Shown one piece after another: positions 1 to 64,000 of a stretch of 64,000 nucleotides of DNA; position 1 is the first letter of the stretch; every line of letters starts with the position of its first letter. The notes under the pieces are model-generated. The model was not told where the DNA came from, searched no databases, and saw nothing but the letters and a program-made list of their open reading frames with translations. The translations under genes and the position numbers were made by a program. Source of the stretch: an uncultured Spirochaetota bacterium (GTDB lineage Bacteria; Spirochaetota; Spirochaetia; SZUA-6; Fen-1364); NCBI GenBank assembly GCA_963734545.1, contig CAVTHO010000005.1, positions 512,001-576,000 of the forward strand, written 5' to 3'.

Positions 1-418
1 TGATTTCCAGATAAAGCAGAGAGACGGGATCGCCCATGAGATACCACCCCCCCGGTCCTGAACAAACCGCAAGAGCCGGGTATGTCTCGAGGTCGCCCCT
101 GCAAAAAGCGCGACGCCACGCCCCGGCAAGCCTGCGATGCAATGGAGGCAGGTGAGATACTTTCCTGCCCCTCGCGTCGATCATGCCGACAATCGCTTCA
201 ATGGAAATCATGACGCCGTCTTTCGTGGGCGTGGCGCCCTCCACGGCATTGGACGGCCGGTGCCGGCCCAGAAAGACGCCGCGCAGCAAGCGTACAATCG
301 CTCTGCGGCGCGCGCGGCGGAACTCCCTGTCCGCCTCGTACTGGCTGTACTCCACGGCCCACACTTCCTCGAGTGTTTCCCTCATGAGCTGCCAGCTGGA
401 TTTTGAATCCTCACTCAT
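1..418 (-). CDS. Hypothetical protein, runs off the window edge; weak resemblance to ParB-like/DUF4032-type N-termini
   Basis: Not in the ORF track. RBS AAGGAGG precedes ATG at 418 and the frame is open to position 1 (MSEDSKSSWQLMRETLEEVWAVEYSQYEADREFRRARRRAIVRLL...ISIEAIVGMID...). Confidence 0.7.
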   Translation of the reverse strand, partial: MSEDSKSSWQLMRETLEEVWAVEYSQYEADREFRRARRRAIVRLLRGVFLGRHRPSNAVEGATPTKDGVMISIEAIVGMIDARGRKVSHLPPLHRRLAGAWRRAFCRGDLETYPALAVCSGPGGWYLMGDPVSLLYLEI

Positions 419-436
419 GCTATCCTCCTTCAGCAA

Positions 437-452
437 TTGGCACCGGTTCCAA
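437..452. promoter_or_regulatory. LacI-family operator upstream of the 1..418 gene
   Basis: Near-palindrome TTGGCACCGGTTCCAA with central CG; it matches the two sites at 1484 and 1511. Confidence 0.75.
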
Positions 453-468
453 TCCGATGCGAAAAAGA

Positions 469-1476
469 TCATGCAGAGGCACGCGCAACGAGCTCGACAG
501 GGACAGTCGTTGTCGTGATGATTCCCTTCTCGAGATATGTCACAAGGTCGCGCGCGAGGAGCTTTCCTGCCAGAGGTATCTGCTGACTGATCGTTGTAAG
601 GGCGGGCGTCACATAGGACGCGATCGAGAGGTCGTCATATCCCACGACTGCGACATCCTCAGGAATTCTCCGACCCGCGGCCTGGAGCGTCCGCATTGCG
701 GCGATTGCCATCAGGTCGCTGTTGCAGAAGACCCCGTCTATCCCCTGGTCGCGTTTGATGAGCTCTTCCATGACCCGGGCGGCGGACCTTTCCGTGTAGT
801 CGCCGTAAGCAACGAGAACCGGTTCGACGGCCCGGCCCGCGGCCTCGAGCGCCGCCGCGTAGCCGCTGTGACGCGCCCGCACCTCTCCTTCCGTCTGTGT
901 TCCCCCGATGAACGCGATTCGTCTGCGTCCGAGCGAGAGAAGCCGTTCTGTTGCAAGCTTTCCGCCCAGAAAATCGTCGCCACACACGGAGCAGTAGCCG
1001 CCGCGGCCCGGACCCCAGGCGACAAAAGGGGCGCCTTTCTTGAGGAGGAGATCGATATGGTTCCTTTTCTTGGTCGACGTCATCAGGATGAAACCATCCA
1101 CTCGTCCGGTATCCATGAACTGCGCAACCCAGTCTTCGTCATTGGGATCGACATGGACCACAAGGAGACCGTAGCCCAGGTCGTGGAGGCCAACTGCAAT
1201 TCCGCCCATGATCTCCAGGCAGAAGGGGTCCGAGATCGCGCAGCCGGTTTTGCCGTAGGCGTGGTTGACAAAAGCGATTGTATGGCTGGAGCGGAGCGAA
1301 AGATTGCGGGCTGCTGCACTTGGCCTGAAATCATGCTCCAGGGCAATGGCCCGGATTCGCTCCTTGGTCTCAGCTCTGGCGAACGGGCTGTCATTGAGTG
1401 CCCTTGAGACTGTCGATTTCGAGACACCGGCAATCCTGGCGATATCCGAAATAGATCGCAATTTCTCTTTTGCCAT
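469..1476 (-). CDS. LacI-family transcriptional regulator
   Basis: N-terminal HTH SISDIARIAGVSKSTVSRALN and a periplasmic-binding-protein-like effector domain (DVAVVGYDD, PALTTI). Start taken at ATG 1476. Confidence 0.96.
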   Translation of the reverse strand: MAKEKLRSISDIARIAGVSKSTVSRALNDSPFARAETKERIRAIALEHDFRPSAAARNLSLRSSHTIAFVNHAYGKTGCAISDPFCLEIMGGIAVGLHDLGYGLLVVHVDPNDEDWVAQFMDTGRVDGFILMTSTKKRNHIDLLLKKGAPFVAWGPGRGGYCSVCGDDFLGGKLATERLLSLGRRRIAFIGGTQTEGEVRARHSGYAAALEAAGRAVEPVLVAYGDYTERSAARVMEELIKRDQGIDGVFCNSDLMAIAAMRTLQAAGRRIPEDVAVVGYDDLSIASYVTPALTTISQQIPLAGKLLARDLVTYLEKGIITTTTVPVELVARASA

Positions 1477-1483
1477 AGCGCCC

Positions 1484-1525
1484 TGCAACCGGTTCCAGAC
1501 TACGCCATTTTGGAACCGGTGTCAA
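1484..1525 (-). promoter_or_regulatory. Sigma70 promoter of the LacI gene overlapped by two operators (autoregulation)
   Basis: The minus strand reads TTGACA-N17-TAGTCT. Operators TGCAACCGGTTCCA (1484-1497) and TGGAACCGGTGTCA (1511-1524). Confidence 0.8.
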
Positions 1526-1620
1526 GGATTTTCGGTCAACCGGGCTTCGTCCCCATCGATCCGCGCGCAAGCATGACGTGAATCCTTTCTCGTGTTACAC
1601 TGAGGGTGAGGGAGAGCGTC

Positions 1621-3162
1621 ATGGCCAAGGGCCGGATCATGGTCGTGGAAGACGAGGGGGTCGTCGCCCTTCAGATCAGGGAGTCGCTGCAGAGCCTCGG
1701 ATACGAGGTGCCCCTTGTCGCCCTGACCGGCGAAGAGGCCGTGGCCAGGCTGCTGGAAACCGAACCAGACCTCATCCTGATGGATATCCAGCTCAAGGGC
1801 GCGCTCAGCGGAATCGACACGGCGCAGCGCATCCGCAAGCGGCTCGACGTGCCTATCGTCTATCTCACCGCCTTCTCCGACGCGGAAACCCTCGTCCAGG
1901 CGCAGCTCACGGAACCTTACGGCTACATACTGAAACCTTTCGAAGAGAAGGGCCTGCACGCGATCATCCAGATGTCCCTTTTGAAGCACAGCCGCGCGCA
2001 CAGCTTTCGGGAGAGCGGGTGGTGGATGTCCGCGGTGGCCGCAAGCATGGTGGAAGCGGTGCTCATCTGCGATCCCAAAGGGTATGTCAAATTCGTTAAT
2101 CCCTCGACGGAAGTCCTGCTCGGCAGGCGCCAGCCGGACGTGCTCGAGAAAAGGCTCTCCGATCTCGTCCAGCTCATTGACGCGGAGACCCGGGCGCCTC
2201 TCCCCTTTCCGGTCACCGAGCCTCTTCTGGAGGGAAAGAGCACCATGCGCGGCAATTGCCGGCTGGTGACCGGAGAGGGCAGGGAGCTCCCGGTGGAGTT
2301 CAGCGCGTCGCCGCTCCGAAGCCCCGAGGGCACCCTCTTCGGGATACTCTTTGTGTTCCGCGAGACCGCCGAGCGCGAACGGATTCATGCGCTCGTGATG
2401 CATGAGATGGAGGAGCTAGCCCGGGTACAGAAGAAGTCGCTGCACGCGCGCGACACGCGCATTCCCGGCATTCGATATGACTCGCTCTCCCTGCCCACCT
2501 CGATGAGCGGCGGGGACGCGCTGGGCTGTTTCTCACTGGACGAGCAGCACGTGGCGTTCTACGCGCTGGACGTGATCGGCCAGGGAAACCTCTCGTCACT
2601 TTTTTCTCTGCTCCTGCAGACTCTTCTGACGCCCCACTTCGACAAGGGCGGGGTCCTTGTCGAGAAGAAATGGCCGGATCCCCGGCAGCGCGTTCTGAGT
2701 CCTTCCGAGGTGATCCAGGGGCTGAACAAGCGGTTTTTCATACAAGAGGACGCCCGACCGTACTTTACGATCGCCTACGGGGTGCTCGATCCGCGCACCG
2801 GAGCGGTCGGTCTGGTCCGGGCCGGTCATCCCTTCCCCCTGCTGCAAAAAGCCGGCGGTGCCGTGCATCTGCTGAAGCCTGAAGGATTCGCAGTCGGTCT
2901 CTTCGCGGGATCCGAGGTGGAGGCAGAGGAGCTGACCCTGCAGAAGGGGGACCGCCTGATCCTGTACTCCGACGGGCTGGTGGACTGCACGAACGCAAAG
3001 GGCGCCCGCTTCACCGAAACGCGGCTCATGGATCTCGTGAAGGCCGGCGCGCGTCTGCCGCTGACCGAGCTCGTGGAGTCGCTGCGCCAGCAGGTGGTGA
3101 CATGGCGAGGGTCGAGTCCCTTCTCCGACGACGTGTCCCTGCTCGCCCTGGAAAGGGAATGA
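1621..3162 (+). CDS. Response regulator: REC-PAS-SpoIIE/PP2C phosphatase
   Basis: Receiver (VVEDE, LILMDIQL, YILKP), PAS region, PP2C motifs GGD, DVIGQG, LYSDGL, DDVSLL. Confidence 0.92.
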   Translation: MAKGRIMVVEDEGVVALQIRESLQSLGYEVPLVALTGEEAVARLLETEPDLILMDIQLKGALSGIDTAQRIRKRLDVPIVYLTAFSDAETLVQAQLTEPYGYILKPFEEKGLHAIIQMSLLKHSRAHSFRESGWWMSAVAASMVEAVLICDPKGYVKFVNPSTEVLLGRRQPDVLEKRLSDLVQLIDAETRAPLPFPVTEPLLEGKSTMRGNCRLVTGEGRELPVEFSASPLRSPEGTLFGILFVFRETAERERIHALVMHEMEELARVQKKSLHARDTRIPGIRYDSLSLPTSMSGGDALGCFSLDEQHVAFYALDVIGQGNLSSLFSLLLQTLLTPHFDKGGVLVEKKWPDPRQRVLSPSEVIQGLNKRFFIQEDARPYFTIAYGVLDPRTGAVGLVRAGHPFPLLQKAGGAVHLLKPEGFAVGLFAGSEVEAEELTLQKGDRLILYSDGLVDCTNAKGARFTETRLMDLVKAGARLPLTELVESLRQQVVTWRGSSPFSDDVSLLALERE

Positions 3163-3171
3163 GACCGGATT

Positions 3172-5208
3172 TCAGCCCGACGGGAAGCTGATCGAAAAAG
3201 AGGCGCCGGGGCCTGGATTCATCGTGAGAGATCCCCTGAGCTGCTCCACGAGAATGTTCACGATGCGAAGACCCAGCGTGGCAGGATTGCGGATGTCGAT
3301 TTCCCGCGGAAAGCCGACCCCGTCATCCCTGATCGTGAGCAGTACTCTGCCTGCCTCCCCGCGATGCAATGAGACGGAGATTATGCCCTGCCTTCCGCCG
3401 GGGAAGGCGTACTTCAGGGAGTTCGAGAGGAGCTCGTTGATGATCAGGCCGCAGGGCACGGAGACGTCCATGCTCAAAGCCATTTCCTCCACGTCTGTTT
3501 TCAGCTCGACGGATCCCGAGTTGCCCGCATAGGAATGGCGAAGGTGCGCGGCCAGGTCACGGACATACCCGGCGAAGCTGATTCCCCGTTCATCCCCCGA
3601 GGGGTAGAGCTTCTCGTGGATGAGCGCCATGGATCTGACCCTGTCACGGCTCTCCGAAAGCAGGGCCCGGGTCTTTTCGTCGTCCGTCGATCCTGCCTGC
3701 AGCGCGAGGAGGCTGGAAATGACCTGCAGGTTGTTCTTTACCCTGTGATGGATTTCCTTCAGGAGCACCTCCTGGCCCCGGATCTCCTCCGCCTTCTTCT
3801 GGGCCGTCACATCGCGGACCAGGACAATAGCCTCGTTCTCCCCGCTCGCTACGAATCTCTCTTCGAAGTGCCGCCTTCCCCCCTCCGCTTCGACGTGATA
3901 CGACAGCACCTGCGGAATCCCCGTGTCGAGCGCGGCCTCCGTGGCGGCGATGGACCTGTCAAAGTACTCGGGGGAAATGAAGGAGTAGAGGGAAAGTATC
4001 TGCTCGGCGTCCTTGCCCACGAGATCCCCCGCGGTCTCCATGAGCGGAAGCTTGGCGGAAGAGCGCGCATCCAGGATCGTTCCGTCGCGCGTGACCCTGA
4101 ATATCACGTCCGGAACCGCATCGAGGAAGGCGACGTTCCTGCGTTCGCTGACGCGCAGCTCTTCAGTGGAGCGTTCCAGGGCATCCAGCATTCCGTTGAT
4201 CGCCGCCCCCAGATACGCGATCTGATCCTTGCCCTCTGCCGGGACGCGCCGGCCGGGGTCTCCGCCCGTACCGACGGCAAGCACCCCCCTGCTCAGGCGC
4301 AGGAGCCGTGAGAGGATTCTCGTCTCGATGAAGATCAGGACGACAGCCCCGAACACGACGACGATGACGAGCACCCACATATAGAAGTACTGCATTGTTC
4401 TTTCGGCCTGCATATGGATGTCCCGCGGCGCGGTCACGCGCAGCGCGACGATCGGCAGACCATCCACATCACGGATGGCCGTGTAGGCCGAGACCAGGTC
4501 TTCTCTTCTCCGGTCCAGGAAGGGCGGCGCACCGGGCGCGAGGGCGCGCACCGCGTCCGCCGTCTTCCGTTCGAGCCGCGGGCTGGCAAATGGCAGGACA
4601 TCGAGGGAGATGCGCAGCCGCACCGCCAACTCGGCCGCTTCCCGGTCATCGAGGAAACGCCCCATGAGCAGCGCTCCCCTCACCGGTCCCAGGCCGAGAC
4701 TGGTCCGGATGGGCCTCGAGACTGCCAGGAGGGGCCCTTCGGGAAGCGAAATGATGCCTTGCGCCGAACCATCAGTATCCGTGAAGCGCCAGAAGTCCGG
4801 GCGGGGCGCAAGCCACGAGACGAGCCCGCGCGGAACGTCCGCCAGCACGCGGCGTGAGGGCTCGAACGAGCGTCCGAAAACCATGCGCCCGTGCGTATCA
4901 ATGAAGAGCACGACGCTGAGCCGCAGATTCTGGAAGAACACCTCGTCGATGTTCTCCTCGATGTAGCGCGGGCTCCTGTCCGCGACGAACGCATACGTGT
5001 CGTCCCACATCGCCCAATCGTTTGCGGTCCTGCTGAGGGAAGACATCTCCTCGACAATGGCGTTGGTGACCCTCTCCACGTCCCGTTCGACGTACCGCCT
5101 CTCCAGGCGGGCAAAGCTGTCCGAAAGCAGACTGCGGGTAACGGCGACGATGATGATCATCATCACCAGCAGTGTCCCGCCGATCACGAGGAGGATGATT
5201 CTGCGCAT
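3172..5208 (-). CDS. Sensor histidine kinase, CHASE4-HAMP-PAS-HisKA_2-HATPase
   Basis: DWAMWDDTY CHASE4 signature, two TM helices, EIHHRVKNNLQ H-box, NELLSNSLKYAF, DDGVGFP. Confidence 0.93.
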   Translation of the reverse strand: MRRIILLVIGGTLLVMMIIIVAVTRSLLSDSFARLERRYVERDVERVTNAIVEEMSSLSRTANDWAMWDDTYAFVADRSPRYIEENIDEVFFQNLRLSVVLFIDTHGRMVFGRSFEPSRRVLADVPRGLVSWLAPRPDFWRFTDTDGSAQGIISLPEGPLLAVSRPIRTSLGLGPVRGALLMGRFLDDREAAELAVRLRISLDVLPFASPRLERKTADAVRALAPGAPPFLDRRREDLVSAYTAIRDVDGLPIVALRVTAPRDIHMQAERTMQYFYMWVLVIVVVFGAVVLIFIETRILSRLLRLSRGVLAVGTGGDPGRRVPAEGKDQIAYLGAAINGMLDALERSTEELRVSERRNVAFLDAVPDVIFRVTRDGTILDARSSAKLPLMETAGDLVGKDAEQILSLYSFISPEYFDRSIAATEAALDTGIPQVLSYHVEAEGGRRHFEERFVASGENEAIVLVRDVTAQKKAEEIRGQEVLLKEIHHRVKNNLQVISSLLALQAGSTDDEKTRALLSESRDRVRSMALIHEKLYPSGDERGISFAGYVRDLAAHLRHSYAGNSGSVELKTDVEEMALSMDVSVPCGLIINELLSNSLKYAFPGGRQGIISVSLHRGEAGRVLLTIRDDGVGFPREIDIRNPATLGLRIVNILVEQLRGSLTMNPGPGASFSISFPSG

Positions 5209-5246
5209 GGCGTGCCGATCAGCCTATACCCGACCATTGCAGCGGT

Positions 5247-5408
5247 CAAGCGTAGCCCTTCCGCGGTACCCCGCGGAGTTGGAGGGCGAGGTCGGCCGAG
5301 GCCAGGGGCTCCCGGCGCGCACGCGCGCCTGCCGCCCTACGGATGGCCGAAAGGCCGACCCGTAGCCAGGGAGTTCCCGGCCCCCCGCCGGTCGCCCCAT
5401 GGAGGGCC
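5247..5408 (-). repeat. Composite palindromic intergenic repeat; empty-site relative of 41242-41386
   Basis: Minus strand contains CCGCGG-GGTA-CCGCGG followed by AAGGGCT; GTACCGCGGAAGGGCT is identical to 41363-41378. CGCCTGCCGCCCT is shared with 43398-43410. Confidence 0.7.
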
Positions 5409-5452
5409 TTTTTCCCATTGGTCGCAGGCTGACTGCACGCTACATTAGAGTT

Positions 5453-6313
5453 GTGAAGTACAACAAGAAGCTCGCCCGGAAGGGCATCATCGTTCTGCTC
5501 GTCATCATTGCCTCAACCGTTGCCCAGGGTGCTCCGGCTGATCCGTCGCGCGTCCCGCAGCCTTCGCCGGGATTTCGATTTGCGCTCGATCCACTCGCTG
5601 ACGCGGCCTTGATCGGCGGAAGTCTCGCACTTTTCGGCGGGAGCCTCCTCCTGGAGCCGAGAAAACCGAAGCCGGACAGCGCGGCAGTGGACTCTTCGAC
5701 AATTCCCTTCTTCGATCGCATCTACCCATCGAATCCGTCGTCCACTCTGAGCAGCGTGGGCGATGGCCTTGCCATTGCCTCGGCCGCCCTGCCTGTCGTG
5801 CTTCTCTTCGGAAGAAGCGGAGATGAAATCCTCACGCTGGGTGTCATGTACATCGAGACTCTTGGGCTCGGGTATGGCCTCGATTCCCTGCTGAAATCGG
5901 TTGTCGTGCGCTATCGTCCTTACGCCTACTCCTCGTCGACGCCTGCGGACTTCTCGAACAGCGAGATCACCGCCTCCTTCCCTTCGAGCCACTCCACCCT
6001 CGCCTTTTCCGCAGCGGTGTTCACCGGATATATTTTTGGCGAGCTCAATCCCGATTCGAATATGAAGGCATGGGTCTGGACGGCAGGGCTCGGCGTTGCG
6101 ACTGTCGTGTCGGTCCTCCGTGTTGCGTCGGGCGATCATTTTGCGAGTGACGTGGTGGCGGGCGGCGCTATCGGGGCGGCGAGCGGGTTCCTGGTCCCGT
6201 TTCTCCACGAACGATTGCACGCGGCAAAGACGCAATCGAATGCGGCAGTATCGAGCGTCGCGCTCGAGCCGACCGCGGGCGGGATCTCCTTGAGGCTGAG
6301 TCTCCGGCCCTGA
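5453..6313 (+). CDS. PAP2-family membrane phosphatase
   Basis: Motifs KSVVVRYRP, SFPSSH, LRVASGDHFASDV; N-terminal signal-like segment. Start uncertain (GTG 5453). Confidence 0.88.
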   Translation: MKYNKKLARKGIIVLLVIIASTVAQGAPADPSRVPQPSPGFRFALDPLADAALIGGSLALFGGSLLLEPRKPKPDSAAVDSSTIPFFDRIYPSNPSSTLSSVGDGLAIASAALPVVLLFGRSGDEILTLGVMYIETLGLGYGLDSLLKSVVVRYRPYAYSSSTPADFSNSEITASFPSSHSTLAFSAAVFTGYIFGELNPDSNMKAWVWTAGLGVATVVSVLRVASGDHFASDVVAGGAIGAASGFLVPFLHERLHAAKTQSNAAVSSVALEPTAGGISLRLSLRP

Positions 6314-6346
6314 CGCGGGGTGGGAAGCCCTGAAAAGCCGGCGTAA

Positions 6347-6367
6347 AATGCCACGGGGTACCGTGGC
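6347..6367 (+). repeat. Short NGTA-loop hairpin repeat, copy 1
   Basis: AATGCCACGG-GGTA-CCGTGGC; 19 of 21 positions match 9213-9233. Confidence 0.65.
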
Positions 6368-6371
6368 CGGG

Positions 6372-8560
6372 CTAACGCGAGAGGAGCACCACGGTGGATC
6401 GTGCCTCGAGCCGGCACGTCTCCCGATTCAGCCGCTCCTCCTCGCCCGGCGCGACAATGTCGCGCGGCGACGGCAGAGCCGGTGTCGATGGCCTTGTACC
6501 ATCCCTCTTTGCCCTGCGGGATCGGCGCGAGGGTGAAGAGGACCTCCTCCTTCGACGCATTGAACATGATGAGGATGTCGTTGTCGTCCCGATCCGCGTC
6601 GATCTCGGACTTGTTTCCATCGATCACCAGCGCGAGGGTCCGACGCGCCGGCGGCCCAGTCCGCCGGCTCCGCCTCCTCGGTCAGCCACGTAATGTCGGG
6701 AATGGTCGTGTGCGCCGAGTTCTTTCCATCGTAGAACTCGGGCCGCAGGAATGCGGGATGGCGCAGGCGGAATCTGATGAGCTCCCTGCAGAAGCGATGG
6801 ATATCCGCATGTCGACGCAGGAATCGCCAATCGTACCAGGAGATTTCATTGTTCTGGCACCACGGGTTGTTGTTGCCTCGCTGTGTGCGGCGGAGCTCGT
6901 CGCCTCCCAGGATCATCGGCGTGCCGAGGGAAAGGAGGAGGGTGGCGAGGAAGTTCTTCACCTGCCTGTTCCTGACCGCCTCGATCAGCAGGGTCCTCGG
7001 TGGGGCCTTCGACTCCGTAGTTTGCGCTCTGATCCGGCGTGGCGCCGTCCTTGTTTTCTTCTCCATTCTCCTCGTTGTGCTTCTTCTCGTAGCTGACCAG
7101 GTCGTTGAGCGTGAATCCGTCGTGGGAATCGATGAAGTTGATGCTGTGAAACGGCTTCCTGCCGTCACGCAGGTACAGGTCCGAGCTGCCCGCGACGCGT
7201 GTCGCCAGGCGGCCGACCATCTCCCCATCCCCGCGCCAGAACCTGCGCACGTCGTCGCGGAACTTGTCGTTCCACTCCGCCCACCTGCCGCCGGGGAACC
7301 ATCCCACCTGGTATGCGCCGGCCGCGTCCCACGCCTCGGCAATGATCTTCGTGTGCCGCAGAACCGGGTCCTCCGCGATGCGCTCCAGGACGGGCGGGTT
7401 TTCCATCAGGTTGCCGTCCGGGTCCCGGCCCAGCACCGAGCCGAGATCGAAGCGGAAGCCGTCCACGTGCATCTCCATCACCCAGTAGCGCAGGCAGTCC
7501 AGCGATGAGCGAGCGCACGATGGGGTGATTGCAGTTCATGGTATTTCCGCACCCGGTGAAGTTGCGGTAGCGGCGCGGGTCCTTCTCGTCCAGCATGTAG
7601 TAGATGGAGTTGTCCCACCCGCGGAAGCACAGCGTCGGGCCGGACTCGTCGCCCTCCGCCGAGTGATTGAACACCATGTCGAGAATGACCTCGATGCCCG
7701 CCGCGTGCAGCTCCCGCACCATCTCCTTGAACTCGGTCACCTGCTGACCCAGCGCGCCGGCGCTCGAGTAGCGCCCCTTGGGAGCGAAGAAGGTGATGGT
7801 GTTGTAGCCCCAGTAGTTCTGCAGCCGCTCGCCCGTGACGGGATTCACGCGCGTGTTTTCCAGCTCGTCGAACTCCTGCACGGGCAGGAGCTCCAGCGAG
7901 GTGATCCCCAGCTCGGTGAAGTAGGGTATCTTCTCCGTCACTCCCCGGAAGGTGCCGGGGTGGGCGACTCCCGAGCTGGGGTGCAGCGTGAGGCCGCGCA
8001 CGTGGGTTTCATAGATCACGCTGAAGCGCAGGGGCCGGTTCAGAGGCTTGTCGCCCTTCCAGTCGAACTCATCCGAGATCACGATGCCCTTGGGCATGCC
8101 TTCGACTGTCGGAAGTGGTGGACATGCGCGGGCCCCTGTCCTTCGCGGCAGGCTCGTCACCGCGGGCATCGGCCAGGTTCCACGTGAAGTTGCCCGTGAC
8201 TGCCTTCACGTACGGATCGAGAAGGAGCTTGTTGCGATTGTACCGGTGTCCCTTTTCCGGCTGGTAGGGGCCGTCGACGCGGTAGAGGTAGCAGGTACCG
8301 GGGCCCACGCCGTCCACCTGCGCGTGCCAGACGTCGCCTGTCCTGTTGAGCCGCGGGTCCAGGGCGATTTCATGCGCCGGGGCGGAGTCACGAGGATTGG
8401 TAAAAAGCAGCAGCGACACCGCGGTGGCGTGCCTGCTGAAAACGGAGAACAGCGTCCCCCTGCCGTTCGGCGTGGCCCCGAACGGCAGGGGCTTGCCGGG
8501 AGAAACACGTACGAGCGGCGCGGTGATCGTTTCCTCCCTGTGTTCCCGGCCCGTTGTCAT
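6372..8560 (-). pseudogene. glgX: Glycogen debranching enzyme GlgX (GH13), split by about five frameshifts that are probably sequencing errors
   Basis: Consecutive frames give [87 protein letters not shown]. Confidence 0.93.
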
Positions 8561-9150
8561 GCCTGCGGGCCGCTGCCCGCCAGGCCGATCTCTTTTGCCA
8601 CTGCGCGCATGCCCATGATCGTCTCGGTGATGAGCGCGCCGAGCTCGACGCCCATCATCGCGGCGCCTTTTTCTATCACCGACCTGTTCACCCCGGCAGC
8701 GAAGCGCGCGTCCTTCCACTTCTTCTTTACCGAGGATGCCTCCATGTCCAGGACGCTGCGCGAGGGCCGCATGAGCGCCGAGGCCTTGACCAGACCCGTC
8801 AGCTCGTCCACCGCGTACAGTACCTTCTCCATGCGCTCCCGCGGCTCGACATCGGAGCAGATCCCCCAGCCGTGGCTCACCACGGCGCGGATGTAGTCCT
8901 CGGGCCATCCCGCCTCGGCCAGGATCTCGGGGCTCTTGCGGCAGTGCAGCTCGGGAAATCGCTCATAGTCGATGTCATGCACCAGGCCGATGATACCCCA
9001 CTTCTCCTCTTCCTCTCCGTACGTGCGCGCCATGTGCCGCATGACGGCTTCTACCGACAGCGCGTGGGCGAGAAGGCTCGCCGTGGCATTGTATTGCAGG
9101 AAGAGCGCAAGGGCTTCGGCACGGGTCGGCCTGTGTGTCTCGGAAGGCAT
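8557..9150 (-). CDS. HD-superfamily (HDIG) hydrolase
   Basis: HALSVEAVM, GLVHDIDYE, SHG, DELTGL, KKKWKDARFAAGVNR; 4-nt overlap with the glgX start. Confidence 0.9.
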   Translation of the reverse strand: MPSETHRPTRAEALALFLQYNATASLLAHALSVEAVMRHMARTYGEEEEKWGIIGLVHDIDYERFPELHCRKSPEILAEAGWPEDYIRAVVSHGWGICSDVEPRERMEKVLYAVDELTGLVKASALMRPSRSVLDMEASSVKKKWKDARFAAGVNRSVIEKGAAMMGVELGALITETIMGMRAVAKEIGLAGSGPQA

Positions 9151-9212
9151 GGCGGGAATTGTAGCGGTCCGGCGCGGCCCGGGCAAGAGCGCGTGCTGCG
9201 GTGCCTTGCACG

Positions 9213-9233
9213 AATGCCACGGCGTACCGCGGC
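9213..9233 (+). repeat. Short NGTA-loop hairpin repeat, copy 2
   Basis: AATGCCACGG-CGTA-CCGCGGC, similar to 6347-6367. Confidence 0.6.
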
Positions 9234-9333
9234 TGCCGCACCCTGCATGATACTCCGTGCAGGTCAGCGGATTTCGGCGCTCGATTGCTTAGCAGGGCGC
9301 GGGTGAGTATCTTAGGAATCGGAGAGGCACATC

Positions 9334-9690
9334 GTGGGCACGCACGCGGGGGGCGAGAATCATCTTCCCGGCTCTTTTTTCGAGCTTATCCGCGTTTCGG
9401 ACATGCCCGTGCTGGTCGATTTCTGGGCCGAATGGTGCGGCCCCTGCCGGACGGTGTCGCCCGCAATCGAGCGAATTGCCCGGGAATACGCCGGTCGGGT
9501 GCTCACCGTGAAGGTGAACATTGACCACAAGCCGAATGTCGCGACGGCCTACGGGGTCGAGGGTATCCCCACCATCATGCTCTTCTGGAGGGGAGAGTGC
9601 CACATGAGACTCACCGGGGCATATCCCTACGAGGCCATACTGCAGAACATACAGGAGAACTGGCCCCAGGAGGCGGGCCCGGGCTCCTGA
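9334..9690 (+). CDS. trxA: Thioredoxin
   Basis: VLVDFWAEWCGPC, GIPT. Confidence 0.93.
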   Translation: MGTHAGGENHLPGSFFELIRVSDMPVLVDFWAEWCGPCRTVSPAIERIAREYAGRVLTVKVNIDHKPNVATAYGVEGIPTIMLFWRGECHMRLTGAYPYEAILQNIQENWPQEAGPGS

Positions 9691-9696
9691 GACGCT

Positions 9697-12177
9697 TCAG
9701 GTGATTCCCCTGATCTCCACGAGCGCGGCCCGGGCCGCGGCTTTTCCGGCAGAGGATTGCAGCCATCGCCCCAGCGGAAACTTCGGCCCGACGAGCAGAT
9801 CCAGCGTCCACCCGTCGCGGGTCTCCGCGCACGTCCCTTCCATCAGCATTCTCTTCTTCAGCGACTTTTCGGCCGGCACCAGTCTCTGCGCGCCGCCCGC
9901 GCGGAAAAGGGTGACGGGCGCATGCGCGTCCCGGAGAAACGCCGCGAGATTCTCCGGCGCGTGAGGGAAAAGCGATGAGGGAAGCTCCACGCGCATCCTC
10001 AAGCCTCGAAAGGCCCCCGGCTCCCAGTCCTGGACGATAGGGCCGAACGTGCCGCCTTCAGGCTCCTGTATTCCCGCCAGCTCGTCCGTATCCCACGCGG
10101 TGACAGCCGCGACGGTGTGCCCGTACCAGGGTGTCTCTTCACCGAGTATTCCCGAGGCATCAACAAGGACCTCCCTGACCTCGAGGACGTTCGCGAGCTG
10201 GGCCGGTTTTCTTTCGAGCAGCTTTCTCATGAGCCAGGCCTCGGCCCATCGAGTGCCCAGACCTGCGGCCTCCCGGGGGATGCTCACCCTCATGAATACA
10301 GGCCGCAGGTGATGCTTCCTGCTCATGAGCGACGCGAGGCCGCCGACCGCCTTTGCAGAATCCGCCGCGTACGTCCGCGTTATTCCCGCGCCGGCCCCGG
10401 CCCTGCGCGGGCTGCGCGTGCAGCCGGGACACATTGCGCATTCGTGCGATCCTTCCACCCCCCTGCGGCAGTAGCCGGCGTCCCGCCCTGCTTTTGCCTC
10501 TTCGTACTGGGCATGGAGTGATGCCGTTGTCTGCTCGTCTTCCAGGAAGGGGAAGGCGAAGAGACGGCTCCGCGGCTTCTCCCCCTCAATCTCGACGCTG
10601 TGGGTGACACGCCATGCGCTGACCTGGGGGCCGGCCTCCCGCGGCAACCCTCTCTCCGCGATGCATCCTGCCTCCGCAATCCTTTCGAGAAGGGCGTGCA
10701 GCGAGTGCCCGCCCAGCGCGAATGCCTGGGTCGCTTCGTATTCGGCCCAGGGCATTGCGAGCCTGAATTCGAACCCATTGGTCTCACAGATCGATTTCGC
10801 CCGTCCGGCCGCCTGCCGCCACGCCCGCTCATCCAGAACGGGCGGATCGTATCGCAGGGGGGTGAACGGCATGCGGACGAGCAGGCCGAAGCTGAAAAGA
10901 ATGCGCGGCGGCGAATCGGATTTCATGCGGAGCTGCTTCATCCATTTCATGAAATCAGCGAACTCTTCGAAGTCCCGGTTGCTTTCGCGCCCGGTGAGCA
11001 GGTAGAAGAGCTTCAGCTCGCGCGTCCTCCGTGCGTGAAGGGCTTCCAGCACGCCGCGGATATCCGCGTCGTCGAGGCTCTTCTGCAGAAACCGCCGGAC
11101 GCTTCCGCTGATCCCTTCGATGCCGAGGGTAAAGCTCGTCTTGTCTGCGGCAAGCTCCAGATCCAGGAGTCCCGGCGTGCGCGCAAGAATGTCCACGCGC
11201 TGGCTCATCAGGTTCACCCGGTGGAAAAGAATGTTGAGATCGTGCAGGAGAGCGGCAATCTCGGAATGCGTATTGAAGTTGAAGCTTTCGATCTCGAGGG
11301 TGTCCGCCCCGGTGCGCAGCTTCAGCTCACGCGCCGCGCGGAGTATGACGGAGCCGGGGACCTCGCGGAATGGCTTTCTGTCGTGGCCTTCGTAGCAGAA
11401 GGAGCAGAAGCACGGGCATCCCCGGGTGATCGAAAGCCGGGCGGTCGCGGCTTCAGCTCCCGGCAGGATCGGCGCGGCAAGGCCCTCCTGGCCGGTATCG
11501 GAATCAGCGCAGGCGGTCTTTCCCACCCGGACCGCGAAGCTCCCGGCGGGCCACAGCCCCGGCACCTCGGCGGCGATACGGTTCATGCGCTCCCGCTTCC
11601 GCAGACCGGCCAGTGCGCGGCTCATGCGCGCGATCCTGCTCACGCTTCCCTCACCCTCTCCAAAGAAGACCGCGTCCGCCATGCAGTCCCCGCTCTCGGA
11701 GACGAGCGCATGGGCGGCGGTGCCGTTGGATCCGCCGAGGATGAGGGGCGGCCACTGCTCGCCGCGGGCCCCGGCCCACAACGGGATTCCCGAGTGCGCC
11801 AGAAGGAACGGCAGGTTCACCTGTTCGAGAAGCCACGCGTTGGACACCAGCACCAGGTCGAAGTCTTCGACGGACCGATGAGACTGGGTTCCGATGAGAA
11901 GGGGAAGACCCGCCTCCTCGAAGAGGCGCGCGTCTTCGGCGCGCGGGAGGAACGCCATGTCGATGAATGCATCGGGCAGAGCCGCACGGACCTCGCGCGC
12001 CAGAAACGCGTGGGGCGTGGATCGCTCGACATCGGCGAAGCGTGAGAGGCGCAGGACGAGCGCATGAAAGCTGCTTTCTTCCCAGGGCAGGTTGCCGAAT
12101 GTGGGATTGGCCAGATAGAGGCGAAAGTCCCTCACGCGGTGAAGTGATTGGCGGAAGTACTCATTGTACAGAGGCAT
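9697..12177 (-). CDS. Large radical SAM protein of unknown function
   Basis: TRGCPCFCSFC (CxxxCxxC), FTLGIEG, PFTPL, N-terminal PPLILGG/FFGEGE region and a second Cys cluster CAMCPGC. Confidence 0.88.
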   Translation of the reverse strand: MPLYNEYFRQSLHRVRDFRLYLANPTFGNLPWEESSFHALVLRLSRFADVERSTPHAFLAREVRAALPDAFIDMAFLPRAEDARLFEEAGLPLLIGTQSHRSVEDFDLVLVSNAWLLEQVNLPFLLAHSGIPLWAGARGEQWPPLILGGSNGTAAHALVSESGDCMADAVFFGEGEGSVSRIARMSRALAGLRKRERMNRIAAEVPGLWPAGSFAVRVGKTACADSDTGQEGLAAPILPGAEAATARLSITRGCPCFCSFCYEGHDRKPFREVPGSVILRAARELKLRTGADTLEIESFNFNTHSEIAALLHDLNILFHRVNLMSQRVDILARTPGLLDLELAADKTSFTLGIEGISGSVRRFLQKSLDDADIRGVLEALHARRTRELKLFYLLTGRESNRDFEEFADFMKWMKQLRMKSDSPPRILFSFGLLVRMPFTPLRYDPPVLDERAWRQAAGRAKSICETNGFEFRLAMPWAEYEATQAFALGGHSLHALLERIAEAGCIAERGLPREAGPQVSAWRVTHSVEIEGEKPRSRLFAFPFLEDEQTTASLHAQYEEAKAGRDAGYCRRGVEGSHECAMCPGCTRSPRRAGAGAGITRTYAADSAKAVGGLASLMSRKHHLRPVFMRVSIPREAAGLGTRWAEAWLMRKLLERKPAQLANVLEVREVLVDASGILGEETPWYGHTVAAVTAWDTDELAGIQEPEGGTFGPIVQDWEPGAFRGLRMRVELPSSLFPHAPENLAAFLRDAHAPVTLFRAGGAQRLVPAEKSLKKRMLMEGTCAETRDGWTLDLLVGPKFPLGRWLQSSAGKAAARAALVEIRGIT

Positions 12178-12286
12178 GCAGGCTCCTTACTGTAGCCCGG
12201 AACCTCCGGCCGATGGAAGGGGAGCTTGCGCGATGCATCAAACAGGACTATGCTCGGTGATCTTTTCGCAACAAGAAGGAGACGCG

Positions 12287-12859
12287 ATGAAAAGGGTTCT
12301 CTCGCGCCTTGCGCCTCTGCTCATGATTCTGGCAATTCTCGGCTGCGGTCCGGCAGCCGTCGTGGACAAGAAGATGGTGCAGATGACCTACACGGGAACA
12401 CTCCCCGACGGGACCGTCTTCGGAAAGTCGGAGCCGGACAAACCCATCGAGTTCATGATCGGCGCCGGGAAAATGATTCCCGCGCTGGAGAAGGGGATCA
12501 TGGGCCTGAAGGTCGGGGCCAAGAAGAAGATAGAGGTCAAGGCAGCGGATGCATACGGGGAGTATGACGCGAGCGCGGTCCAGGAAGTTCCCAAGGAGCA
12601 GTTCCCGAAAGAGCTCCCGCTCACAGTGGGTCAGCTGTACAGGGTCCAGACACCACAGGGACCGCTCACGGTGACGATTATCGCGGTCAAGGACAAGACA
12701 ATCTCCGTGGACTTCAACCATCCCCTCGCCGGCAAGGATCTCACGTTCGATGTCGAGATCATAAAGATACGTGATGCCACGAAGGCGGAGCTCGCCGAGG
12801 CCTTCCCTGCCCTGGAACGCCCCGCGGCAGGGCCATCGGCCCCGCAGGGCTCCAAGTAG
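12287..12859 (+). CDS. slyD: FKBP-type peptidyl-prolyl isomerase (SlyD-like) with a lipoprotein signal peptide
   Basis: YTGTLPDGTVF, MIPALEKGIMGL, AYGEYD, VDFNHPLAGKDLTFDVEI; RBS AAGGAG; N-terminus MKRVLSRLAPLLMILAILGC. Confidence 0.9.
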   Translation: MKRVLSRLAPLLMILAILGCGPAAVVDKKMVQMTYTGTLPDGTVFGKSEPDKPIEFMIGAGKMIPALEKGIMGLKVGAKKKIEVKAADAYGEYDASAVQEVPKEQFPKELPLTVGQLYRVQTPQGPLTVTIIAVKDKTISVDFNHPLAGKDLTFDVEIIKIRDATKAELAEAFPALERPAAGPSAPQGSK

Positions 12860-12904
12860 GGCCGAACTTTACTCGCGCCCGGCTATTCCCTATACTGCCG
12901 GGCG

Positions 12905-14131
12905 ATGTCTCTGCGCGTTTTTCTCACCGCCGATCTTCACCTCGGGATGAAATTCGCGCAGTACCCCGCGGCGCACGCGGCGCTCGAGGAAGAGCGCTTT
13001 CTTTGTCTTGAGCGCATGGTCGCGGCGGCAGGCGAGAGCCGCTGCGATCTCTTTGTCATTGCGGGGGATCTCTTTCACCGAGTGTCCATGACGAAACGGG
13101 ACACGGAGAGAGCCGCCCGGGCGCTTCGTGCCTTTCCCGGGAAGTGCGTTGCGGTGCTCCCCGGCAATCACGACTACTACTCATCAGACGACGAGCTCTG
13201 GCCCCGGTTCCGCGATGCAAGCGGGGATTCTGTTCTTTTCCTCGACCAGCAGCGACCCTACCCGCTCCGTGATTACGAAATCGATGCGTGCGTGTACCCG
13301 GGGCCGTGTCTTTCCATTCACTCCGCGGCGAGCGCCGTTGGGTGGGTTCGCGGTGCCGCCCGGGAGGCCGCCTTCCGCCACCACATCGGAATTGCGCATG
13401 GAAGCCTCGAAGGGGTCTCACCGGATTTCACCGAGAGCTACTTTCCCATGAAGGTCGCGGACCTTCTCTCTTCCGGCATGGACGCGTGGCTGCTCGGACA
13501 CACGCACGTGCGCTATCCCGCGCTGCCCTCGCGTCAGGACAGGATCTACTACCCCGGCACCCCGGCGCCCGACGGATTCGATTGCACGCACGCAGGCTCC
13601 GCCTGGCTGATCGAGCTGGGCGACAACAGGGAGGTTTCCGCGCAGCCGCTCAGCACGGGCGCTATCCGATTCGAGGATCGCACCCTGGAGGTGAAGGGCG
13701 CCGAGGACCTGGCCGCGCTGGAGGAGGCCGGCGGCCCTGCAGGCGCCGCTCAATCCGCCGGATACGGGAGTACCCGTTCGGGGAATACCCCGTACGGCGG
13801 CGCCATTCAATCCGCCGGGTACGGCGGCGCCATTCAATCCGCCGGGTACGGCGGCGCGGCGGATAAAACCCTGCTCAGGCTGCGGCTGAAAGGTCGCGTC
13901 ACGAGGGAGATCCTCTCGAGTATCGGTCCTTTTCGCGCGCGCATGGCGGAGCGGCTGATGCACCTGGAGCTCCGCACGGAGGATCTCCGCGAAGCGATCA
14001 CCCGTGAGGCAATCGACAGGGAGTACCCCGTGGGATCCTTCCCCCATGCGCTGTTGTCTCAGCTCGCCGAGGAAGGCGAAGCGGAGGCTCTGCAGATTGC
14101 GCACGAGCTGCTGCAGGAGCTGCTTCCGTGA
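12905..14131 (+). CDS. sbcD: SbcD/Mre11-type DNA repair nuclease carrying an in-frame repeat insertion
   Basis: ADLHLG, AGDLF, PGNHD, AHGS, LGHTH, YPGTP metallophosphoesterase motifs; coupled to the SMC-like ATPase gene. Confidence 0.92.
   Translation: MSLRVFLTADLHLGMKFAQYPAAHAALEEERFLCLERMVAAAGESRCDLFVIAGDLFHRVSMTKRDTERAARALRAFPGKCVAVLPGNHDYYSSDDELWPRFRDASGDSVLFLDQQRPYPLRDYEIDACVYPGPCLSIHSAASAVGWVRGAAREAAFRHHIGIAHGSLEGVSPDFTESYFPMKVADLLSSGMDAWLLGHTHVRYPALPSRQDRIYYPGTPAPDGFDCTHAGSAWLIELGDNREVSAQPLSTGAIRFEDRTLEVKGAEDLAALEEAGGPAGAAQSAGYGSTRSGNTPYGGAIQSAGYGGAIQSAGYGGAADKTLLRLRLKGRVTREILSSIGPFRARMAERLMHLELRTEDLREAITREAIDREYPVGSFPHALLSQLAEEGEAEALQIAHELLQELLP
13742..13857 (+). repeat. In-frame 27-nt tandem hairpin repeat inside sbcD
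   Basis: Unit GTACGGCGGCGCCATTCAATCCGCCGG at 13792-13818 and 13819-13845 plus partial copies; junctions form CCGCCG-GGTA-CGGCGG; encodes QSAGYGGAI repeats. Confidence 0.9.
13762..13791 (+). mobile_element. 30-nt double-hairpin element, copy E1, in frame in sbcD
   Basis: ATACGGGAGTACCCGTTCGGGGAATACCCC interrupts the first repeat unit; the neighbouring units lack it. Confidence 0.75.
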
Positions 14132-16548
14132 TCGTGCGCCGCCTGCGGGTCTTTCCCTTCGGCTGTTTCGATGACAAGGAAATAGTCTTTGCTCCGGGAT
14201 TGAACGTGATCCTCGGGCCCAACGAAGCGGGCAAATCGACGCTCTTCAACGCGGTGAAGAGCTCCTTTCTGCGGACGAGACTCACAAAGCCGAAGTTCGC
14301 CCAGTTCATCGAAAGGTTTCTGCCCGCCGGCGGTGGAGACATCGTCCGCCTGGAGGTCGAGTTCACGGCGGCGGACGTCACGTGGGTTCTCAGGCGCAGA
14401 TGGGGTCACGCGCCTGCCTCGGAGTTGACGGGGCAGGGAAGAGGCACGATCGGGGACGACGACGCCATCGCAGAAAAGCTCGAAGCGCTGCTTCCGGCAA
14501 AGCAGGGGACCTTCTGGAAAGTGCTCATGACAGGGCAGAGCGAGCTCGCCGCGACCCTGGATTCGCTGCGGAAGGAGGGCAGGGAGGCGCTTGCGGATCT
14601 GACCGACATGCTGCGGCGCGCGGTGCTGGCCACTGGAGGCGTACCGGTGGACAGGTTCCTCGACCTCCTGGGGGAACGGCGCGACGAGGCCTTCTCACGC
14701 TGGGACCGGGCGCGTGCCGGTCCCGAAGGCAATCACGGCATCGAGAATCCCTGGAAGAACAGGATCGGAACGATCCTTCAGGCCTGGTACGAGACGGAGA
14801 CGGTCAAGAGGAGCGGGAAGAGCGCCGAGGCATACGAGTCCGGGCTTGATGCCGTCAACGGCCGGCTCCGGGCAACGGCTGCCGAGCTTGCGCTGCGTGA
14901 GGCCTTTGTTTCCGGGAACGAGACCGCGGCCCGGGATGCGCGGGAGCGGCGCATCCTCGACGCGGAGCTGAAGTCGGTCCGGCAGGAGATGGAGGCTCTG
15001 CGCAAGGTATCGCTGGAATGGCCCGTTGCCGCCCACAAGGCCCGGGAGCTGGAGAAGGCCCTGGCTGAGGGGGAAGCCGCGCGCGGGCCGCTCGGGGAGG
15101 AGCTCCTGGCCGCGCAAAAGGCGGAAGACACGCGGGGCCTGAGGGACAAGCTCGCGCGCGTGCTGAAGAAGGAGGCGCAGCTCGAACAGGCGCGCGGGAG
15201 GCTCGCCGCTCTGCCCCGGCTCGACAAGACCGCGCTGGAGGAAATCCGCGGAGCTTCGACGCTGCTCGAAAAGCTGCAGGCCGGCGTGGAGGCGGGCAGG
15301 CTCGCCGTGACCGTGGTCGGCAGGGCGGGTGTCGAGCTCGTCGTGCAGGAAGATTTCGATCCGGAGACCAGGAAAATGCTCGGCCCCGGCGAGACCGCCC
15401 GGCTGCAGGCCGGCGGACGTGTGCGGATCGTGCATCCCGACATGGAGATCGAAGTGAGGTCGGGGGACGTGGACTCCCTTGCCCGGGCTGAGAAAGCGGG
15501 CGCTGCCCGGCGCGCGCTGGAGGCACTGCTCGCGCGTCACGGGGTGCCCGACACCGCCGAGGCGGAAAAGCGCAGCCGTGCATATGAAGCAGGCGCCGTC
15601 GAGGTCGAATCCGCGGCGAAGAACCTTGAGGAGGAGCTTGCAGGGGAATCCCTTGCGGAGATCAAGATGCGTGTCGAGGCGCTCGGTCAGGCGGCTGTCA
15701 CCCGGCCCCTTGCGGCGATCGCCTCCGCGCTTGCCACGCTCCAGGCGCAAAGTGGAGCGCGGTCCAGCGAGCTTGCCGAGATCCGCAGGAGGATGGGGGA
15801 CTGGGCATCGGATTTCGGCACGCCGGAAGAGCTCCTCGACAGGCTCGCGGGTGCGAAAAGCCGCGAATCCGGTCTTGTCGGCCGGCTTTCCCGATCATCG
15901 CCGATGCCGGCAGGGTTTTCAGACGCCGAGTCTTTCCTGCGGGATTTCGAATCGGCGCAGAAAAGGCTTGCGGACCTCAGGGTGGAGCTGAAAGGACTCG
16001 AGGGGCAGAAGAATGCACTCGTGGACAAGGCGCCGGATCAATCGGCGGAGGAGCTTGCCGGCCAGGCGAGGGACGCGGAAGAGGCCTTTCAGATCGAGCT
16101 TCGGCGCGGCGCGGCGCTGGAGCGCATCGATGCGGTTGCCCGCAGCCTGCTCGGAGAAAACGCCTCTTCGATATACGACGGCATGCGCGCCGAGCTGGAG
16201 AAGCTGATCGCCGCCATGACCGGTGGCCGCCACCTCTGGGTCGAGATGGACGGCTCCCTGCCGCGGGCGCTTGCGGACGGCAAGGGCGCCCGCATCGGCT
16301 GGGAGCTGCTTTCCGGGGGCACCAGGGACACGCTGGCTCTTGCCCTGCGGCTGGCCATGGCGGCATATTTCCTGCAGGGTTCCGACGGCTTCATGATGAT
16401 GGACGATCCCCTGGTGGACATGGACCCCACGCGGCGAAGAGCCGCGGCCCGATGCCTTGCCTCTTTCGGTTCGGCCCGGCAGCTCATCCTCTTCACCTGT
16501 CACCCGTCAACGGCGGAGGTGTTGGGCGGAAACTTGATCCGACTGTGA
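14128..16548 (+). CDS. SMC/Rad50-like (SbcC/YhaN-type) ATPase
   Basis: Walker A GPNEAGKST, long coiled coil, LSGGT signature, MMDDPLVDMD, FTCH. Confidence 0.9.
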   Translation: MIVRRLRVFPFGCFDDKEIVFAPGLNVILGPNEAGKSTLFNAVKSSFLRTRLTKPKFAQFIERFLPAGGGDIVRLEVEFTAADVTWVLRRRWGHAPASELTGQGRGTIGDDDAIAEKLEALLPAKQGTFWKVLMTGQSELAATLDSLRKEGREALADLTDMLRRAVLATGGVPVDRFLDLLGERRDEAFSRWDRARAGPEGNHGIENPWKNRIGTILQAWYETETVKRSGKSAEAYESGLDAVNGRLRATAAELALREAFVSGNETAARDARERRILDAELKSVRQEMEALRKVSLEWPVAAHKARELEKALAEGEAARGPLGEELLAAQKAEDTRGLRDKLARVLKKEAQLEQARGRLAALPRLDKTALEEIRGASTLLEKLQAGVEAGRLAVTVVGRAGVELVVQEDFDPETRKMLGPGETARLQAGGRVRIVHPDMEIEVRSGDVDSLARAEKAGAARRALEALLARHGVPDTAEAEKRSRAYEAGAVEVESAAKNLEEELAGESLAEIKMRVEALGQAAVTRPLAAIASALATLQAQSGARSSELAEIRRRMGDWASDFGTPEELLDRLAGAKSRESGLVGRLSRSSPMPAGFSDAESFLRDFESAQKRLADLRVELKGLEGQKNALVDKAPDQSAEELAGQARDAEEAFQIELRRGAALERIDAVARSLLGENASSIYDGMRAELEKLIAAMTGGRHLWVEMDGSLPRALADGKGARIGWELLSGGTRDTLALALRLAMAAYFLQGSDGFMMMDDPLVDMDPTRRRAAARCLASFGSARQLILFTCHPSTAEVLGGNLIRL

Positions 16549-17459
16549 GCCGGCCCGAGCCGCGCCCGGTCCGACTCTCCCTGTCTTCCGCCTCCACGGC
16601 CTTCTCGGCCGCTTCCAGGTGCCGCGCAAAGTCCAATGGATCGACCCGGTTCTTCTTTCTGTTCTCATTGAGGTACCTCGAGATGCCCGGACGCGTCGTG
16701 CGCGCCCCGGTCCACCAGCGCCCGCAGCTCCTGCCGGGACGCCACGTTTCCGGGAGGAACGTCGTGCTGACGCCCATAGTACTCGCGGGCATACCACAGG
16801 ATTTTCGCCAGCCTCCGCTGGTGACCGCGCAATGAGTTGAATCCGGGGATGCGGGTGAAGTTGGCCAGCGGGTCCCACGCGCGTTCGGCAGTCTGCAGCG
16901 CGAGGTTGCGCGCCTGGAATTCCGCCATGAGCCCCTTCCGCGCGACTTCCGCCATCAGCTCGTCGGCCAGATCAAGCAGGTGCACCACGTCGGATATCGC
17001 ATAGTCGAGCATCGCGCGGGAGAGCGGACGGCGGAGCCAATTGGATTTCTGGAACTTGTCCTTGGCCGACGCCGAACCTCCCTGCCGCGTGAGAGCGTGC
17101 AGCCCTCCGGGCTTCTGGAGCAGCCTCGCCGCGATTGCCACATCGAGCAGGGGGCCCGGACGGATGTCCAAAGCGTGCTGGAACGACAGAAGATCGTTCG
17201 CCGCGTCGAACCACACCTTCAACCAGGCCGACTCTTCGAGGAGTGCCTTCAACAGCCTGGTGTTCCGGATTGACCGCGCATCCACCACCCAGCCGTGGTC
17301 CCCGTCGAAGAGCTGGATCAACGCGACGTGGATGCCATAGCTGTGGAGGTTGTTCTCCCCCTCGACGTCGACCGCGAGCCGTGGGTATCCGGCGCGCGCG
17401 AGGCGGGCAACGAGTCCCTCCAGCTCGCCGTCGGATTGTATGAAATCGTACGGGATCAT
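16493..17459 (-). pseudogene. RNase D-like 3'-5' exonuclease with HRDC region; probable frameshift near 16695
   Basis: AVDVEGE, LIQLFD, LLDVAIAARLL, KSNWLRRPLS, YAISDV; a plausible C-terminus (ISRYLNENRKKNRVDP) continues in another frame. Confidence 0.8.
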
Positions 17460-17541
17460 TCTGTGATTTCCGCCTGCTCAATCATAGCATCCCGAGACCC
17501 GCACGCACAGAGCGCTCGATTCGTCATGCACGCGCGTGCAC

Positions 17542-17572
17542 TTGACTTTCAGATTCCCCGGTCCTATACAAT
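17542..17572 (+). promoter_or_regulatory. Putative sigma70 promoter for the epimerase-GH4 operon
   Basis: TTGACT followed after 17 nt by TATACAAT. Confidence 0.5.
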
Positions 17573-17604
17573 GTCCCTACACCACATCAGCTCAGGGGGA
17601 ATCC

Positions 17605-18458
17605 ATGAAAGCGGGCTTCAATCTCTTGCTCTGGACGTCTCACGTGACCGAGCAGCATTTCCCGCTTCTGCAGAAGCTGAAGAAAGCGGGCTACGACGGA
17701 GTGGAGATCCCCATCCTGGAGGGCACGCCGTCGCACTACGCGAAGGTCCTGAAGGCCGTTCGCGACAACGGTCTGGCGTGCGCCGTGGTGACCAACATGC
17801 CCGATGCGGCGCACAATCCCGTGAGCCCCGAGAAGAAGCCAGCGGGACAATGCGCTGGATTTCATGAAGAGGGTCATCGACTGCACGCATGCGCTGGAAA
17901 CTGACCTCCTGTGCGGGCCTTTCTACCAGCCGGTGGGCCTGTTCACGGGTACCGGGCCGACGGACGAAGAGAAGCGGCGCGCCGCGGAGCACGCGCGCGC
18001 AGTCCGCCGAATATGCCGCGCCGGCCGGCATCACCCTCGCCGTGGAGTTTCTGAACAGGTTCGAGGCGTACGTTCTCACCACCATGGACGGAGTGGCGGA
18101 GCACGTGAAGAGCGTGGGCATGCCCAACTTCAAGGCCATGTTCGACACGTTCCACGCCAACATCGAGGAAAACGATCCCGTGGCGAGCATCCGCGCGCAC
18201 CGGGGCATCATCACGCACATGCACATCTCGGAGAACAACAGGGGCGTGCCGGGTCGGGGCCACAACGACTGGAAGGGCATATTCAGGACGCTTCGCTCCA
18301 CCGGCTATGACAACTGGCTGACGATCGAGGCGTTCGGCAGGGTGCTGCCCGCGTTCGCCGCGGCCACGCGGATCTGGCGGGACATCTTCGAGAGCCCCGA
18401 GGCGCTGTACACGGAGGGGATCAAATTCATCAGGCAGCAGTGGGACGCTGCTGCCTGA
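17605..18458 (+). pseudogene. D-tagatose/D-psicose 3-epimerase family (TIM barrel), two frameshifts
   Basis: GYDGVEIP, LAVEFLNRFE, FDTFHANIEE, HMHISENNRGVPGRG, LTIEAF across three frames. Confidence 0.88.
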
Positions 18459-18482
18459 CGGTGAACAGACAAGGAGCAATAC

Positions 18483-19922
18483 ATGGGTAAGAAAATCGCG
18501 ATGATCGGCGCGGGAAGCGTCGTGTTCTGCAAGACCCTGATGGCGGACATCATGGCCACCCCCGCGCTGGAAGGCAGCGAGTTCGCCTGATGAGCCGCAC
18601 GGAGCCGAAGCTGCGCGCAATGGAGGAGTTCGGGAAGCCGGATGCTCAAGGACAACGGCGTGAAAGGCAAGGTGTGGGCCACCCTGGACAGGAGGGAAGC
18701 GCTGAAGGACGCCGACTTCGTCGTCGTCATGATCCAGGTGGGCGGCGTGGAAGCCTTCGAGATCGACTGGAAGATCCCCCTGAAGTACAAGGTGGACCAG
18801 TGCGTGGGAGACACGATGGGGCCGGGCGGTGTCTTCCGGGCCATGCGGTCGCATCCCGGTGCTCCTGGAGATTGCGCGCGACATGAAGGAGGTGTCCAGG
18901 CCGGGAGCGATCATGCTGCAGTACGCCAACCCGATGGCGGGCAACTGCCTTGCCCTGGGAAAGGCGAGCGACAGTGTCCTTCGTCGGGCTCTGCCACGGC
19001 GTGCAGACCACCATCGAGCAGATTGCCCAGTTCATCGACGTGCCCAAGGACGAGATCCAGTCTACACCTGCGGCGGCATCAACCACATGGACTGGTTTCT
19101 CACCCTCACGCGAAACGGAGAGGACCTGTACCCGAAGCTGGCCAAGGCCATCGAGAAGCCCGCCATCTACAAGAGCGAGAAGGTCAGGGGCGAGGTGTTC
19201 CGGCACTTCGGCTATTTCATGACCGAAACGACCGGTCACCTGGCCGAGTACGTTCCCTGGTTCCGCAAGAGCAAGGCCGCGCTGGACATGTACTGCGACG
19301 AGCCGGGGTTCGGCGGCCAGAGCGGCGCATACTTCAACTGGTGCGACACGGTGGCGAAGAAGCTACGAGGGAAAGAACCAGCTGGACTGGGAGTCGACGA
19401 AGCTCGGAGCCGCGGAGCGTGGAGTACTGCTCGTACATCATCGAGGCGGTGGCCACCGGGAATCCCGTTCAAGTTCATGGGCAACGTGCGCAACGACGGC
19501 TACATCGACCAACCTCCCCTCGGACTGCTGCGTGGAGGTCCCCACGTTTGCGGATGAAACCGGCCTGCACCCGATGAGGATCGGGAGGCTGCCGACCCAG
19601 TGCGCCGCGCTGTGCATGACGAACGTGAACGTCCAGCTCCTGGCCGCCGAGGCCGGCGATCAACGGCGACACCGAGGCGCTCGTGCAGGCAATCGCCATG
19701 GACCCGCTGACCGCGGCGGTGTGCACGCTGAAGGAGATCCGGGACATGACCGCGGAGATGCTCGAGGCCGAGCGGCGGTGGCTGCCCCAGTTCAAGGGAA
19801 AGAAGGTGACGCCGAAGCCGGCCGTGCATATCCCCGCGAACGTGAAGGCCATCGACCTCGCGCAGGACCCGGCGCAGGCCATCCTGAAACGATTCATGGA
19901 CCTGGCGGCGGAAAAGAAATAG
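18483..19922 (+). pseudogene. melA: GH4 alpha-galactosidase (MelA-like), about nine frameshifts
   Basis: KIAMIGAGSVVF, DADFVV, GDTMGPGGVFRA, YANPM, VGLCHGVQ, GINHM, TETTGHLAEYVPWF, NVRNDGYI, CVEVP, AMDPLTAAV. Confidence 0.9.
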
Positions 19923-21951
19923 CCGCCTCCCCGATCTTGAACTGCGCGGTCATCTGCTGCAGTTCCTGCGCGAGGCCGGCCAGCTCCGCCGTGGCGGCGG
20001 ACATTTCCTCCGCCGCTGAGGCGGCGGTCTGCGTCACCTCGTTCACGTTCTCCACCGCGTGGGAGACCTGCCGGGCATTGGTCGTCTGCTCCTCGGCGGC
20101 CGCTGAGATGCTCTGGCTCATGTCGCTCACGCTCTCCAGGGCCCTTGTCAGCTCCTTCACCGCGCCGACCTGCTGCGACATCGAGTCCGACAAGTCCGCG
20201 ATCATCGCCTGCACCATCTGCGAAGCGGTACGGATCTGCTCCATGGCCGCCTGCGACCCCTTTGCCGTCTCCACTCCGCGGGTGACATTCTTCGTGCTTT
20301 CCCTGATGAGGCTTTCGATCTCCTTGGTCGAGGTGGAGCTGCGATCGGCGAGCTTGCTCACCTCGTCCGCCACCACGGCAAAGCCCCGCCCGTGTTCCCC
20401 CGCGCGCGCCGCCTCGATGGCGGCGTTGAGGGCCAGCAGATTGGTCTGGTCGGCGATGTCGGAGATGACGCTGATGATTCCTCCGATCTTCTCCGAGCCT
20501 TCCGCGATCAGGTTGATCCCTTCCACCACCTCGCTGACCGCCCTGGCTCCCTGCAGGGCGTTGTCGACCGACCTGCCGGCCAGCCCCGCGATCTCGGCGA
20601 GGTTCTTCGATACATTTTCGATTGTCTGGTTCACCTGTTCCATGGAGCTGGTTCCCTGCGCCACGGCCCGCGCCTGTGACTGGGCATGCGCGGCCACCTG
20701 GTCCACGGATGCAGTAAGCTCCTCCACTGAAGCGCTCGTCTCCTCCAGCGTGGACGCCTGGCTCTGGGCGCCCTCCGCAAGCTTCTGCGCGCTCGAGGTG
20801 ATCTGCTCGCTCGAGGAGGCCACCTGCTCGGAGCTCCTCTGGATGGTCGCCACCATGTCTTTCAGCCGGGCGGACATGGAGTTCAGCGCCTCCGCGAGCT
20901 TGCCCACCTCGTCGCGGCGGTGGATGGGAAGTTGCTGCGTGAAGTCGCCTGATGCCACCAGCTCCGCAAAAGCCACCCCCCTTGCCAGGGGGTTGGTGAT
21001 GGTGCGGGAGAAGAGAAAGAATATGAGAAAGGCGATGACAAGGGCCGCCGCTGCCACGAGCAGGGTAAGGTTCCTCACTTCGTCCGCCGGGGCCAGGTAT
21101 TCGGAGTCGGGGAGGGTGAGTCCGACGCTCCACCCGGTGGTCTTCACGGGCGCATAGCCCGCGGTCCTCGGCACACGCTGGAAGACGTAGTTCTGAACGC
21201 CGCTCTCCCCCGCCATCATGGCGCGCGCCAGCTTTGTCATGCCGGCCATTTCCGAGGTATTCATCAGGAAGACATTTGCCGCCTGCGGGTGCGCGAGAAC
21301 GAGACCGGTCCTGTCGGTGATGAATGCGTAGCCGCTCTTGCCGATCTTGTTGCTCGCGATGAGATCATTGAGAAAGCCGATATCGAGAAGGGCCGCACAC
21401 ACTCCCACCACCTTGTCGCCGGATCGGATGGGCGCCGCGAACGGCGTGAAGGGCTTCTTCGTCACCTGGTTCAGGGCCGCGGCGCCGGCATTGACCTCGC
21501 CCGCCATCGCGTCCTTGAAATACTGGCTTTCGGCCACATTCACGCCGACGTAATTCAGGTCCGACGCGGCGACGCTCACGCCGTCAGGACCGATCAGAAA
21601 AATGACCTGGTAGCCCTCACCGAGCCCTTTCGTGTGTATGAACCGCTCCAGCCTTTCATTCACGCGGCGCACCAGGTCCGCCGAAGAGTCCGGCTTTTCA
21701 GCAACAGCGGCCGCGGCAGCCACGATGTCCGGATCTATGGAGAGATTCAGCGCGATCTTCTTTTCCTGCTCGAAGACCTTGTCGATCATCTGGGCGATGT
21801 CCTTGGACCGTTCCGCGAGCTGCTCATTCTCCACGGCCCGGAGCCCTTGCGTCGAGTTGGAAATGGCCGCGAACGCCACAAGGAAAAGAGGCAGCACCAT
21901 GATGGCGATCCCGACAAGGATGAGCTTGGCTCCGAGATTCAAGTTTTTCAT
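19894..21951 (-). CDS. Methyl-accepting chemotaxis protein, dCache-HAMP-MA
   Basis: YFKDAMAG and GKSGYAFI Cache motifs, [44 protein letters not shown]; RBS AAAGGAG. Confidence 0.95.
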
Positions 21952-21994
21952 TGCGATCTCCTTTCCCGGCCATTGGGGGCGTGCCGATCCGGGC

Positions 21995-23104
21995 TCAGTG
22001 CTGCGCGGTGAGGAGAGAAGATATCCCGAGGGGAACCCTGACCCCGAGGTAGCGCTCCGGTATCTCCCAGATGACCACTTCCGGCCGAGGGTCATCGACG
22101 GCGCTGCTCCCGAGGTAGCGCTGCATGGGGACGAACGGCCCCTGTCCCTCCACCGCGACCTTCAGAACGTCGGCCTGAACCGCGACCTTCAGCGCGCCGT
22201 CGAAGTTCCAGGCTCCGGCGGCGCTGTAGCTCGTGCCGACCAGGGCAACGGGTATTTGCAGCTCACTGAAGAGCTCCGCGGCGCTTTCCGCGCGCGCGGT
22301 GGTGGATGGCGTTTCCACGATGTCCGGCCGCGGCCCCATTGCCCTCTGAAATGGTCCAAGGGGGATGAAACTCAGCAGGTCCCCCGCGCGCTCGCTCCAG
22401 GAGCCGCGTTCCAGCGCGTACTCCTGCCGCGGGGAGCCCCGCGCGTCCAGCTCGCGCCGCAGGCCGGGAGCGAGCGCCGCGGCGGCAGCGGAGGCGCCGA
22501 AGGCCGTCCAATGCGTGTCCGTGCGAAGGAATACCTCACCGCGGGTCCGCGCTTCCCGGAGCGCCTTTGCGAGGTCGGGCGTGTCAATTCCCCGCGAGGC
22601 GAGCGCGGATCGTGCCGTTTCGTAGCGGCGCGTGAGCGCGGGCGGCAGGTGATAGCGGCCGAGATGATCCGCGTAGATTCCGGCCTTGGTAGGCACGAGG
22701 GCGACCACGAGCGCGATGCCCTTTGCCAGGAGCTGATCTCGGACCGCGCTCACGTATTCTATCGCTTCGCCGAGCGTGCCTCCGGAGGGATCCATTTCGA
22801 TGAACTCTTCACTGGAATACAGCCATCCGTCCTCGCCCACGAGGACCCCCGGCTCCCCTTCCGCAAAAAGCGCGTAGCGCAGCGCCGCCCAGAGCGCGAG
22901 CGCGGGCTTCCGGACGGGCAGTCCTTGTTCGTATCCCTTCTGGTAACCGGCCGCCCACTCGCCGCGCACGACATCCGCATTCGAGGGGGAAGAGAAGGTT
23001 GCCCGGTCCATGAGGGAAAAGACCAGTCCCGCGGCCGACACGGCTGCCAGGATGAACCCGGGGAGCAATCGGACAACCGGCGTGCGTGCGGCCTTCGGGT
23101 TCAT
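21995..23104 (-). CDS. algJ: AlgJ/AlgX-family SGNH-like O-acetyltransferase
   Basis: N-terminal membrane anchor, [19 protein letters not shown] (DxH), [16 protein letters not shown]. Confidence 0.88.
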
Positions 23105-23106
23105 GG

Positions 23107-24522
23107 TCAGAATTTTCCGTACAGGAACAATGGGGAGCTCGCCGCCACGAGCTTGATGACGCCCAGGAGAAACAGCGGGACCACGGCAAGCGCGAGGCGT
23201 TCCGTCGCGCGCCGCCATTGCGCCGGGAGGCGCGCAAGACCACGGGCGAGCAGAGGCCCGCAGTATAACCCGGCGCAGGCAACCGCCATGGCTGCAACGG
23301 CCATGGCGTCGATCTGCCATCGGAGCGCGGCGCTGAAACCGGCCCCGAACAGGCCGGTCATGCCCGCATACATGCGGGCGGCCGCGTCCAGATTCGGCGC
23401 CCTGAAAAGCACCCAGCCGATGATCACGAGGACCATGGTGAAGGCGATGGCGAGGGGACGCGGGACCTTGCGGACCGGCGACGTAGTTCGGCGGAGGCGC
23501 TCGATGGCAAGGAGCAGGCCGTGCCAGGCTCCCCAGAGCACGAAAGTCACCGCGGCGCCGTGCCAGAGCCCGCCCAGGACCATCACGATCAACAGGTTGA
23601 GAAGGGTGCGTCCTTTGCCGCGTCGACTGCCCCCGAGGGGAAAATAGAGATAGTCACGCAGCCAGGAGGAGAGGCTGATATGCCAGCGGCGCCAGAACTC
23701 GGTGATGCTCTCCGACAGATAAGGGCTGCGGAAGTTCTCCATGAACCTGAGCCCCATCATCAGGCCGAGACCGATTGCCATGTCCGTGTATCCTGAGAAG
23801 TCGAAGTAGAGCTGTATCGTGTAGGCGCCTGCGCCGAGCCAGGAATCTGCAAGGGACGGCCGCGACAGCGCGAAGACGGCGTTGGCCAGCGGCGCCACGG
23901 CATCCGCGATGAGCACCTTCTTGCAGAACCCCAGCATGAAGCGCAGCGCGCCCGTGCCGAAATCCTCGAGGGACCTCCCGTCGCGCAGGAGTTGGGGCGC
24001 GAGATCACCGTATCGGTCGATGGGGCCCGAGATGATCTGCGGGAAGATCGTGATATACAGCGCCACCTCCCGCCATCCGCCGGGAGCAAGCGATCCGCGA
24101 TACAGGTCCATCAGGTACGAGACCGCCTTGAACGTGCTGAAGGAGATCCCCACGGGCAGCAGCACGTCCAGCAGGGGAATGGCGCCTGCGCCCAGTGCGC
24201 CCAGCAGCGCGTTCGCGCTCTCGATTCCGAAGTTGACGTACTTGAAATATGCGAGGGTCCCGATGAAAAGCGTGACCCCCAGGGCGAGAAACGCCCGGGC
24301 GCGCGCGCCCTTCGCCCGGGAGGACGCGATTCCGTGCCCGATGAGCCAGGCCGCCGTCGACATGCCGAGGAAGAGCGCGAGGAAATCGAGGCGCCACCAT
24401 CCGTAGAAGACCCAGCTCGCCCCGAGAAGCCAGTAGCGGCGCAGGCGGAACGGCAGCAGGTGGTAGGCAGCAAGGAACAGGGGCAGGAACAGGAACAGGA
24501 ACAGGGAGGAGGTGAAGACCAT
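23107..24522 (-). CDS. algI: MBOAT O-acyltransferase, AlgI family
   Basis: MVFTSSLFLFLFLP, YFKY, LPVGISF, QLYFDFSGYTDMAIG, FWRRWHISLSSWLRDYLY, GLWHGA. Confidence 0.94.
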   Translation of the reverse strand: MVFTSSLFLFLFLPLFLAAYHLLPFRLRRYWLLGASWVFYGWWRLDFLALFLGMSTAAWLIGHGIASSRAKGARARAFLALGVTLFIGTLAYFKYVNFGIESANALLGALGAGAIPLLDVLLPVGISFSTFKAVSYLMDLYRGSLAPGGWREVALYITIFPQIISGPIDRYGDLAPQLLRDGRSLEDFGTGALRFMLGFCKKVLIADAVAPLANAVFALSRPSLADSWLGAGAYTIQLYFDFSGYTDMAIGLGLMMGLRFMENFRSPYLSESITEFWRRWHISLSSWLRDYLYFPLGGSRRGKGRTLLNLLIVMVLGGLWHGAAVTFVLWGAWHGLLLAIERLRRTTSPVRKVPRPLAIAFTMVLVIIGWVLFRAPNLDAAARMYAGMTGLFGAGFSAALRWQIDAMAVAAMAVACAGLYCGPLLARGLARLPAQWRRATERLALAVVPLFLLGVIKLVAASSPLFLYGKF

Positions 24523-24529
24523 CCCCGTG

Positions 24530-25165
24530 CTACTCCACCGCGACGCGGGCCTTGACAGAGAACACGAGCGGTGACGGATCTCCTGCCAGCACGAAGACGC
24601 TGAAGGAAGAGCCCCTGGTCAGACCGAGGTCACCCAGCCCGACAATGGACGTTCCGTTGCTGAATACGGCAAGCGGGACCCGAACAGCGTTCACCACGGC
24701 GAGTCCCGAGGAACGCGGGCCCACCCCGGAAATGACGCCGGTCTTCCCGTCCGCCGTACGCAGATCGATTTTCGCAAGGGGGGAAAGGTTGTACAGAAAG
24801 AGCTGCGCGCGTGCCGGATCGGTGTGCGCGGGGTCCTCAAAGATGCTGATGCCTGTCGGCGCGCACACGATGGTGTAGTAGCGCCCGGATTTCGCGATGA
24901 TTTCCCCTTCATGGCCCGAGGCCTCGAGCTGGTAGATGTCCGGGGTCACCGGTCGATAGGGACTCGCCTTTGCCCATCCGAGCGGCTTGTAGCGCGTTGC
25001 GCCGAGCTCGATCTCGAGCGGGACCTTGCCGGGAATCGCATTGACGAGCCGGACGAACGCGGCATCCCCCGGCACCTCGGGACCGTATACGGAACGGGTC
25101 TCGCCGCTTGCAGGCGTACTGGCGCAGAGCGCGACGAGAATCGCGAACAATGAGGCAGTTTTCAT
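24530..25165 (-). CDS. algF: AlgF-like periplasmic O-acetylation accessory protein
   Basis: Signal peptide, YGPEVPGDAAFVRLVNA, AQLFLYNLS, DLRTADGK; co-oriented with algI and algJ. Confidence 0.8.
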   Translation of the reverse strand: MKTASLFAILVALCASTPASGETRSVYGPEVPGDAAFVRLVNAIPGKVPLEIELGATRYKPLGWAKASPYRPVTPDIYQLEASGHEGEIIAKSGRYYTIVCAPTGISIFEDPAHTDPARAQLFLYNLSPLAKIDLRTADGKTGVISGVGPRSSGLAVVNAVRVPLAVFSNGTSIVGLGDLGLTRGSSFSVFVLAGDPSPLVFSVKARVAVE

Positions 25166-25226
25166 GGCATGTGCCCTGCAGGATCATAGCACCTGCGGGT
25201 TGACGCGGCAAGGAAGCCGGGATTAA

Positions 25227-26474
25227 ATGCCGAAAGGACACCACCACATGACATACCGGCCTCGCATCGGGCTCCTGACATGTGCCGCACTCTTCTGCGC
25301 GGCCGCCCTGTTCGGAAAAACCGGGGAAATCCTCGAGGTCTCCCTGGTGGAGACCCTTTCCCCGTCCAGCATCGACACGCTCATGCCGGAATTGTTCACC
25401 GATATTCCGGCGCCGGCAGCGCGCTACACGGTGGATAGCTACCTCATGCGCCTGGAGAGCACCTACCTGGACGGGAAACCTACTCCGGTGACTGTCCAGG
25501 TTTTCGTGCCGCGTTTCTCGGGGCGAGAAAAAAGGATCATCTACGTGTTCGCTCCGGGCACCACCGGCCTGCGCGATGCATGCCGTCCCTCGCGCGAGCA
25601 TATCGCCGGCATCCATTGGGGGTTGTACCGAACCCACGTGCTTTCCCATGCCGGGCAGGGGACCATCGGCGTCCTCCCCGACTACATGGGTTTCGGGGAC
25701 CCGGATCCGTCCCACAGGCAGCCCTACATGAGCGTGGTGGCCGAGGGACGGGTCATGCTGGACGCCATCCGGGCGGTCCAGGAGTTCCTCTCCCGGAAAT
25801 ACTCCCAGAATGTCTCGGGGACCGCGGTTTTCGTGGCGGGCTTCTCCCAGGGCGGCCACGCGGCTTTTGCCGCCGCCGACCTGCGCGCGCGCTACGCGCC
25901 GAAGGTACGGATAGACGGGATCATCGGCTACGGTCCCTCCACGGACATCGAGGCGCTCTTCCGGGAGTTTCCCGTGGTTGCCCCCATGGCGATCTATACT
26001 TTTTCGAGGATCTACGGCAGGGACAGGTTCGACCCTGACCGCATTCTTGCGCCCAGGTGGGCAGCTACGCTGGAGAAAGATGTCACCCGTCAATGCGTGG
26101 GCGGCATGCAGTCATACTACCCCGCTGCTGCCCGTGATCTGTTTCGCCCCGAGTTTGCTGAAAGCCTGCTGAACGGCACCTTGAAGGAGAAGTACCCGAT
26201 GATCGAAAAGATCCTGCGGGAGAACAGCCCCGGTCTGTCCGGCCACAAGGTTCCCGCCCTCATTCTGGAGGGATCGGACGACGTCGTGGTGTCCGTGAAG
26301 TCGCAGGAGGCGTTCGTCCGGGCATTGTGCAGGACGGGATGCCCCGTCACGTACTCGCTGTACAAGGGGCGCCGGCATGACACCCGCCAGATCGGGTTCA
26401 AGGAGGCGCGCGCGTGGATGGAGCGGCGCGCGCGCGGCGAGCGCCCCGAGACCAGCTGCGGGAGCTTCAAGTGA
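25227..26474 (+). CDS. Secreted lipase/esterase (LIP-type alpha/beta hydrolase), paralog 1
   Basis: Signal peptide, APGTTG, PDYMGFG, GFSQGGHA nucleophile elbow, GSDDVVV, C-terminal His. Confidence 0.85.
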   Translation: MPKGHHHMTYRPRIGLLTCAALFCAAALFGKTGEILEVSLVETLSPSSIDTLMPELFTDIPAPAARYTVDSYLMRLESTYLDGKPTPVTVQVFVPRFSGREKRIIYVFAPGTTGLRDACRPSREHIAGIHWGLYRTHVLSHAGQGTIGVLPDYMGFGDPDPSHRQPYMSVVAEGRVMLDAIRAVQEFLSRKYSQNVSGTAVFVAGFSQGGHAAFAAADLRARYAPKVRIDGIIGYGPSTDIEALFREFPVVAPMAIYTFSRIYGRDRFDPDRILAPRWAATLEKDVTRQCVGGMQSYYPAAARDLFRPEFAESLLNGTLKEKYPMIEKILRENSPGLSGHKVPALILEGSDDVVVSVKSQEAFVRALCRTGCPVTYSLYKGRRHDTRQIGFKEARAWMERRARGERPETSCGSFK

Positions 26475-27688
26475 GGCGCGCGTGCGCCCTGCTTGCCGGC
26501 TCCTGCCTTCTCCTGTTCGCGCGCGCGCCGCTGCGCGCCGACCCGTCGATGCTCCCCGGCAGCGTCATCTCCGTGAGCCCGGCCGGCACGGTTCGGCCCT
26601 CGCAGATCGAGCAGCATGAGAGGGAGCTGTTCAAGGGGTACCCCCTGCCGCCCATGCGCTACGCGGTGGACAGCTACCTGATCCGCTACATGAGCACCGA
26701 CTTCGACGGGTCCCCCGCGGAAGTCACCGCGCAGCTTTTCGTGCCGCGCCTGCCTGCTCCCACGGAGCGCCCGCTCCTCGTCTACGGCGCGGGAACTACA
26801 GGCATTGGCGATGCATGCGCTCCCTCCCTGGAGCAGGCTGAGCACCGCTATCTCGGCGCCTATCGGGAGAACATGCTCGTCTATGCCGGGCTGGGTTTCA
26901 TCGCGGTCCTTCCCGACTATATCGGTTTTGACGATCCTGCGCGGCCGCAGCGGTATTTCAGCAAGGTCGCCGAGGCGCACGTGATGCTGGACGCGGCGCG
27001 CGCGGTCCTTCTCTACTTCCAGTCCTCCTCCCATGTCGTGCGATTGCAGCGCGCCGTATTCGTGGCAGGATACTCTCAGGGGGGACATGCCGCCTTCGCT
27101 GCCGCCGACCTTCGCGGGACCTATGCCCCGGATGTTCCGCTGGCCGGCGTGATCGGGTTCGGTTCGACGAACAATGTGGAGGCGCTGCTGCGGGAAGGGC
27201 CCGCTTATGCGCCGCTCATCCTCTACACCTATTCGCGCATGTACGGCGCTGCGATAAACCCCGCGGACTATCTCGTGGAACGCTTTGCCCGCACTCTCGA
27301 TACCGACGCGACCAGCCTGTGTGTCGACCAGTTCCAGACCTACTACTCCTTCGACGGCGCCCGGGTGTATCGACCGGCGTTTCATGCCGCGCTCTATGGA
27401 CACTATCTCTTCGAGACGTATCACTCACTGGGCGCCCGACTGGAAGAGAATTTGAGCGGCCTCGACGGCCACATGCTCCCTGCCCTCGTCATCCAGGGAG
27501 GGACCGACTTCATCGTCACCTCTGCAACGCAGAAGCTCTTTGTGGATGCGCTCCGTGCGGCCGGCAGTGCCGTCCGCTACAGGGTGTTCCCCGGCGTGCC
27601 GCACAAAGGCATCCGGCAGGCGGGTTTCGCCGAATCGATCGAATGGATGGAACGCATCGCCCGCGGGGAGGCCCCCCCGGCGGACTGA
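26471..27688 (+). CDS. Secreted lipase/esterase (LIP-type alpha/beta hydrolase), paralog 2
   Basis: GTG overlaps the previous stop; signal peptide, GAGTTG, PDYIGFD, GYSQGGHA, GGTDFIV, VPH. Confidence 0.85.
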   Translation: MRRACALLAGSCLLLFARAPLRADPSMLPGSVISVSPAGTVRPSQIEQHERELFKGYPLPPMRYAVDSYLIRYMSTDFDGSPAEVTAQLFVPRLPAPTERPLLVYGAGTTGIGDACAPSLEQAEHRYLGAYRENMLVYAGLGFIAVLPDYIGFDDPARPQRYFSKVAEAHVMLDAARAVLLYFQSSSHVVRLQRAVFVAGYSQGGHAAFAAADLRGTYAPDVPLAGVIGFGSTNNVEALLREGPAYAPLILYTYSRMYGAAINPADYLVERFARTLDTDATSLCVDQFQTYYSFDGARVYRPAFHAALYGHYLFETYHSLGARLEENLSGLDGHMLPALVIQGGTDFIVTSATQKLFVDALRAAGSAVRYRVFPGVPHKGIRQAGFAESIEWMERIARGEAPPAD

Positions 27689-27704
27689 TCGCGGCGTGCG
27701 CGCC

Positions 27705-28740
27705 CTAGGGAACTATCACGCTGCGGATGCCTGCCCCGCCCCTCTCAAGCTCGTCCAGCGTCTTGTTGATCGCGTCTGCATCGAGGGGGAGGGAGCGGGT
27801 GACCACGTGCGTGGTGTCCAGCACGCCGCGCCTGGCCATCTCGATCACCGTGGGCAATTCCGACAGAAGATGGTCGCTGCAGCCGATGATCTCCGCCTCG
27901 TTCCCCAGCACCTCACGATACGTGTCGATCGTGACAGGCTCGTCGCTGATGCCGACCAGGACGGCCCGGCCCATGGGCGTGAGACAGCGCACCGCCTGCT
28001 GCATGGTCAGGGGGCTGCCGAGCATCTCGATTGCCACGTCGACGCCCCGGCCCGCCGTGAGCCGCCGGATCTCCGCCACCGGGTCGACTTTCCGCGCGTG
28101 CACGGGGAGCGCGCCGTACCGGGCGGCGAGATCGAGGCTTTCCTCGCGGATGTCCACCGCGAACACCTCGAGGGCGCCGAATGCCCGGGCAAGCTGGACT
28201 GCGGATATTCCGAGCCCGCCCACACCGATGATCGCGGCGGTCTCTCCCGCCCGCAGCCGGGACTTGCGAAGCGAGTGAAACGCTGTTGCCGATGCGCACA
28301 TCAGGGTGGCGCCTTGCGCAAAGGGAATCTCGCGTGGAAGCAGGAGGGCATTGACGCGCGGGAACAGCGATGTACTCCGCGTAACCGCCGCTCGTGAAAT
28401 GCCCTATCATGAGCACGCGGGGGCAGAACTGCTCGTTCCCCGTGCGGCAGAAGCCGCATTCTCCGCAGGTGATGTTGTAGTGCAGGCACACGCTGTCGCC
28501 CGGCTTCAGGTTCCTGACCCTGGCTCCCGCGCGTTCCACGATACCTGCCACCTCGTGCCCGAGCGTCATGGGAAGAGGGCGCACGGGGGACCTGCCGGCC
28601 CGGTAGTGCGCGTCGGAATGGCAGATGCCGGCGGCACGCACGCGGACAAGGACGTCCCTCTCTCCGATCTCCGGAACCGGGATCTCCTGCAGGGCCAACG
28701 GCGATCCCACCTTCACCAGCCGCACCGCTTTCATGCGCAC
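27705..28740 (-). pseudogene. Zn-dependent alcohol dehydrogenase (MDR), one frameshift near 28355
   Basis: GICHSD, LGHEVAG, CGECGFCRTGNEQFC, then GVGGLG in a second frame. Confidence 0.9.
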
Positions 28741-28827
28741 GTCCTCCCTCCGCGTGCCGGCACTATATGTCAGGGACGCCTTCTTGTAAAACGATCGTGG
28801 AGAAGGGAATGAAAACCACGCGCCGTT

Positions 28828-31281
28828 TCAGCGGCCGGCGGGACGGACTCTCGTGCGCGCCCATTCCATTGCCCAGATGGCGAGCGGGCGCATGTAGGCA
28901 AGCGCGCGGTAGCTGCCGTCCCCGTTCCACGCCTCCGGGGTCTGGAACCAGTACCCCAGTTCCTCCCAGCCCATCCGATAGATGCCGTGCGCCGTGCGGA
29001 AAGCCTCATCGCGCATGCCTTCCTGCAGCATGGACGCGGCCAGAGCGTATGTCGTGCCTGTCCAGACTTCCCGGGACTGCTGGTCCGAGGTGTCCACGAT
29101 CCCGTGGGGCCTCATCCCGTTCACCGCGCCCATCCGGCCCGCCCTGTGCTTCATCACGTTGAAATCGAAGATCGTCGCGAGCGCGCTCCGGGCGTGCTCA
29201 TCCGGCACGATCGAAGGAAGGCCGCACGCACGGGCGTACCAATGGCCGGCAAGCTGATCCGCCATGATGCTGTCATGGTGCCGGCTTTCGCTGCCGTCGT
29301 AGTTGTAGTAGGCGCCGTTCCAGAGCTTAGCCTCGTAGGCCGTCATGCCCCGGGCAAGCCGGGCGCGGAATGCGCGCGCCGCCTCGGCGTCTCCCGCGGC
29401 ATCGCCCAGGACTGCGGCGGCGCTCAGGCTCGCCAGCCACAACCCGGCCGAATAGGCGCTCGCTCCCTTCACCGACCAGGTATCGTAGGTCTGATCGGGA
29501 ATCCCCTCGTTCTCGATCAGGCCGTCCCCGTCGTGGTCGAACTGCTCCATGAAAAGCATGGCTTCCTGGACGGCAGGCCACACCTCTTCCACGAAGCCGC
29601 GATCACCGGTTGCCGCCCAGTCCCGGCAGATCTGGAGAACGAACTTGGGATTGAGGTCTTTCCAACGGCCGGTGTCCTGCATCAGGTACGCATTGACCTT
29701 CCGCCACGGGTCTTCGCCGGGCATGCCCAGGTCATGCGGGATGGCGCCGCGCAGCTTGCGGGGAACTCTGGCGCCCGAGAACCAGAGCGCGCGAAGCTCC
29801 GGGTGCTCGACCCGAAGCGCAGCGGCGAAGTCGCGCTGGACGGCCAGCTCGAGCGACGGCCACAGCATGGCCAGGGCAAAGGACGCGTAGAAATGGACGT
29901 CGTACGTGTTGAACATCCGGTACTCGTGGCCCTCCAGGTAGGCGAAATGCCCGACATCCTCCTCCGGCGGCAGAGGGTGCCCTTCCTCCCCGTCCGTCCA
30001 GATGGTTCCTCCGTCCACGACGTAGTACAGCTCGTTGAAAAGCGCGCTCTTGTACCAGTCGGGAATGCTCGTATCGTCAAGAATCGGCTGCTGCCAGGCC
30101 TCAATCCGCTTCTCCCAGTCCGGATAGTCCCGCAGGGCATCGCGCGCCAGCCGGGGCGCTGCCTCGCCTTCCCGGCCGTAGTACCGGGTGTAGCGGCGAT
30201 ACCACGCCCGCCCTTCACCGAATCGCGCCAGCGGCATGTCCCAGCACAGCGCAAACGCGAGCTCGCGCTTCTCCCCCGGAGGCACGGTGACTGTTGCGGC
30301 AAGCGCGGCGCCGACCGCGATCCCGGGAAGCGAGGGCGCGCCGTCGGCGTCCTCGTCCAGCCGTCCGGCTCGAGAGAAACCCGTCCACACGTCTGAGCCC
30401 TCACCGTTGGCCGCAAAGCAGGCACGGGAGCTGACAAGGACGCCCGGCCGCTCTTGAACGGCGATTGCGAAGGTGAGCGGGTCCCGGTAGGTCGCCGGCG
30501 CCTGCTGCTGCCCCGGCGCGCGCAGGCCGTTCTGGCGGTGAGCATGAGCCAGCCTGATGCCGGCAATGGCCCCCCCGTCCGCCTCGAGGCGGAAGCGGTG
30601 GTTGACATGGCCCCCGGCAAGATCGTTGGGCGCACCGATTCCGTTCTGGAAGGTCAGCATCAGGCTGACCTGCGCTGGTTCCGCGCCCATGTTCTCAATG
30701 GTCCATGCGAAAACTCCGGCCGGTACGGTGCTCACGCGGTAGTCGTGCGGAATGACCGGCGACACCTGGCGGCACGTCAGCCGAAGACCCGGCACGGGAT
30801 TCTCGTAGGTTGTCCACGCCCGGGGAAAGAGCGCGTGGTAGGTGGCGCAGGCGCCGTCCATGCCCCATTCCCAGCTCCGCAGGACGGCGGGCCCCGGCCG
30901 GCCGGGATACAGGACACGCGCCTGGGCGGGCCGGCCTTCGCGCACCACCGCGACGGAGAACTGGTCTGCCGGCACGGCGCCGTAGCTGTAGCAGCCCGGC
31001 TGCATCTGCCAGCGCGCGAAGTCTCCCCGCCAGCCGCGCGTCACGGTGCCGCCCCCGATGCCGCCCAGCGGAACCCCCTGCAGCGGTCCTGCCTGCCGGG
31101 GGTCGAATGAGACAAGCATCGATTGCCGCCCCATCTTCCGATCCCGCGCCAATGCCGCGCGCAGTCGAAAAAAGGAGGGCACGAGCCGGACGAGCGAGCG
31201 GAGCGCCCAGAAGGCCGGCCTCCCGGGCTGTTCCGGCATCCGATCCAGTCGACGCTGCCATGCGGCCGAGGGGATGTCCAT
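28828..31281 (-). CDS. GH116 beta-glucosidase / non-lysosomal glucosylceramidase family
   Basis: GVPLGGIGGG, YHALFPRAW, FAYLEGHEY, NTYDVHFYAS, PHDLG, PDQTYDTW, DQLAGHWY, EVWTG, FQTPEA, YMRPLAIW. Confidence 0.92.
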   Translation of the reverse strand: MDIPSAAWQRRLDRMPEQPGRPAFWALRSLVRLVPSFFRLRAALARDRKMGRQSMLVSFDPRQAGPLQGVPLGGIGGGTVTRGWRGDFARWQMQPGCYSYGAVPADQFSVAVVREGRPAQARVLYPGRPGPAVLRSWEWGMDGACATYHALFPRAWTTYENPVPGLRLTCRQVSPVIPHDYRVSTVPAGVFAWTIENMGAEPAQVSLMLTFQNGIGAPNDLAGGHVNHRFRLEADGGAIAGIRLAHAHRQNGLRAPGQQQAPATYRDPLTFAIAVQERPGVLVSSRACFAANGEGSDVWTGFSRAGRLDEDADGAPSLPGIAVGAALAATVTVPPGEKRELAFALCWDMPLARFGEGRAWYRRYTRYYGREGEAAPRLARDALRDYPDWEKRIEAWQQPILDDTSIPDWYKSALFNELYYVVDGGTIWTDGEEGHPLPPEEDVGHFAYLEGHEYRMFNTYDVHFYASFALAMLWPSLELAVQRDFAAALRVEHPELRALWFSGARVPRKLRGAIPHDLGMPGEDPWRKVNAYLMQDTGRWKDLNPKFVLQICRDWAATGDRGFVEEVWPAVQEAMLFMEQFDHDGDGLIENEGIPDQTYDTWSVKGASAYSAGLWLASLSAAAVLGDAAGDAEAARAFRARLARGMTAYEAKLWNGAYYNYDGSESRHHDSIMADQLAGHWYARACGLPSIVPDEHARSALATIFDFNVMKHRAGRMGAVNGMRPHGIVDTSDQQSREVWTGTTYALAASMLQEGMRDEAFRTAHGIYRMGWEELGYWFQTPEAWNGDGSYRALAYMRPLAIWAMEWARTRVRPAGR

Positions 31282-31402
31282 GCAGGAGTCATTGTACAGG
31301 ATACACCGGGTCTCGAACAAGGAAAGAGCCGGTGCAGGAGGCCGCGACGGGGGTGGCCGCGAGGGGGCGCCGTTATTAGCTTACAGCACGGAGGGCGGCA
31401 GC

Positions 31403-31784
31403 ATGGAGCGAATATCGTCAGGATCACCTTTCGAGCCCGTGGTGGGATACAGCAGGGCCGTGCGGGCCGGGAGCGTCATCGAGATTGCGGGCACGGTCGC
31501 GACCGACGAAAACGGAAAGGCCGTGGCAGCGGGCGATCCCTACCAGCAGACGCGCTTCATCCTGTCCAAGATTCTCGCCTATGTGGCCAGGGCAGGCGGC
31601 AGGCCCGAGGACGTGGTGCGCACCCGGATGTTCGTCACCGACATCTCGAGGTGGAAAGAGATCGGCAGGGCTCACGGCGAGGTCTTCGGTGACAATTCGG
31701 CCTGTGACCACGATGGTCGAGGTGAAGGCGCTCATCTCGAGCGAATACCTCGTGGAGATCGAGGCGACCGCGATCATCGAGTAG
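31403..31784 (+). pseudogene. RidA/YjgF-family protein, one frameshift near 31700
   Basis: SGSPFEPVVGYSRAVR, DVVRTRMFVTD, then RPVTTMVEVKALISSEYLVEIEATA in the next frame. Confidence 0.88.
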
Positions 31785-31852
31785 CCGGGCCGCCGCGGCC
31801 GGCCGATCACGCGGCAGCCGGCCGGTCCGGCGGCGGCGCGCGGATATCCGCG

Positions 31853-32638
31853 CTACGCCGATGCGCCCGAGTAGCGCTTTATGCCCGCGCGCCAGAAGAG
31901 GTGCGCCAGGATGAAGAGTCCCGCGGCGAACGCCCACGCGCCGATCAGGGTCCGCCACGTGAGCTTGCCCGCCAGGGCCTCGGCAGGCACTGTCACGGCG
32001 AACGCGACAGGCACGACGAAAGTGAGCGTGACCCTCAGCCACCCCGGGTAGATGCTCACGGGCCATCGACCCGCCTCGTACATGCTCTGGAAGATCATGA
32101 GGATGTTCTCCACGCGCACGAACCAGAACGCCGAGGTCGCGAGGATCATCCAGAAGCTGTATGCAATCGCGCCGCCGGCAAGAAGCGCGGCGGCGAACGT
32201 GACTGCCGGGACAACACCCACATGAGCGCCCAGCCGCGTCAGGGCGGCCGCCAGCACTCCCATGCCCAGCACGACATCGATCAGCTTCCAGATATCGACC
32301 CTCTGGATGCTGACCAGCAGCTGCGCGTTCTCCGGCTTGGCAAGGGTGAAATCAAGAGTGCCGTCCCGGACCGACTCGATGAGCTGCTCCATGCTCGGCT
32401 GGATCACGAGCCTGATGGCCCCGCCGACGAGGAAGAAGACACCCAGGAGGGCGAGGACCTCGTCCGGCTTCCAGCCGCCCAGGTTTTCCGTGTAGGAGAA
32501 TATGACGGCGAGCCCGGCGATTGCTGTCCCGAGCTCCAGGAGCGATTCGAGGAGCTGGACAAAGAAGTTGGCGCGATACGCCAGCTCTCCCATCATGCCG
32601 ACGCGGAAAAAGGTCCACAGAAGCCTGAGGTACCTCAT
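31853..32638 (-). CDS. ABC-2 family permease (DUF990-like)
   Basis: ELAYRANF, VRDGTLDFTLAKP, GRWPVSIYP; multiple TM segments. Confidence 0.88.
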   Translation of the reverse strand: MRYLRLLWTFFRVGMMGELAYRANFFVQLLESLLELGTAIAGLAVIFSYTENLGGWKPDEVLALLGVFFLVGGAIRLVIQPSMEQLIESVRDGTLDFTLAKPENAQLLVSIQRVDIWKLIDVVLGMGVLAAALTRLGAHVGVVPAVTFAAALLAGGAIAYSFWMILATSAFWFVRVENILMIFQSMYEAGRWPVSIYPGWLRVTLTFVVPVAFAVTVPAEALAGKLTWRTLIGAWAFAAGLFILAHLFWRAGIKRYSGASA

Positions 32639-33438
32639 GCGCCCACCGCCGAGTAGACCCGCACCCCTGCCCGCCAGACGAACCTGAGCAGCGCCAGGAA
32701 GAGGAGGAGCCACGCGATCTGCACTCCGATCCCCGCCAAAGCCAGCGGGAAGTCGACCCTGCCCAGCAGGAGCTCGACGGGAAAGCTCGTTGTCCAGCGG
32801 AAGGGAAGGGCGGCGGCGATGAGCGGGAGGGGCCGGGGAAGCAGCGCAAGCGGGGCCATCTGGCCGGAGAGAAAGAGCATCAGGATGAAGTAGGTCTGGT
32901 TGATGGCGCTCACCCTCGTGGTCCAGAACGCGGCGAGCGCGAGAATCCATTCCATGAGGAACCGCAGAACAAATGCGAGCAGCAGCGCGGGAGCGAACGC
33001 GACGGCGGCCCAGGGCACCGGATGAAAGGCGGGCCGGAAGATGAGCGTCAGGACCGCCGCGGCGGCCAGTATCAACGGCAGGGTGACAACCTTGGAAGAG
33101 ATATTGTCGGCCAGATCCGCGTGAATGGGATGGACGGGGCGGAGAAGCGCGAATGAGAGCATCCCGTGGCGCACCCGGTATTCGTACTCGTACATGATCC
33201 AGGTGTAGGTGGCGTGGTTGACGAGCATGAGCAGGATGAAGTACGCGGCGAACTCCTCCGTGCCGTACCCCCCCACGCTGCCGCCCCGGGAACGCGACAC
33301 GGCCGACCACACGACGAGATAGATGAGCGGATCCAGCACGTGCCCGATCAGCCAGATGACGAGCGCCGCCCTGTACTGCAGCATGGAGGCAAGCGAGGTC
33401 TTGAACTGCTGGAGGTAGAGGTCCGCCAGGCCCCTCAC
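32635..33438 (-). CDS. ABC-2 family permease
   Basis: MLQYRA, VRHGMLSFALLRPV, FLSGQMAPL, LPF; overlapping start and stop codons. Confidence 0.88.
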   Translation of the reverse strand: MRGLADLYLQQFKTSLASMLQYRAALVIWLIGHVLDPLIYLVVWSAVSRSRGGSVGGYGTEEFAAYFILLMLVNHATYTWIMYEYEYRVRHGMLSFALLRPVHPIHADLADNISSKVVTLPLILAAAAVLTLIFRPAFHPVPWAAVAFAPALLLAFVLRFLMEWILALAAFWTTRVSAINQTYFILMLFLSGQMAPLALLPRPLPLIAAALPFRWTTSFPVELLLGRVDFPLALAGIGVQIAWLLLFLALLRFVWRAGVRVYSAVGA

Positions 33439-34418
33439 GGCGCCTCCTGGGAAAAAACCAGGTCGATCACCTCTTCTATCGGCGGGTCCTCCACGGTCAG
33501 GTCGATCACCGGCAGGTCGGCAAGGAGCCGCTCTGTGACCCGGGCCGTTCGCGTCCGGGGAACGCGCAGCGTGGCAACGCCGTCTTCGCAGGAGAGCACA
33601 TCGCCATAAGCGCGCAGGTCGGTCTGGCAGTCTGCCAGCCGCACGACGATGGTCTTGTGCGCGGTGAAGCGCTCGAGGAGCGCGGAGAGCTCGCCGTCGA
33701 AGAGCAGCTTTCCGTGGTGGATGACGACCACGCGGCGGCAGAGGGCTTCCACATCGGCCATGTAGTGGCTGGTCAGAAGAACGGTGGCGCCGTACCGCGT
33801 ATTGTACTCCGCGAGGAACGCCCGTATGCGGCGCTGCATCGTCACGTCCAGCCCAATGGTCGGCTCGTCCAGGAACACCACGCGGGGCCTGTGCAGCAGT
33901 GCCGCCGCAACCTCGCACTTCATCCGTTCTCCCAGGGAGAGATTGCGGACGGGCTTCCGCAGGAGCGGCTCCAGATCGAGCAGCGCCACCAGCTCATCGA
34001 GGGTGCGCCGATAGTCGGCTGCGGGGATGCGGTAGACGGCCCGGTTGAGCTCGAAGGAGTCAGCGGCGGGTATGTCCCAGACCAGCTGGTTGCGCTGACC
34101 CATCACGAGCGTGATCTGCCGCAGGAACTCCTTTTCCCGCGCCGAGGGAGTGTGGCCCAGCACGGTCACTTCCCCGCTCGTCGGGTAAAGGAGGCCCGAG
34201 AGCATCTTGAGTGTCGTGGTCTTTCCCGCGCCGTTGGGTCCGAGAAAACCCACGATCTCTCCCGGGGCGAGGTCGAAAGAGATTCCGTCCACGGCAGGGA
34301 TTTCCTGCACGTGGCGGTGCACGAGGCTTTTCAGCGCCGCGCGCATCCCTGCGGCACGCTCGGCTACCCTGTAGGTCTTGCGCAGATCGCGGATCCGGAT
34401 GGCAGGCGGCGATCCCAC
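33435..34418 (-). CDS. ABC exporter ATP-binding protein
   Basis: GPNGAGKTT, LSLGERM, FLDEPTIGLD, TSHYM. Confidence 0.93.
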   Translation of the reverse strand: MGSPPAIRIRDLRKTYRVAERAAGMRAALKSLVHRHVQEIPAVDGISFDLAPGEIVGFLGPNGAGKTTTLKMLSGLLYPTSGEVTVLGHTPSAREKEFLRQITLVMGQRNQLVWDIPAADSFELNRAVYRIPAADYRRTLDELVALLDLEPLLRKPVRNLSLGERMKCEVAAALLHRPRVVFLDEPTIGLDVTMQRRIRAFLAEYNTRYGATVLLTSHYMADVEALCRRVVVIHHGKLLFDGELSALLERFTAHKTIVVRLADCQTDLRAYGDVLSCEDGVATLRVPRTRTARVTERLLADLPVIDLTVEDPPIEEVIDLVFSQEAP

Positions 34419-34469
34419 TTGCTCAATATACGCACTGCCGGGAGGCCCGCACAAGCGCGAAAATAATGG

Positions 34470-34497
34470 TTGACAAAATCCAAACTTCTGATACCCT
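34470..34497 (+). promoter_or_regulatory. Sigma70 promoter of the ABC-GH149 operon
   Basis: TTGACA at 34470-34475 and extended -10 TGaTACCCT at 34489-34497, in an AT-rich patch. Confidence 0.65.
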
Positions 34498-34502
34498 GTC
34501 GG

Positions 34503-34527
34503 TTAGTTCGGGTCGGAACCGAACTAA
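34503..34527. promoter_or_regulatory. ROK/XylR-type operator
   Basis: 25-bp inverted repeat TTAGTTCGG-N7-CCGAACTAA just downstream of the -10; a ROK repressor gene lies at the end of the operon. Confidence 0.75.
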
Positions 34528-34557
34528 GTATTTTATCTAATTTTTAAGGAGGGAAGA

Positions 34558-35847
34558 GTGATGAAGAGAAGATCGGTCATTATCGTTCTTGTTCTGCTCT
34601 TGATCCTGCCTGCATTGTCATTCGGACAAGCGAGCGCGACTGTCGAGCTGCTTATCCATCAAAACGCGCCCCTGGTGGACTACATCAACGCTTTCAACGA
34701 GAAGTTCCAGGACAAATACCCGAATATCACGGTGAATGTCTCCGTGGTGAAGGCGGACGAGCTTGCCACGTCCACCCAGACCAGGCTGACTGCGAATGAC
34801 GTGGACGTCATCGACATGTTCGGTTTTGCGCAGGGAATCCAGCCCTTCATGAAGAACGCCGACAAGCCGAACTGGCAGGCGCTGATCGAGGCCGGGCTGC
34901 TGATGGATCTGACCGGTCAGCCGTTCCTGAAGAATTATGACGCGTCAGCCATCAAGGACGCGGGTTCTTTCAACGGCAGGGTCTACGAGGTGAACACCGG
35001 GCGTTACGCGTTCACCGGAGTGTTCTATAACAAGGATCTCTTCAGCAAGTACGGCGTGAAGGTGCCCACGACATGGGGCCAGCTCGTGGCGGCCTGCGAT
35101 ACCTTCAAAAAGAACAAGATCTCCCCCATGACCGCGGGCGGCAAGGACGGATGGCCGGTGCTCGTGGCCGGCTACGGCATCCTGCTCAGCGCTTACCCCG
35201 ACCAGGCAGCCCTTGTAAAAGGTCTCTGGAGCGGAACGGCCAAGTGGAATGACGCAAAAGGCGTGGCGATGTGGAAGAAGATGCAGATCATGGCACGAGA
35301 CATGATCGAGCCGGGCGCCAGCGGTATTGCCTTTGATGCTGCTCCGGGAAGGTTCGCCGCAGGGCTTGCGGCCATGCTCCCGGCAGGGTCCTGGGATGCG
35401 CCTGCGATAGAAAGCGCCAATCCGAAGCTGAACTTCGGCTTTTTCCCGATGCCCGGCAGCGACAACGCGAGCGACAACAAGTTCCTGGCCGGCAAGTACG
35501 ATGTGGGCTGGGTGGTCGCGGCAAAGACCGCCAACAAGGATGCGGCCCTGAAGTGGCTGGCATTCTTCTCCCAGCCGGATAACTACCAGGCCTACGTCAA
35601 CGCCACCGGGATCATGCCCACCCAGCCGACGGCCAGGCTCAACACGACCCTGGGCAAGGAAGTGGCTCCCTACCTCGCCAATTTCAGGCTCGGTTACGAG
35701 CTGCTCTGGGTGAACCCGAAGGGCATGGGACAGTGGGCACAGCCCAATGCCTCGTTCTTCAAGCCGTTCAACCAGTGGGATGACGCCAAGAAGCTGGCAG
35801 ACCAGGCCCAGGCGGATCTTGACGCGGGACTGAAGGCGAACCAGTAA
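34558..35847 (+). CDS. Carbohydrate ABC transporter substrate-binding protein (CUT1)
   Basis: Signal peptide, FYNKDLF, VPTTW, FGFFPMPG; RBS AAGGAGG. Confidence 0.92.
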   Translation: MMKRRSVIIVLVLLLILPALSFGQASATVELLIHQNAPLVDYINAFNEKFQDKYPNITVNVSVVKADELATSTQTRLTANDVDVIDMFGFAQGIQPFMKNADKPNWQALIEAGLLMDLTGQPFLKNYDASAIKDAGSFNGRVYEVNTGRYAFTGVFYNKDLFSKYGVKVPTTWGQLVAACDTFKKNKISPMTAGGKDGWPVLVAGYGILLSAYPDQAALVKGLWSGTAKWNDAKGVAMWKKMQIMARDMIEPGASGIAFDAAPGRFAAGLAAMLPAGSWDAPAIESANPKLNFGFFPMPGSDNASDNKFLAGKYDVGWVVAAKTANKDAALKWLAFFSQPDNYQAYVNATGIMPTQPTARLNTTLGKEVAPYLANFRLGYELLWVNPKGMGQWAQPNASFFKPFNQWDDAKKLADQAQADLDAGLKANQ

Positions 35848-35877
35848 TACACGGAGAGTGCCTCTGAGAGAATGAGA

Positions 35878-35917
35878 GAGGCAGGTGTCCCTCCTCCGCA
35901 GGGGGAGGGCCTGCCTC
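35878..35917 (+). terminator. Stem-loop after the binding-protein gene (attenuator or mRNA stabiliser)
   Basis: GAGGCAGG...CCCTCCTCC-GCA-GGGGGAGGG-CCTGCCTC. Confidence 0.6.
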
Positions 35918-35943
35918 CTGTTTCAGCGTGGAGGAGTGCCGCG

Positions 35944-36879
35944 ATGAATGCCGCTTATCACTTCGGGAGCAGACGGTCCCGGCTGATCCCCACGCTTCTC
36001 CTGCTGCCCGGGATGCTGCTCTATTTTCTCCTTTTGCTGGGCCCCTCGCTCGCCACGGTATTCTATTCGTTCACGGATGCCTCGGGGCTCATCGGGACTC
36101 CCATGAAGTGGCTGGGGCTCAGCAATTACAGGGAGTTTCTTTTCATGGGCCAGAATGTCCGTGACAACCTGGAGGTGCTGGTCCGCACGCTGGAGTTCTC
36201 TTTCCTCGTCACCGTGATCCAGACGAGCTTCGGCCTGCTGATCGCGGTGCTGCTGAACCAGCGCCTGAAGGCCACGAACGCGTTTCGCACTCTCTTCTTC
36301 CTCCCCGTGATCCTTGGCGTGACCATCATCGGCCTCATGTGGACCCTGTTCCTCTACCCGCTGGGCGGGCCGGTCGACAGGATTCTGGGGCTTTTCGGCA
36401 CGCACAACGAGCTGCTGGGGGGGCCGCCGTTCCAGGCGTTCCTGTGGGTGATCTGGGTCCAGATCTGGGCGAACATGGGCATCACGATGATCATTTTCCT
36501 GGCCGGGCTGCAGACGATTCCGGCTGAGCTTGTCGAGTCGTCTCGCATTGACGGCGCCACCGGGTGGCAGACCTTTCGGCACATCACCTATCCGCTGCTC
36601 ATGCCCAGCATGAACACGAACCTGACCCTGGCGATCATCGGATCGCTGCAGGCGTGGCAGCTCCTCCTGATCATGAAGGGCGTGACGAACGGCACCCAGG
36701 TGCTGGGCCTGACCATATATGCCATCGCCTTCGGGCGCACGACGAACAATCCGACCGCGGTCGCCATGCGCCAGGGCTATGGCGCAGCCGCCTCAGTGGT
36801 CCTGTTCATCCTCGTGCTCATCATCGGAATGACGGCGCAGTACCTCATGCGGCGCAGAGAGAGGCGGATACTCGGATGA
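35944..36879 (+). CDS. Carbohydrate ABC permease
   Basis: FLAGLQTIPAELVESSRIDGA EAA motif; several TM segments. Confidence 0.93.
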   Translation: MNAAYHFGSRRSRLIPTLLLLPGMLLYFLLLLGPSLATVFYSFTDASGLIGTPMKWLGLSNYREFLFMGQNVRDNLEVLVRTLEFSFLVTVIQTSFGLLIAVLLNQRLKATNAFRTLFFLPVILGVTIIGLMWTLFLYPLGGPVDRILGLFGTHNELLGGPPFQAFLWVIWVQIWANMGITMIIFLAGLQTIPAELVESSRIDGATGWQTFRHITYPLLMPSMNTNLTLAIIGSLQAWQLLLIMKGVTNGTQVLGLTIYAIAFGRTTNNPTAVAMRQGYGAAASVVLFILVLIIGMTAQYLMRRRERRILG

Positions 36880-37754
36880 ACGTGCCCGAGTCGAAACCCC
36901 TCGGTTCCCCCGTGCCCCCGGTCTTCCCGACAGCCCCCGTCCGTCGGCAGCCGAGGGTGCGGTGGGGAGTATATGCGGCCCTGGCGCTCGTTGCCCTCAT
37001 CTACATCGGGCCGATGCTCACCGTGGTCAACGTTTCCCTGAAGTCACGACAGGAGTTCACACTCGATCCGACTTCGCCGGCAAAGGAATTGCATTTCGAG
37101 AATTTCGCGACCGCCTGGAAAAAGGCCAACTTCCCGCTCTATCTCCGCAATACGGTCCTGTATGCCGTGGTGGCGACCGGGCTCTACGTGCTGACCGCCG
37201 TATTCGTCGCCTTTCCAATCTCACGACGGTACGTGAGGGGCAGCGGGTTTCTTTTCAGCCTTTTCGTGATCGCCTTGTTCCTGCCCTATGCGTTGATTCC
37301 CCAGTTTCAATTGATGCTCCACCTGCGCCTGTACAACACCCAGGCAGGCTACATCCTGCTCTTCCTCGTGAACCCCATCGGCATCGTCATCCTGGTGAAC
37401 TACCTCAGGTCCATACCCAGGGACCTGGACGAGGCCGCGGCCATGGATGGGAGCAGCTACGTGCGGTTCGTGCTGCGGATCATCTTCCCATTGATCAAGC
37501 CGGCGCTCGCCAGCGTTATTGTGCTGCATGCAATCGGCATCTGGAACGAATACGTCACTCCCCTGATCTACCTGACGAAAAAGGCGTACATGCCCATCAC
37601 GCGCGGCCTGATGGTATTCTACGGCCAGTACGGCAACGATTGGACCACGCTGTCCGCCGCCATCCTGATGTTGATGCTCCCCATGGTGGTCCTGTTCATG
37701 GTTCTGCAGCGCTGGATCTATGCCGGTGTTCTGCAGGGCTCCCTGCGGCAATGA
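36876..37754 (+). CDS. Carbohydrate ABC permease
   Basis: SIPRDLDEAAAMDG, IWNEY; ATGA overlap. Confidence 0.93.
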   Translation: MNVPESKPLGSPVPPVFPTAPVRRQPRVRWGVYAALALVALIYIGPMLTVVNVSLKSRQEFTLDPTSPAKELHFENFATAWKKANFPLYLRNTVLYAVVATGLYVLTAVFVAFPISRRYVRGSGFLFSLFVIALFLPYALIPQFQLMLHLRLYNTQAGYILLFLVNPIGIVILVNYLRSIPRDLDEAAAMDGSSYVRFVLRIIFPLIKPALASVIVLHAIGIWNEYVTPLIYLTKKAYMPITRGLMVFYGQYGNDWTTLSAAILMLMLPMVVLFMVLQRWIYAGVLQGSLRQ

Positions 37755-40700
37755 AAATGGCGGAGACCGCTCTCTTCATTGCCGACACCCCGCTCAAGCC
37801 CTGCCCCGGACCCGTGGCAGGGGCATGCGTCGAGCTCGATGGCGAGCCGTTCTATCGCATCGCCAACTACAGCAGGATGCCGCCTTTCCTGATGAGCCTT
37901 GTCAGCGATTCGGACCACTGGCTCTTCATCTCCAGCAATGGCGCCCTCACCGCGGGCCGCAGGGATGCCGATCATGCCCTCTTTCCTTACTATACGGATG
38001 ACCGGATCCATGACAGCCAGGATCAGACGGGCAGCGCAACGCTCCTTCGCGTCGCGCGCGAGGGCCGGACATATCTATGGGAGCCATTCTCGCAGCGCAT
38101 GGAAGGCCTGTATCGGGGCTCCCGCAGCCTGTATAAGAGCGCATACGGCAACACGATCATATTCGAAGAGGTGAACGAGGATCTCGCGCTGGTTTTCTCC
38201 TATGCCTGGATGACGAGCGAGCGGTTCGGCTTCATACGGCGCGCCGCTGTGAAGAACCAGGGCGGCGCGCCGGCGCAGATCGAGCTCCTGGACGGGATTC
38301 AGAACATCATGCCGTACGGATTGACACGCCGATTCCAGGTGGAGTTCAGCACCCTGGCGGACGGCTACCGGGAAAGCGAGCTCGAGGCGCGCACAGGCCT
38401 GGGCCTGTTCAGGCTCAGCTCGATCCCCACGGACAAGGCAGAGCCGAGCGAGGCGCTCCGGGTGACCACGGTCTGGAGCCAGGGCCTGGAGAACCCGAAG
38501 GTACTGCTTTCTCCTTCTTCCCTGGAACGGTTCCGCAAGGGAGATGCGCTCCGCGAGGAGACGAACATCCGCGGAAGACGGGGGGCGTATCTTCTCAACG
38601 CCCGGCTCGACCTGGCGCCGGGAGACCGCAAGGAATGGCTCCTCGTCTGCGGATGTCAACCAGGATGCCGCGGACGTGAGAGCGACGCTCGGGCGGCTCG
38701 AGGCGGGAAAGAATCTTGTGGCCGAGATCAAGGAGGACGTGGCGCGGGGGACGACAAACCTGGTGCGCATTGTGGCCAGCGCGGATGGTCTTCAGCTCAC
38801 CGCGGACCAGCTGAGCACGTGGCGGCATTTCTCGAACGCCCTTTTCAATGCGATGCGCGGGGGCGTGCCGGATCGGGGCTACCTGATCTCGCGCGCTGAC
38901 TTTGTCTCATTCATCCAGAACGCGAACCGCTCGGTTTCACAGCGGCAGGCGGGATTCCTGGAGTCGCTGCCGGAGACGATTTCCCACACGGCCCTCATTG
39001 CGCAGGCCCGCGGCCGCGAGGATCCCGACCTGGAGAGGCTTGCGCGCGAGTACCTGCCGCTCACGTTCAGCCGCCGGCACGGGGACCCCAGCCGACCGTG
39101 GAACACTTTCACCATTGACCTGAAAAACGAGCACGGGGAGCGGATCCTCTCCTACCAGGGCAACTGGCGGGACATCTTTCAGAACTGGGAGGCGCTGGCG
39201 CTCTCGTTCCCCGGCTATATCGAGAGCATGATCTTCAAGTTCCTCGACGCCTCGACGGCCGACGGCTACAATCCCTACCAGATCACGAGGGACGGGTTCG
39301 ACTGGGAAACCATCAAGGCGCACGATCCCTGGTCGCACATCGGGTACTGGGGAGATCACCAGGTGATCTACCTGCTGAAGCTCCTGGAGGAGTCGGATCG
39401 GTATCATCCGGGCGCCCTGCAGGACCTCCTGGCGCGTCCCGTGTTCACCTACGCGAATGTGCCCTACCGCATCAAGCCCTATGAGGCGCTCCTCAAGAAC
39501 CCGCGCCGCACGATAGACCTCGACGGCGCGCTTCAGAGCCAGATCCAGAAGCGCGTCGCGGCAATCGGCGCCGACGGGAAGCTCCTGCTGGATCGCGCCG
39601 GCGTCCCCTGCCGGGCGAGCTTGACGGAGAAACTGCTCGTCCTGGTGCTCTCCAAGCTCTCGAACTACATCCCCGAAGCCGGCATCTGGATGAATACGCA
39701 GCGGCCGGAGTGGAACGATGCCAATAACGCGCTCGTCGGCTACGGCGTATCCATGGTCACCCTTTGCTACCTGCGCCGCTTCCTGGCCTTCTCTCGGAAT
39801 CTCTTTGACCGGGTCCACGACAAGGAGCTCGAGATTTCGGCCGAGGTAGCTGCCCTGTTCCATCGGATCGCTGCTGCCCTCCGGGAGCACGCCCCCCTGC
39901 TTGACGGGCGCCCCGCCGCGCCGGGCGGGATTCGCGCTCTCTGATCAGGACCGCAAGTCCGTTCTTGACGCGCTCGGCTCCGCGGGGAGCGATTTCAGGC
40001 GCACGCTTTACGATCAGGGTCTCTCCGGCAGTCTCGTGAGCCTCACGGGAGAGGATATCGTGGCTTTCTGCGACCTGGCGCTGCGCCACATCGAGCATTC
40101 CATCCGCGCCAACCGCCGGGAGGACGGCCTGTATCATTCCTACAACCTCATGCGCGTGGCGGGGGCCGATCGCATCGTGATCCGGCGCCTGGATGAGATG
40201 CTCGAGGGGCAGGTGGCTGTCCTGAGCTCGGGCGCGCTGTCCGGCGCGGAATCGACGGCACTTCTCGACGCGCTGCGCGCGAGCAGTCTCTATCGCGCCG
40301 ACCAGAACAGCTACATTCTCTATCCTGACAGGCGGCCGCCCCGGTTTCTGGAGAAGAACAATATCCCGGCGGATGCGCTCAGGGACTCGAAGCTCCTGAC
40401 GGTGCTCCTGAAGTCCGGCGACCGGCGCATCGTGGTCCGTGATGTGCAGGGGGGCGGGCATTTCAACGCGGCATTCCGCAACGGGGAAGCCCTCCGCCAG
40501 GCGCTCACGGAGCTGAAAGCGGGTGAATATCGCGCCCTGGTGGAAAGAGAGGAGGCGCATCTCCTGGGGCTCTATGAGCAGGTCTTCGATCACCAGTCCT
40601 TCACCGGCCGGTCCGGCACGTTTTACAAGTACGAGGGGCTGGGCTGCATCTACTGGCACATGGTTTCCAAGCTTCTCCTTGCCGTGCAGGAGGTCCTCTG

Positions 40701-41241
40701 CCGGGCCGTGGAGGACGGCGAGAAAGCCGCCCTCGTCGACCGGCTGAAGAAGCACTATGGGGACATTCGGGAGGGCATCGGGGTGCACAAGCTGCCCGAG
40801 CTCTACGGCGCGATACCCACGGACCCGTACTCGCATACGCCCGGCTTTACCGGAGCGCAGCAGCCCGGGATGACCGGCCAGGTCAAGGAGGACCTCATCA
40901 CGCGCCTTGGTGAGCTGGGCGTCTATGTGCGGGAGGGGCGGCTGCGGTTCGTCCCCCGCCTGCTGACGAGCGCCGAGTTCCTGGAGGCCCCGCGCACTTT
41001 CCGATACTACGATGTGGAAGGAAGCGCATGCACGGTTCCGACAGCGGCGGACAGCCTGGCATTCACGCTCTGCCAGGTGCCGATGATCGTGCATCGAGCG
41101 GGACCGGCGCGGATCGAGCTCGTCATGGCGGATGGAGGGACGCTCACCGTGCCGGGGCTTGTCCTGGACGCCGCCACGAGCGCGGCTCTGTTCGAGCGGA
41201 CGGGCGTGGTGCGCCGACTGGACGCGTACTGTGACCTGTAG
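37751..41241 (+). pseudogene. GH149-like beta-1,3-glucan phosphorylase, two frameshifts (about 38650 and 39920)
   Basis: SDSDHWLFISSNGALTAGR, LFPYYTDD, TFSRRHGDPSRPWN, GNWRDIFQNWEAL, WMNTQRPEWNDANNALVG, YEGLGCIYWHMVSK, TDPYSHTP, QQPGMTGQVKE. Family assigned from recalled motifs. Confidence 0.8.
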
Positions 41242-41257
41242 GGGCCTCCTTTCGTGC

Positions 41258-41317
41258 GTACGGGAGTGCGCGAGTACGCGCTCGGCCCGAAGGCCGTACC
41301 CGTTCGGCGAGTACGCC
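41258..41317 (+). mobile_element. 30-nt element E2 with copy E3 (41266-41295) nested in its first loop
   Basis: GTACGGGA[GTGCGCGAGTACGCGCTCGGCCCGAAGGCC]GTACCCGTTCGGCGAGTACGCC. Confidence 0.75.
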
Positions 41318-41332
41318 GTCCAGCTCCCCGGA

Positions 41333-41362
41333 ATACGAGGGTACTCGTTCGGCGAATACGCC
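41333..41362 (+). mobile_element. 30-nt element E4
   Basis: ATACGAGGGTACTCGTTCGGCGAATACGCC; removing it restores a hairpin like that at 5260-5277. Confidence 0.75.
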
Positions 41363-41429
41363 GTACCGCGGAAGGGCTGCGGCTTGCAATCGTTCCACGG
41401 TCCGTTTGATACTTGCGGGTGAAAGCGCC

Positions 41430-42602
41430 ATGGCGAATAAGATAAATGAAATCAACACCTCACGCGTCCTGCAGAAGCTCTGGTTCAACAAAGGGATAAG
41501 CAGGGTCGACATCGCGCGTGAGCTCGGGCTTGGAAAATCAACGGTGACAAAGATCGTGGCCAAGCTTCTGGAGCGCAACCTCGTGAAGCGCGTGACCAGG
41601 GGACGCTCGGGGCCCAGCGGAGGGCGCCGGCCGACCCACCTCATGATCAACAGCCAGTATGGATACATTCTCGGCCTGGAAATACAGCCGGATTTCTACA
41701 CCGCCGTGGCCACGGATCTGCTCGGGGAGGTGATCTTTTCCCATTCGGAGCGATTGGCGTTCGGTCCAAGCATCGTCGACACCTGTCTCGGCGTGGTGAG
41801 CGCCCTGGAAGAGAGGACACGGAATATCCGGCTCCCTTTGATCGGCATTGGCGTCGGAATGCCCGGAATCATCGACCCGCACAAGGGCATCATCCTCCAG
41901 TCCAATCCGCTGAGCATCAGCCGGCCGGTGGATTTCTACCGGGAGATCGCGCCCCACCACACCGTTCCCGTCCTCATAGAAAATGACGCGAAATGCTGCT
42001 GCTGGGGAGAGCTCGCCTTCAAGAAAACCGAACGACACGCGAATTTCACGTTCGTGCTCGGCGAGTTCAGAAAGGGCAGGACGGCAAACTCGGACTATTG
42101 GGGCATCGCCATCGGCTTCGGTTTCGTCCTGAATGGAAAGGTCCACTACGGGGAAGGCTTTTCCGCCGGCGAGTTCCAGAGCATCCTGTGGGAGCCTCCC
42201 AACCAGGGCCAGTTTTCCCTGAGCGACGAAGAATCGAAGCGGATCAAGGAAGACGCGAAAATACTGGACCGGGTCCTCCGGGAGCTTTCCGCGCACATCG
42301 CGTTTCACGTCAACGCGTTGAACCTGACCAGCGTGGTGATCGGGGGCGAGATCGCCACCTACAAGGATGCTCTTACGGAGATGCTCCAGGCCGAGATCCA
42401 GAAGAACTGGTCATACGAGAACAAGGTCGACTGCTCGATCGAGTTCGCGACCCTGGGCGACAGGGCTGTCGCATACGGCGCGGCGGGGATGTTTCTCGAG
42501 CGTTTCTTCTCCATCCCCGACGTAGTGGAAAGCGCCGAGCTCCGGACGTCGAACAAGATCGGAGTCTTGTATGGACCCCGGCAATCCGCTAACGTGAGAT
42601 AA
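41430..42602 (+). CDS. ROK-family transcriptional repressor
   Basis: ISRVDIARELGLGKSTV HTH, GGRRP, GIGVGMPG, IENDA, SAGEF. Confidence 0.93.
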   Translation: MANKINEINTSRVLQKLWFNKGISRVDIARELGLGKSTVTKIVAKLLERNLVKRVTRGRSGPSGGRRPTHLMINSQYGYILGLEIQPDFYTAVATDLLGEVIFSHSERLAFGPSIVDTCLGVVSALEERTRNIRLPLIGIGVGMPGIIDPHKGIILQSNPLSISRPVDFYREIAPHHTVPVLIENDAKCCCWGELAFKKTERHANFTFVLGEFRKGRTANSDYWGIAIGFGFVLNGKVHYGEGFSAGEFQSILWEPPNQGQFSLSDEESKRIKEDAKILDRVLRELSAHIAFHVNALNLTSVVIGGEIATYKDALTEMLQAEIQKNWSYENKVDCSIEFATLGDRAVAYGAAGMFLERFFSIPDVVESAELRTSNKIGVLYGPRQSANVR

Positions 42603-42603
42603 C

Positions 42604-43242
42604 ATGGACAGGAACGGCCGTGAGTCCCCGGCCTACTACGCCACGCTCGGCGTGACAATCGCACTTTCGATCCTCGCGATCGTGACCCTGCTTCCCAGCC
42701 CCGCCGCCTCCAAGCCGAACGTCCTCGGCTACAAGTCCGTCTGCAGCTTCGCTCCGGCGGCGAGCGCGCTCTGCGGCCTGCTGGCGGGAGTGACCTGCAC
42801 CATCCGGAATCGCCGCCTGTCGAGGAATGCTTCGAGCGCCCGCTACAGGCCGCTCATTCTGCCCATCGGCCTGGGGATACTGCTCGTCATCATTGCGGTT
42901 GTGTTCGGCGCAAGATTCGGCGCTGCGCAGTCGCGGTTCGAATCGGTGATCATGAAGACGGAAATCGAGGCCGCGCCGCTCACTTCACTACCGGACGGCA
43001 CACGCAGCGCGACCTTCAGCGAAGGGGATGTATCCGCAACCGTCGAGCTCACATCGTTGAACGGCCGCATCAGCACGCTTCGCCTGAAAGCCGGGAAGAA
43101 CGTGGATGAAGAGCTCGCGGCGAGGATCTTCGACGAAGTCATGGCGGCGGGGTCCGTGGCCGTGGACGCGGTGAGCGGAGCAACCGCGTCCAGCAATGTG
43201 CTCTTGAAGGCCATCGAGGCAGCCGCGCGGCCTTCGCAATAA
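42604..43242 (+). CDS. Membrane protein with a C-terminal FMN-binding domain
   Basis: Three hydrophobic segments, SKPNVLGYKSVCSFAP, and the VDAVSGATASS flavinylation motif. Confidence 0.8.
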   Translation: MDRNGRESPAYYATLGVTIALSILAIVTLLPSPAASKPNVLGYKSVCSFAPAASALCGLLAGVTCTIRNRRLSRNASSARYRPLILPIGLGILLVIIAVVFGARFGAAQSRFESVIMKTEIEAAPLTSLPDGTRSATFSEGDVSATVELTSLNGRISTLRLKAGKNVDEELAARIFDEVMAAGSVAVDAVSGATASSNVLLKAIEAAARPSQ

Positions 43243-43250
43243 GGAACTTC

Positions 43251-43442
43251 GGGCCTCCTTTCGTCCATACGGGAGTACCCGTTCGGCGCGAACGCCGTCC
43301 ATGGACTGGGCGCCGACGGCGGACGAAGTCCGCTCGGCGACCAGAGCGGTACTCCGCACTCGTCGGCCCTCGCGGCTCTCGGCGTCTGCTCCGCAGCCGC
43401 CTGCCGCCCTCCGCACGCGTTCCGCGTGCGACGCATCCATGG
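43251..43442 (+). repeat. Composite palindromic repeat between convergent genes, containing element E5
   Basis: GGGCCTCCTTTCGTCC, then E5, then GTCCATGGAC and further hairpins (GCGGAC-GAA-GTCCGC; GCGG-AGTA-CCGC on the minus strand). Confidence 0.8.
43267..43296 (+). mobile_element. 30-nt element E5
   Basis: ATACGGGAGTACCCGTTCGGCGCGAACGCC; the joined flanks match 62513-62532 (minus strand) exactly over 20 nt. Confidence 0.78.
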
Positions 43443-43892
43443 CTATGGCAGCTGACCGAATACCTTCGCAAACCAGCGGTGCACGCCATGAAGGGGGCCG
43501 ACCGGCTCGGCGAACATCAGGATGCACTTGCCGGAGACCACCTGCATGCCCTTCTCCAGGCAGAACGAAATTGCGGTCGGGCTCTCCGAGCCCTGCTGCA
43601 GCCAGACGCGCGTGATGCCGCGCGCGGAAGCGTCCCGCACCACTTTCTCCGACTCCGCCGGTGGGGTGAAGACCAGGACGCCTCCCACCTTCTCGGGAAG
43701 CGCGGTCATGCTGGGGTAGCATTGCTCTCCGGCGATCGTCTCCGCATGAGGATTGACCGGCAGCACGCGGTATCCTCTGGCCTTGAGCTCCCGGTTCACG
43801 GTTGCGCTGAACGCCTTGTCGTCCCGCGAAAGTCCTGCCAGGGCGAGCGTCTTCTGCGACAGGAATTCCTGTACGTCCTGTTTCGTATTCAC
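43443..43892 (-). CDS. CoA-binding protein (YccU-like)
   Basis: LAGLSRD, RVLPVNP, VWLQQG, CILM; RBS AAGGAG before GTG 43892. Confidence 0.88.
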   Translation of the reverse strand: MNTKQDVQEFLSQKTLALAGLSRDDKAFSATVNRELKARGYRVLPVNPHAETIAGEQCYPSMTALPEKVGGVLVFTPPAESEKVVRDASARGITRVWLQQGSESPTAISFCLEKGMQVVSGKCILMFAEPVGPLHGVHRWFAKVFGQLP

Positions 43893-43997
43893 GTGATGCT
43901 CCTTTTTCTCCTTATTCAACACCGATCGACGTCCCGCTGCCACACATTTCTCATTCCCTATGCGCGCCCCGTCATTTTCCGATATGATCGCCCAAGG

Positions 43998-45769
43998 GTG
44001 AAGCTTCGCGCGAGACTCCTATTCATCACGCTCTCCGCGCTCCTCGTGCCGGTGCTCGTCGCCATTGCGGTCGCGGCGGCAGTGGTGGTGGAAAGCAGCG
44101 GGCGGTCGCAGGAGACGCGCTTCCGCTCCGCCCTGTATCTCATCCAGAAGGACATCACCGACACCGAGCAGCGCTATCGGACGATCATCGCCCGGCTGGC
44201 CCTTTCCCGGACCCTCCAGGGGAAGCTCTACGTCTACAACAAGTACTGGGGCTACTTCAGCAAGGATACACTGGACGGAGACATCGCGGTGCTTCGCGAC
44301 GAGCTGGAGAATCACCTTCTCAACGACTCCATCGATACGATTGCCGTCTACCGGATGGAGGGTGACCGCTACTCGTCCGTTGTCGTGGTGGGAAACTCGA
44401 CCTACATCCGCGACAGTGTCCCGCGTGAAACGCCGTCGCGCCTGGCAGGCCAGCCCGAGTACGCACAGACCTCGGACGGGATCTACGCCACCTTTTACAT
44501 GCCTGTCTTTCGGGACGGCGCGGAAATCGGGCTGATCACGCTGCAGAAGGCGTTCAACAGGGGCTACCTGGAGACCCTTTCGCTCCGCTCGAACATCGGG
44601 ATTGCCCTGTACGCGCAGGGACTGTATCGCTACTCCTCGCTGCCCGGGATCGATGCCGCGGGACTCCTGTGGACGCGCGCGCATCCCATGACGGGCAGCC
44701 CCTTTTCCGGCACGTATCAATTCCAGGGAAGGGTGTACAAGTACGTGGGTTCCTACTTCGAGATGGGGCCCTCCGCCAAGGGATTTCTCTTCGTCGGCGG
44801 CCCCTCGTCGATCACGCAGGCGGTGTGGTGGCAGAGCTTCCTGGGACTCTCCATCATTCCCCTGATCTGCGTCGCCGTGGCCATTGTGCTGTTCCTGCTC
44901 TGGGGAAGCCGGGTGATCTCCGCCATCAGGATCCTCCTTGCGGCATCCATCACCGTCGGCCGGGGCGACTACCGGCTGCGGCTGCCCGTGGAGCGCCGCG
45001 ACGAGTTCGGGGAGCTGTACCGGGGTTTCTCGCGCATGGCCGAGCAGCTCGAGGAAAACCTCGCCCGGCTGGAGGAGAGCAAGCGCATGCTCGTCACCAG
45101 CGAGAAGATGGCGGCGCTGGGGAGGTTTTCCGCCGGGGTCGCGCACGAGATCAACAACCCGCTCGGCATCGTGCTCAACCACGTGCAGCTCCTGCGCTCG
45201 GGGAGACTGGAGGAGCGGGAGAGGGAAGAGTTCCTCGCGCGCATGGAGACGGAAATCAAGCGCGTGAATCGGCTGCTGCGGAGCCTCCTGCAGCATGCAA
45301 CCGACGAGGAGCTCTCCTTCAGCGATCTTCCCCTCGAGCCCCTGGTCTCCGAGGTGGTGCAGCTCTTTACCCCGAAGCTTCGCGTGAAAGGCGTGCGCGT
45401 GGAGGTGACGCCGTTCCCCGCCAGCGCTGTCGTGGAAGGCGACGCGGACGCCATCAAGCAGGTCTTCTTCAATCTTCTGTACAATGCCATCCAGGCCATT
45501 CACCACGACCGGGGTCTCGTGCGCATCGACGCAGAGGAGGCCGCGGCGGGCTTCTGCGTGCGCGTGGCGGACAATGGCGAGGGAATGGATGAGACCACGC
45601 GCGCCTCGATCTTCCAGCCTTTCGTGACGCGCAAGCAGGGCTATGGCACCGGGCTGGGTCTCGCGCTCAGCCAGACCATCATGAAGCAGCATGGCGGCTC
45701 CATCGACGCCTCGGGGGAGCCCGATGTCGGCACGACGGTCACGCTCTGGTTTCCCAGGAAGGAGGAGGC

Positions 45770-45773
<4 letters not shown>
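43998..45773 (+). CDS. Sensor histidine kinase (periplasmic domain, HAMP, HisKA, HATPase)
   Basis: SEKMAALGRFSAGVAHEINNPL, NLLYNAIQA, DNGEGM, GTGLGL. Confidence 0.93.
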
Positions 45774-47080
<1,307 letters not shown>

Positions 47081-47222
47081 CGTACACACGATTTCCCACT
47101 CTTACCCAATTCGAGAAAAGCGGTCCTTGTCGTCGGCACGGCAGATCCGGACGAGGGCATGGCAGAGCCCCTATCTTTTCGCAGGCCAAGCAATTATCAC
47201 CCTCACTCCCTTGTGCCTGATG

Positions 47223-47239
47223 TTGGCTCGATTCATGCA
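47223..47239 (+). promoter_or_regulatory. Sigma54 (-24/-12) promoter
   Basis: TTGGCTCGATTCATGCA has GG-N10-GC spacing and lies directly downstream of the enhancer-binding-protein gene. Confidence 0.65.
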
Positions 47240-47259
47240 TGACAGAGCGTGAAAGTGCA

Positions 47260-48270
47260 ATGCGAAATCCGCTGAAAGTCTGCGCGTCAGTCGTGATGAC
47301 TCTCCTCGTCGGCGGCGCGCCTCTCTTCTGCCGGGCAGTCCCGGAACCCGCGGATGCGACGTATCCTGGTTCTTCCCCGCCGGCCGCTCATCGACAACTC
47401 TCCTTCGTCATGGTGCCCAAGGGCATCCATCCCTATTTCGAGCCCGTCTATCGGGGCTTTCAGGAAGCCGCCGCCCGGTACGGGGTCGTTGCCGAGGTGA
47501 ATGCGCCGCCGCGATTCGATGTCGCTCTCCAGGTGAAGGTCATCGAAGACCTGATCGCGCGCGGGGTGAGCGGCATCGCGATCTCCGCCAACGACGACGA
47601 GGGGCTGGTCTCGGTGATCCACGAGGCCGTTCAGGCGGGCATCAAGGTGATCACCTTCGACGCCCCGGCGCCCTCCACCGAAGCGCTCACGTACATCGGC
47701 ACGGACAATGAGGCTGCCGGGTACGCTGCGGGGAAGCGGATGGCGAGCGCCATGGAAGGCAGGGGCTCGATTGCCATCCTCCAGGGCGGTCTGGACGCCA
47801 CGAACCTCAATCTGCGGACCCAGGGTTTCAAACGCGCGCTGGCAGAAGTGTCTCCCCGGATCACCGTGGTGTCCGTGGTGGATGAAGGGGGCGATTTCGC
47901 CGAGTCCGTGAACAGGACGGAAGAGCTCCTGGCCGAACATCCCGCTCTCTCCGCCATCTTCAGCGTCTCGGCGGAGGGTGCGCCAGCCGCTGCCGCGGTC
48001 GTGAAACGACAGGGAAAGGCGGGCCGGGTCCTGGTGGCGGGCTTCGACGATCTGGGCGACACGCTCCAGGGCATAAGGGACGGTTCGGTCGTCTTCTGCG
48101 TGGTGCAGAACACGTACAAGATGGGGTGGCTGTCCGTAGAGCGGCTGCTGGACGCCGTGGGCGGCCGTCCGCTGCCCCGGATCATCGATACAGGGGCCGT
48201 ATTCGTCGATCGGAGAAACATCGAGACCTACAAGGCAATGATGGAGGCCGACAACTCGGGGAAGCTGTAG
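47260..48270 (+). CDS. Sugar-binding periplasmic protein (RbsB-like), first copy
   Basis: VPKGIHPYF, VITFDAP, YIGTDNEAAG, VAGFDD, VQNTYKMG. Confidence 0.9.
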   Translation: MRNPLKVCASVVMTLLVGGAPLFCRAVPEPADATYPGSSPPAAHRQLSFVMVPKGIHPYFEPVYRGFQEAAARYGVVAEVNAPPRFDVALQVKVIEDLIARGVSGIAISANDDEGLVSVIHEAVQAGIKVITFDAPAPSTEALTYIGTDNEAAGYAAGKRMASAMEGRGSIAILQGGLDATNLNLRTQGFKRALAEVSPRITVVSVVDEGGDFAESVNRTEELLAEHPALSAIFSVSAEGAPAAAAVVKRQGKAGRVLVAGFDDLGDTLQGIRDGSVVFCVVQNTYKMGWLSVERLLDAVGGRPLPRIIDTGAVFVDRRNIETYKAMMEADNSGKL

Positions 48271-48346
48271 GTGCGCGGCTCGTGATCCTGGCTTTTGGAG
48301 CGGCCCCGTTGGGGCTCGAATGATTTTTCTTAAGGAGGTCTGGCGT

Positions 48347-49330
48347 ATGAAGTCCAGAATGCTTTTGATTGCGGTCGTTCTGCTGGCCGTCGTGGTGGCA
48401 GTGGCCCCTGCGCAGACTAAGTGGGCCTCGAACGTTCGCATCGTCTTCTTCCCGGGCGGTCCCCAGGGAGGCGTGTTCGCCGTGAACGTCTACAACGGCG
48501 CCAAGCAGGCGGAGTTCGACCTGGGGTGCAAGGTCAACTACGTGTGGTCCGACTGGGATCCGCAGAAAATGATCCAGCAGTTCCGCGAAGCGGTCGCCAC
48601 GAGGCCTGACGGAATCGCGATCATGGGTCACCCGGGGGACGCTGCCTTCGACGCGCTTATTGATGACGCGCGGAGCAAGGGAATCATCGTCACCAGCCAG
48701 AATACGACGCTGGACAAGGCCGAGGCCAAGTACGCGGCCAGCGGCTTCGGGTACGTCGGGGCGGAGAACTACCCGGCAGGGCATGCCCTGGGCGTCGAGG
48801 CCATCAAGAGGTTCAAGCTGAAGAGCGGCGACCGCGCCATGGTGTGGGGCCTGCTCTCCCAGCCCGCCCGCGGTGAGCGCACCAAGGGCGTCATAGACGC
48901 CTTCAAATCGGCCGGCCTGGTCGTCGACTACATCGAGATCGATGCCGCGACCAACAAAGATCCCGTTGCCGGCGCCCCGACATTTGCCGGCTACGTTTCC
49001 TCCCATCCGACTGTCAAAGTCGTCGTGACCGATCACGGCGGCCTTACCGCAACGGCCGAAACCTATCTCAAGGCCGCGGGCAAGAAGGCCGGCCAGATCA
49101 ACATCGCCGGATTCGACCTGTCCCCCGCAACTATTGCGGCCATCAAGGGCGGCTGGACCGGCCTGGTGATCGATCAGCAGGAGTGGCTCCAGGGATACCT
49201 GCCCATCTTGCAGATCGCCCTGTCGAAGGTCTATGGTTTCTCCGGTCTGCACATCAATACCGGCGCGGGCTTTGTGGACAAGAGCAACGTGGACATCGTT
49301 GCCCCGCTGGCTGAGAAGAACATCCGCTGA
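48347..49330 (+). CDS. Sugar ABC substrate-binding protein (CUT2), second copy
   Basis: Signal peptide, PDGIAIMGHPGD, AGFDLS, IDQQEWLQGY; RBS AAGGAGG. Confidence 0.9.
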   Translation: MKSRMLLIAVVLLAVVVAVAPAQTKWASNVRIVFFPGGPQGGVFAVNVYNGAKQAEFDLGCKVNYVWSDWDPQKMIQQFREAVATRPDGIAIMGHPGDAAFDALIDDARSKGIIVTSQNTTLDKAEAKYAASGFGYVGAENYPAGHALGVEAIKRFKLKSGDRAMVWGLLSQPARGERTKGVIDAFKSAGLVVDYIEIDAATNKDPVAGAPTFAGYVSSHPTVKVVVTDHGGLTATAETYLKAAGKKAGQINIAGFDLSPATIAAIKGGWTGLVIDQQEWLQGYLPILQIALSKVYGFSGLHINTGAGFVDKSNVDIVAPLAEKNIR

Positions 49331-49347
49331 TATTCGACGCTCAATTC

Positions 49348-49380
49348 GGGCGGCGGGAGGCAGGTTGCCTTCCGCCGCCC
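49348..49380 (+). terminator. Stem-loop after the binding-protein gene
   Basis: GGGCGGCGGGAGGCA-GGT-TGCCTTCCGCCGCCC. Confidence 0.6.
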
Positions 49381-49401
49381 TCGCTGTGAAGAGGTGACCC
49401 G

Positions 49402-50202
49402 ATGGACTACTTCCTCCAGATGAAGAACGTGTCCAAGACCTTTGGCGAGGTGGCGGCGCTCCACCACGTGAACTTCGAGGTCGGCACGAATGAGATCGTG
49501 GGACTGCTTGGAGACAATGGAGCCGGCAAATCCACCCTGGTGAAGATCATGACCGGCTATCACCAGCCCGACCCAGGGGGCGAGTTTGTCCTGAAGGGGA
49601 AGAAAGTCGATCACCTCTCGGTAGCGCGAGCCCGCGGCATGGGCATTGAGGTTGTCTACCAGGAGCGGGCGCTCGCGGACAAACAGTCGCTGTGGCGCAA
49701 CATATTCATGGGGCGCGAGCTCTCCAATTCGTGGGGGCGTCTCGACCTGCGCGAGATGCGGCAGGAGACGCGCAAGCTTATGCACACGCTGATGGGCTTC
49801 ACTTCCTCCGCGGTGAACCCGGAATCGGTGGTCAAGAACTTCTCCGGCGGCGAGCGCCAGGGAGTGGCCATAACCCGGGCGCTGTACTTCAAGGCGGAGA
49901 TGATCATCCTCGACGAGCCGACCATGGGTCTGTCCCTGTCCGAGACGAAGAAGTGTCTCGAGTTCGTGGCGGGGATAAAAGCGGCGGGCAAGGCGGCCAT
50001 ATTCATCGACCACAATATTTTCCACGTCTATCCGGTGGCCGACAGAATCGTCGTGCTGGACCGGGGCACGGTGGCAGGACAATTCATGAAGAACGAGCTC
50101 ACCCTCCAGGAGCTGATAGATCGGCTGTACAACGTGGCCCAAACGGGCAGCCTGGATACCAAGGCCCGGGGCACGCGACGGGGAAAGAGGAAAGGCAAAT
50201 GA
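49402..50202 (+). CDS. Sugar ABC ATP-binding protein (single domain)
   Basis: GDNGAGKST, FSGGERQ, ILDEPT. Confidence 0.93.
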   Translation: MDYFLQMKNVSKTFGEVAALHHVNFEVGTNEIVGLLGDNGAGKSTLVKIMTGYHQPDPGGEFVLKGKKVDHLSVARARGMGIEVVYQERALADKQSLWRNIFMGRELSNSWGRLDLREMRQETRKLMHTLMGFTSSAVNPESVVKNFSGGERQGVAITRALYFKAEMIILDEPTMGLSLSETKKCLEFVAGIKAAGKAAIFIDHNIFHVYPVADRIVVLDRGTVAGQFMKNELTLQELIDRLYNVAQTGSLDTKARGTRRGKRKGK

Positions 50203-51212
50203 AAACTTCGGACGGGATGGCAAGGCTCAAGTCCCCCGCTGCGGGACGCGGCACGATCTCCCAGTTGGCGCGCACCTATTCCCTCCAGATCGGCATCGTA
50301 TTCGTCGCCCTCTTCATCTGGGTGTTGTTCCTCATCGGTTCCCCCCGGACGTTTCTGGCGGGCGACATTTATATCGCGTTCATGTCGACGACGCCATTCT
50401 TTGCTTTGATGGCCATCCCGCTGACGCTCGTTGTCATCACGGGAGAGATCGACCTGTCCTTCGGCTCCATCATGGCGTTCGGCATGACGGCATTCAGCGT
50501 CGTATTCACCGCTACCCAGAGCGTCTGGCTCGGGTTCTTTGCCTGCCTGCTGGCAGGCCTCGGCGCGGGAATCCTGAACGGCATCATCGTCGTAAAAATC
50601 GGAATACCGTCGCTGGTCACAACCATCGGGACGCAATTCTTCTGGGCGGGCGTCGTGCTGGTGGTCACCAACGGAGCGGGGATGGGCATGACGCCTGTCA
50701 GAGACACGATCCTCTATCCCGCCCTGGTGGGCCGGATCGGCGGCGTCATCCCTGCGCAGTTCGTCTGGACCATCGTGTTCGCCGCAGTGGTGTGGTTCTT
50801 CCTGAACCGGCACAGATTCGGCGCGCATGTGTATCTCACGGGCGATAACGTGGAAAGCGCCCGGCTGATGGGTGTGAACGTGGACCTCACCAAGATCATC
50901 ACCTTCGCGATCGTCGGCTTTGCCGCGGCATTTGCCGGCTTTGTGGTCAGCGAGGAGGTGCTCTACTTCTGGCCCACCCTGGGCGGCGGGTATATGCTCA
51001 ATACCCTGGCCTCGGTGTTTCTCGGAGGGACGTCTGTGTTCGGCGGCATGGGTACCATCTTCGGCACATTCGTCGCCTCCTTCATCATCGGATCCATCAA
51101 TGCGGGCATCGTTGCGGCAAACCTGACCGGGTATTGGACACAGTTGATCTACGGCCTGATCATCGTCGTGTCAGTTGCGCTGCAGACCGTGCTGGGGAAG
51201 AGGTTCAAGTAA
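50199..51212 (+). CDS. Sugar ABC permease (RbsC-like)
   Basis: GEIDLSFGS, GIPSLVTTIG, GDNVESARLMGV, LGGTSVFGG. Confidence 0.93.
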   Translation: MKTSDGMARLKSPAAGRGTISQLARTYSLQIGIVFVALFIWVLFLIGSPRTFLAGDIYIAFMSTTPFFALMAIPLTLVVITGEIDLSFGSIMAFGMTAFSVVFTATQSVWLGFFACLLAGLGAGILNGIIVVKIGIPSLVTTIGTQFFWAGVVLVVTNGAGMGMTPVRDTILYPALVGRIGGVIPAQFVWTIVFAAVVWFFLNRHRFGAHVYLTGDNVESARLMGVNVDLTKIITFAIVGFAAAFAGFVVSEEVLYFWPTLGGGYMLNTLASVFLGGTSVFGGMGTIFGTFVASFIIGSINAGIVAANLTGYWTQLIYGLIIVVSVALQTVLGKRFK

Positions 51213-51275
51213 AGCCGCAGCGGACTTCCTTGATGCTCGTCAGTCGCTCCGTTCAGCCCGGAGGGAGGGCTCAGA

Positions 51276-53441
51276 ATGAAAAACCTGAAAGTCGCGGCAA
51301 AGATCGGGACTGGATTCGGTTTGGTGATCGCGATAGCGGCAGGTCTCGGCGCGATCCAGCTCTGGAACATGGTGGGTGTGCAGGGAGAGGCGAACCGCCT
51401 GGACAAGGAAATCGTTCCCCAGGTCGCGGTGGCGAACGACATCGAGCGAAGCGCCCATCGGACCATGTACAGCATGCAGGCCTACCTGCAGTCCATGGAT
51501 ACCGACTCTCTCGACCTGGCAAAGCAGTTCCTGGCCGACATGCAGAAGTACCTCGCGGATGCGGACGCCCTTGCGACGAAGTATCCGCGCCTTCTCGTTC
51601 TGAGGAAGAACGCCGCCGTGGCCAGGTCCCGGGTGGAGGAATACGACACGCTCGTGCAGGATACGGTCTCGGTCAACGCAAGCATCACGGTGGAAAGGAT
51701 GAGCCAGGCTTCCTCCGGATCCACGTTCAACACCAACCTTCAGAACTACATACTGAAGAAGACGGCTGACCTGGACGCCTTGATCAGCCGGAATGCGTCC
51801 CCGGCAGCGTTGAAAAGCACGCTGCAGGAAATCACCATTGCGAATGAGATACGGGACCTCGGCAGCGTTCTCCGGATCGGGAACTTCGAGACGCAGGCCA
51901 CTGCCGATCCGAGCTTCCTGAAGGATGCCATGCAGAGCTTTGCGGACGTGCGGAACCGAATCGCCTCCTGGCGGGCCCTGCCGACCGTGAACAGGAACGA
52001 CCTGATCCAGCTCGAGGCAATCACCGCGAGCGGGGACACCTACCTCCAGGCCTCCCAGACGGTTCTGAACGACGTGGTGAAAAGGGCGGAGGTGAACGCG
52101 GCGCAGCGCAAGACGGCCGAGGCGGTGCTGGAAGCCGCCGTCCAGATCTCGCTGGAAGGATTCAAGGACGCCGCGTCGATCACCACGTTGACGGTGGCGC
52201 GCCTGATGACGGCGATCATCGTTCTCGTGATGGGGATAGGAGCGGCAACGGTCATGGGAATCGCGGTGGCCATTGCGATTACCCGCACGATCACCCGGCC
52301 GCTCTTCAAGGGGGTCGCGTTCGCCCAGCAGATTGCCAATGGGGATTTCAGCACGCTGCTCGACATACGGCAGCGTGACGAGGTCGGAGCGCTCGCCAAT
52401 GCCCTGAACGAGATGGCGATCAAGCTCCGCGATGTCGTGCTCTCGGTCCAGGAGAGCGCGTCACAGGTTGCCCATTCCAGCGAGGAGATCTCGGGAAACG
52501 CCCAGAAGCTCGCCGAAGGAGCGCAGAACCAGGCAACCACGCTCGAGCAGACGAGCGCCGCGGTCGAGGAGCTGGCCGCTTCGGTGGATCAGGTCTCCGC
52601 GCACGCGCAGTCACAGGCTGCCGCGGTGGAGGAAGGTTCAAGCTCGATGTCGCTGGTGCAAACCGCCGTCGAATCGGTCACCCGGAGCCTCGGAGAGATC
52701 TCCGGTCTTGCCCGGAGATCGGCGGAAAACGCGGTGGAGGGCGACAAGGCGGTGCAGTCCGTCGTGGACGTGATCAATCTCATTTCAGGAGGCTCCGAGA
52801 AGATCGGCGGGATCGTGGGCGTGATTTCCGACATCGCGGACCAGACCAATCTCCTCGCGCTCAACGCGGCAATCGAGGCCGCACGGGCAGGGGAGCATGG
52901 TCGGGGATTTGCCGTCGTGGCGGATGAAGTGAGCAAGCTGGCGGAGCGGAGTGCATCGTCGACAAAGGAGATCGAAGGCCTGATCAAGGAGAGCGTCAGG
53001 AACATCAGCGAGGGGGTGAAAACCGCCCGAGGGTCCCAGCTCGCGATGGAACAGATCCGCGCGGCTTCCCAGCAGGTCAACGACACCATCACGACCCTCT
53101 CCGAATCCATGGAGCAGCAGGTCGCGGCAATCAAGGAGCTGGCCGGGGCGCTCGGGAACATAAGCGAGATGAGCCAGGGCATCTCGGCGGCCACGGAGGA
53201 GCAGACCTCCAACGCGAAGCAGGTATCGAAGGCGGTGGAGACCGTCAACGAGCTCACGCAGGCGGCAGCGGCCTCGGCGGCGGAGATGTCCTCCTCCACG
53301 GAGAAGCTCACCAGGATGGCGCAGGGTCTGAATCGGCTGGTTGCCTTGTTCAAGATGGGGGAGGCAGGGGCACCGCTGCACGAGCCTCTTCCCGGCGATG
53401 AGCGCGTCCTCCCGGCGCCGGATGCCGCTCCGACGGCCTAG
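51276..53441 (+). CDS. Methyl-accepting chemotaxis protein with a helical periplasmic sensor
   Basis: [12 protein letters not shown]1, helical ligand-binding region, [44 protein letters not shown]. Confidence 0.95.
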
Positions 53442-53451
53442 GAAGTCCTGC

Positions 53452-54315
53452 TCATTTCATCGAGGTGCCGGATCTTCCTCTCTGCAGTCTCTTTTCAAGA
53501 AGCCGGACGAGCATCGAGAGAGTGATGGTCAGGAAGAGATAGAGGAAAGCGACCACGTTGTACGTCTCGAAGAACCTGAAGGTGCTCGCCGCATAGACCT
53601 TTCCCATCTGCGTGATGTCCTGGACGCCCAGCGCGCTCACCAGGGCGGAATCCTTTATCATCGCGACGAACTCGTTGCCGAGCGGCGGAAGCACGTTCCG
53701 CACGGCCTGCGGCAGGACGATGCGGATCATCACGTGGCCCCTGCCCAGGCCGAGCGCATACGCCGCCTCCCACTGGCCGGCGTCGATGGACTGGATGCCC
53801 GCGCGGAAGATCTCCGAGATGAAGGCGCCGTAGCCGAGGGTGAGCGCGATGATCGCCCTCCAGGAGAAGTCGATGCTGCGGACGCTGAGCGGCTGCAGGA
53901 TGCCCTTCCGCACCAACGGCGCGAGCAGGAAATTCGCCGCTTCCACGAGCCCCGGGGCGCCGATGAATGCGATGTAGTAAAGGATCACGAGCATCGGCAC
54001 GCCCCGCACGATCTCCACCCAGAATGTGGCCGCCTCCCGCACGACTCGCGAAGGGGACACCCGGCACAGGCCGAGGAACAGGCCGACCAGGATGGAGAAA
54101 GCGAACGCGACGATCGAGATCCACAGTGTCGTGAGAAGCCCGGTCGCCGTGGCGCGGAAGATGATGCGGTAGTCGTTCCTGCTGGCGATGTTCCAGAGGA
54201 TCAGGATCCCGAGGAGGATCACCCCGAGCAGCCAGAAGGGAAGCTTTTTCAGCCTGTCGGCAAAGGGAAGGAGATGGGTACCGCCTATGTTGCCGCCGCG
54301 GAAAGGTTCGCTCAT
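53452..54315 (-). CDS. Polar amino acid ABC permease
   Basis: VRGVPMLV, SEIFRAGIQSIDAGQWEAA, PQAVRNVLPPLGNEF, KDSAL. Confidence 0.94.
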   Translation of the reverse strand: MSEPFRGGNIGGTHLLPFADRLKKLPFWLLGVILLGILILWNIASRNDYRIIFRATATGLLTTLWISIVAFAFSILVGLFLGLCRVSPSRVVREAATFWVEIVRGVPMLVILYYIAFIGAPGLVEAANFLLAPLVRKGILQPLSVRSIDFSWRAIIALTLGYGAFISEIFRAGIQSIDAGQWEAAYALGLGRGHVMIRIVLPQAVRNVLPPLGNEFVAMIKDSALVSALGVQDITQMGKVYAASTFRFFETYNVVAFLYLFLTITLSMLVRLLEKRLQRGRSGTSMK

Positions 54316-54333
54316 GAAAGGAGACCCGGGGGA

Positions 54334-54402
54334 GCGCAGGGGGGAGACAACCGGCAGGATCGCGGACGGAAAACCCGCAAGCTGGCCGATGTCCCCCTGC
54401 GC
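54334..54402 (-). terminator. Long stem-loop between the binding-protein and permease genes
   Basis: GCGCAGGGGG...CCCCCTGCGC inverted repeat with inner pairing. Confidence 0.5.
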
Positions 54403-54415
54403 ACCGCGCGGAGGG

Positions 54416-55204
54416 CTACTTCTGATTATACTCGAAGAACCACTTTGTCGTGAGCTTGTCCAGGGTGCCGTCGTCCTTCAGGGCCTGTATGGCGGCATTG
54501 AACGGCGCCGCGAGGTCCGACCCTGTCTTGAAGATGAATCCATAGTTGTCCGTGCCCAGGGGATCACCCACGATCTTGAGCTTGTCGGGATTGGCGCCGA
54601 CGTAGCCCCTGCTGGAGGCCGCGTCCATCAGGACACAGTCCACGTCGCCGGCGAGGAGCGCCTGCACCGTCGCGCCAAAGGTCTCCAGCAGCTTGATGCG
54701 GGGATTGTCCTCTTTGCCGTCAAGGACGTTGTAGACCGCCACGTAGAAGTTGGTCGTGCCGGCCTGGGATCCGATGAGGAGCTTCGGATTGGCGGCGAAC
54801 TCCGCCGCGTTCTTGAACCTCGTCTCGTCCCTTCGCACCAGCATGAACTGCTGGCTCACCATGTAGGAATCGGAGAAGTCGACCTGTTTCTTGCGTTCGT
54901 CGGTGATGGAAATCCCGTCCATGCCCACGTCATACTGCCCGTCCCGGACCGCCTGGATCATCGTGTCCCACGAGCAGATGTTCCACACGATCTTCGCGTT
55001 CAGCCGCTTGCCGATCTCGTTGACAGCGTCATATTCCCAGCCCCCTGCCTTGCCGGTCTTGGGATCCACGAAGTTCAGCGGCGTAAATGCATTTTCGGTA
55101 ACCGCGCGGATCACGCGGCCCTTCAGGTCGGGGAGTTTCTTTGCCTGTCCGAACGCGGAAACGGCGAGAAACGCGATAAGCACCCCGCACACGATCTTTC
55201 TCAT
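54416..55204 (-). CDS. Polar amino acid ABC substrate-binding protein
   Basis: Signal peptide, ENAFTPLNF, GISITDERKKQVDFSDSY, QAGTTN; RBS AGGAGG. Confidence 0.93.
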   Translation of the reverse strand: MRKIVCGVLIAFLAVSAFGQAKKLPDLKGRVIRAVTENAFTPLNFVDPKTGKAGGWEYDAVNEIGKRLNAKIVWNICSWDTMIQAVRDGQYDVGMDGISITDERKKQVDFSDSYMVSQQFMLVRRDETRFKNAAEFAANPKLLIGSQAGTTNFYVAVYNVLDGKEDNPRIKLLETFGATVQALLAGDVDCVLMDAASSRGYVGANPDKLKIVGDPLGTDNYGFIFKTGSDLAAPFNAAIQALKDDGTLDKLTTKWFFEYNQK

Positions 55205-55403
55205 GAGCTCCTCCTGTTCGGAAAATGGTACATAAATTCCCGGCAGCGTTCAAGCAAACGGGTGCCGCTCGCGGGAAAAGGGATGCGCTTCGCGCATAAG
55301 AAGGTGCGCGGGCGCACAAGAGGGGATGCGCTACGCGCAGAAGGCGGGATGCGCCGCCTGCGCAATGGTAGGCGATGACTGCGGGGATTCGTATCTTCTT
55401 TCC

Positions 55404-56031
55404 ATGATCGTCGACCTGCATGTCGAATCCTACATCGCCTCGCTTGACGGCCAGGCGGACCCGGTCTTTGCCGCCATGGAAACCCTGGCAGCAAGAAAGA
55501 GCTTTCCCATCATCGGGCGGCACGCGGGGTCGCTGCTGGCGCTTCTCGCGCGGTGCATGGGCGCGCGCCGCGTGCTCGAGCTCGGGTCGGGCTACGGCTA
55601 CTCCGCGCTGTGGTTCGCGCGCGCGCTGCCGGAGGACGGCACGGTGGCGTGCACCGATCTCTCCCGGGACAACCGGGACCTTGCGATGAACTTCTTCCGC
55701 ACCGCCGGGGTCGAGAAAAAGATCTCGTTCCACGTGGGTGACGCGCTCGCCTTTGCCCGGGGGCCAGCGGGGTCCTTTCGACATCATCCTCAACGATATC
55801 GACAAGGAATCCTATCCTGCCAGCGTGGAGGTGGCCGTGCCGCTCCTGAGGTCCGGCGGGCTTTTCATAACGGACAACACGCTCTGGAGCGGAAAGGTGG
55901 CGGACGAGAGCGTCTCCGACGCCGACACGAACGCGATCAGAGCCTTCAACAAGGCCGTATTCTCCCGCGGCGACCTCGAGTCGCTCATTGTTCCCATCAG
56001 GGACGGGCTGACAGTCTGCAGGAAGAAATGA
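55404..56031 (+). pseudogene. SAM-dependent O-methyltransferase (YrrM/COMT-like), one frameshift near 55765
   Basis: FPIIG, VLELGSGYGYS, then FDIILNDIDKESYP, TDNTLWSG, PIRDGL in the next frame. Confidence 0.88.
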
Positions 56032-56768
56032 AGGCCGCGCGGGCCGGCGGCGAAACGGATGGGCAGGAGCGGATCGCGCGGGAGACGCTCCATGTTCTCC
56101 GCGCGGCGCCGAGCGGCTCGCTGCCTGTCGTCACCGTGAGCTGGGCCCGGTCGGTCACCGGCGCAATCGCGGCAGCCGACGGCGCGCGGACACCGCTGAG
56201 CGGTCCCGAGTCGCTCCGCCTTACCCACCGCCTGCGGGCGATGCACGACGCCATCCTGGTCGGGATTCAGACGGTGCTCTCCGACGATCCGCTTCTCTCG
56301 GTGCGTCTTGTCGAAGGCGCCCAGCCGCAGCCGGTGGTTCTCGATTCGAGGCTCCGTTTCCCTCCGGATGCGAGGCTGCTTTCCCGTACGGACAGGAAAC
56401 CCTGGATCTTTCATCTGGAAGGTGCCGAAACAGGGGCCCGCGGCCCGGGGCTGGTGCGCGGGGGGGCCCGGCTCTTCCCCGTGCCCCGCGGCAAGGGCGG
56501 TCTCGATCTTCGAAGCGTGCTCGCCGCGCTTCTTTCCGAGCGCATCCGCTCTCTCATGGTGGAAGGAGGGGCGCGCGTTCTCGATTCGTTCATTTCCCAG
56601 GGCCTCGCGTCTCAGGCGGTGATCACGGTGAGCCCGACGGTCATCGAGGGGATCCCGGGGCCCCGCATGCCGGAGACCCCGCACTCCCTGCGGGAACGCT
56701 GCGGCATCGACGAGGTGGTGTGGGTCGACTTCAGAGCGCGCAGTAGCGATCGATCCGCCCGCGGATGA
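56028..56768 (+). CDS. RibD C-terminal-domain reductase
   Basis: VTVSWARSVTGAI, HDAILVGIQTVLSDDP, VVLDSRLR, LMVEGGA; ATGA overlap with the methyltransferase. Confidence 0.87.
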   Translation: MKAARAGGETDGQERIARETLHVLRAAPSGSLPVVTVSWARSVTGAIAAADGARTPLSGPESLRLTHRLRAMHDAILVGIQTVLSDDPLLSVRLVEGAQPQPVVLDSRLRFPPDARLLSRTDRKPWIFHLEGAETGARGPGLVRGGARLFPVPRGKGGLDLRSVLAALLSERIRSLMVEGGARVLDSFISQGLASQAVITVSPTVIEGIPGPRMPETPHSLRERCGIDEVVWVDFRARSSDRSARG

Positions 56769-58530
56769 TCTGGATCGAGTCATCCCAGAACGTGCGGCCG
56801 CGGATGTCGATGCCGAACCGCGCGGCCAGGTCCGCCGCGTTCGCCTCGCCGGTGGAGGCGAGCAGCTGCTGATAGGCCGGGACGAACTCCTGGCCCCTCT
56901 TTTTGTATACGGCGTACAGCCCGGTGCCGAACAGCAGCCCGAATGCATAGGGGAAATTGTAGAAATTGAGGTCCGCGAAGTAGTAGTGGGGCTTCCAGGT
57001 CCACATGTACCTGTGCCGGAAGCGCGCATCGAGACCGTCGCCATAGGCGGCTTCCTGCGCCCGGTCCATGATCTCGCACAGGTCGTCCGCCGAAAGCTCC
57101 GATCGTTCCCGGCGTTCCATGACTTCCCTCTCGAACAGGAACCGCGAGTAGATATCCACGATCACCTGCCCCTCGCCGATGAGGGAGTTTTCCAGCACGG
57201 CGAGCTCCTCCTGGGGCCCGCGCGCCCGGGCAAGGACCGCGTTATGCACGATGTTTTCGCACATGATCGAGGCGGTCTCCGCGAGGGTCATGGGCGTCAC
57301 CTGCTGCAGCTCCGTCTTGCCGGCTCGATAGGCGCATTCGTTGTGGAAGCCGTGGCCCAGCTCGTGCGCCACCGTGGAAACCTGGTCAAGGGAACCATCG
57401 AAGTTGCAGAGGATCCGCGATTCCTTCACCCGGGGTACGGCCGAGCAGAACGCGCCTCCCCGCTTGCCGTCGCGCGGCTGGGCGTCGATCCACCTGGCGT
57501 CGAACGCGCGCTGGGCAAAAGAGCGCAGGTCGGAGGAGAAGCCCGCGAAGTTCTCCAGGATGAACTCCCGGGCCTGCTGCCAGGTGAAGGCGCTTCCCTG
57601 CCTGCCGGTGGGGGCGCAGATGTCCCACCAGGCCAGGCTCTTCTTGCCCAGCCGCGCCGCCTTTGCCCTGAAGTAGCGGCGGAACTGGGGAAGGGAATCC
57701 TTCATGGAGTCCAGGAGCGCCTGCAGGGTAGGGCGATCGATGCGCGCCAGGTCGATGGGCGCGTGGAGGCAATCGGTGCGGCCGCGCCGCTTCTGCAGGG
57801 AAACCGCCGTGCCCTTGACGCCGTTCATGCACGCGGCGAGCGGCTCCTGCACCTTTTCCCATTCCCGCATCTCCGCCTCATACGCGCGCCGGCGCACGGA
57901 CTCTTCGGGGTGGGAGCGCAGGTTGATGAGCGCCGGCATGGGAAGCTTTCGCACGGCGCCGTCCAGATCGATCTCCACGTTGATCTGGGACGTCACGGTG
58001 CGCTGGAGCTTGCTCCACGCCTGCGCGCCCGCGAGGGAAAGCTCCGCGGCGAGCATCTCTTCCGGATCGCTCATGAGATACGCGCCCTGCGCGGCCGCCT
58101 CGTTCAGAATGAACGCGTGGTCCCGGGCCGGGCCTGCGTGCTCCAGCGCCCGGGGAAGCGCCTCCGCGACGCCGCGGATCCAGCCCTGGAAACGGGTCCA
58201 GTTCTGCTTCAGCCGGACCAGCATGATCTCCAGCTCGGACTGCTTCTTTGCCGCTGTCCGGTCATACGAGTCGGTCGCCACGAAAGAATCGACATAGACC
58301 TCGAGGGTCGTGGAGAGCAGGTACGCGCGGTTGAAGAGCTCGACCGCGCGGTCCAGGGCCGCGGCGAGTTTTTCCGGCAGGGCAGTCTTCGACACGGGAG
58401 CCAGGCTCCCCGCATGATGCCGTTCGATTTCTTCCAGAATCGTTGCGAGCGCGGCCAGGTCGGCGGCGAGCTCCGGGGAGGCGAGATCCGGATAGATGGT
58501 GCTCAAATCCCAACGGGGCAGAGTATCCAT
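56731..58530 (-). CDS. pepF: Oligoendopeptidase F (M3B)
   Basis: WDLSTIY, GKRGGAFC, AHELGHGFH, LAETAS, FYNFPYAFG. Confidence 0.94.
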   Translation of the reverse strand: MDTLPRWDLSTIYPDLASPELAADLAALATILEEIERHHAGSLAPVSKTALPEKLAAALDRAVELFNRAYLLSTTLEVYVDSFVATDSYDRTAAKKQSELEIMLVRLKQNWTRFQGWIRGVAEALPRALEHAGPARDHAFILNEAAAQGAYLMSDPEEMLAAELSLAGAQAWSKLQRTVTSQINVEIDLDGAVRKLPMPALINLRSHPEESVRRRAYEAEMREWEKVQEPLAACMNGVKGTAVSLQKRRGRTDCLHAPIDLARIDRPTLQALLDSMKDSLPQFRRYFRAKAARLGKKSLAWWDICAPTGRQGSAFTWQQAREFILENFAGFSSDLRSFAQRAFDARWIDAQPRDGKRGGAFCSAVPRVKESRILCNFDGSLDQVSTVAHELGHGFHNECAYRAGKTELQQVTPMTLAETASIMCENIVHNAVLARARGPQEELAVLENSLIGEGQVIVDIYSRFLFEREVMERRERSELSADDLCEIMDRAQEAAYGDGLDARFRHRYMWTWKPHYYFADLNFYNFPYAFGLLFGTGLYAVYKKRGQEFVPAYQQLLASTGEANAADLAARFGIDIRGRTFWDDSIQIIRGRIDRYCAL

Positions 58531-58539
58531 GTCGTGGTC

Positions 58540-58598
58540 ACGGCGATGCCGAATCCGCCGACTACGGCGATGCCCAATCCGCCGACTACGGCGACGCC
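58540..58598 (+). repeat. 24-nt tandem hairpin repeat overlapping the GNAT stop codon
   Basis: ACGGCGATGCC(G/C)AATCCGCCGACT twice plus a partial copy; junctions form CGCCG-ACTA-CGGCG; related to the sbcD repeat. Confidence 0.85.
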
Positions 58599-59110
58599 GT
58601 GTTCCTCCTCATGATGAAATCCGTCTGACGCTTCTTGCCCATGTAAAAGTCGTGTGTGCCGGCCTTGGCAAATCCCATCCTCGTGTAGAAGGCGATGGCG
58701 TTCCCGTTCTTCTTCCACACTCCCAGCCAGACGGCTTTCTTCTTTGAGAGCCTCGCGACTTCCATGGCTTTGTCGATCAGAGCCTTGCCGAGCCCCAGGC
58801 CCTGGAAATCCCTGATGACGTAGATCCGCTCGATCTCGAGCGCCTCGGGGTCCCGCAGGTCTGTCTGGGCGTCGCCCTGGTTGATCTTCATGTATCCGGC
58901 GAGCACGTCATCGTTGTAGAGGAAAAAGAACGTGGAGTGCGGGTTCTTCAGCTCTGTCTCGAGCCTTGCCCTGCTGAAGGAGGCGTCAAGATACTCATTG
59001 AAGCTGGACGCATCATTGAGACGACGAAAGGTATCGTCAAATGTCTGGAAGGCGATGTTCCGCAGCGCGTCCAGGTCGGCAAGCTCGCACCTGCGGATGC
59101 GCACACCCAT
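58586..59110 (-). CDS. GNAT acetyltransferase (PaiA/spermidine N1-acetyltransferase-like)
   Basis: AGYMKIN, LEIERIYV, FQGLGLGK, VWLGVW, NAIAFY. Confidence 0.9.
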   Translation of the reverse strand: MGVRIRRCELADLDALRNIAFQTFDDTFRRLNDASSFNEYLDASFSRARLETELKNPHSTFFFLYNDDVLAGYMKINQGDAQTDLRDPEALEIERIYVIRDFQGLGLGKALIDKAMEVARLSKKKAVWLGVWKKNGNAIAFYTRMGFAKAGTHDFYMGKKRQTDFIMRRNTASP

Positions 59111-59121
59111 GCCGTTCGACC

Positions 59122-59454
59122 TTACCGCAGGCCGTTTACCGATATCGCCACTTTGTGGTCCCTGACGATGACCAGGCACACACCATCCCTCGCGTCGTAG
59201 TATTCGAACGCCTGCTGCACGGCGTTGAATGGAAAGCTGCGTTTCACTGCCGATTCCGGGCTGACATAGGTTTCCCTCATCACCCCGTTTTCCACCCGCG
59301 CGATCACCGCGTGTTTTTCTCCGAGTGACTGGCTTTCCTCCAGGGTTTTCATGAGGATCTTGTCGGACATCACGGCGGTCGTGATCTGCCAGTCGAGGCT
59401 GCTTTCTTCCTGCGACATTTCCTGATAGATCAGCTTTTCCGTCGGCTCTTCCAT
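59122..59454 (-). CDS. Small hypothetical protein
   Basis: Protein-like composition (MEEPTEKLIYQEM...), co-oriented with the GNAT gene; no motif recognised. Confidence 0.6.
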   Translation of the reverse strand: MEEPTEKLIYQEMSQEESSLDWQITTAVMSDKILMKTLEESQSLGEKHAVIARVENGVMRETYVSPESAVKRSFPFNAVQQAFEYYDARDGVCLVIVRDHKVAISVNGLR

Positions 59455-59502
59455 GTCGTCTTTGCGCGGCAGGTGCAGTGACCCCGATCCGCGCGCGAAG
59501 CC

Positions 59503-59532
59503 ATAGTAGCCGTCATGACCGTCCTGTGTCAA
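59503..59532 (-). promoter_or_regulatory. Putative sigma70 promoter
   Basis: Minus strand TTGACA-N18-TACTAT. Confidence 0.5.
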
Positions 59533-59544
59533 CGAATCGGCTCC

Positions 59545-60534
59545 TCACGCGCCGGGAGGGAGGCCGAACCTGCGGAAAAGGCGGTCGTCGGAAACGAGAA
59601 AGCTGTGCACTTCCGCGATCAGGTCTTCGGCGAGCACGAGCACGTGCAGCGAGGCGGGACGGAAGAGGCCTCCGTCGCCGCGCCGGTACAGACCGAAGGC
59701 CGGGCAGCCGTTGGCGCTCGTTGCCGCCAGGCGGAAACTGCCCCGCGCGTCACCGGAGAAGAGCCTTTCCCCCAAGAACTGACGAATCGCGCTCCGCCCG
59801 CGGAACCAGAGCGGCATCGGCGGCATGGTCATGGACGCGTCCTCCTGCAGGAGCGCCACGAGCGAGTCGGCATCCGCCGCCTCCCACGCCTGCACGTAGC
59901 GGGTCAACAGGGAGGCGCGCGCCGCATCCGCGGGCACCTTACGGCCTGACCCCGGCTGCGCGCCCAGCTTTTTCATGGCGGCGCGGGCACGCTGGAGAGA
60001 GCTGGTCACCGAGGCCGCGCTCGTCTCGAGGATGTCCGCGGTCTCCCGTGCGCTCCATCCGAGGACGTCGCACAGGAGCAGGACCGCGCGCTGTCGGCCG
60101 GGCAGGAGCTGGAGCGCGGTGAGGAACGCCAGGGTCACGCTCTCCCGGATTTCGTAGCGCGTTTCCGGGCTCAGTCCGGGCCGTTCGTCGACGAGCGCGT
60201 CCGGCAGCGGCTCGAGCCAGGGTGATTCCTGCGCCGGCTGCGGGAAAGGGTCCAGAGGGCTGCCCGGCGCATGGGTTGCCGTGGGCAGGGACCGCCTCCG
60301 CCGCTTTGCCAGCGCGTCCAGGGATACATTGGTGGCGATCCTGTAGAGCCAGGCACGGAGCGTGGATCTGCCCTCGAAAGTGTCGAGACTGCGCCAGGCG
60401 CGCAGGAATGTTTCCTGCACCATGTCTTCCGCGTCCTCGATGGAACCGAGCATCCGGTAGCAGTGCACCAGCAGCTCCCGCTCATGGCGGGCGGCGAGGC
60501 CGTGGAAGGTGTCCCTGTCAGGAGAGATCGACAT
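59545..60534 (-). CDS. ECF sigma factor with a C-terminal SnoaL-like domain (SigG-type)
   Basis: HCYRMLGSIEDAEDMVQETFLRAW, WLEPLPD, LPGRQRAVLLL, MPP, ANGCPAFGLY. Confidence 0.93.
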   Translation of the reverse strand: MSISPDRDTFHGLAARHERELLVHCYRMLGSIEDAEDMVQETFLRAWRSLDTFEGRSTLRAWLYRIATNVSLDALAKRRRRSLPTATHAPGSPLDPFPQPAQESPWLEPLPDALVDERPGLSPETRYEIRESVTLAFLTALQLLPGRQRAVLLLCDVLGWSARETADILETSAASVTSSLQRARAAMKKLGAQPGSGRKVPADAARASLLTRYVQAWEAADADSLVALLQEDASMTMPPMPLWFRGRSAIRQFLGERLFSGDARGSFRLAATSANGCPAFGLYRRGDGGLFRPASLHVLVLAEDLIAEVHSFLVSDDRLFRRFGLPPGA

Positions 60535-60991
60535 TTCGTCCCAGGTATTCCGAGTAGTCCCGCGCAGCGGGGGTGTATTCCTCCCCCAGCATGTGGGAGG
60601 AGATGACGAAATCAGCCGTCGACCTGTTGCATGCGGTGGGAATGTTGTACAGGACCGAGATCCTCAGGAGCGCCCGGACATCCACGTCGTGCGGATGCGG
60701 CTGCATCGGATCCCAGAAGAATATAAGAATGTCGATCTTGCCGTCGGCGATCATCGCGCCGAGCTGCTGGTCACCGCCGAATGGCCCGGACTTCAGCTTG
60801 ACCATCTCGTACCGCGGCTGATGCTCCGCATCAATCTGCTTTGCCAGGGCCTCTTCCACGAGCCTCCCCGTGGTTCCCGTGCAGACCAGCTGGTGGTCCA
60901 GGAGCACGTTCCAGTTCCAGCTTACCCATTCCACCATGTCCTTCTTGCAGTTGTCGTGCGCAACGAGCGCAATACGTTTTCTGACGACCAT
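60518..60991 (-). CDS. mgsA: Methylglyoxal synthase
   Basis: IALVAHDNCK, TGTTG, SGPFGGDQQ, FFWDP, PHDVDV, ACNRSTAD. Confidence 0.95.
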   Translation of the reverse strand: MVVRKRIALVAHDNCKKDMVEWVSWNWNVLLDHQLVCTGTTGRLVEEALAKQIDAEHQPRYEMVKLKSGPFGGDQQLGAMIADGKIDILIFFWDPMQPHPHDVDVRALLRISVLYNIPTACNRSTADFVISSHMLGEEYTPAARDYSEYLGRNVDLS

Positions 60992-61168
60992 GATTCCTCG
61001 ATTCTCCCCCAGAATATAATGGCGGGCGGTTGATCCGCCCATTGCCGGTGGCGTGCCGGCTTGTTCGACTCCCCCTTCCGCAACTATAGGCGAACGCCCT
61101 GCACGGGGAAAGTCCGTCTTCTCCCGCGGCCGGCACGGGACCGCGCGATGGTGTATAGTGGAATCACG

Positions 61169-61705
61169 ATGAATCCCCGGCTGAAAGAGATCGTCGACGA
61201 GATCGAAGCTGCCCGGTCGGAGATTGTCCGCATCATGTCTGATCTGGACGAGGCGGCGACAGCCAGGCGCGCCGATCCCGGCCAGTGGTCGATCGGCGAA
61301 ATCCTCCACCACCTGTTTCTCATCGAGAGTCAGGTGACGACCCTGCTGGAAAGGCAGATCAGGCGGGCAAAGGATCGGGGCATCGGTGCCGACCCGGGCA
61401 CCGAGTCGCTGATCCACAGTCTCGATCGTTTCTCGATAGAAACGGCGCCTGACAAGATCAAGGCGCCGCAATCGGTCGTTCCCGCGCAGGGCGTGAGCAG
61501 GAGCGAGCTGCTTGCCCTGCTCGCCGCGTCCCGCGCGAAGCTCCGGGAGGCGATCAAAGAGGCGGAGGGCATCGATCTCAGCCAGATGCAATTCCCGCAT
61601 CCCGTGTTCGGCCGGATCGACATGTATCAATGGATACTCTACGTGGGCAAGCACGAAAGAAGACACATCGCCCAGATTACGCGCGCAAAAGGGGCATCAT
61701 GCTGA
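61169..61705 (+). CDS. DinB-family protein
   Basis: WSIGEILHHL, HPVFG, HERRH. Confidence 0.88.
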   Translation: MNPRLKEIVDEIEAARSEIVRIMSDLDEAATARRADPGQWSIGEILHHLFLIESQVTTLLERQIRRAKDRGIGADPGTESLIHSLDRFSIETAPDKIKAPQSVVPAQGVSRSELLALLAASRAKLREAIKEAEGIDLSQMQFPHPVFGRIDMYQWILYVGKHERRHIAQITRAKGASC

Positions 61706-62484
61706 TCCGAAACGAGAAGGAGTTCCCCTTCGGCTACACTCCCATCACTGAATCACAAGGGCGCCACGCCAAGACACTCATGGATTTTGGTATCCTCAGG
61801 CTGCCCGAAGGCGCCGCGCACCATTTTGCCGCCGGGAAAGAGAGAGCACTGCTTCTCCTTCAGGGAAGTCTGGACGTAGTCGCGGGGCAGGTGAAGAAGA
61901 GGATCGTGCGGGAATCACTTTTCGACCAGGCGCCCTGGTGCCTGCATCTTTCCGCTGACGCGGAGGCCACCGTGACCGCAACCGGGAGGGAGGCGGAGAT
62001 CTCCGTGCACGCAACGGAAAACCCGCGCGGCTTTCCGGTGAAGCTCTACAGCCCTGAAGAGTGCAGGAGCGAAGAGCGGGGCAAGGGTACCATGCGGGAG
62101 ACCTCGACCCGGATCGTGCGCACGATCATCGAGGATCCCCGGGCCCCCTGGTCCAATCTCGTCCTGGGTGAAGTAATCACCTACCCCGGGAAATGGTCCA
62201 GCTACCCGCCGCATCATCACCCGCAGCCTGAGATATATCACTACCGATTCATGCCTCCCGGGGGATTCGGGTTTGCCGCCATCGGCGACGAGGGCTGCGT
62301 GGTGCGCAACCGGGATACCGTGCTTATCCCTCCCCATGCGGTGCATCCCCAGGCAGCCGCGCCCGGCTACGCGATGTTCTACATCTGGGTGATTCGCCAC
62401 CTGGACGGGGACCGCTACGGCGTGCCGACTTTTGTTCCCGAGCACTCCTGGGTCACGGATCCCGCGGCAAAGATCTGGCCGTAG
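61699..62484 (+). CDS. iolB: 5-deoxy-glucuronate isomerase (IolB/KduI family)
   Basis: RESLFD, LGEVITYPGKWSSYPPHHH, EIYHYRF, HPQAAAPGY. Confidence 0.88.
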   Translation: MLIRNEKEFPFGYTPITESQGRHAKTLMDFGILRLPEGAAHHFAAGKERALLLLQGSLDVVAGQVKKRIVRESLFDQAPWCLHLSADAEATVTATGREAEISVHATENPRGFPVKLYSPEECRSEERGKGTMRETSTRIVRTIIEDPRAPWSNLVLGEVITYPGKWSSYPPHHHPQPEIYHYRFMPPGGFGFAAIGDEGCVVRNRDTVLIPPHAVHPQAAAPGYAMFYIWVIRHLDGDRYGVPTFVPEHSWVTDPAAKIWP

Positions 62485-62486
62485 CA

Positions 62487-62559
62487 CGCCGAAGGCGCGC
62501 AGAGGGCGAGCGAGTCCATGGACGGACGAAAGCGAGCCCTCGCGGCGGCTCGCTGGCTC
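62487..62559 (-). repeat. Palindromic intergenic repeat; empty-site allele for element E5
   Basis: Reverse complement of 62513-62532 is CTTTCGTCCGTCCATGGACT, which equals the joined flanks of E5. Confidence 0.75.
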
Positions 62560-62606
62560 AAATCGGCGCGGGAATATATGATGAGCACTACACGAGGGGG
62601 TCGGTC

Positions 62607-63443
62607 ATGATCGAGCAGGGACGCTTTGCTCTCAACAGGATTACCTGTCCGTCACTGGGATTGGAGGATTTCTTCCGGTTTTCGGCGGACCTCGGCCTGA
62701 AAAAAGTCGAGCTGCGAAACGACCTGGCCGGCCGGGATGTCATTGACGGCCTTCCCCCCTCCCAGGCAGCCGCTCTGGCGGAACGCCACGGCATCCGGAT
62801 CATCAGCATCAACGCGCTGCAAAAGTTCAACCTGAAAGCGGTCCGGGCCCGGGCGATGGAAGAGCTTGGACAGCTTCTCGACCTGGCCGCTGCCATCCGA
62901 TGCCCGGCCATTGTGCTCTGCCCCAACAACGACACCAAAGACGGAAGGGAAGCGGCCACGCGCGTGGCGGAAACGATCGAGGCGCTGCGGGCTTTCGGCC
63001 CCTTGTTCACGAAACGGGGCATGCAGGGATACGTGGAGCCGCTCGGGTTTCCGGAGTCTTCCCTTTCATCAATCCTCGTGGCGGTTGAAGCGGCGAAGAG
63101 CTCGGGATTCTCCTGCTATCGCGCCCTCTACGATACCTTTCACCATTTCCTGGGACCTGACACGGAAACGGACATCGGCTCACTCTACGATGTGGCCCGC
63201 ACCGGGCTCATCCATGTTTCAGGCGTCGAATCCGGGATCGCGAAGGAAATGTACCGGGATGAGCACCGCGTCCTTCCGTCAGCGGCGGATCGGACAGCCA
63301 GCAGGGAGCAGATCGAGCGGCATGTGGCCCTGGGGTACCAAGGTGACATCTCGCTGGAGCCCTTCTCGCCGGCCGTGCAGTCTCTGCCGCCGAAGGAGCT
63401 GGCTGCTGCAGTGAAACGGAGCGTGGAGTACCTGCGGAGCTAG
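62607..63443 (+). CDS. TIM-barrel sugar isomerase, IolI-like (inosose isomerase)
   Basis: FALNRI, VELRND, SINALQKFN, VEPLGF, DTFHH, HVSGV, SLEPFS; adjacent to iolB. Confidence 0.82.
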   Translation: MIEQGRFALNRITCPSLGLEDFFRFSADLGLKKVELRNDLAGRDVIDGLPPSQAAALAERHGIRIISINALQKFNLKAVRARAMEELGQLLDLAAAIRCPAIVLCPNNDTKDGREAATRVAETIEALRAFGPLFTKRGMQGYVEPLGFPESSLSSILVAVEAAKSSGFSCYRALYDTFHHFLGPDTETDIGSLYDVARTGLIHVSGVESGIAKEMYRDEHRVLPSAADRTASREQIERHVALGYQGDISLEPFSPAVQSLPPKELAAAVKRSVEYLRS

Positions 63444-63483
63444 CACGACCCGGGCGCCGCTTCTGCACGGCTTTCAGCCGTGC

Positions 63484-64000
63484 TCAGGTCCTTCGGACGT
63501 TTTTCCGCACGTCTATGGTGACCGCGACCACGATAATGATGGCGCGCGCGACCTGCTGGAAATCCGCTGAAACGTTCAGGATATCCAGGCCGTTTTTCAT
63601 GACGCCGATTATGAGCGCGCCGATGAGCGTTCCCCCGGCGCTTCCCAACCCTCCTGCAAGGCTGGTGCCCCCGATGACGGATGCGGCGATGGCATCCAGC
63701 TCGTAACCCAGGCCCAGGCCCGGCTGGCCCGAACCGATGCGCGCGGTGAGAACGATGGCAGCCACCGCCGCGAGGAATCCCGCGAACGTATAGACCAGGA
63801 TGAGGTAGCGGTCGGTCTTTATTCCCGACACCACCGCGGCCTGGAGGTTGCTTCCCAGGGCATAGGTGTACCTCCCCCACAATGTGTGCTGGAGGATGAC
63901 GTACGTAATTGCCACGCAGACCAGGAGGATGATCGCCGGATTCGGTATGCCGAGGATCGAGCCCTGTCCGATGACCTGGAAGGCATCGATCAGGCTGCCG
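63484..64000 (-). CDS. Sugar ABC permease (RbsC-like), 5' part outside the window
   Basis: WGRYTYALGSN, GYELDAIAASVIGGTSL. Confidence 0.9.
   Translation of the reverse strand, partial: GSLIDAFQVIGQGSILGIPNPAIILLVCVAITYVILQHTLWGRYTYALGSNLQAAVVSGIKTDRYLILVYTFAGFLAAVAAIVLTARIGSGQPGLGLGYELDAIAASVIGGTSLAGGLGSAGGTLIGALIIGVMKNGLDILNVSADFQQVARAIIIVVAVTIDVRKNVRRT

Follow-up and report, generated by a model that had tools for sequence, protein, structure and literature searches.

The window, the 64-kb stretch of DNA analyzed here from genome G000, includes an SbcD-like gene for a calcineurin-like metallophosphoesterase and, as the next open reading frame, a gene for an SMC/SbcC-like ATPase (Table 1). 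Within the SbcD-like gene lies an array of the repeat we call the host REP of this genome, a CCGCGG/GTAC hairpin repeat whose tandem unit of 24-27 nt begins with GTAC and is then followed by GTAC again. The first unit of the array is interrupted by E1, one of five 30-nt units (E1 to E5) listed in the first-pass annotation, all of which read exactly as written there. The element's main host is this REP, which has one hairpin with different stems; the double hairpin of 30 nt interrupts it as a separate element. Each copy of the element has the same layout: a T, a hairpin with a 5-bp stem and a 4-nt loop, another T, and a second hairpin of the same dimensions, giving two unlike 14-nt hairpins. 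When folded as single-stranded DNA, each of the five units forms these two hairpins, with free energies between -10.7 and -11.7 kcal/mol and z-scores, relative to shuffled sequences, between -3.1 and -4.6. E3 is nested in E2, where it occupies the loop of the first hairpin immediately upstream of GTAC. The 61-nt E2-E3 region adopts a branched fold (-23.9 kcal/mol), while the host REP together with E1 forms a three-way junction (-18.7 kcal/mol). The earlier statement that GT(A/C)C follows every copy in the window is correct, with GTAC adjoining E1, E3, and E4 and GTCC adjoining E2 and E5.

Table 1. Features of the 30-nt element and its surroundings. Positions refer to the window unless a contig or genome is named; R1 is the covariance model of the element.
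Feature	Position	Strand	Description
SbcD-like gene	12905..14131	+	Calcineurin-like metallophosphoesterase; Pfam Metallophos, residues 3-202
SMC/SbcC-like ATPase gene	14128-16548		Next ORF; Pfam SMC_N and AAA_23
Host REP array	13742..13858	+	Three 27-nt units (GGCGCC-N-AATCCGCCGG GTA CGGCGG)
E1	13762..13791	+	30-nt double-hairpin copy, stems ACGGG/CGGGG; R1 50.2 bits
E2, 5′ part (GTACGGGA)	41258..41265	+	Hairpin 1 to first loop base; split off by E3
E3	41266..41295	+	Subtype B, stems GCGCG/CGGCC, second loop CGAA; R1 50.5 bits
E2, 3′ part	41296..41317	+	Remainder of hairpin 1, T, hairpin 2 (CGGCG AGTA CGCC); then GTCC
E4	41333..41362	+	Stems ACGAG/CGGCG; R1 46 bits
E5	43267..43296	+	Subtype C, second loop CGAA; R1 54.6 bits
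E5-target paralogue (TTTCGTCC joined to GTCCATGG)	62516..62531	-	"Empty" site, host repeat family 2
Precise orthologous empty site	C3:390404 of G000		Versus G014
Precise orthologous empty sites	C8:511927 and C6:162833 of G000		Versus G002
Precise orthologous empty site	G014 copy, rpsJ-rplC spacer		Versus G002
Precise orthologous empty site	60-nt nested pair in dnaE		Versus G002

With model R1 run without filters, the four intact copies in the window score 46-54.6 bits, the next match is hairpin 2 of the split E2 (41302-41318, 20.8 bits), and the remaining matches reach at most 13.2 bits. The same model identifies 62 copies in this genome (E ≤ 1e-3). A strict genome-wide scan for the hairpin-T-hairpin arrangement returned 56 matches, 50 from the family and 6 unrelated, so the chance level is about 6. 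Stem pairing was also evaluated by a structure-blind test in which invariant bases alone were fixed, with no selection for pairing. Both free pairs of hairpin 1 are Watson-Crick in 47 of 50 matches, with five pair combinations, and all four free pairs of hairpin 2 form in 52 of 79 matches, the other 27 being chance matches or decayed copies. Together with the single-stranded folds, these results bear out the compensatory changes in two 5-bp stems that had been proposed. No solo hairpin modules of the element were found.

The 30-nt unit is an insertion element rather than a chance hairpin, as first suggested, a conclusion supported by exact filled and empty sites among paralogues and sister species, by nested and tandem copies, and by the 62 copies in the genome. 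Removal of exactly 30 nt restores a 22-mer present elsewhere for 15 of 59 copies, whereas removal of 24, 27, 28, 29, 31, 32, 33, or 36 nt does so for none of the 59. The more specific claim that removal of each copy in the window restores a sequence found intact elsewhere in it holds only in part. Removing E1 recreates the sequence of the other two array units, which represent uninterrupted "empty" sister sites (as a 20-mer, the restored site has two occurrences in the window and 15 genome-wide). Removing E5 recreates its single uninterrupted paralogue, in which 20 nt are identical to the joined E5 flanks (no chance match in 100 shuffles). Removal of E3 leaves an ordinary hairpin 1, but the sequences restored by removing E2 and E4 were not found elsewhere in the window.

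Orthologous sites, whose comparison had been recommended, are equally precise: sister species at 82-91% DNA identity carry empty sites of 30 nt or 60 nt. All of E2-E4 are absent from the orthologous spacers of G014 and G002. The left junction carries a one-base uncertainty: if the first R is part of the target, the element proper would be T-hairpin-T-hairpin. The assignment is mixed, with this base being the target's in two orthologous cases and the element's in dnaE and at the E5 paralogue.

E1 lies both in the loop of the first REP unit and in frame in the SbcD-like gene, where the array and E1 separate the nuclease domain from the C-terminal region. In the alignment, the 40-amino acid insert that holds E1 is absent from ortholog L042 and from six more distant orthologs, whereas ortholog L043 carries three copies at this site in the opposite orientation, arranged in tandem and nested. 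Across the genome, 6 of the 62 copies lie within genes, among them the dnaE, SbcD-like nuclease, and Lhr-like helicase genes, and orthologs of these and the other genes lack them. It had been proposed that the element is coding-compatible and that its copies contain no stop codon in any of six frames. This is true of 58 of the 62 copies, but 33% of random 30-mers from this genome are likewise free of stops, and so stop-freedom is weak evidence; with few copies in genes, coding compatibility as a designed property is also weakly supported.

Insertion occurs immediately 5′ of GTAC and, in fewer cases, of GTCC, with no target duplication and in a fixed orientation. GTAC follows 42 and GTCC 11 of the 62 copies in G000, and 63 copies from other metagenome-assembled genomes (MAGs) obey the same rule (27 followed by GTAC, 24 by GTCC). 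Removal of 26 of the 62 copies restores an NGTA-loop hairpin whose stem has at least 5 bp; just 336 of 13,370 GTAC sites have this character. The covarying stems and the location of targets mostly in apical loops of other hairpins support the earlier view that the structure of the element matters. The E4 site is a decayed REP-like site (CCCCGGA and GTACCGCGG flanking the insertion point), and E5 immediately precedes GTCC within a host repeat of a second kind (CTTTCGTCC and GTCCATGGACT). Copies at C3:395810 (after a stop codon), in dnaE, and at C10:216835 occupy sites without REP homology. Orientation relative to GC skew, which is itself very weak, is unbiased (34 of 62).

All 14 copies in the genome that start with GTGC (subtype B-like) were examined, and 13 reside within hairpin 1 of another copy or its decayed remnant. 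The exception is the hybrid at C10:216835, which has a first hairpin of type B and a second of type A and lies elsewhere. The hosts of subtype B span at least five subtypes, which indicates repeated insertion. No subtype B copy was found in the loops of hairpin 2, which bear GTAC equally.

The scan of relatives proposed in the first-pass annotation revealed 1-86 copies in 18 of the 24 other genomes of the same family. The carriers are uncultured spirochaetes from soil and peat, through whose genomes the element has copied itself dozens of times, and no genuine copy was found outside this Spirochaetia clade. All compared genomes are MAGs with 60-99% completeness, and therefore plasmids and phages may be missing from them.

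The window contains no transposase, as had been noted, and the Y1 and IS110 matches of this genome are on contigs C4 and C8. Mobilization by HUH enzymes of the Y1/RAYT type had been suggested but is not supported. The sole Y1 gene of the genome belongs to an IS200 with unrelated end hairpins, and no RAYT gene is present. Furthermore, the number of copies is not matched by the presence of Y1 genes across the genus: G002, with 77 copies, lacks a Y1 gene, and G017 combines one weak match with five Y1 genes. Among the family MAGs, none of Y1_Tnp, Y2_Tnp, IS110 DEDD, and RVT_1 co-occurs with copy number: G012 (32 copies, 97% complete) and G003 (19 copies) match none of these four classes, and G002 (96% complete) has one IS110 match alone. 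The genes between neighboring copies or host hairpin sites are ordinary. In addition, the hairpin feet abut the cut sites, leaving no space for IS608-type guide tetranucleotides.

We consider it probable that these 30-nt units are lineage-restricted, non-autonomous insertion elements mobilized by a structure-specific enzyme supplied in trans and belonging to none of the four classes above. We infer that such a DNA enzyme would bind the hairpins folded in DNA that is single-stranded or extruded and would cleave next to G-N-A-Y, both at the end of the element and in the target. Precise excision and re-joining could then proceed as in IS200/IS605 "peel and paste" or REP/RAYT systems. The preferred target is GTAC or GTCC in the apical loop of a small hairpin, provided by the REP-like repeat, by the second palindromic repeat family, or by the first hairpin of a copy already in place. 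Since the loops of the element itself read A-GTAC, every insertion makes new targets, which accounts for the nested and tandem copies.

Another possibility, which we judge unlikely, is that there is no dedicated transposase and that host DNA repair or recombination spreads the copies. Hairpin loops would be cleaved, perhaps by a hairpin nuclease of the SbcCD type, and microhomology-templated synthesis or short-patch conversion would then use another repeat locus as template through shared GTAC and stem bases. The insertion of copies into hairpin loops, the GTAC common to element, REP hosts, and targets, the near-identical REP arms of 10-13 nt in many flanks, and the lack of co-occurrence with any of the four enzyme classes are consistent with this route, and heteroduplex repair would fit the mixed one-base junction assignment. 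However, repair of this kind is difficult to reconcile with a unit that is always the full 30 nt, with the sites lacking REP homology, with the fixed orientation relative to the GTAC cut side, and with the restriction of subtype B to hairpin 1 loops.

The strongly conserved pairing and the placement of copies mostly in short spacers between operon genes might instead reflect an immobile structure, such as a protein-binding or RNA-stabilizing module of REP arrays, whose presence or absence results from deletions; the cited accounts credit REPs with such roles (PMC3733652, PMC8266576). We find this improbable given that only 1 of 18 G000 copies examined is common to a sister species at the identities compared, that one site in two relatives holds different copies in different orientations, that some copies are nested in others, and that those inside genes are absent from orthologs. 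The element could secondarily have gained a function. An RNA intermediate with reverse transcription, as proposed for mitochondrial double-hairpin elements and suggested for those of Allomyces by their lack of flanking duplications (PMC2800124), is very improbable here: RVT_1 is unmatched in seven of nine genomes with at least 19 copies, including G000 and G002, although 18 of 25 copies between co-directional genes lie along transcription and 7 do not, in a crude tally of non-independent copies. The chance of an assembly or sequencing artefact at palindromes is negligible. Short-read contigs from four public runs do break at copies, but such breaks are expected at multi-copy repeats, and summed depth is 18-633 in copy-holding bins versus 0-28 in most other bins. 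Moreover, 19 of the 25 family genomes (this one included) contain these 30-nt units, which obey the same target rule, as do MAG records with several different isolate series named in their titles.

The first-pass annotation had also regarded the unit as shorter than known elements. PATEs are longer than 100 bp, and Rickettsia palindromic elements, at ~100-150 bp, are much longer than the 30-nt element. The size argument is nevertheless weak, as REPs of 20-40 bp are known, some of them inside small palindromes in Thermomicrobium roseum (PMC3733652), and REPs with stems of just 5 bp have been described (PMC8266576).

Compared with these systems as the cited sources present them, the element behaves like a miniature REP or IS200/IS605-type element, but the mechanism proposed in the first-pass annotation is only partly supported. 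Like the 30-nt element, REP/BIME sequences are short GC-rich hairpin repeats with tens to hundreds of copies, mostly intergenic (PMC3733652, PMC8266576). Both are sometimes in frame in genes, notably those for DNA replication and repair, and both have a conserved tetranucleotide beside the stem and subfamilies with compensatory stem changes. The tag of the element is RTAC/GTGC and its target GTAC/GTCC, whereas the described RAYT-linked REP superfamilies carry GTAG or CGTC. Unlike the REP/BIME repeats in these accounts, the element consists of two unlike hairpins arranged head-to-tail 1 nt apart, and exhibits filled and empty sites that differ by exactly one unit, as well as nesting of copies within one another. 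Unlike REP/RAYT systems, its genome is without a RAYT gene.

The substrates of IS200/IS605 and RAYT enzymes are single-stranded hairpins beside tetranucleotide motifs (PMC8266576, PMC10055086). IS200/IS605 elements and PATEs, their gene-less derivatives, resemble the 30-nt element in having a hairpin at each end and precise excision-like empty sites, and in inserting with strand and orientation specificity next to a fixed tetranucleotide, with no target duplication (PMC10055086, PMC8266576). Moreover, the target motif, which on the opposite strand reads GTAC/GGAC, is similar to the GTAC/GTAT/GCAC at the far end of the element, as in a TAM/TEM-like pair. In contrast to IS200/IS605 as described there, the element is two hairpins alone with no spacer for guide sequences, and neither the hairpins of the only IS200 in this genome nor the distribution of Y1 genes matches it. 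Rickettsia palindromic elements share with it the in-frame placement of palindromic repeats in protein genes, adding loop segments in the account available (PMC3733652), but differ in that so few copies of the 30-nt element are in genes.

The double-hairpin elements of Allomyces mitochondria and the GC clusters of yeast mitochondria are, like the 30-nt element, very short mobile two-hairpin repeats (PMC2800124, PMC4478555). In these sources, their occupancy differs among close relatives, units are merged and shuffled, and no enzyme is known, as is also the case here. These elements belong to eukaryotic organelle genomes and are unrelated in sequence. The yeast clusters have putative target duplications (PMC4478555), whereas the Allomyces elements (Paquin et al. 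2000, as cited in PMC2800124 and PMC4478555) share with the 30-nt element the lack of flanking duplication.

All five 30-nt units that the first-pass annotation claimed for the window exist exactly as it described them, in coordinates and in sequence. As single-stranded DNA, each is predicted to fold into two hairpins with 5-bp stems and 4-nt loops (-10.7 to -11.7 kcal/mol; z-scores against shuffled sequences of -3.1 to -4.6). E2 and the copy nested in it, E3, fold together as a branched structure, and E1 forms a three-way junction with its host repeat.

Positions of 30-nt copies, neighboring repeats and other loci in the window and on contigs (C) of the genome under study, G000
Feature	Sequence	Positions	Strand	Remark
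E1	window	13762-13791		
Host REP tandem units	window	13792-13858		
GGGCCTCCTTTCGT motif	window	41242-41257		just upstream of E2
E2	window	41258-41265 + 41296-41317		split by E3
E3	window	41266-41295		inside E2
E4	window	41333-41362		
Segment of ~1.37 kb	window	42591-43963		
GGGCCTCCTTTCGT motif	window	43251-43266		just upstream of E5
E5	window	43267-43296		
Repeat of ~90 nt	window	43359-43449		adjoins E5
Uninterrupted paralogue of E5 site	window	62516-62531	minus	
Copy with 30-nt empty site in G014	C3	390404		
IS200	C4	158130-161489		L001
Host REP tandem unit	C4	711806		
Decayed copy also in G014	C4	753578		
Copy with 30-nt empty site in G002	C6	162833		
dnaE	C7	42777-46118		L222; carries nested pair
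Copy with 30-nt empty site in G002	C8	511927		
rpsJ-rplC spacer	C9	~86.9-87.4 kb		L088

The genome (5.14 Mb, 63% G+C, 10 contigs), in which the window is C5:512001-576000, is closest among public genomes to MAGs labeled uncultured Spirochaetota or Spirochaetia. It holds 56 perfect hairpin-T-hairpin sites, of which 50 share the consensus RT-ACGGG-AGTA-CCCGT-T-CGGCG-AGTA-CGCC, then G, and six are unrelated. This strict scan and a covariance model (R1) built on 44 of its copies replaced a loose hairpin scan that gave 2,334 matches; the reversed-genome control of the loose scan was uninformative, since reversal turns every hairpin into another hairpin and the count came out identical. The covariance search and genome-wide count proposed in the annotation yielded a family of at least 62 copies at E≤1e-3, when 150 of ~6,500 first-look candidates were scored. 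With filters off, R1 scored the four intact copies in the window at 46-54.6 bits, followed by hairpin 2 of the split E2 (20.8 bits), with all other matches at or below 13.2 bits. No Rfam family matched the window at its gathering score.

Since the alignment was chosen for pairing, its 100% pairing is circular, and we therefore used a structure-blind test in which only invariant bases were fixed and the covarying positions were left free. For hairpin 1, both free pairs were Watson–Crick in 47 of 50 matches, in five combinations. For hairpin 2, all four free pairs formed in 52 of 79 matches, with the stems GGCG, GGGG, GGCC, CGCG, and GACG; the remaining 27 are chance matches or decayed copies. 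Neither hairpin was found alone as a member of the family, which identifies the 30-nt double hairpin as the unit.

Among all 25 genomes of the family to which this bacterium belongs, R1 finds the most copies in the two sister genomes, G014 (86) and G002 (77), followed by G000 (62), G006 (33), G012 (32), G020 (30), G013 (24), G008 (21), and G003 (19). Ten further genomes carry 1-8 copies apiece and six carry none. A simpler pattern returned nothing from 16 genomes in seven other families of the order. When an 18-mer was scanned against ~185,000 species, one genome each, all real copies among the matches listed belonged to this Spirochaetia clade, and the 13 listed matches from elsewhere lack the second hairpin and are due to chance.

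Evidence that the unit inserts as a whole comes from sites with and without it. Removal of exactly 30 nt restores an 11+11-nt sequence present elsewhere in G000 for 15 of 59 copies, and removal of 24, 27, 28, 29, 31, 32, 33, or 36 nt restores none of the 59. In the window, E1 adjoins two uninterrupted sister repeats, and E5 has an uninterrupted paralogue. Comparison of 18 G000 copies with the sister genomes (82-91% DNA identity in syntenic pieces, 79-92% in other syntenic pieces) uncovered one shared copy, found in the same decayed form in G014. The filled and empty orthologous sites that the annotation had suggested seeking were found: three copies face exact 30-nt empty sites, one in G014 and two in G002, and the nested pair in dnaE faces an exact 60-nt empty site in G002. 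The reverse direction is seen in the rpsJ-rplC spacer, where G014 has a copy and the G002 site is empty. This spacer holds three tandem 27-nt units of the host REP (a separate, single-hairpin repeat) and no element in G000, one REP unit in G002, and one REP unit containing the 30-nt element in G014. The gene tuf is also flanked by repeats. In the remaining cases the sequence missing from the sister is longer, 37 to ~105 nt, and comprises the copy and repeat material beside it, and for four further G000 copies no bracketing match was found in the sisters.

The E1 site shows similar turnover. It carries no insert in one ortholog of the SbcD-like host gene (L042) or in six more distant orthologs. 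In another ortholog (L043, positions 2286-2500) it holds one REP unit and three tandem and nested copies that point the other way; at 120 nt (40 residues) in total, this insert is as long as the one in the window but differs from it in content. Tandem copies spaced by exactly 30 nt occur in G020, G003, and G006. Among public sequencing runs, no RNA run was listed as containing the stretch. Contigs from four public DNA runs were short and ended or ran on unlike at the copies, and none bridged a copy with unique flanks.

The copies occupy a restricted set of sites. In G000 the element is followed by GTAC in 42 of 62 copies and by GTCC in 11, and its own 5′ end reads GTAC (25), ATAC (16), GTGC (14), or GTAG (1) among the 59 copies of standard length. 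In at least 30 copies the left tetranucleotide (ATAC or GTGC) is unlike the right flank (GTAC or GTCC), and this frequent mismatch indicates that no target duplication is made. Specifically, duplication of TAC or GTAC is ruled out by subtype B (stems GCGCG/CGGCC), which starts GTGC, and by subtype C (second loop CGAA), which is followed by GTCC. Sixty-three copies from other MAGs of the clade obey the same target rule, with GTAC after 27 and GTCC after 24. Second loops of AGTA or GGTA are also found at GTCC in these MAGs, which rules out a strict link between subtype and target.

Most sites are the apical loops of other hairpins. G000 has no shortage of GTAC (13,370 sites, observed/expected 0.92), and strand-specific NGTA loops closed by at least 5 bp occupy only 336 positions; restored sites are such loops in 26 of the 62 copies, and ~9 more are the host REP in its other orientation. 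One host is a REP-like repeat, AATCCGCGG-AGTA-CCGCGG-CGCC, occupied in both orientations, and another is a palindromic repeat family (...CCCTCGCC/GTCCATGG..., with a slash at the site). Subtype B is hosted by the hairpin 1 loop of another copy, at ACGGGA/GTACCCGT, and its hosts belong to at least five subtypes. To look for the lagging-strand template bias of IS200/IS605-derived miniature elements, we compared element orientation with local GC skew: the signs agree in 34 of 62 copies, but a skew of only ~0.01 is too weak for a conclusion either way. The host REP repeats in tandem units of 24 or 27 nt, each of which also starts with GTAC and has GTAC after it. Since this is the boundary rule of the 30-nt element, the process that spreads the element may also lengthen REP arrays. 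Among the 4-nt palindromes of G000, CTAG is strongly avoided (813 observed, 3,874 expected, ratio 0.21), and the others have ratios of 0.81-1.35.

Shifting the excised window along the sequence assigns the third base of the left end to the element, given that copies starting with GTGC restore nothing at shifts of three or more. The same result eliminates insertion 3′ of a left RTAC by an element ending in GTAC. Two orthologous empty sites read ATAC, and in their filled counterparts the left tetranucleotide is ATAC or ATGC and the right one is GTAC. As read from sequence, these two sites would fit a cut between R and TAC by an element of the form T-hairpin-T-hairpin. The sequence is GTAC at the dnaE empty site and GTCC in the E5 paralogue, which would fit a cut 5′ of R. 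It is uncertain whether the first base belongs to the element or to the target, and single substitutions may account for these junction readings given the 9-21% divergence between the genomes.

A codon-usage test places six of the 62 copies inside genes and 56 outside. Six ORFs were tested, and Pfam domains flanking or spanning the insert support four of them as genes; these encode a DUF4147/MOFRL protein, a radical SAM/SPASM protein, an Lhr-like helicase, and DNA polymerase III alpha, where the 60 nt lie within the HHH_6 domain. The other two, a histidine kinase and a MerR/UDPGP reading frame, are ambiguous. In dnaE, the nested pair adds 20 residues near residue 867, in the helix-hairpin-helix domain, and G015, G006, and G012 lack 72 nt there. 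Essential genes tolerate such inserts, as this replicative polymerase gene demonstrates. E1 lies behind the nuclease domain of a calcineurin-like phosphoesterase gene, which adjoins an SMC-type ATPase gene as an SbcCD-like pair. REPs in DNA replication and repair genes are described in the available parts of Di Nocera et al. (PMC3733652), and the 30-nt element has three confirmed hosts of this kind. The annotation had also remarked on the lack of stop codons in all six frames; this holds for 58 of the 62 copies but is weak evidence of design, given that 33% of random 30-mers are likewise stop-free.

Two end hairpins, a fixed orientation, no duplication, precise empty sites, and a tetranucleotide beside the cut resembling that at the far end of the element make up the signature of IS200/IS605 and REP/RAYT systems as presented in the available parts of PMC8266576 and PMC10055086. 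REPs are short (20-40 bp), GC-rich, palindromic, numerous, and mainly extragenic, and the 30-nt element with its 62 copies is alike. However, one end of a REP palindrome is marked by a conserved tetranucleotide, GTAG or CGTC, which the element lacks save for the single GTAG start. A REPtron pairs its REPs with a cognate Y1 (RAYT) gene that they flank and that is usually present once, and no such gene was found with the element. A REPIN joins two inverted REPs into one long hairpin, whereas the two hairpins of the element are unlike, follow one another head to tail with 1 nt between them, and fold independently. PATEs of the IS200/IS605 type share with the element subterminal hairpins at both ends, insertion 3′ of a fixed tetra- or pentanucleotide, no duplication, and one orientation; on the complementary strand, the element is preceded by GTAC or GGAC, and its last four bases are GTAC, GTAT, or GCAC. 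PATE ends match those of a full-length tnpA insertion sequence in the same genome or a related one, but the element's ends are unlike those of the G000 IS200, and there is no co-occurrence across 21 genomes. A DDE-type MITE would have terminal inverted repeats and a target-site duplication, and the element has neither. The element appears to work like a miniature REP or IS200/IS605-type unit, while failing the tests of GTAG tag and cognate Y1 gene.

The only PF01797 (Y1) gene in G000 belongs to an IS200 (tnpA of 160 aa; ends CCACCGCC-TATG/TCTG-GCGGTGG) whose end hairpins are unrelated to the element; it sits in an apparently AT-rich, low-G+C island, and an apparent methyltransferase-like ORF adjoins it. 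No PF01797 match was found in G002, G006, G012, G020, or G003, which carry 19-77 copies. Descent from IS91 would call for a Y2 HUH transposase, and PF04986 is absent from six element-carrying genomes (G000, G002, G012, G020, G013, and G003). A relation to IS110/IS1111 would call for a co-occurring DEDD transposase, but PF01548 does not co-occur with the element: neither G012 nor G003 has a match to it, and matches exist in three genomes without copies (G001, G011, and G019) and in G017, where the element gives a single weak match. A retro-element would need a reverse transcriptase, and PF00078 is absent from seven of the nine genomes with at least 19 copies. Among these nine, Y1 occurs in four, Y2 in three, IS110 in seven, and reverse transcriptase in two, and none of the four tracks copy number across 21 genomes of the genus. 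G012 (97% complete) and G003 lack all four enzyme classes; the copy-free G011 and G019 have all four, and copy-free G001 matches all four, with Y1 as only a fragment. The search for a RAYT/TnpA(Y1) gene flanked by the element's hairpins, proposed in the annotation, turned up no such gene: neighboring copies or host hairpin sites enclose only ordinary genes (pabB/pabC-like, regulators, ABC transporter, tuf, rpsJ, rplC, flagellar, YraN-like). These absences are not proof, since the genomes are incomplete MAGs, and a plasmid- or phage-borne enzyme missing from them could be responsible.

Exact sites without the usual enzymes imply either an unrecognized mobilizing activity or that host repair alone multiplies a defined hairpin unit. 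We infer the mechanism of movement, and consider it a possible, if rather unlikely, reading that the mover is an enzyme of a kind not yet tied to transposition (a non-Y1/Y2 HUH, non-DEDD, non-reverse transcriptase protein). Such an enzyme would read small DNA hairpins, cut beside GTAC in hairpin loops, and paste the T-hairpin-T-hairpin unit. If an enzyme of this new kind exists, the element would rank as the smallest defined unit of mobile DNA in bacteria; it would target itself, build branched structures, and offer a natural setting for solving the long-open question of how REP-like repeats spread.

The 30-nt family is real, and as an example of a mobile hairpin repeat it is unusually clean; small palindromic repeats are a kind of element already known. 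Close parallels in the available parts of the literature are the Thermomicrobium roseum REPs inserted in small palindromes (PMC3733652) and REPs with 5-bp stems (PMC8266576); the Allomyces mitochondrial double-hairpin elements, with no flanking duplications and no known enzyme (cited in PMC2800124 and PMC4478555), are a further parallel. No description of this family was found in article texts, and no report of clean insertion junctions was found in the available parts of the REP/RAYT literature, where the spread of such repeats is called poorly understood (PMC8266576). The family offers exact filled and empty sites, a clear GTAC/GTCC-in-loop rule, nested copies, and rapid turnover between sisters, in genomes where RAYT/IS200 enzymes and the other usual suspects were not found.

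Other repeats and rearrangements surround E2 and E5. The motif GGGCCTCCTTTCGT, which we take to resemble the 3′ end of 16S rRNA, follows the stop codons of two unrelated genes, and G014 keeps GAGCCTCCTT at the first of these sites. The ~90-nt repeat matches many loci (~70-95% identity) across most of the genus, also in genomes where the 30-nt element is absent or nearly so, and is a separate, more widespread repeat family. The ~1.37-kb segment comprises an FMN_bind-domain gene, E5, and the 90-nt repeat. At the orthologous place G014 has 23 nt instead of this segment, and in G013, G018, G019, G005, and G017 the coding pieces from its two sides are next to each other and the repeats are absent.
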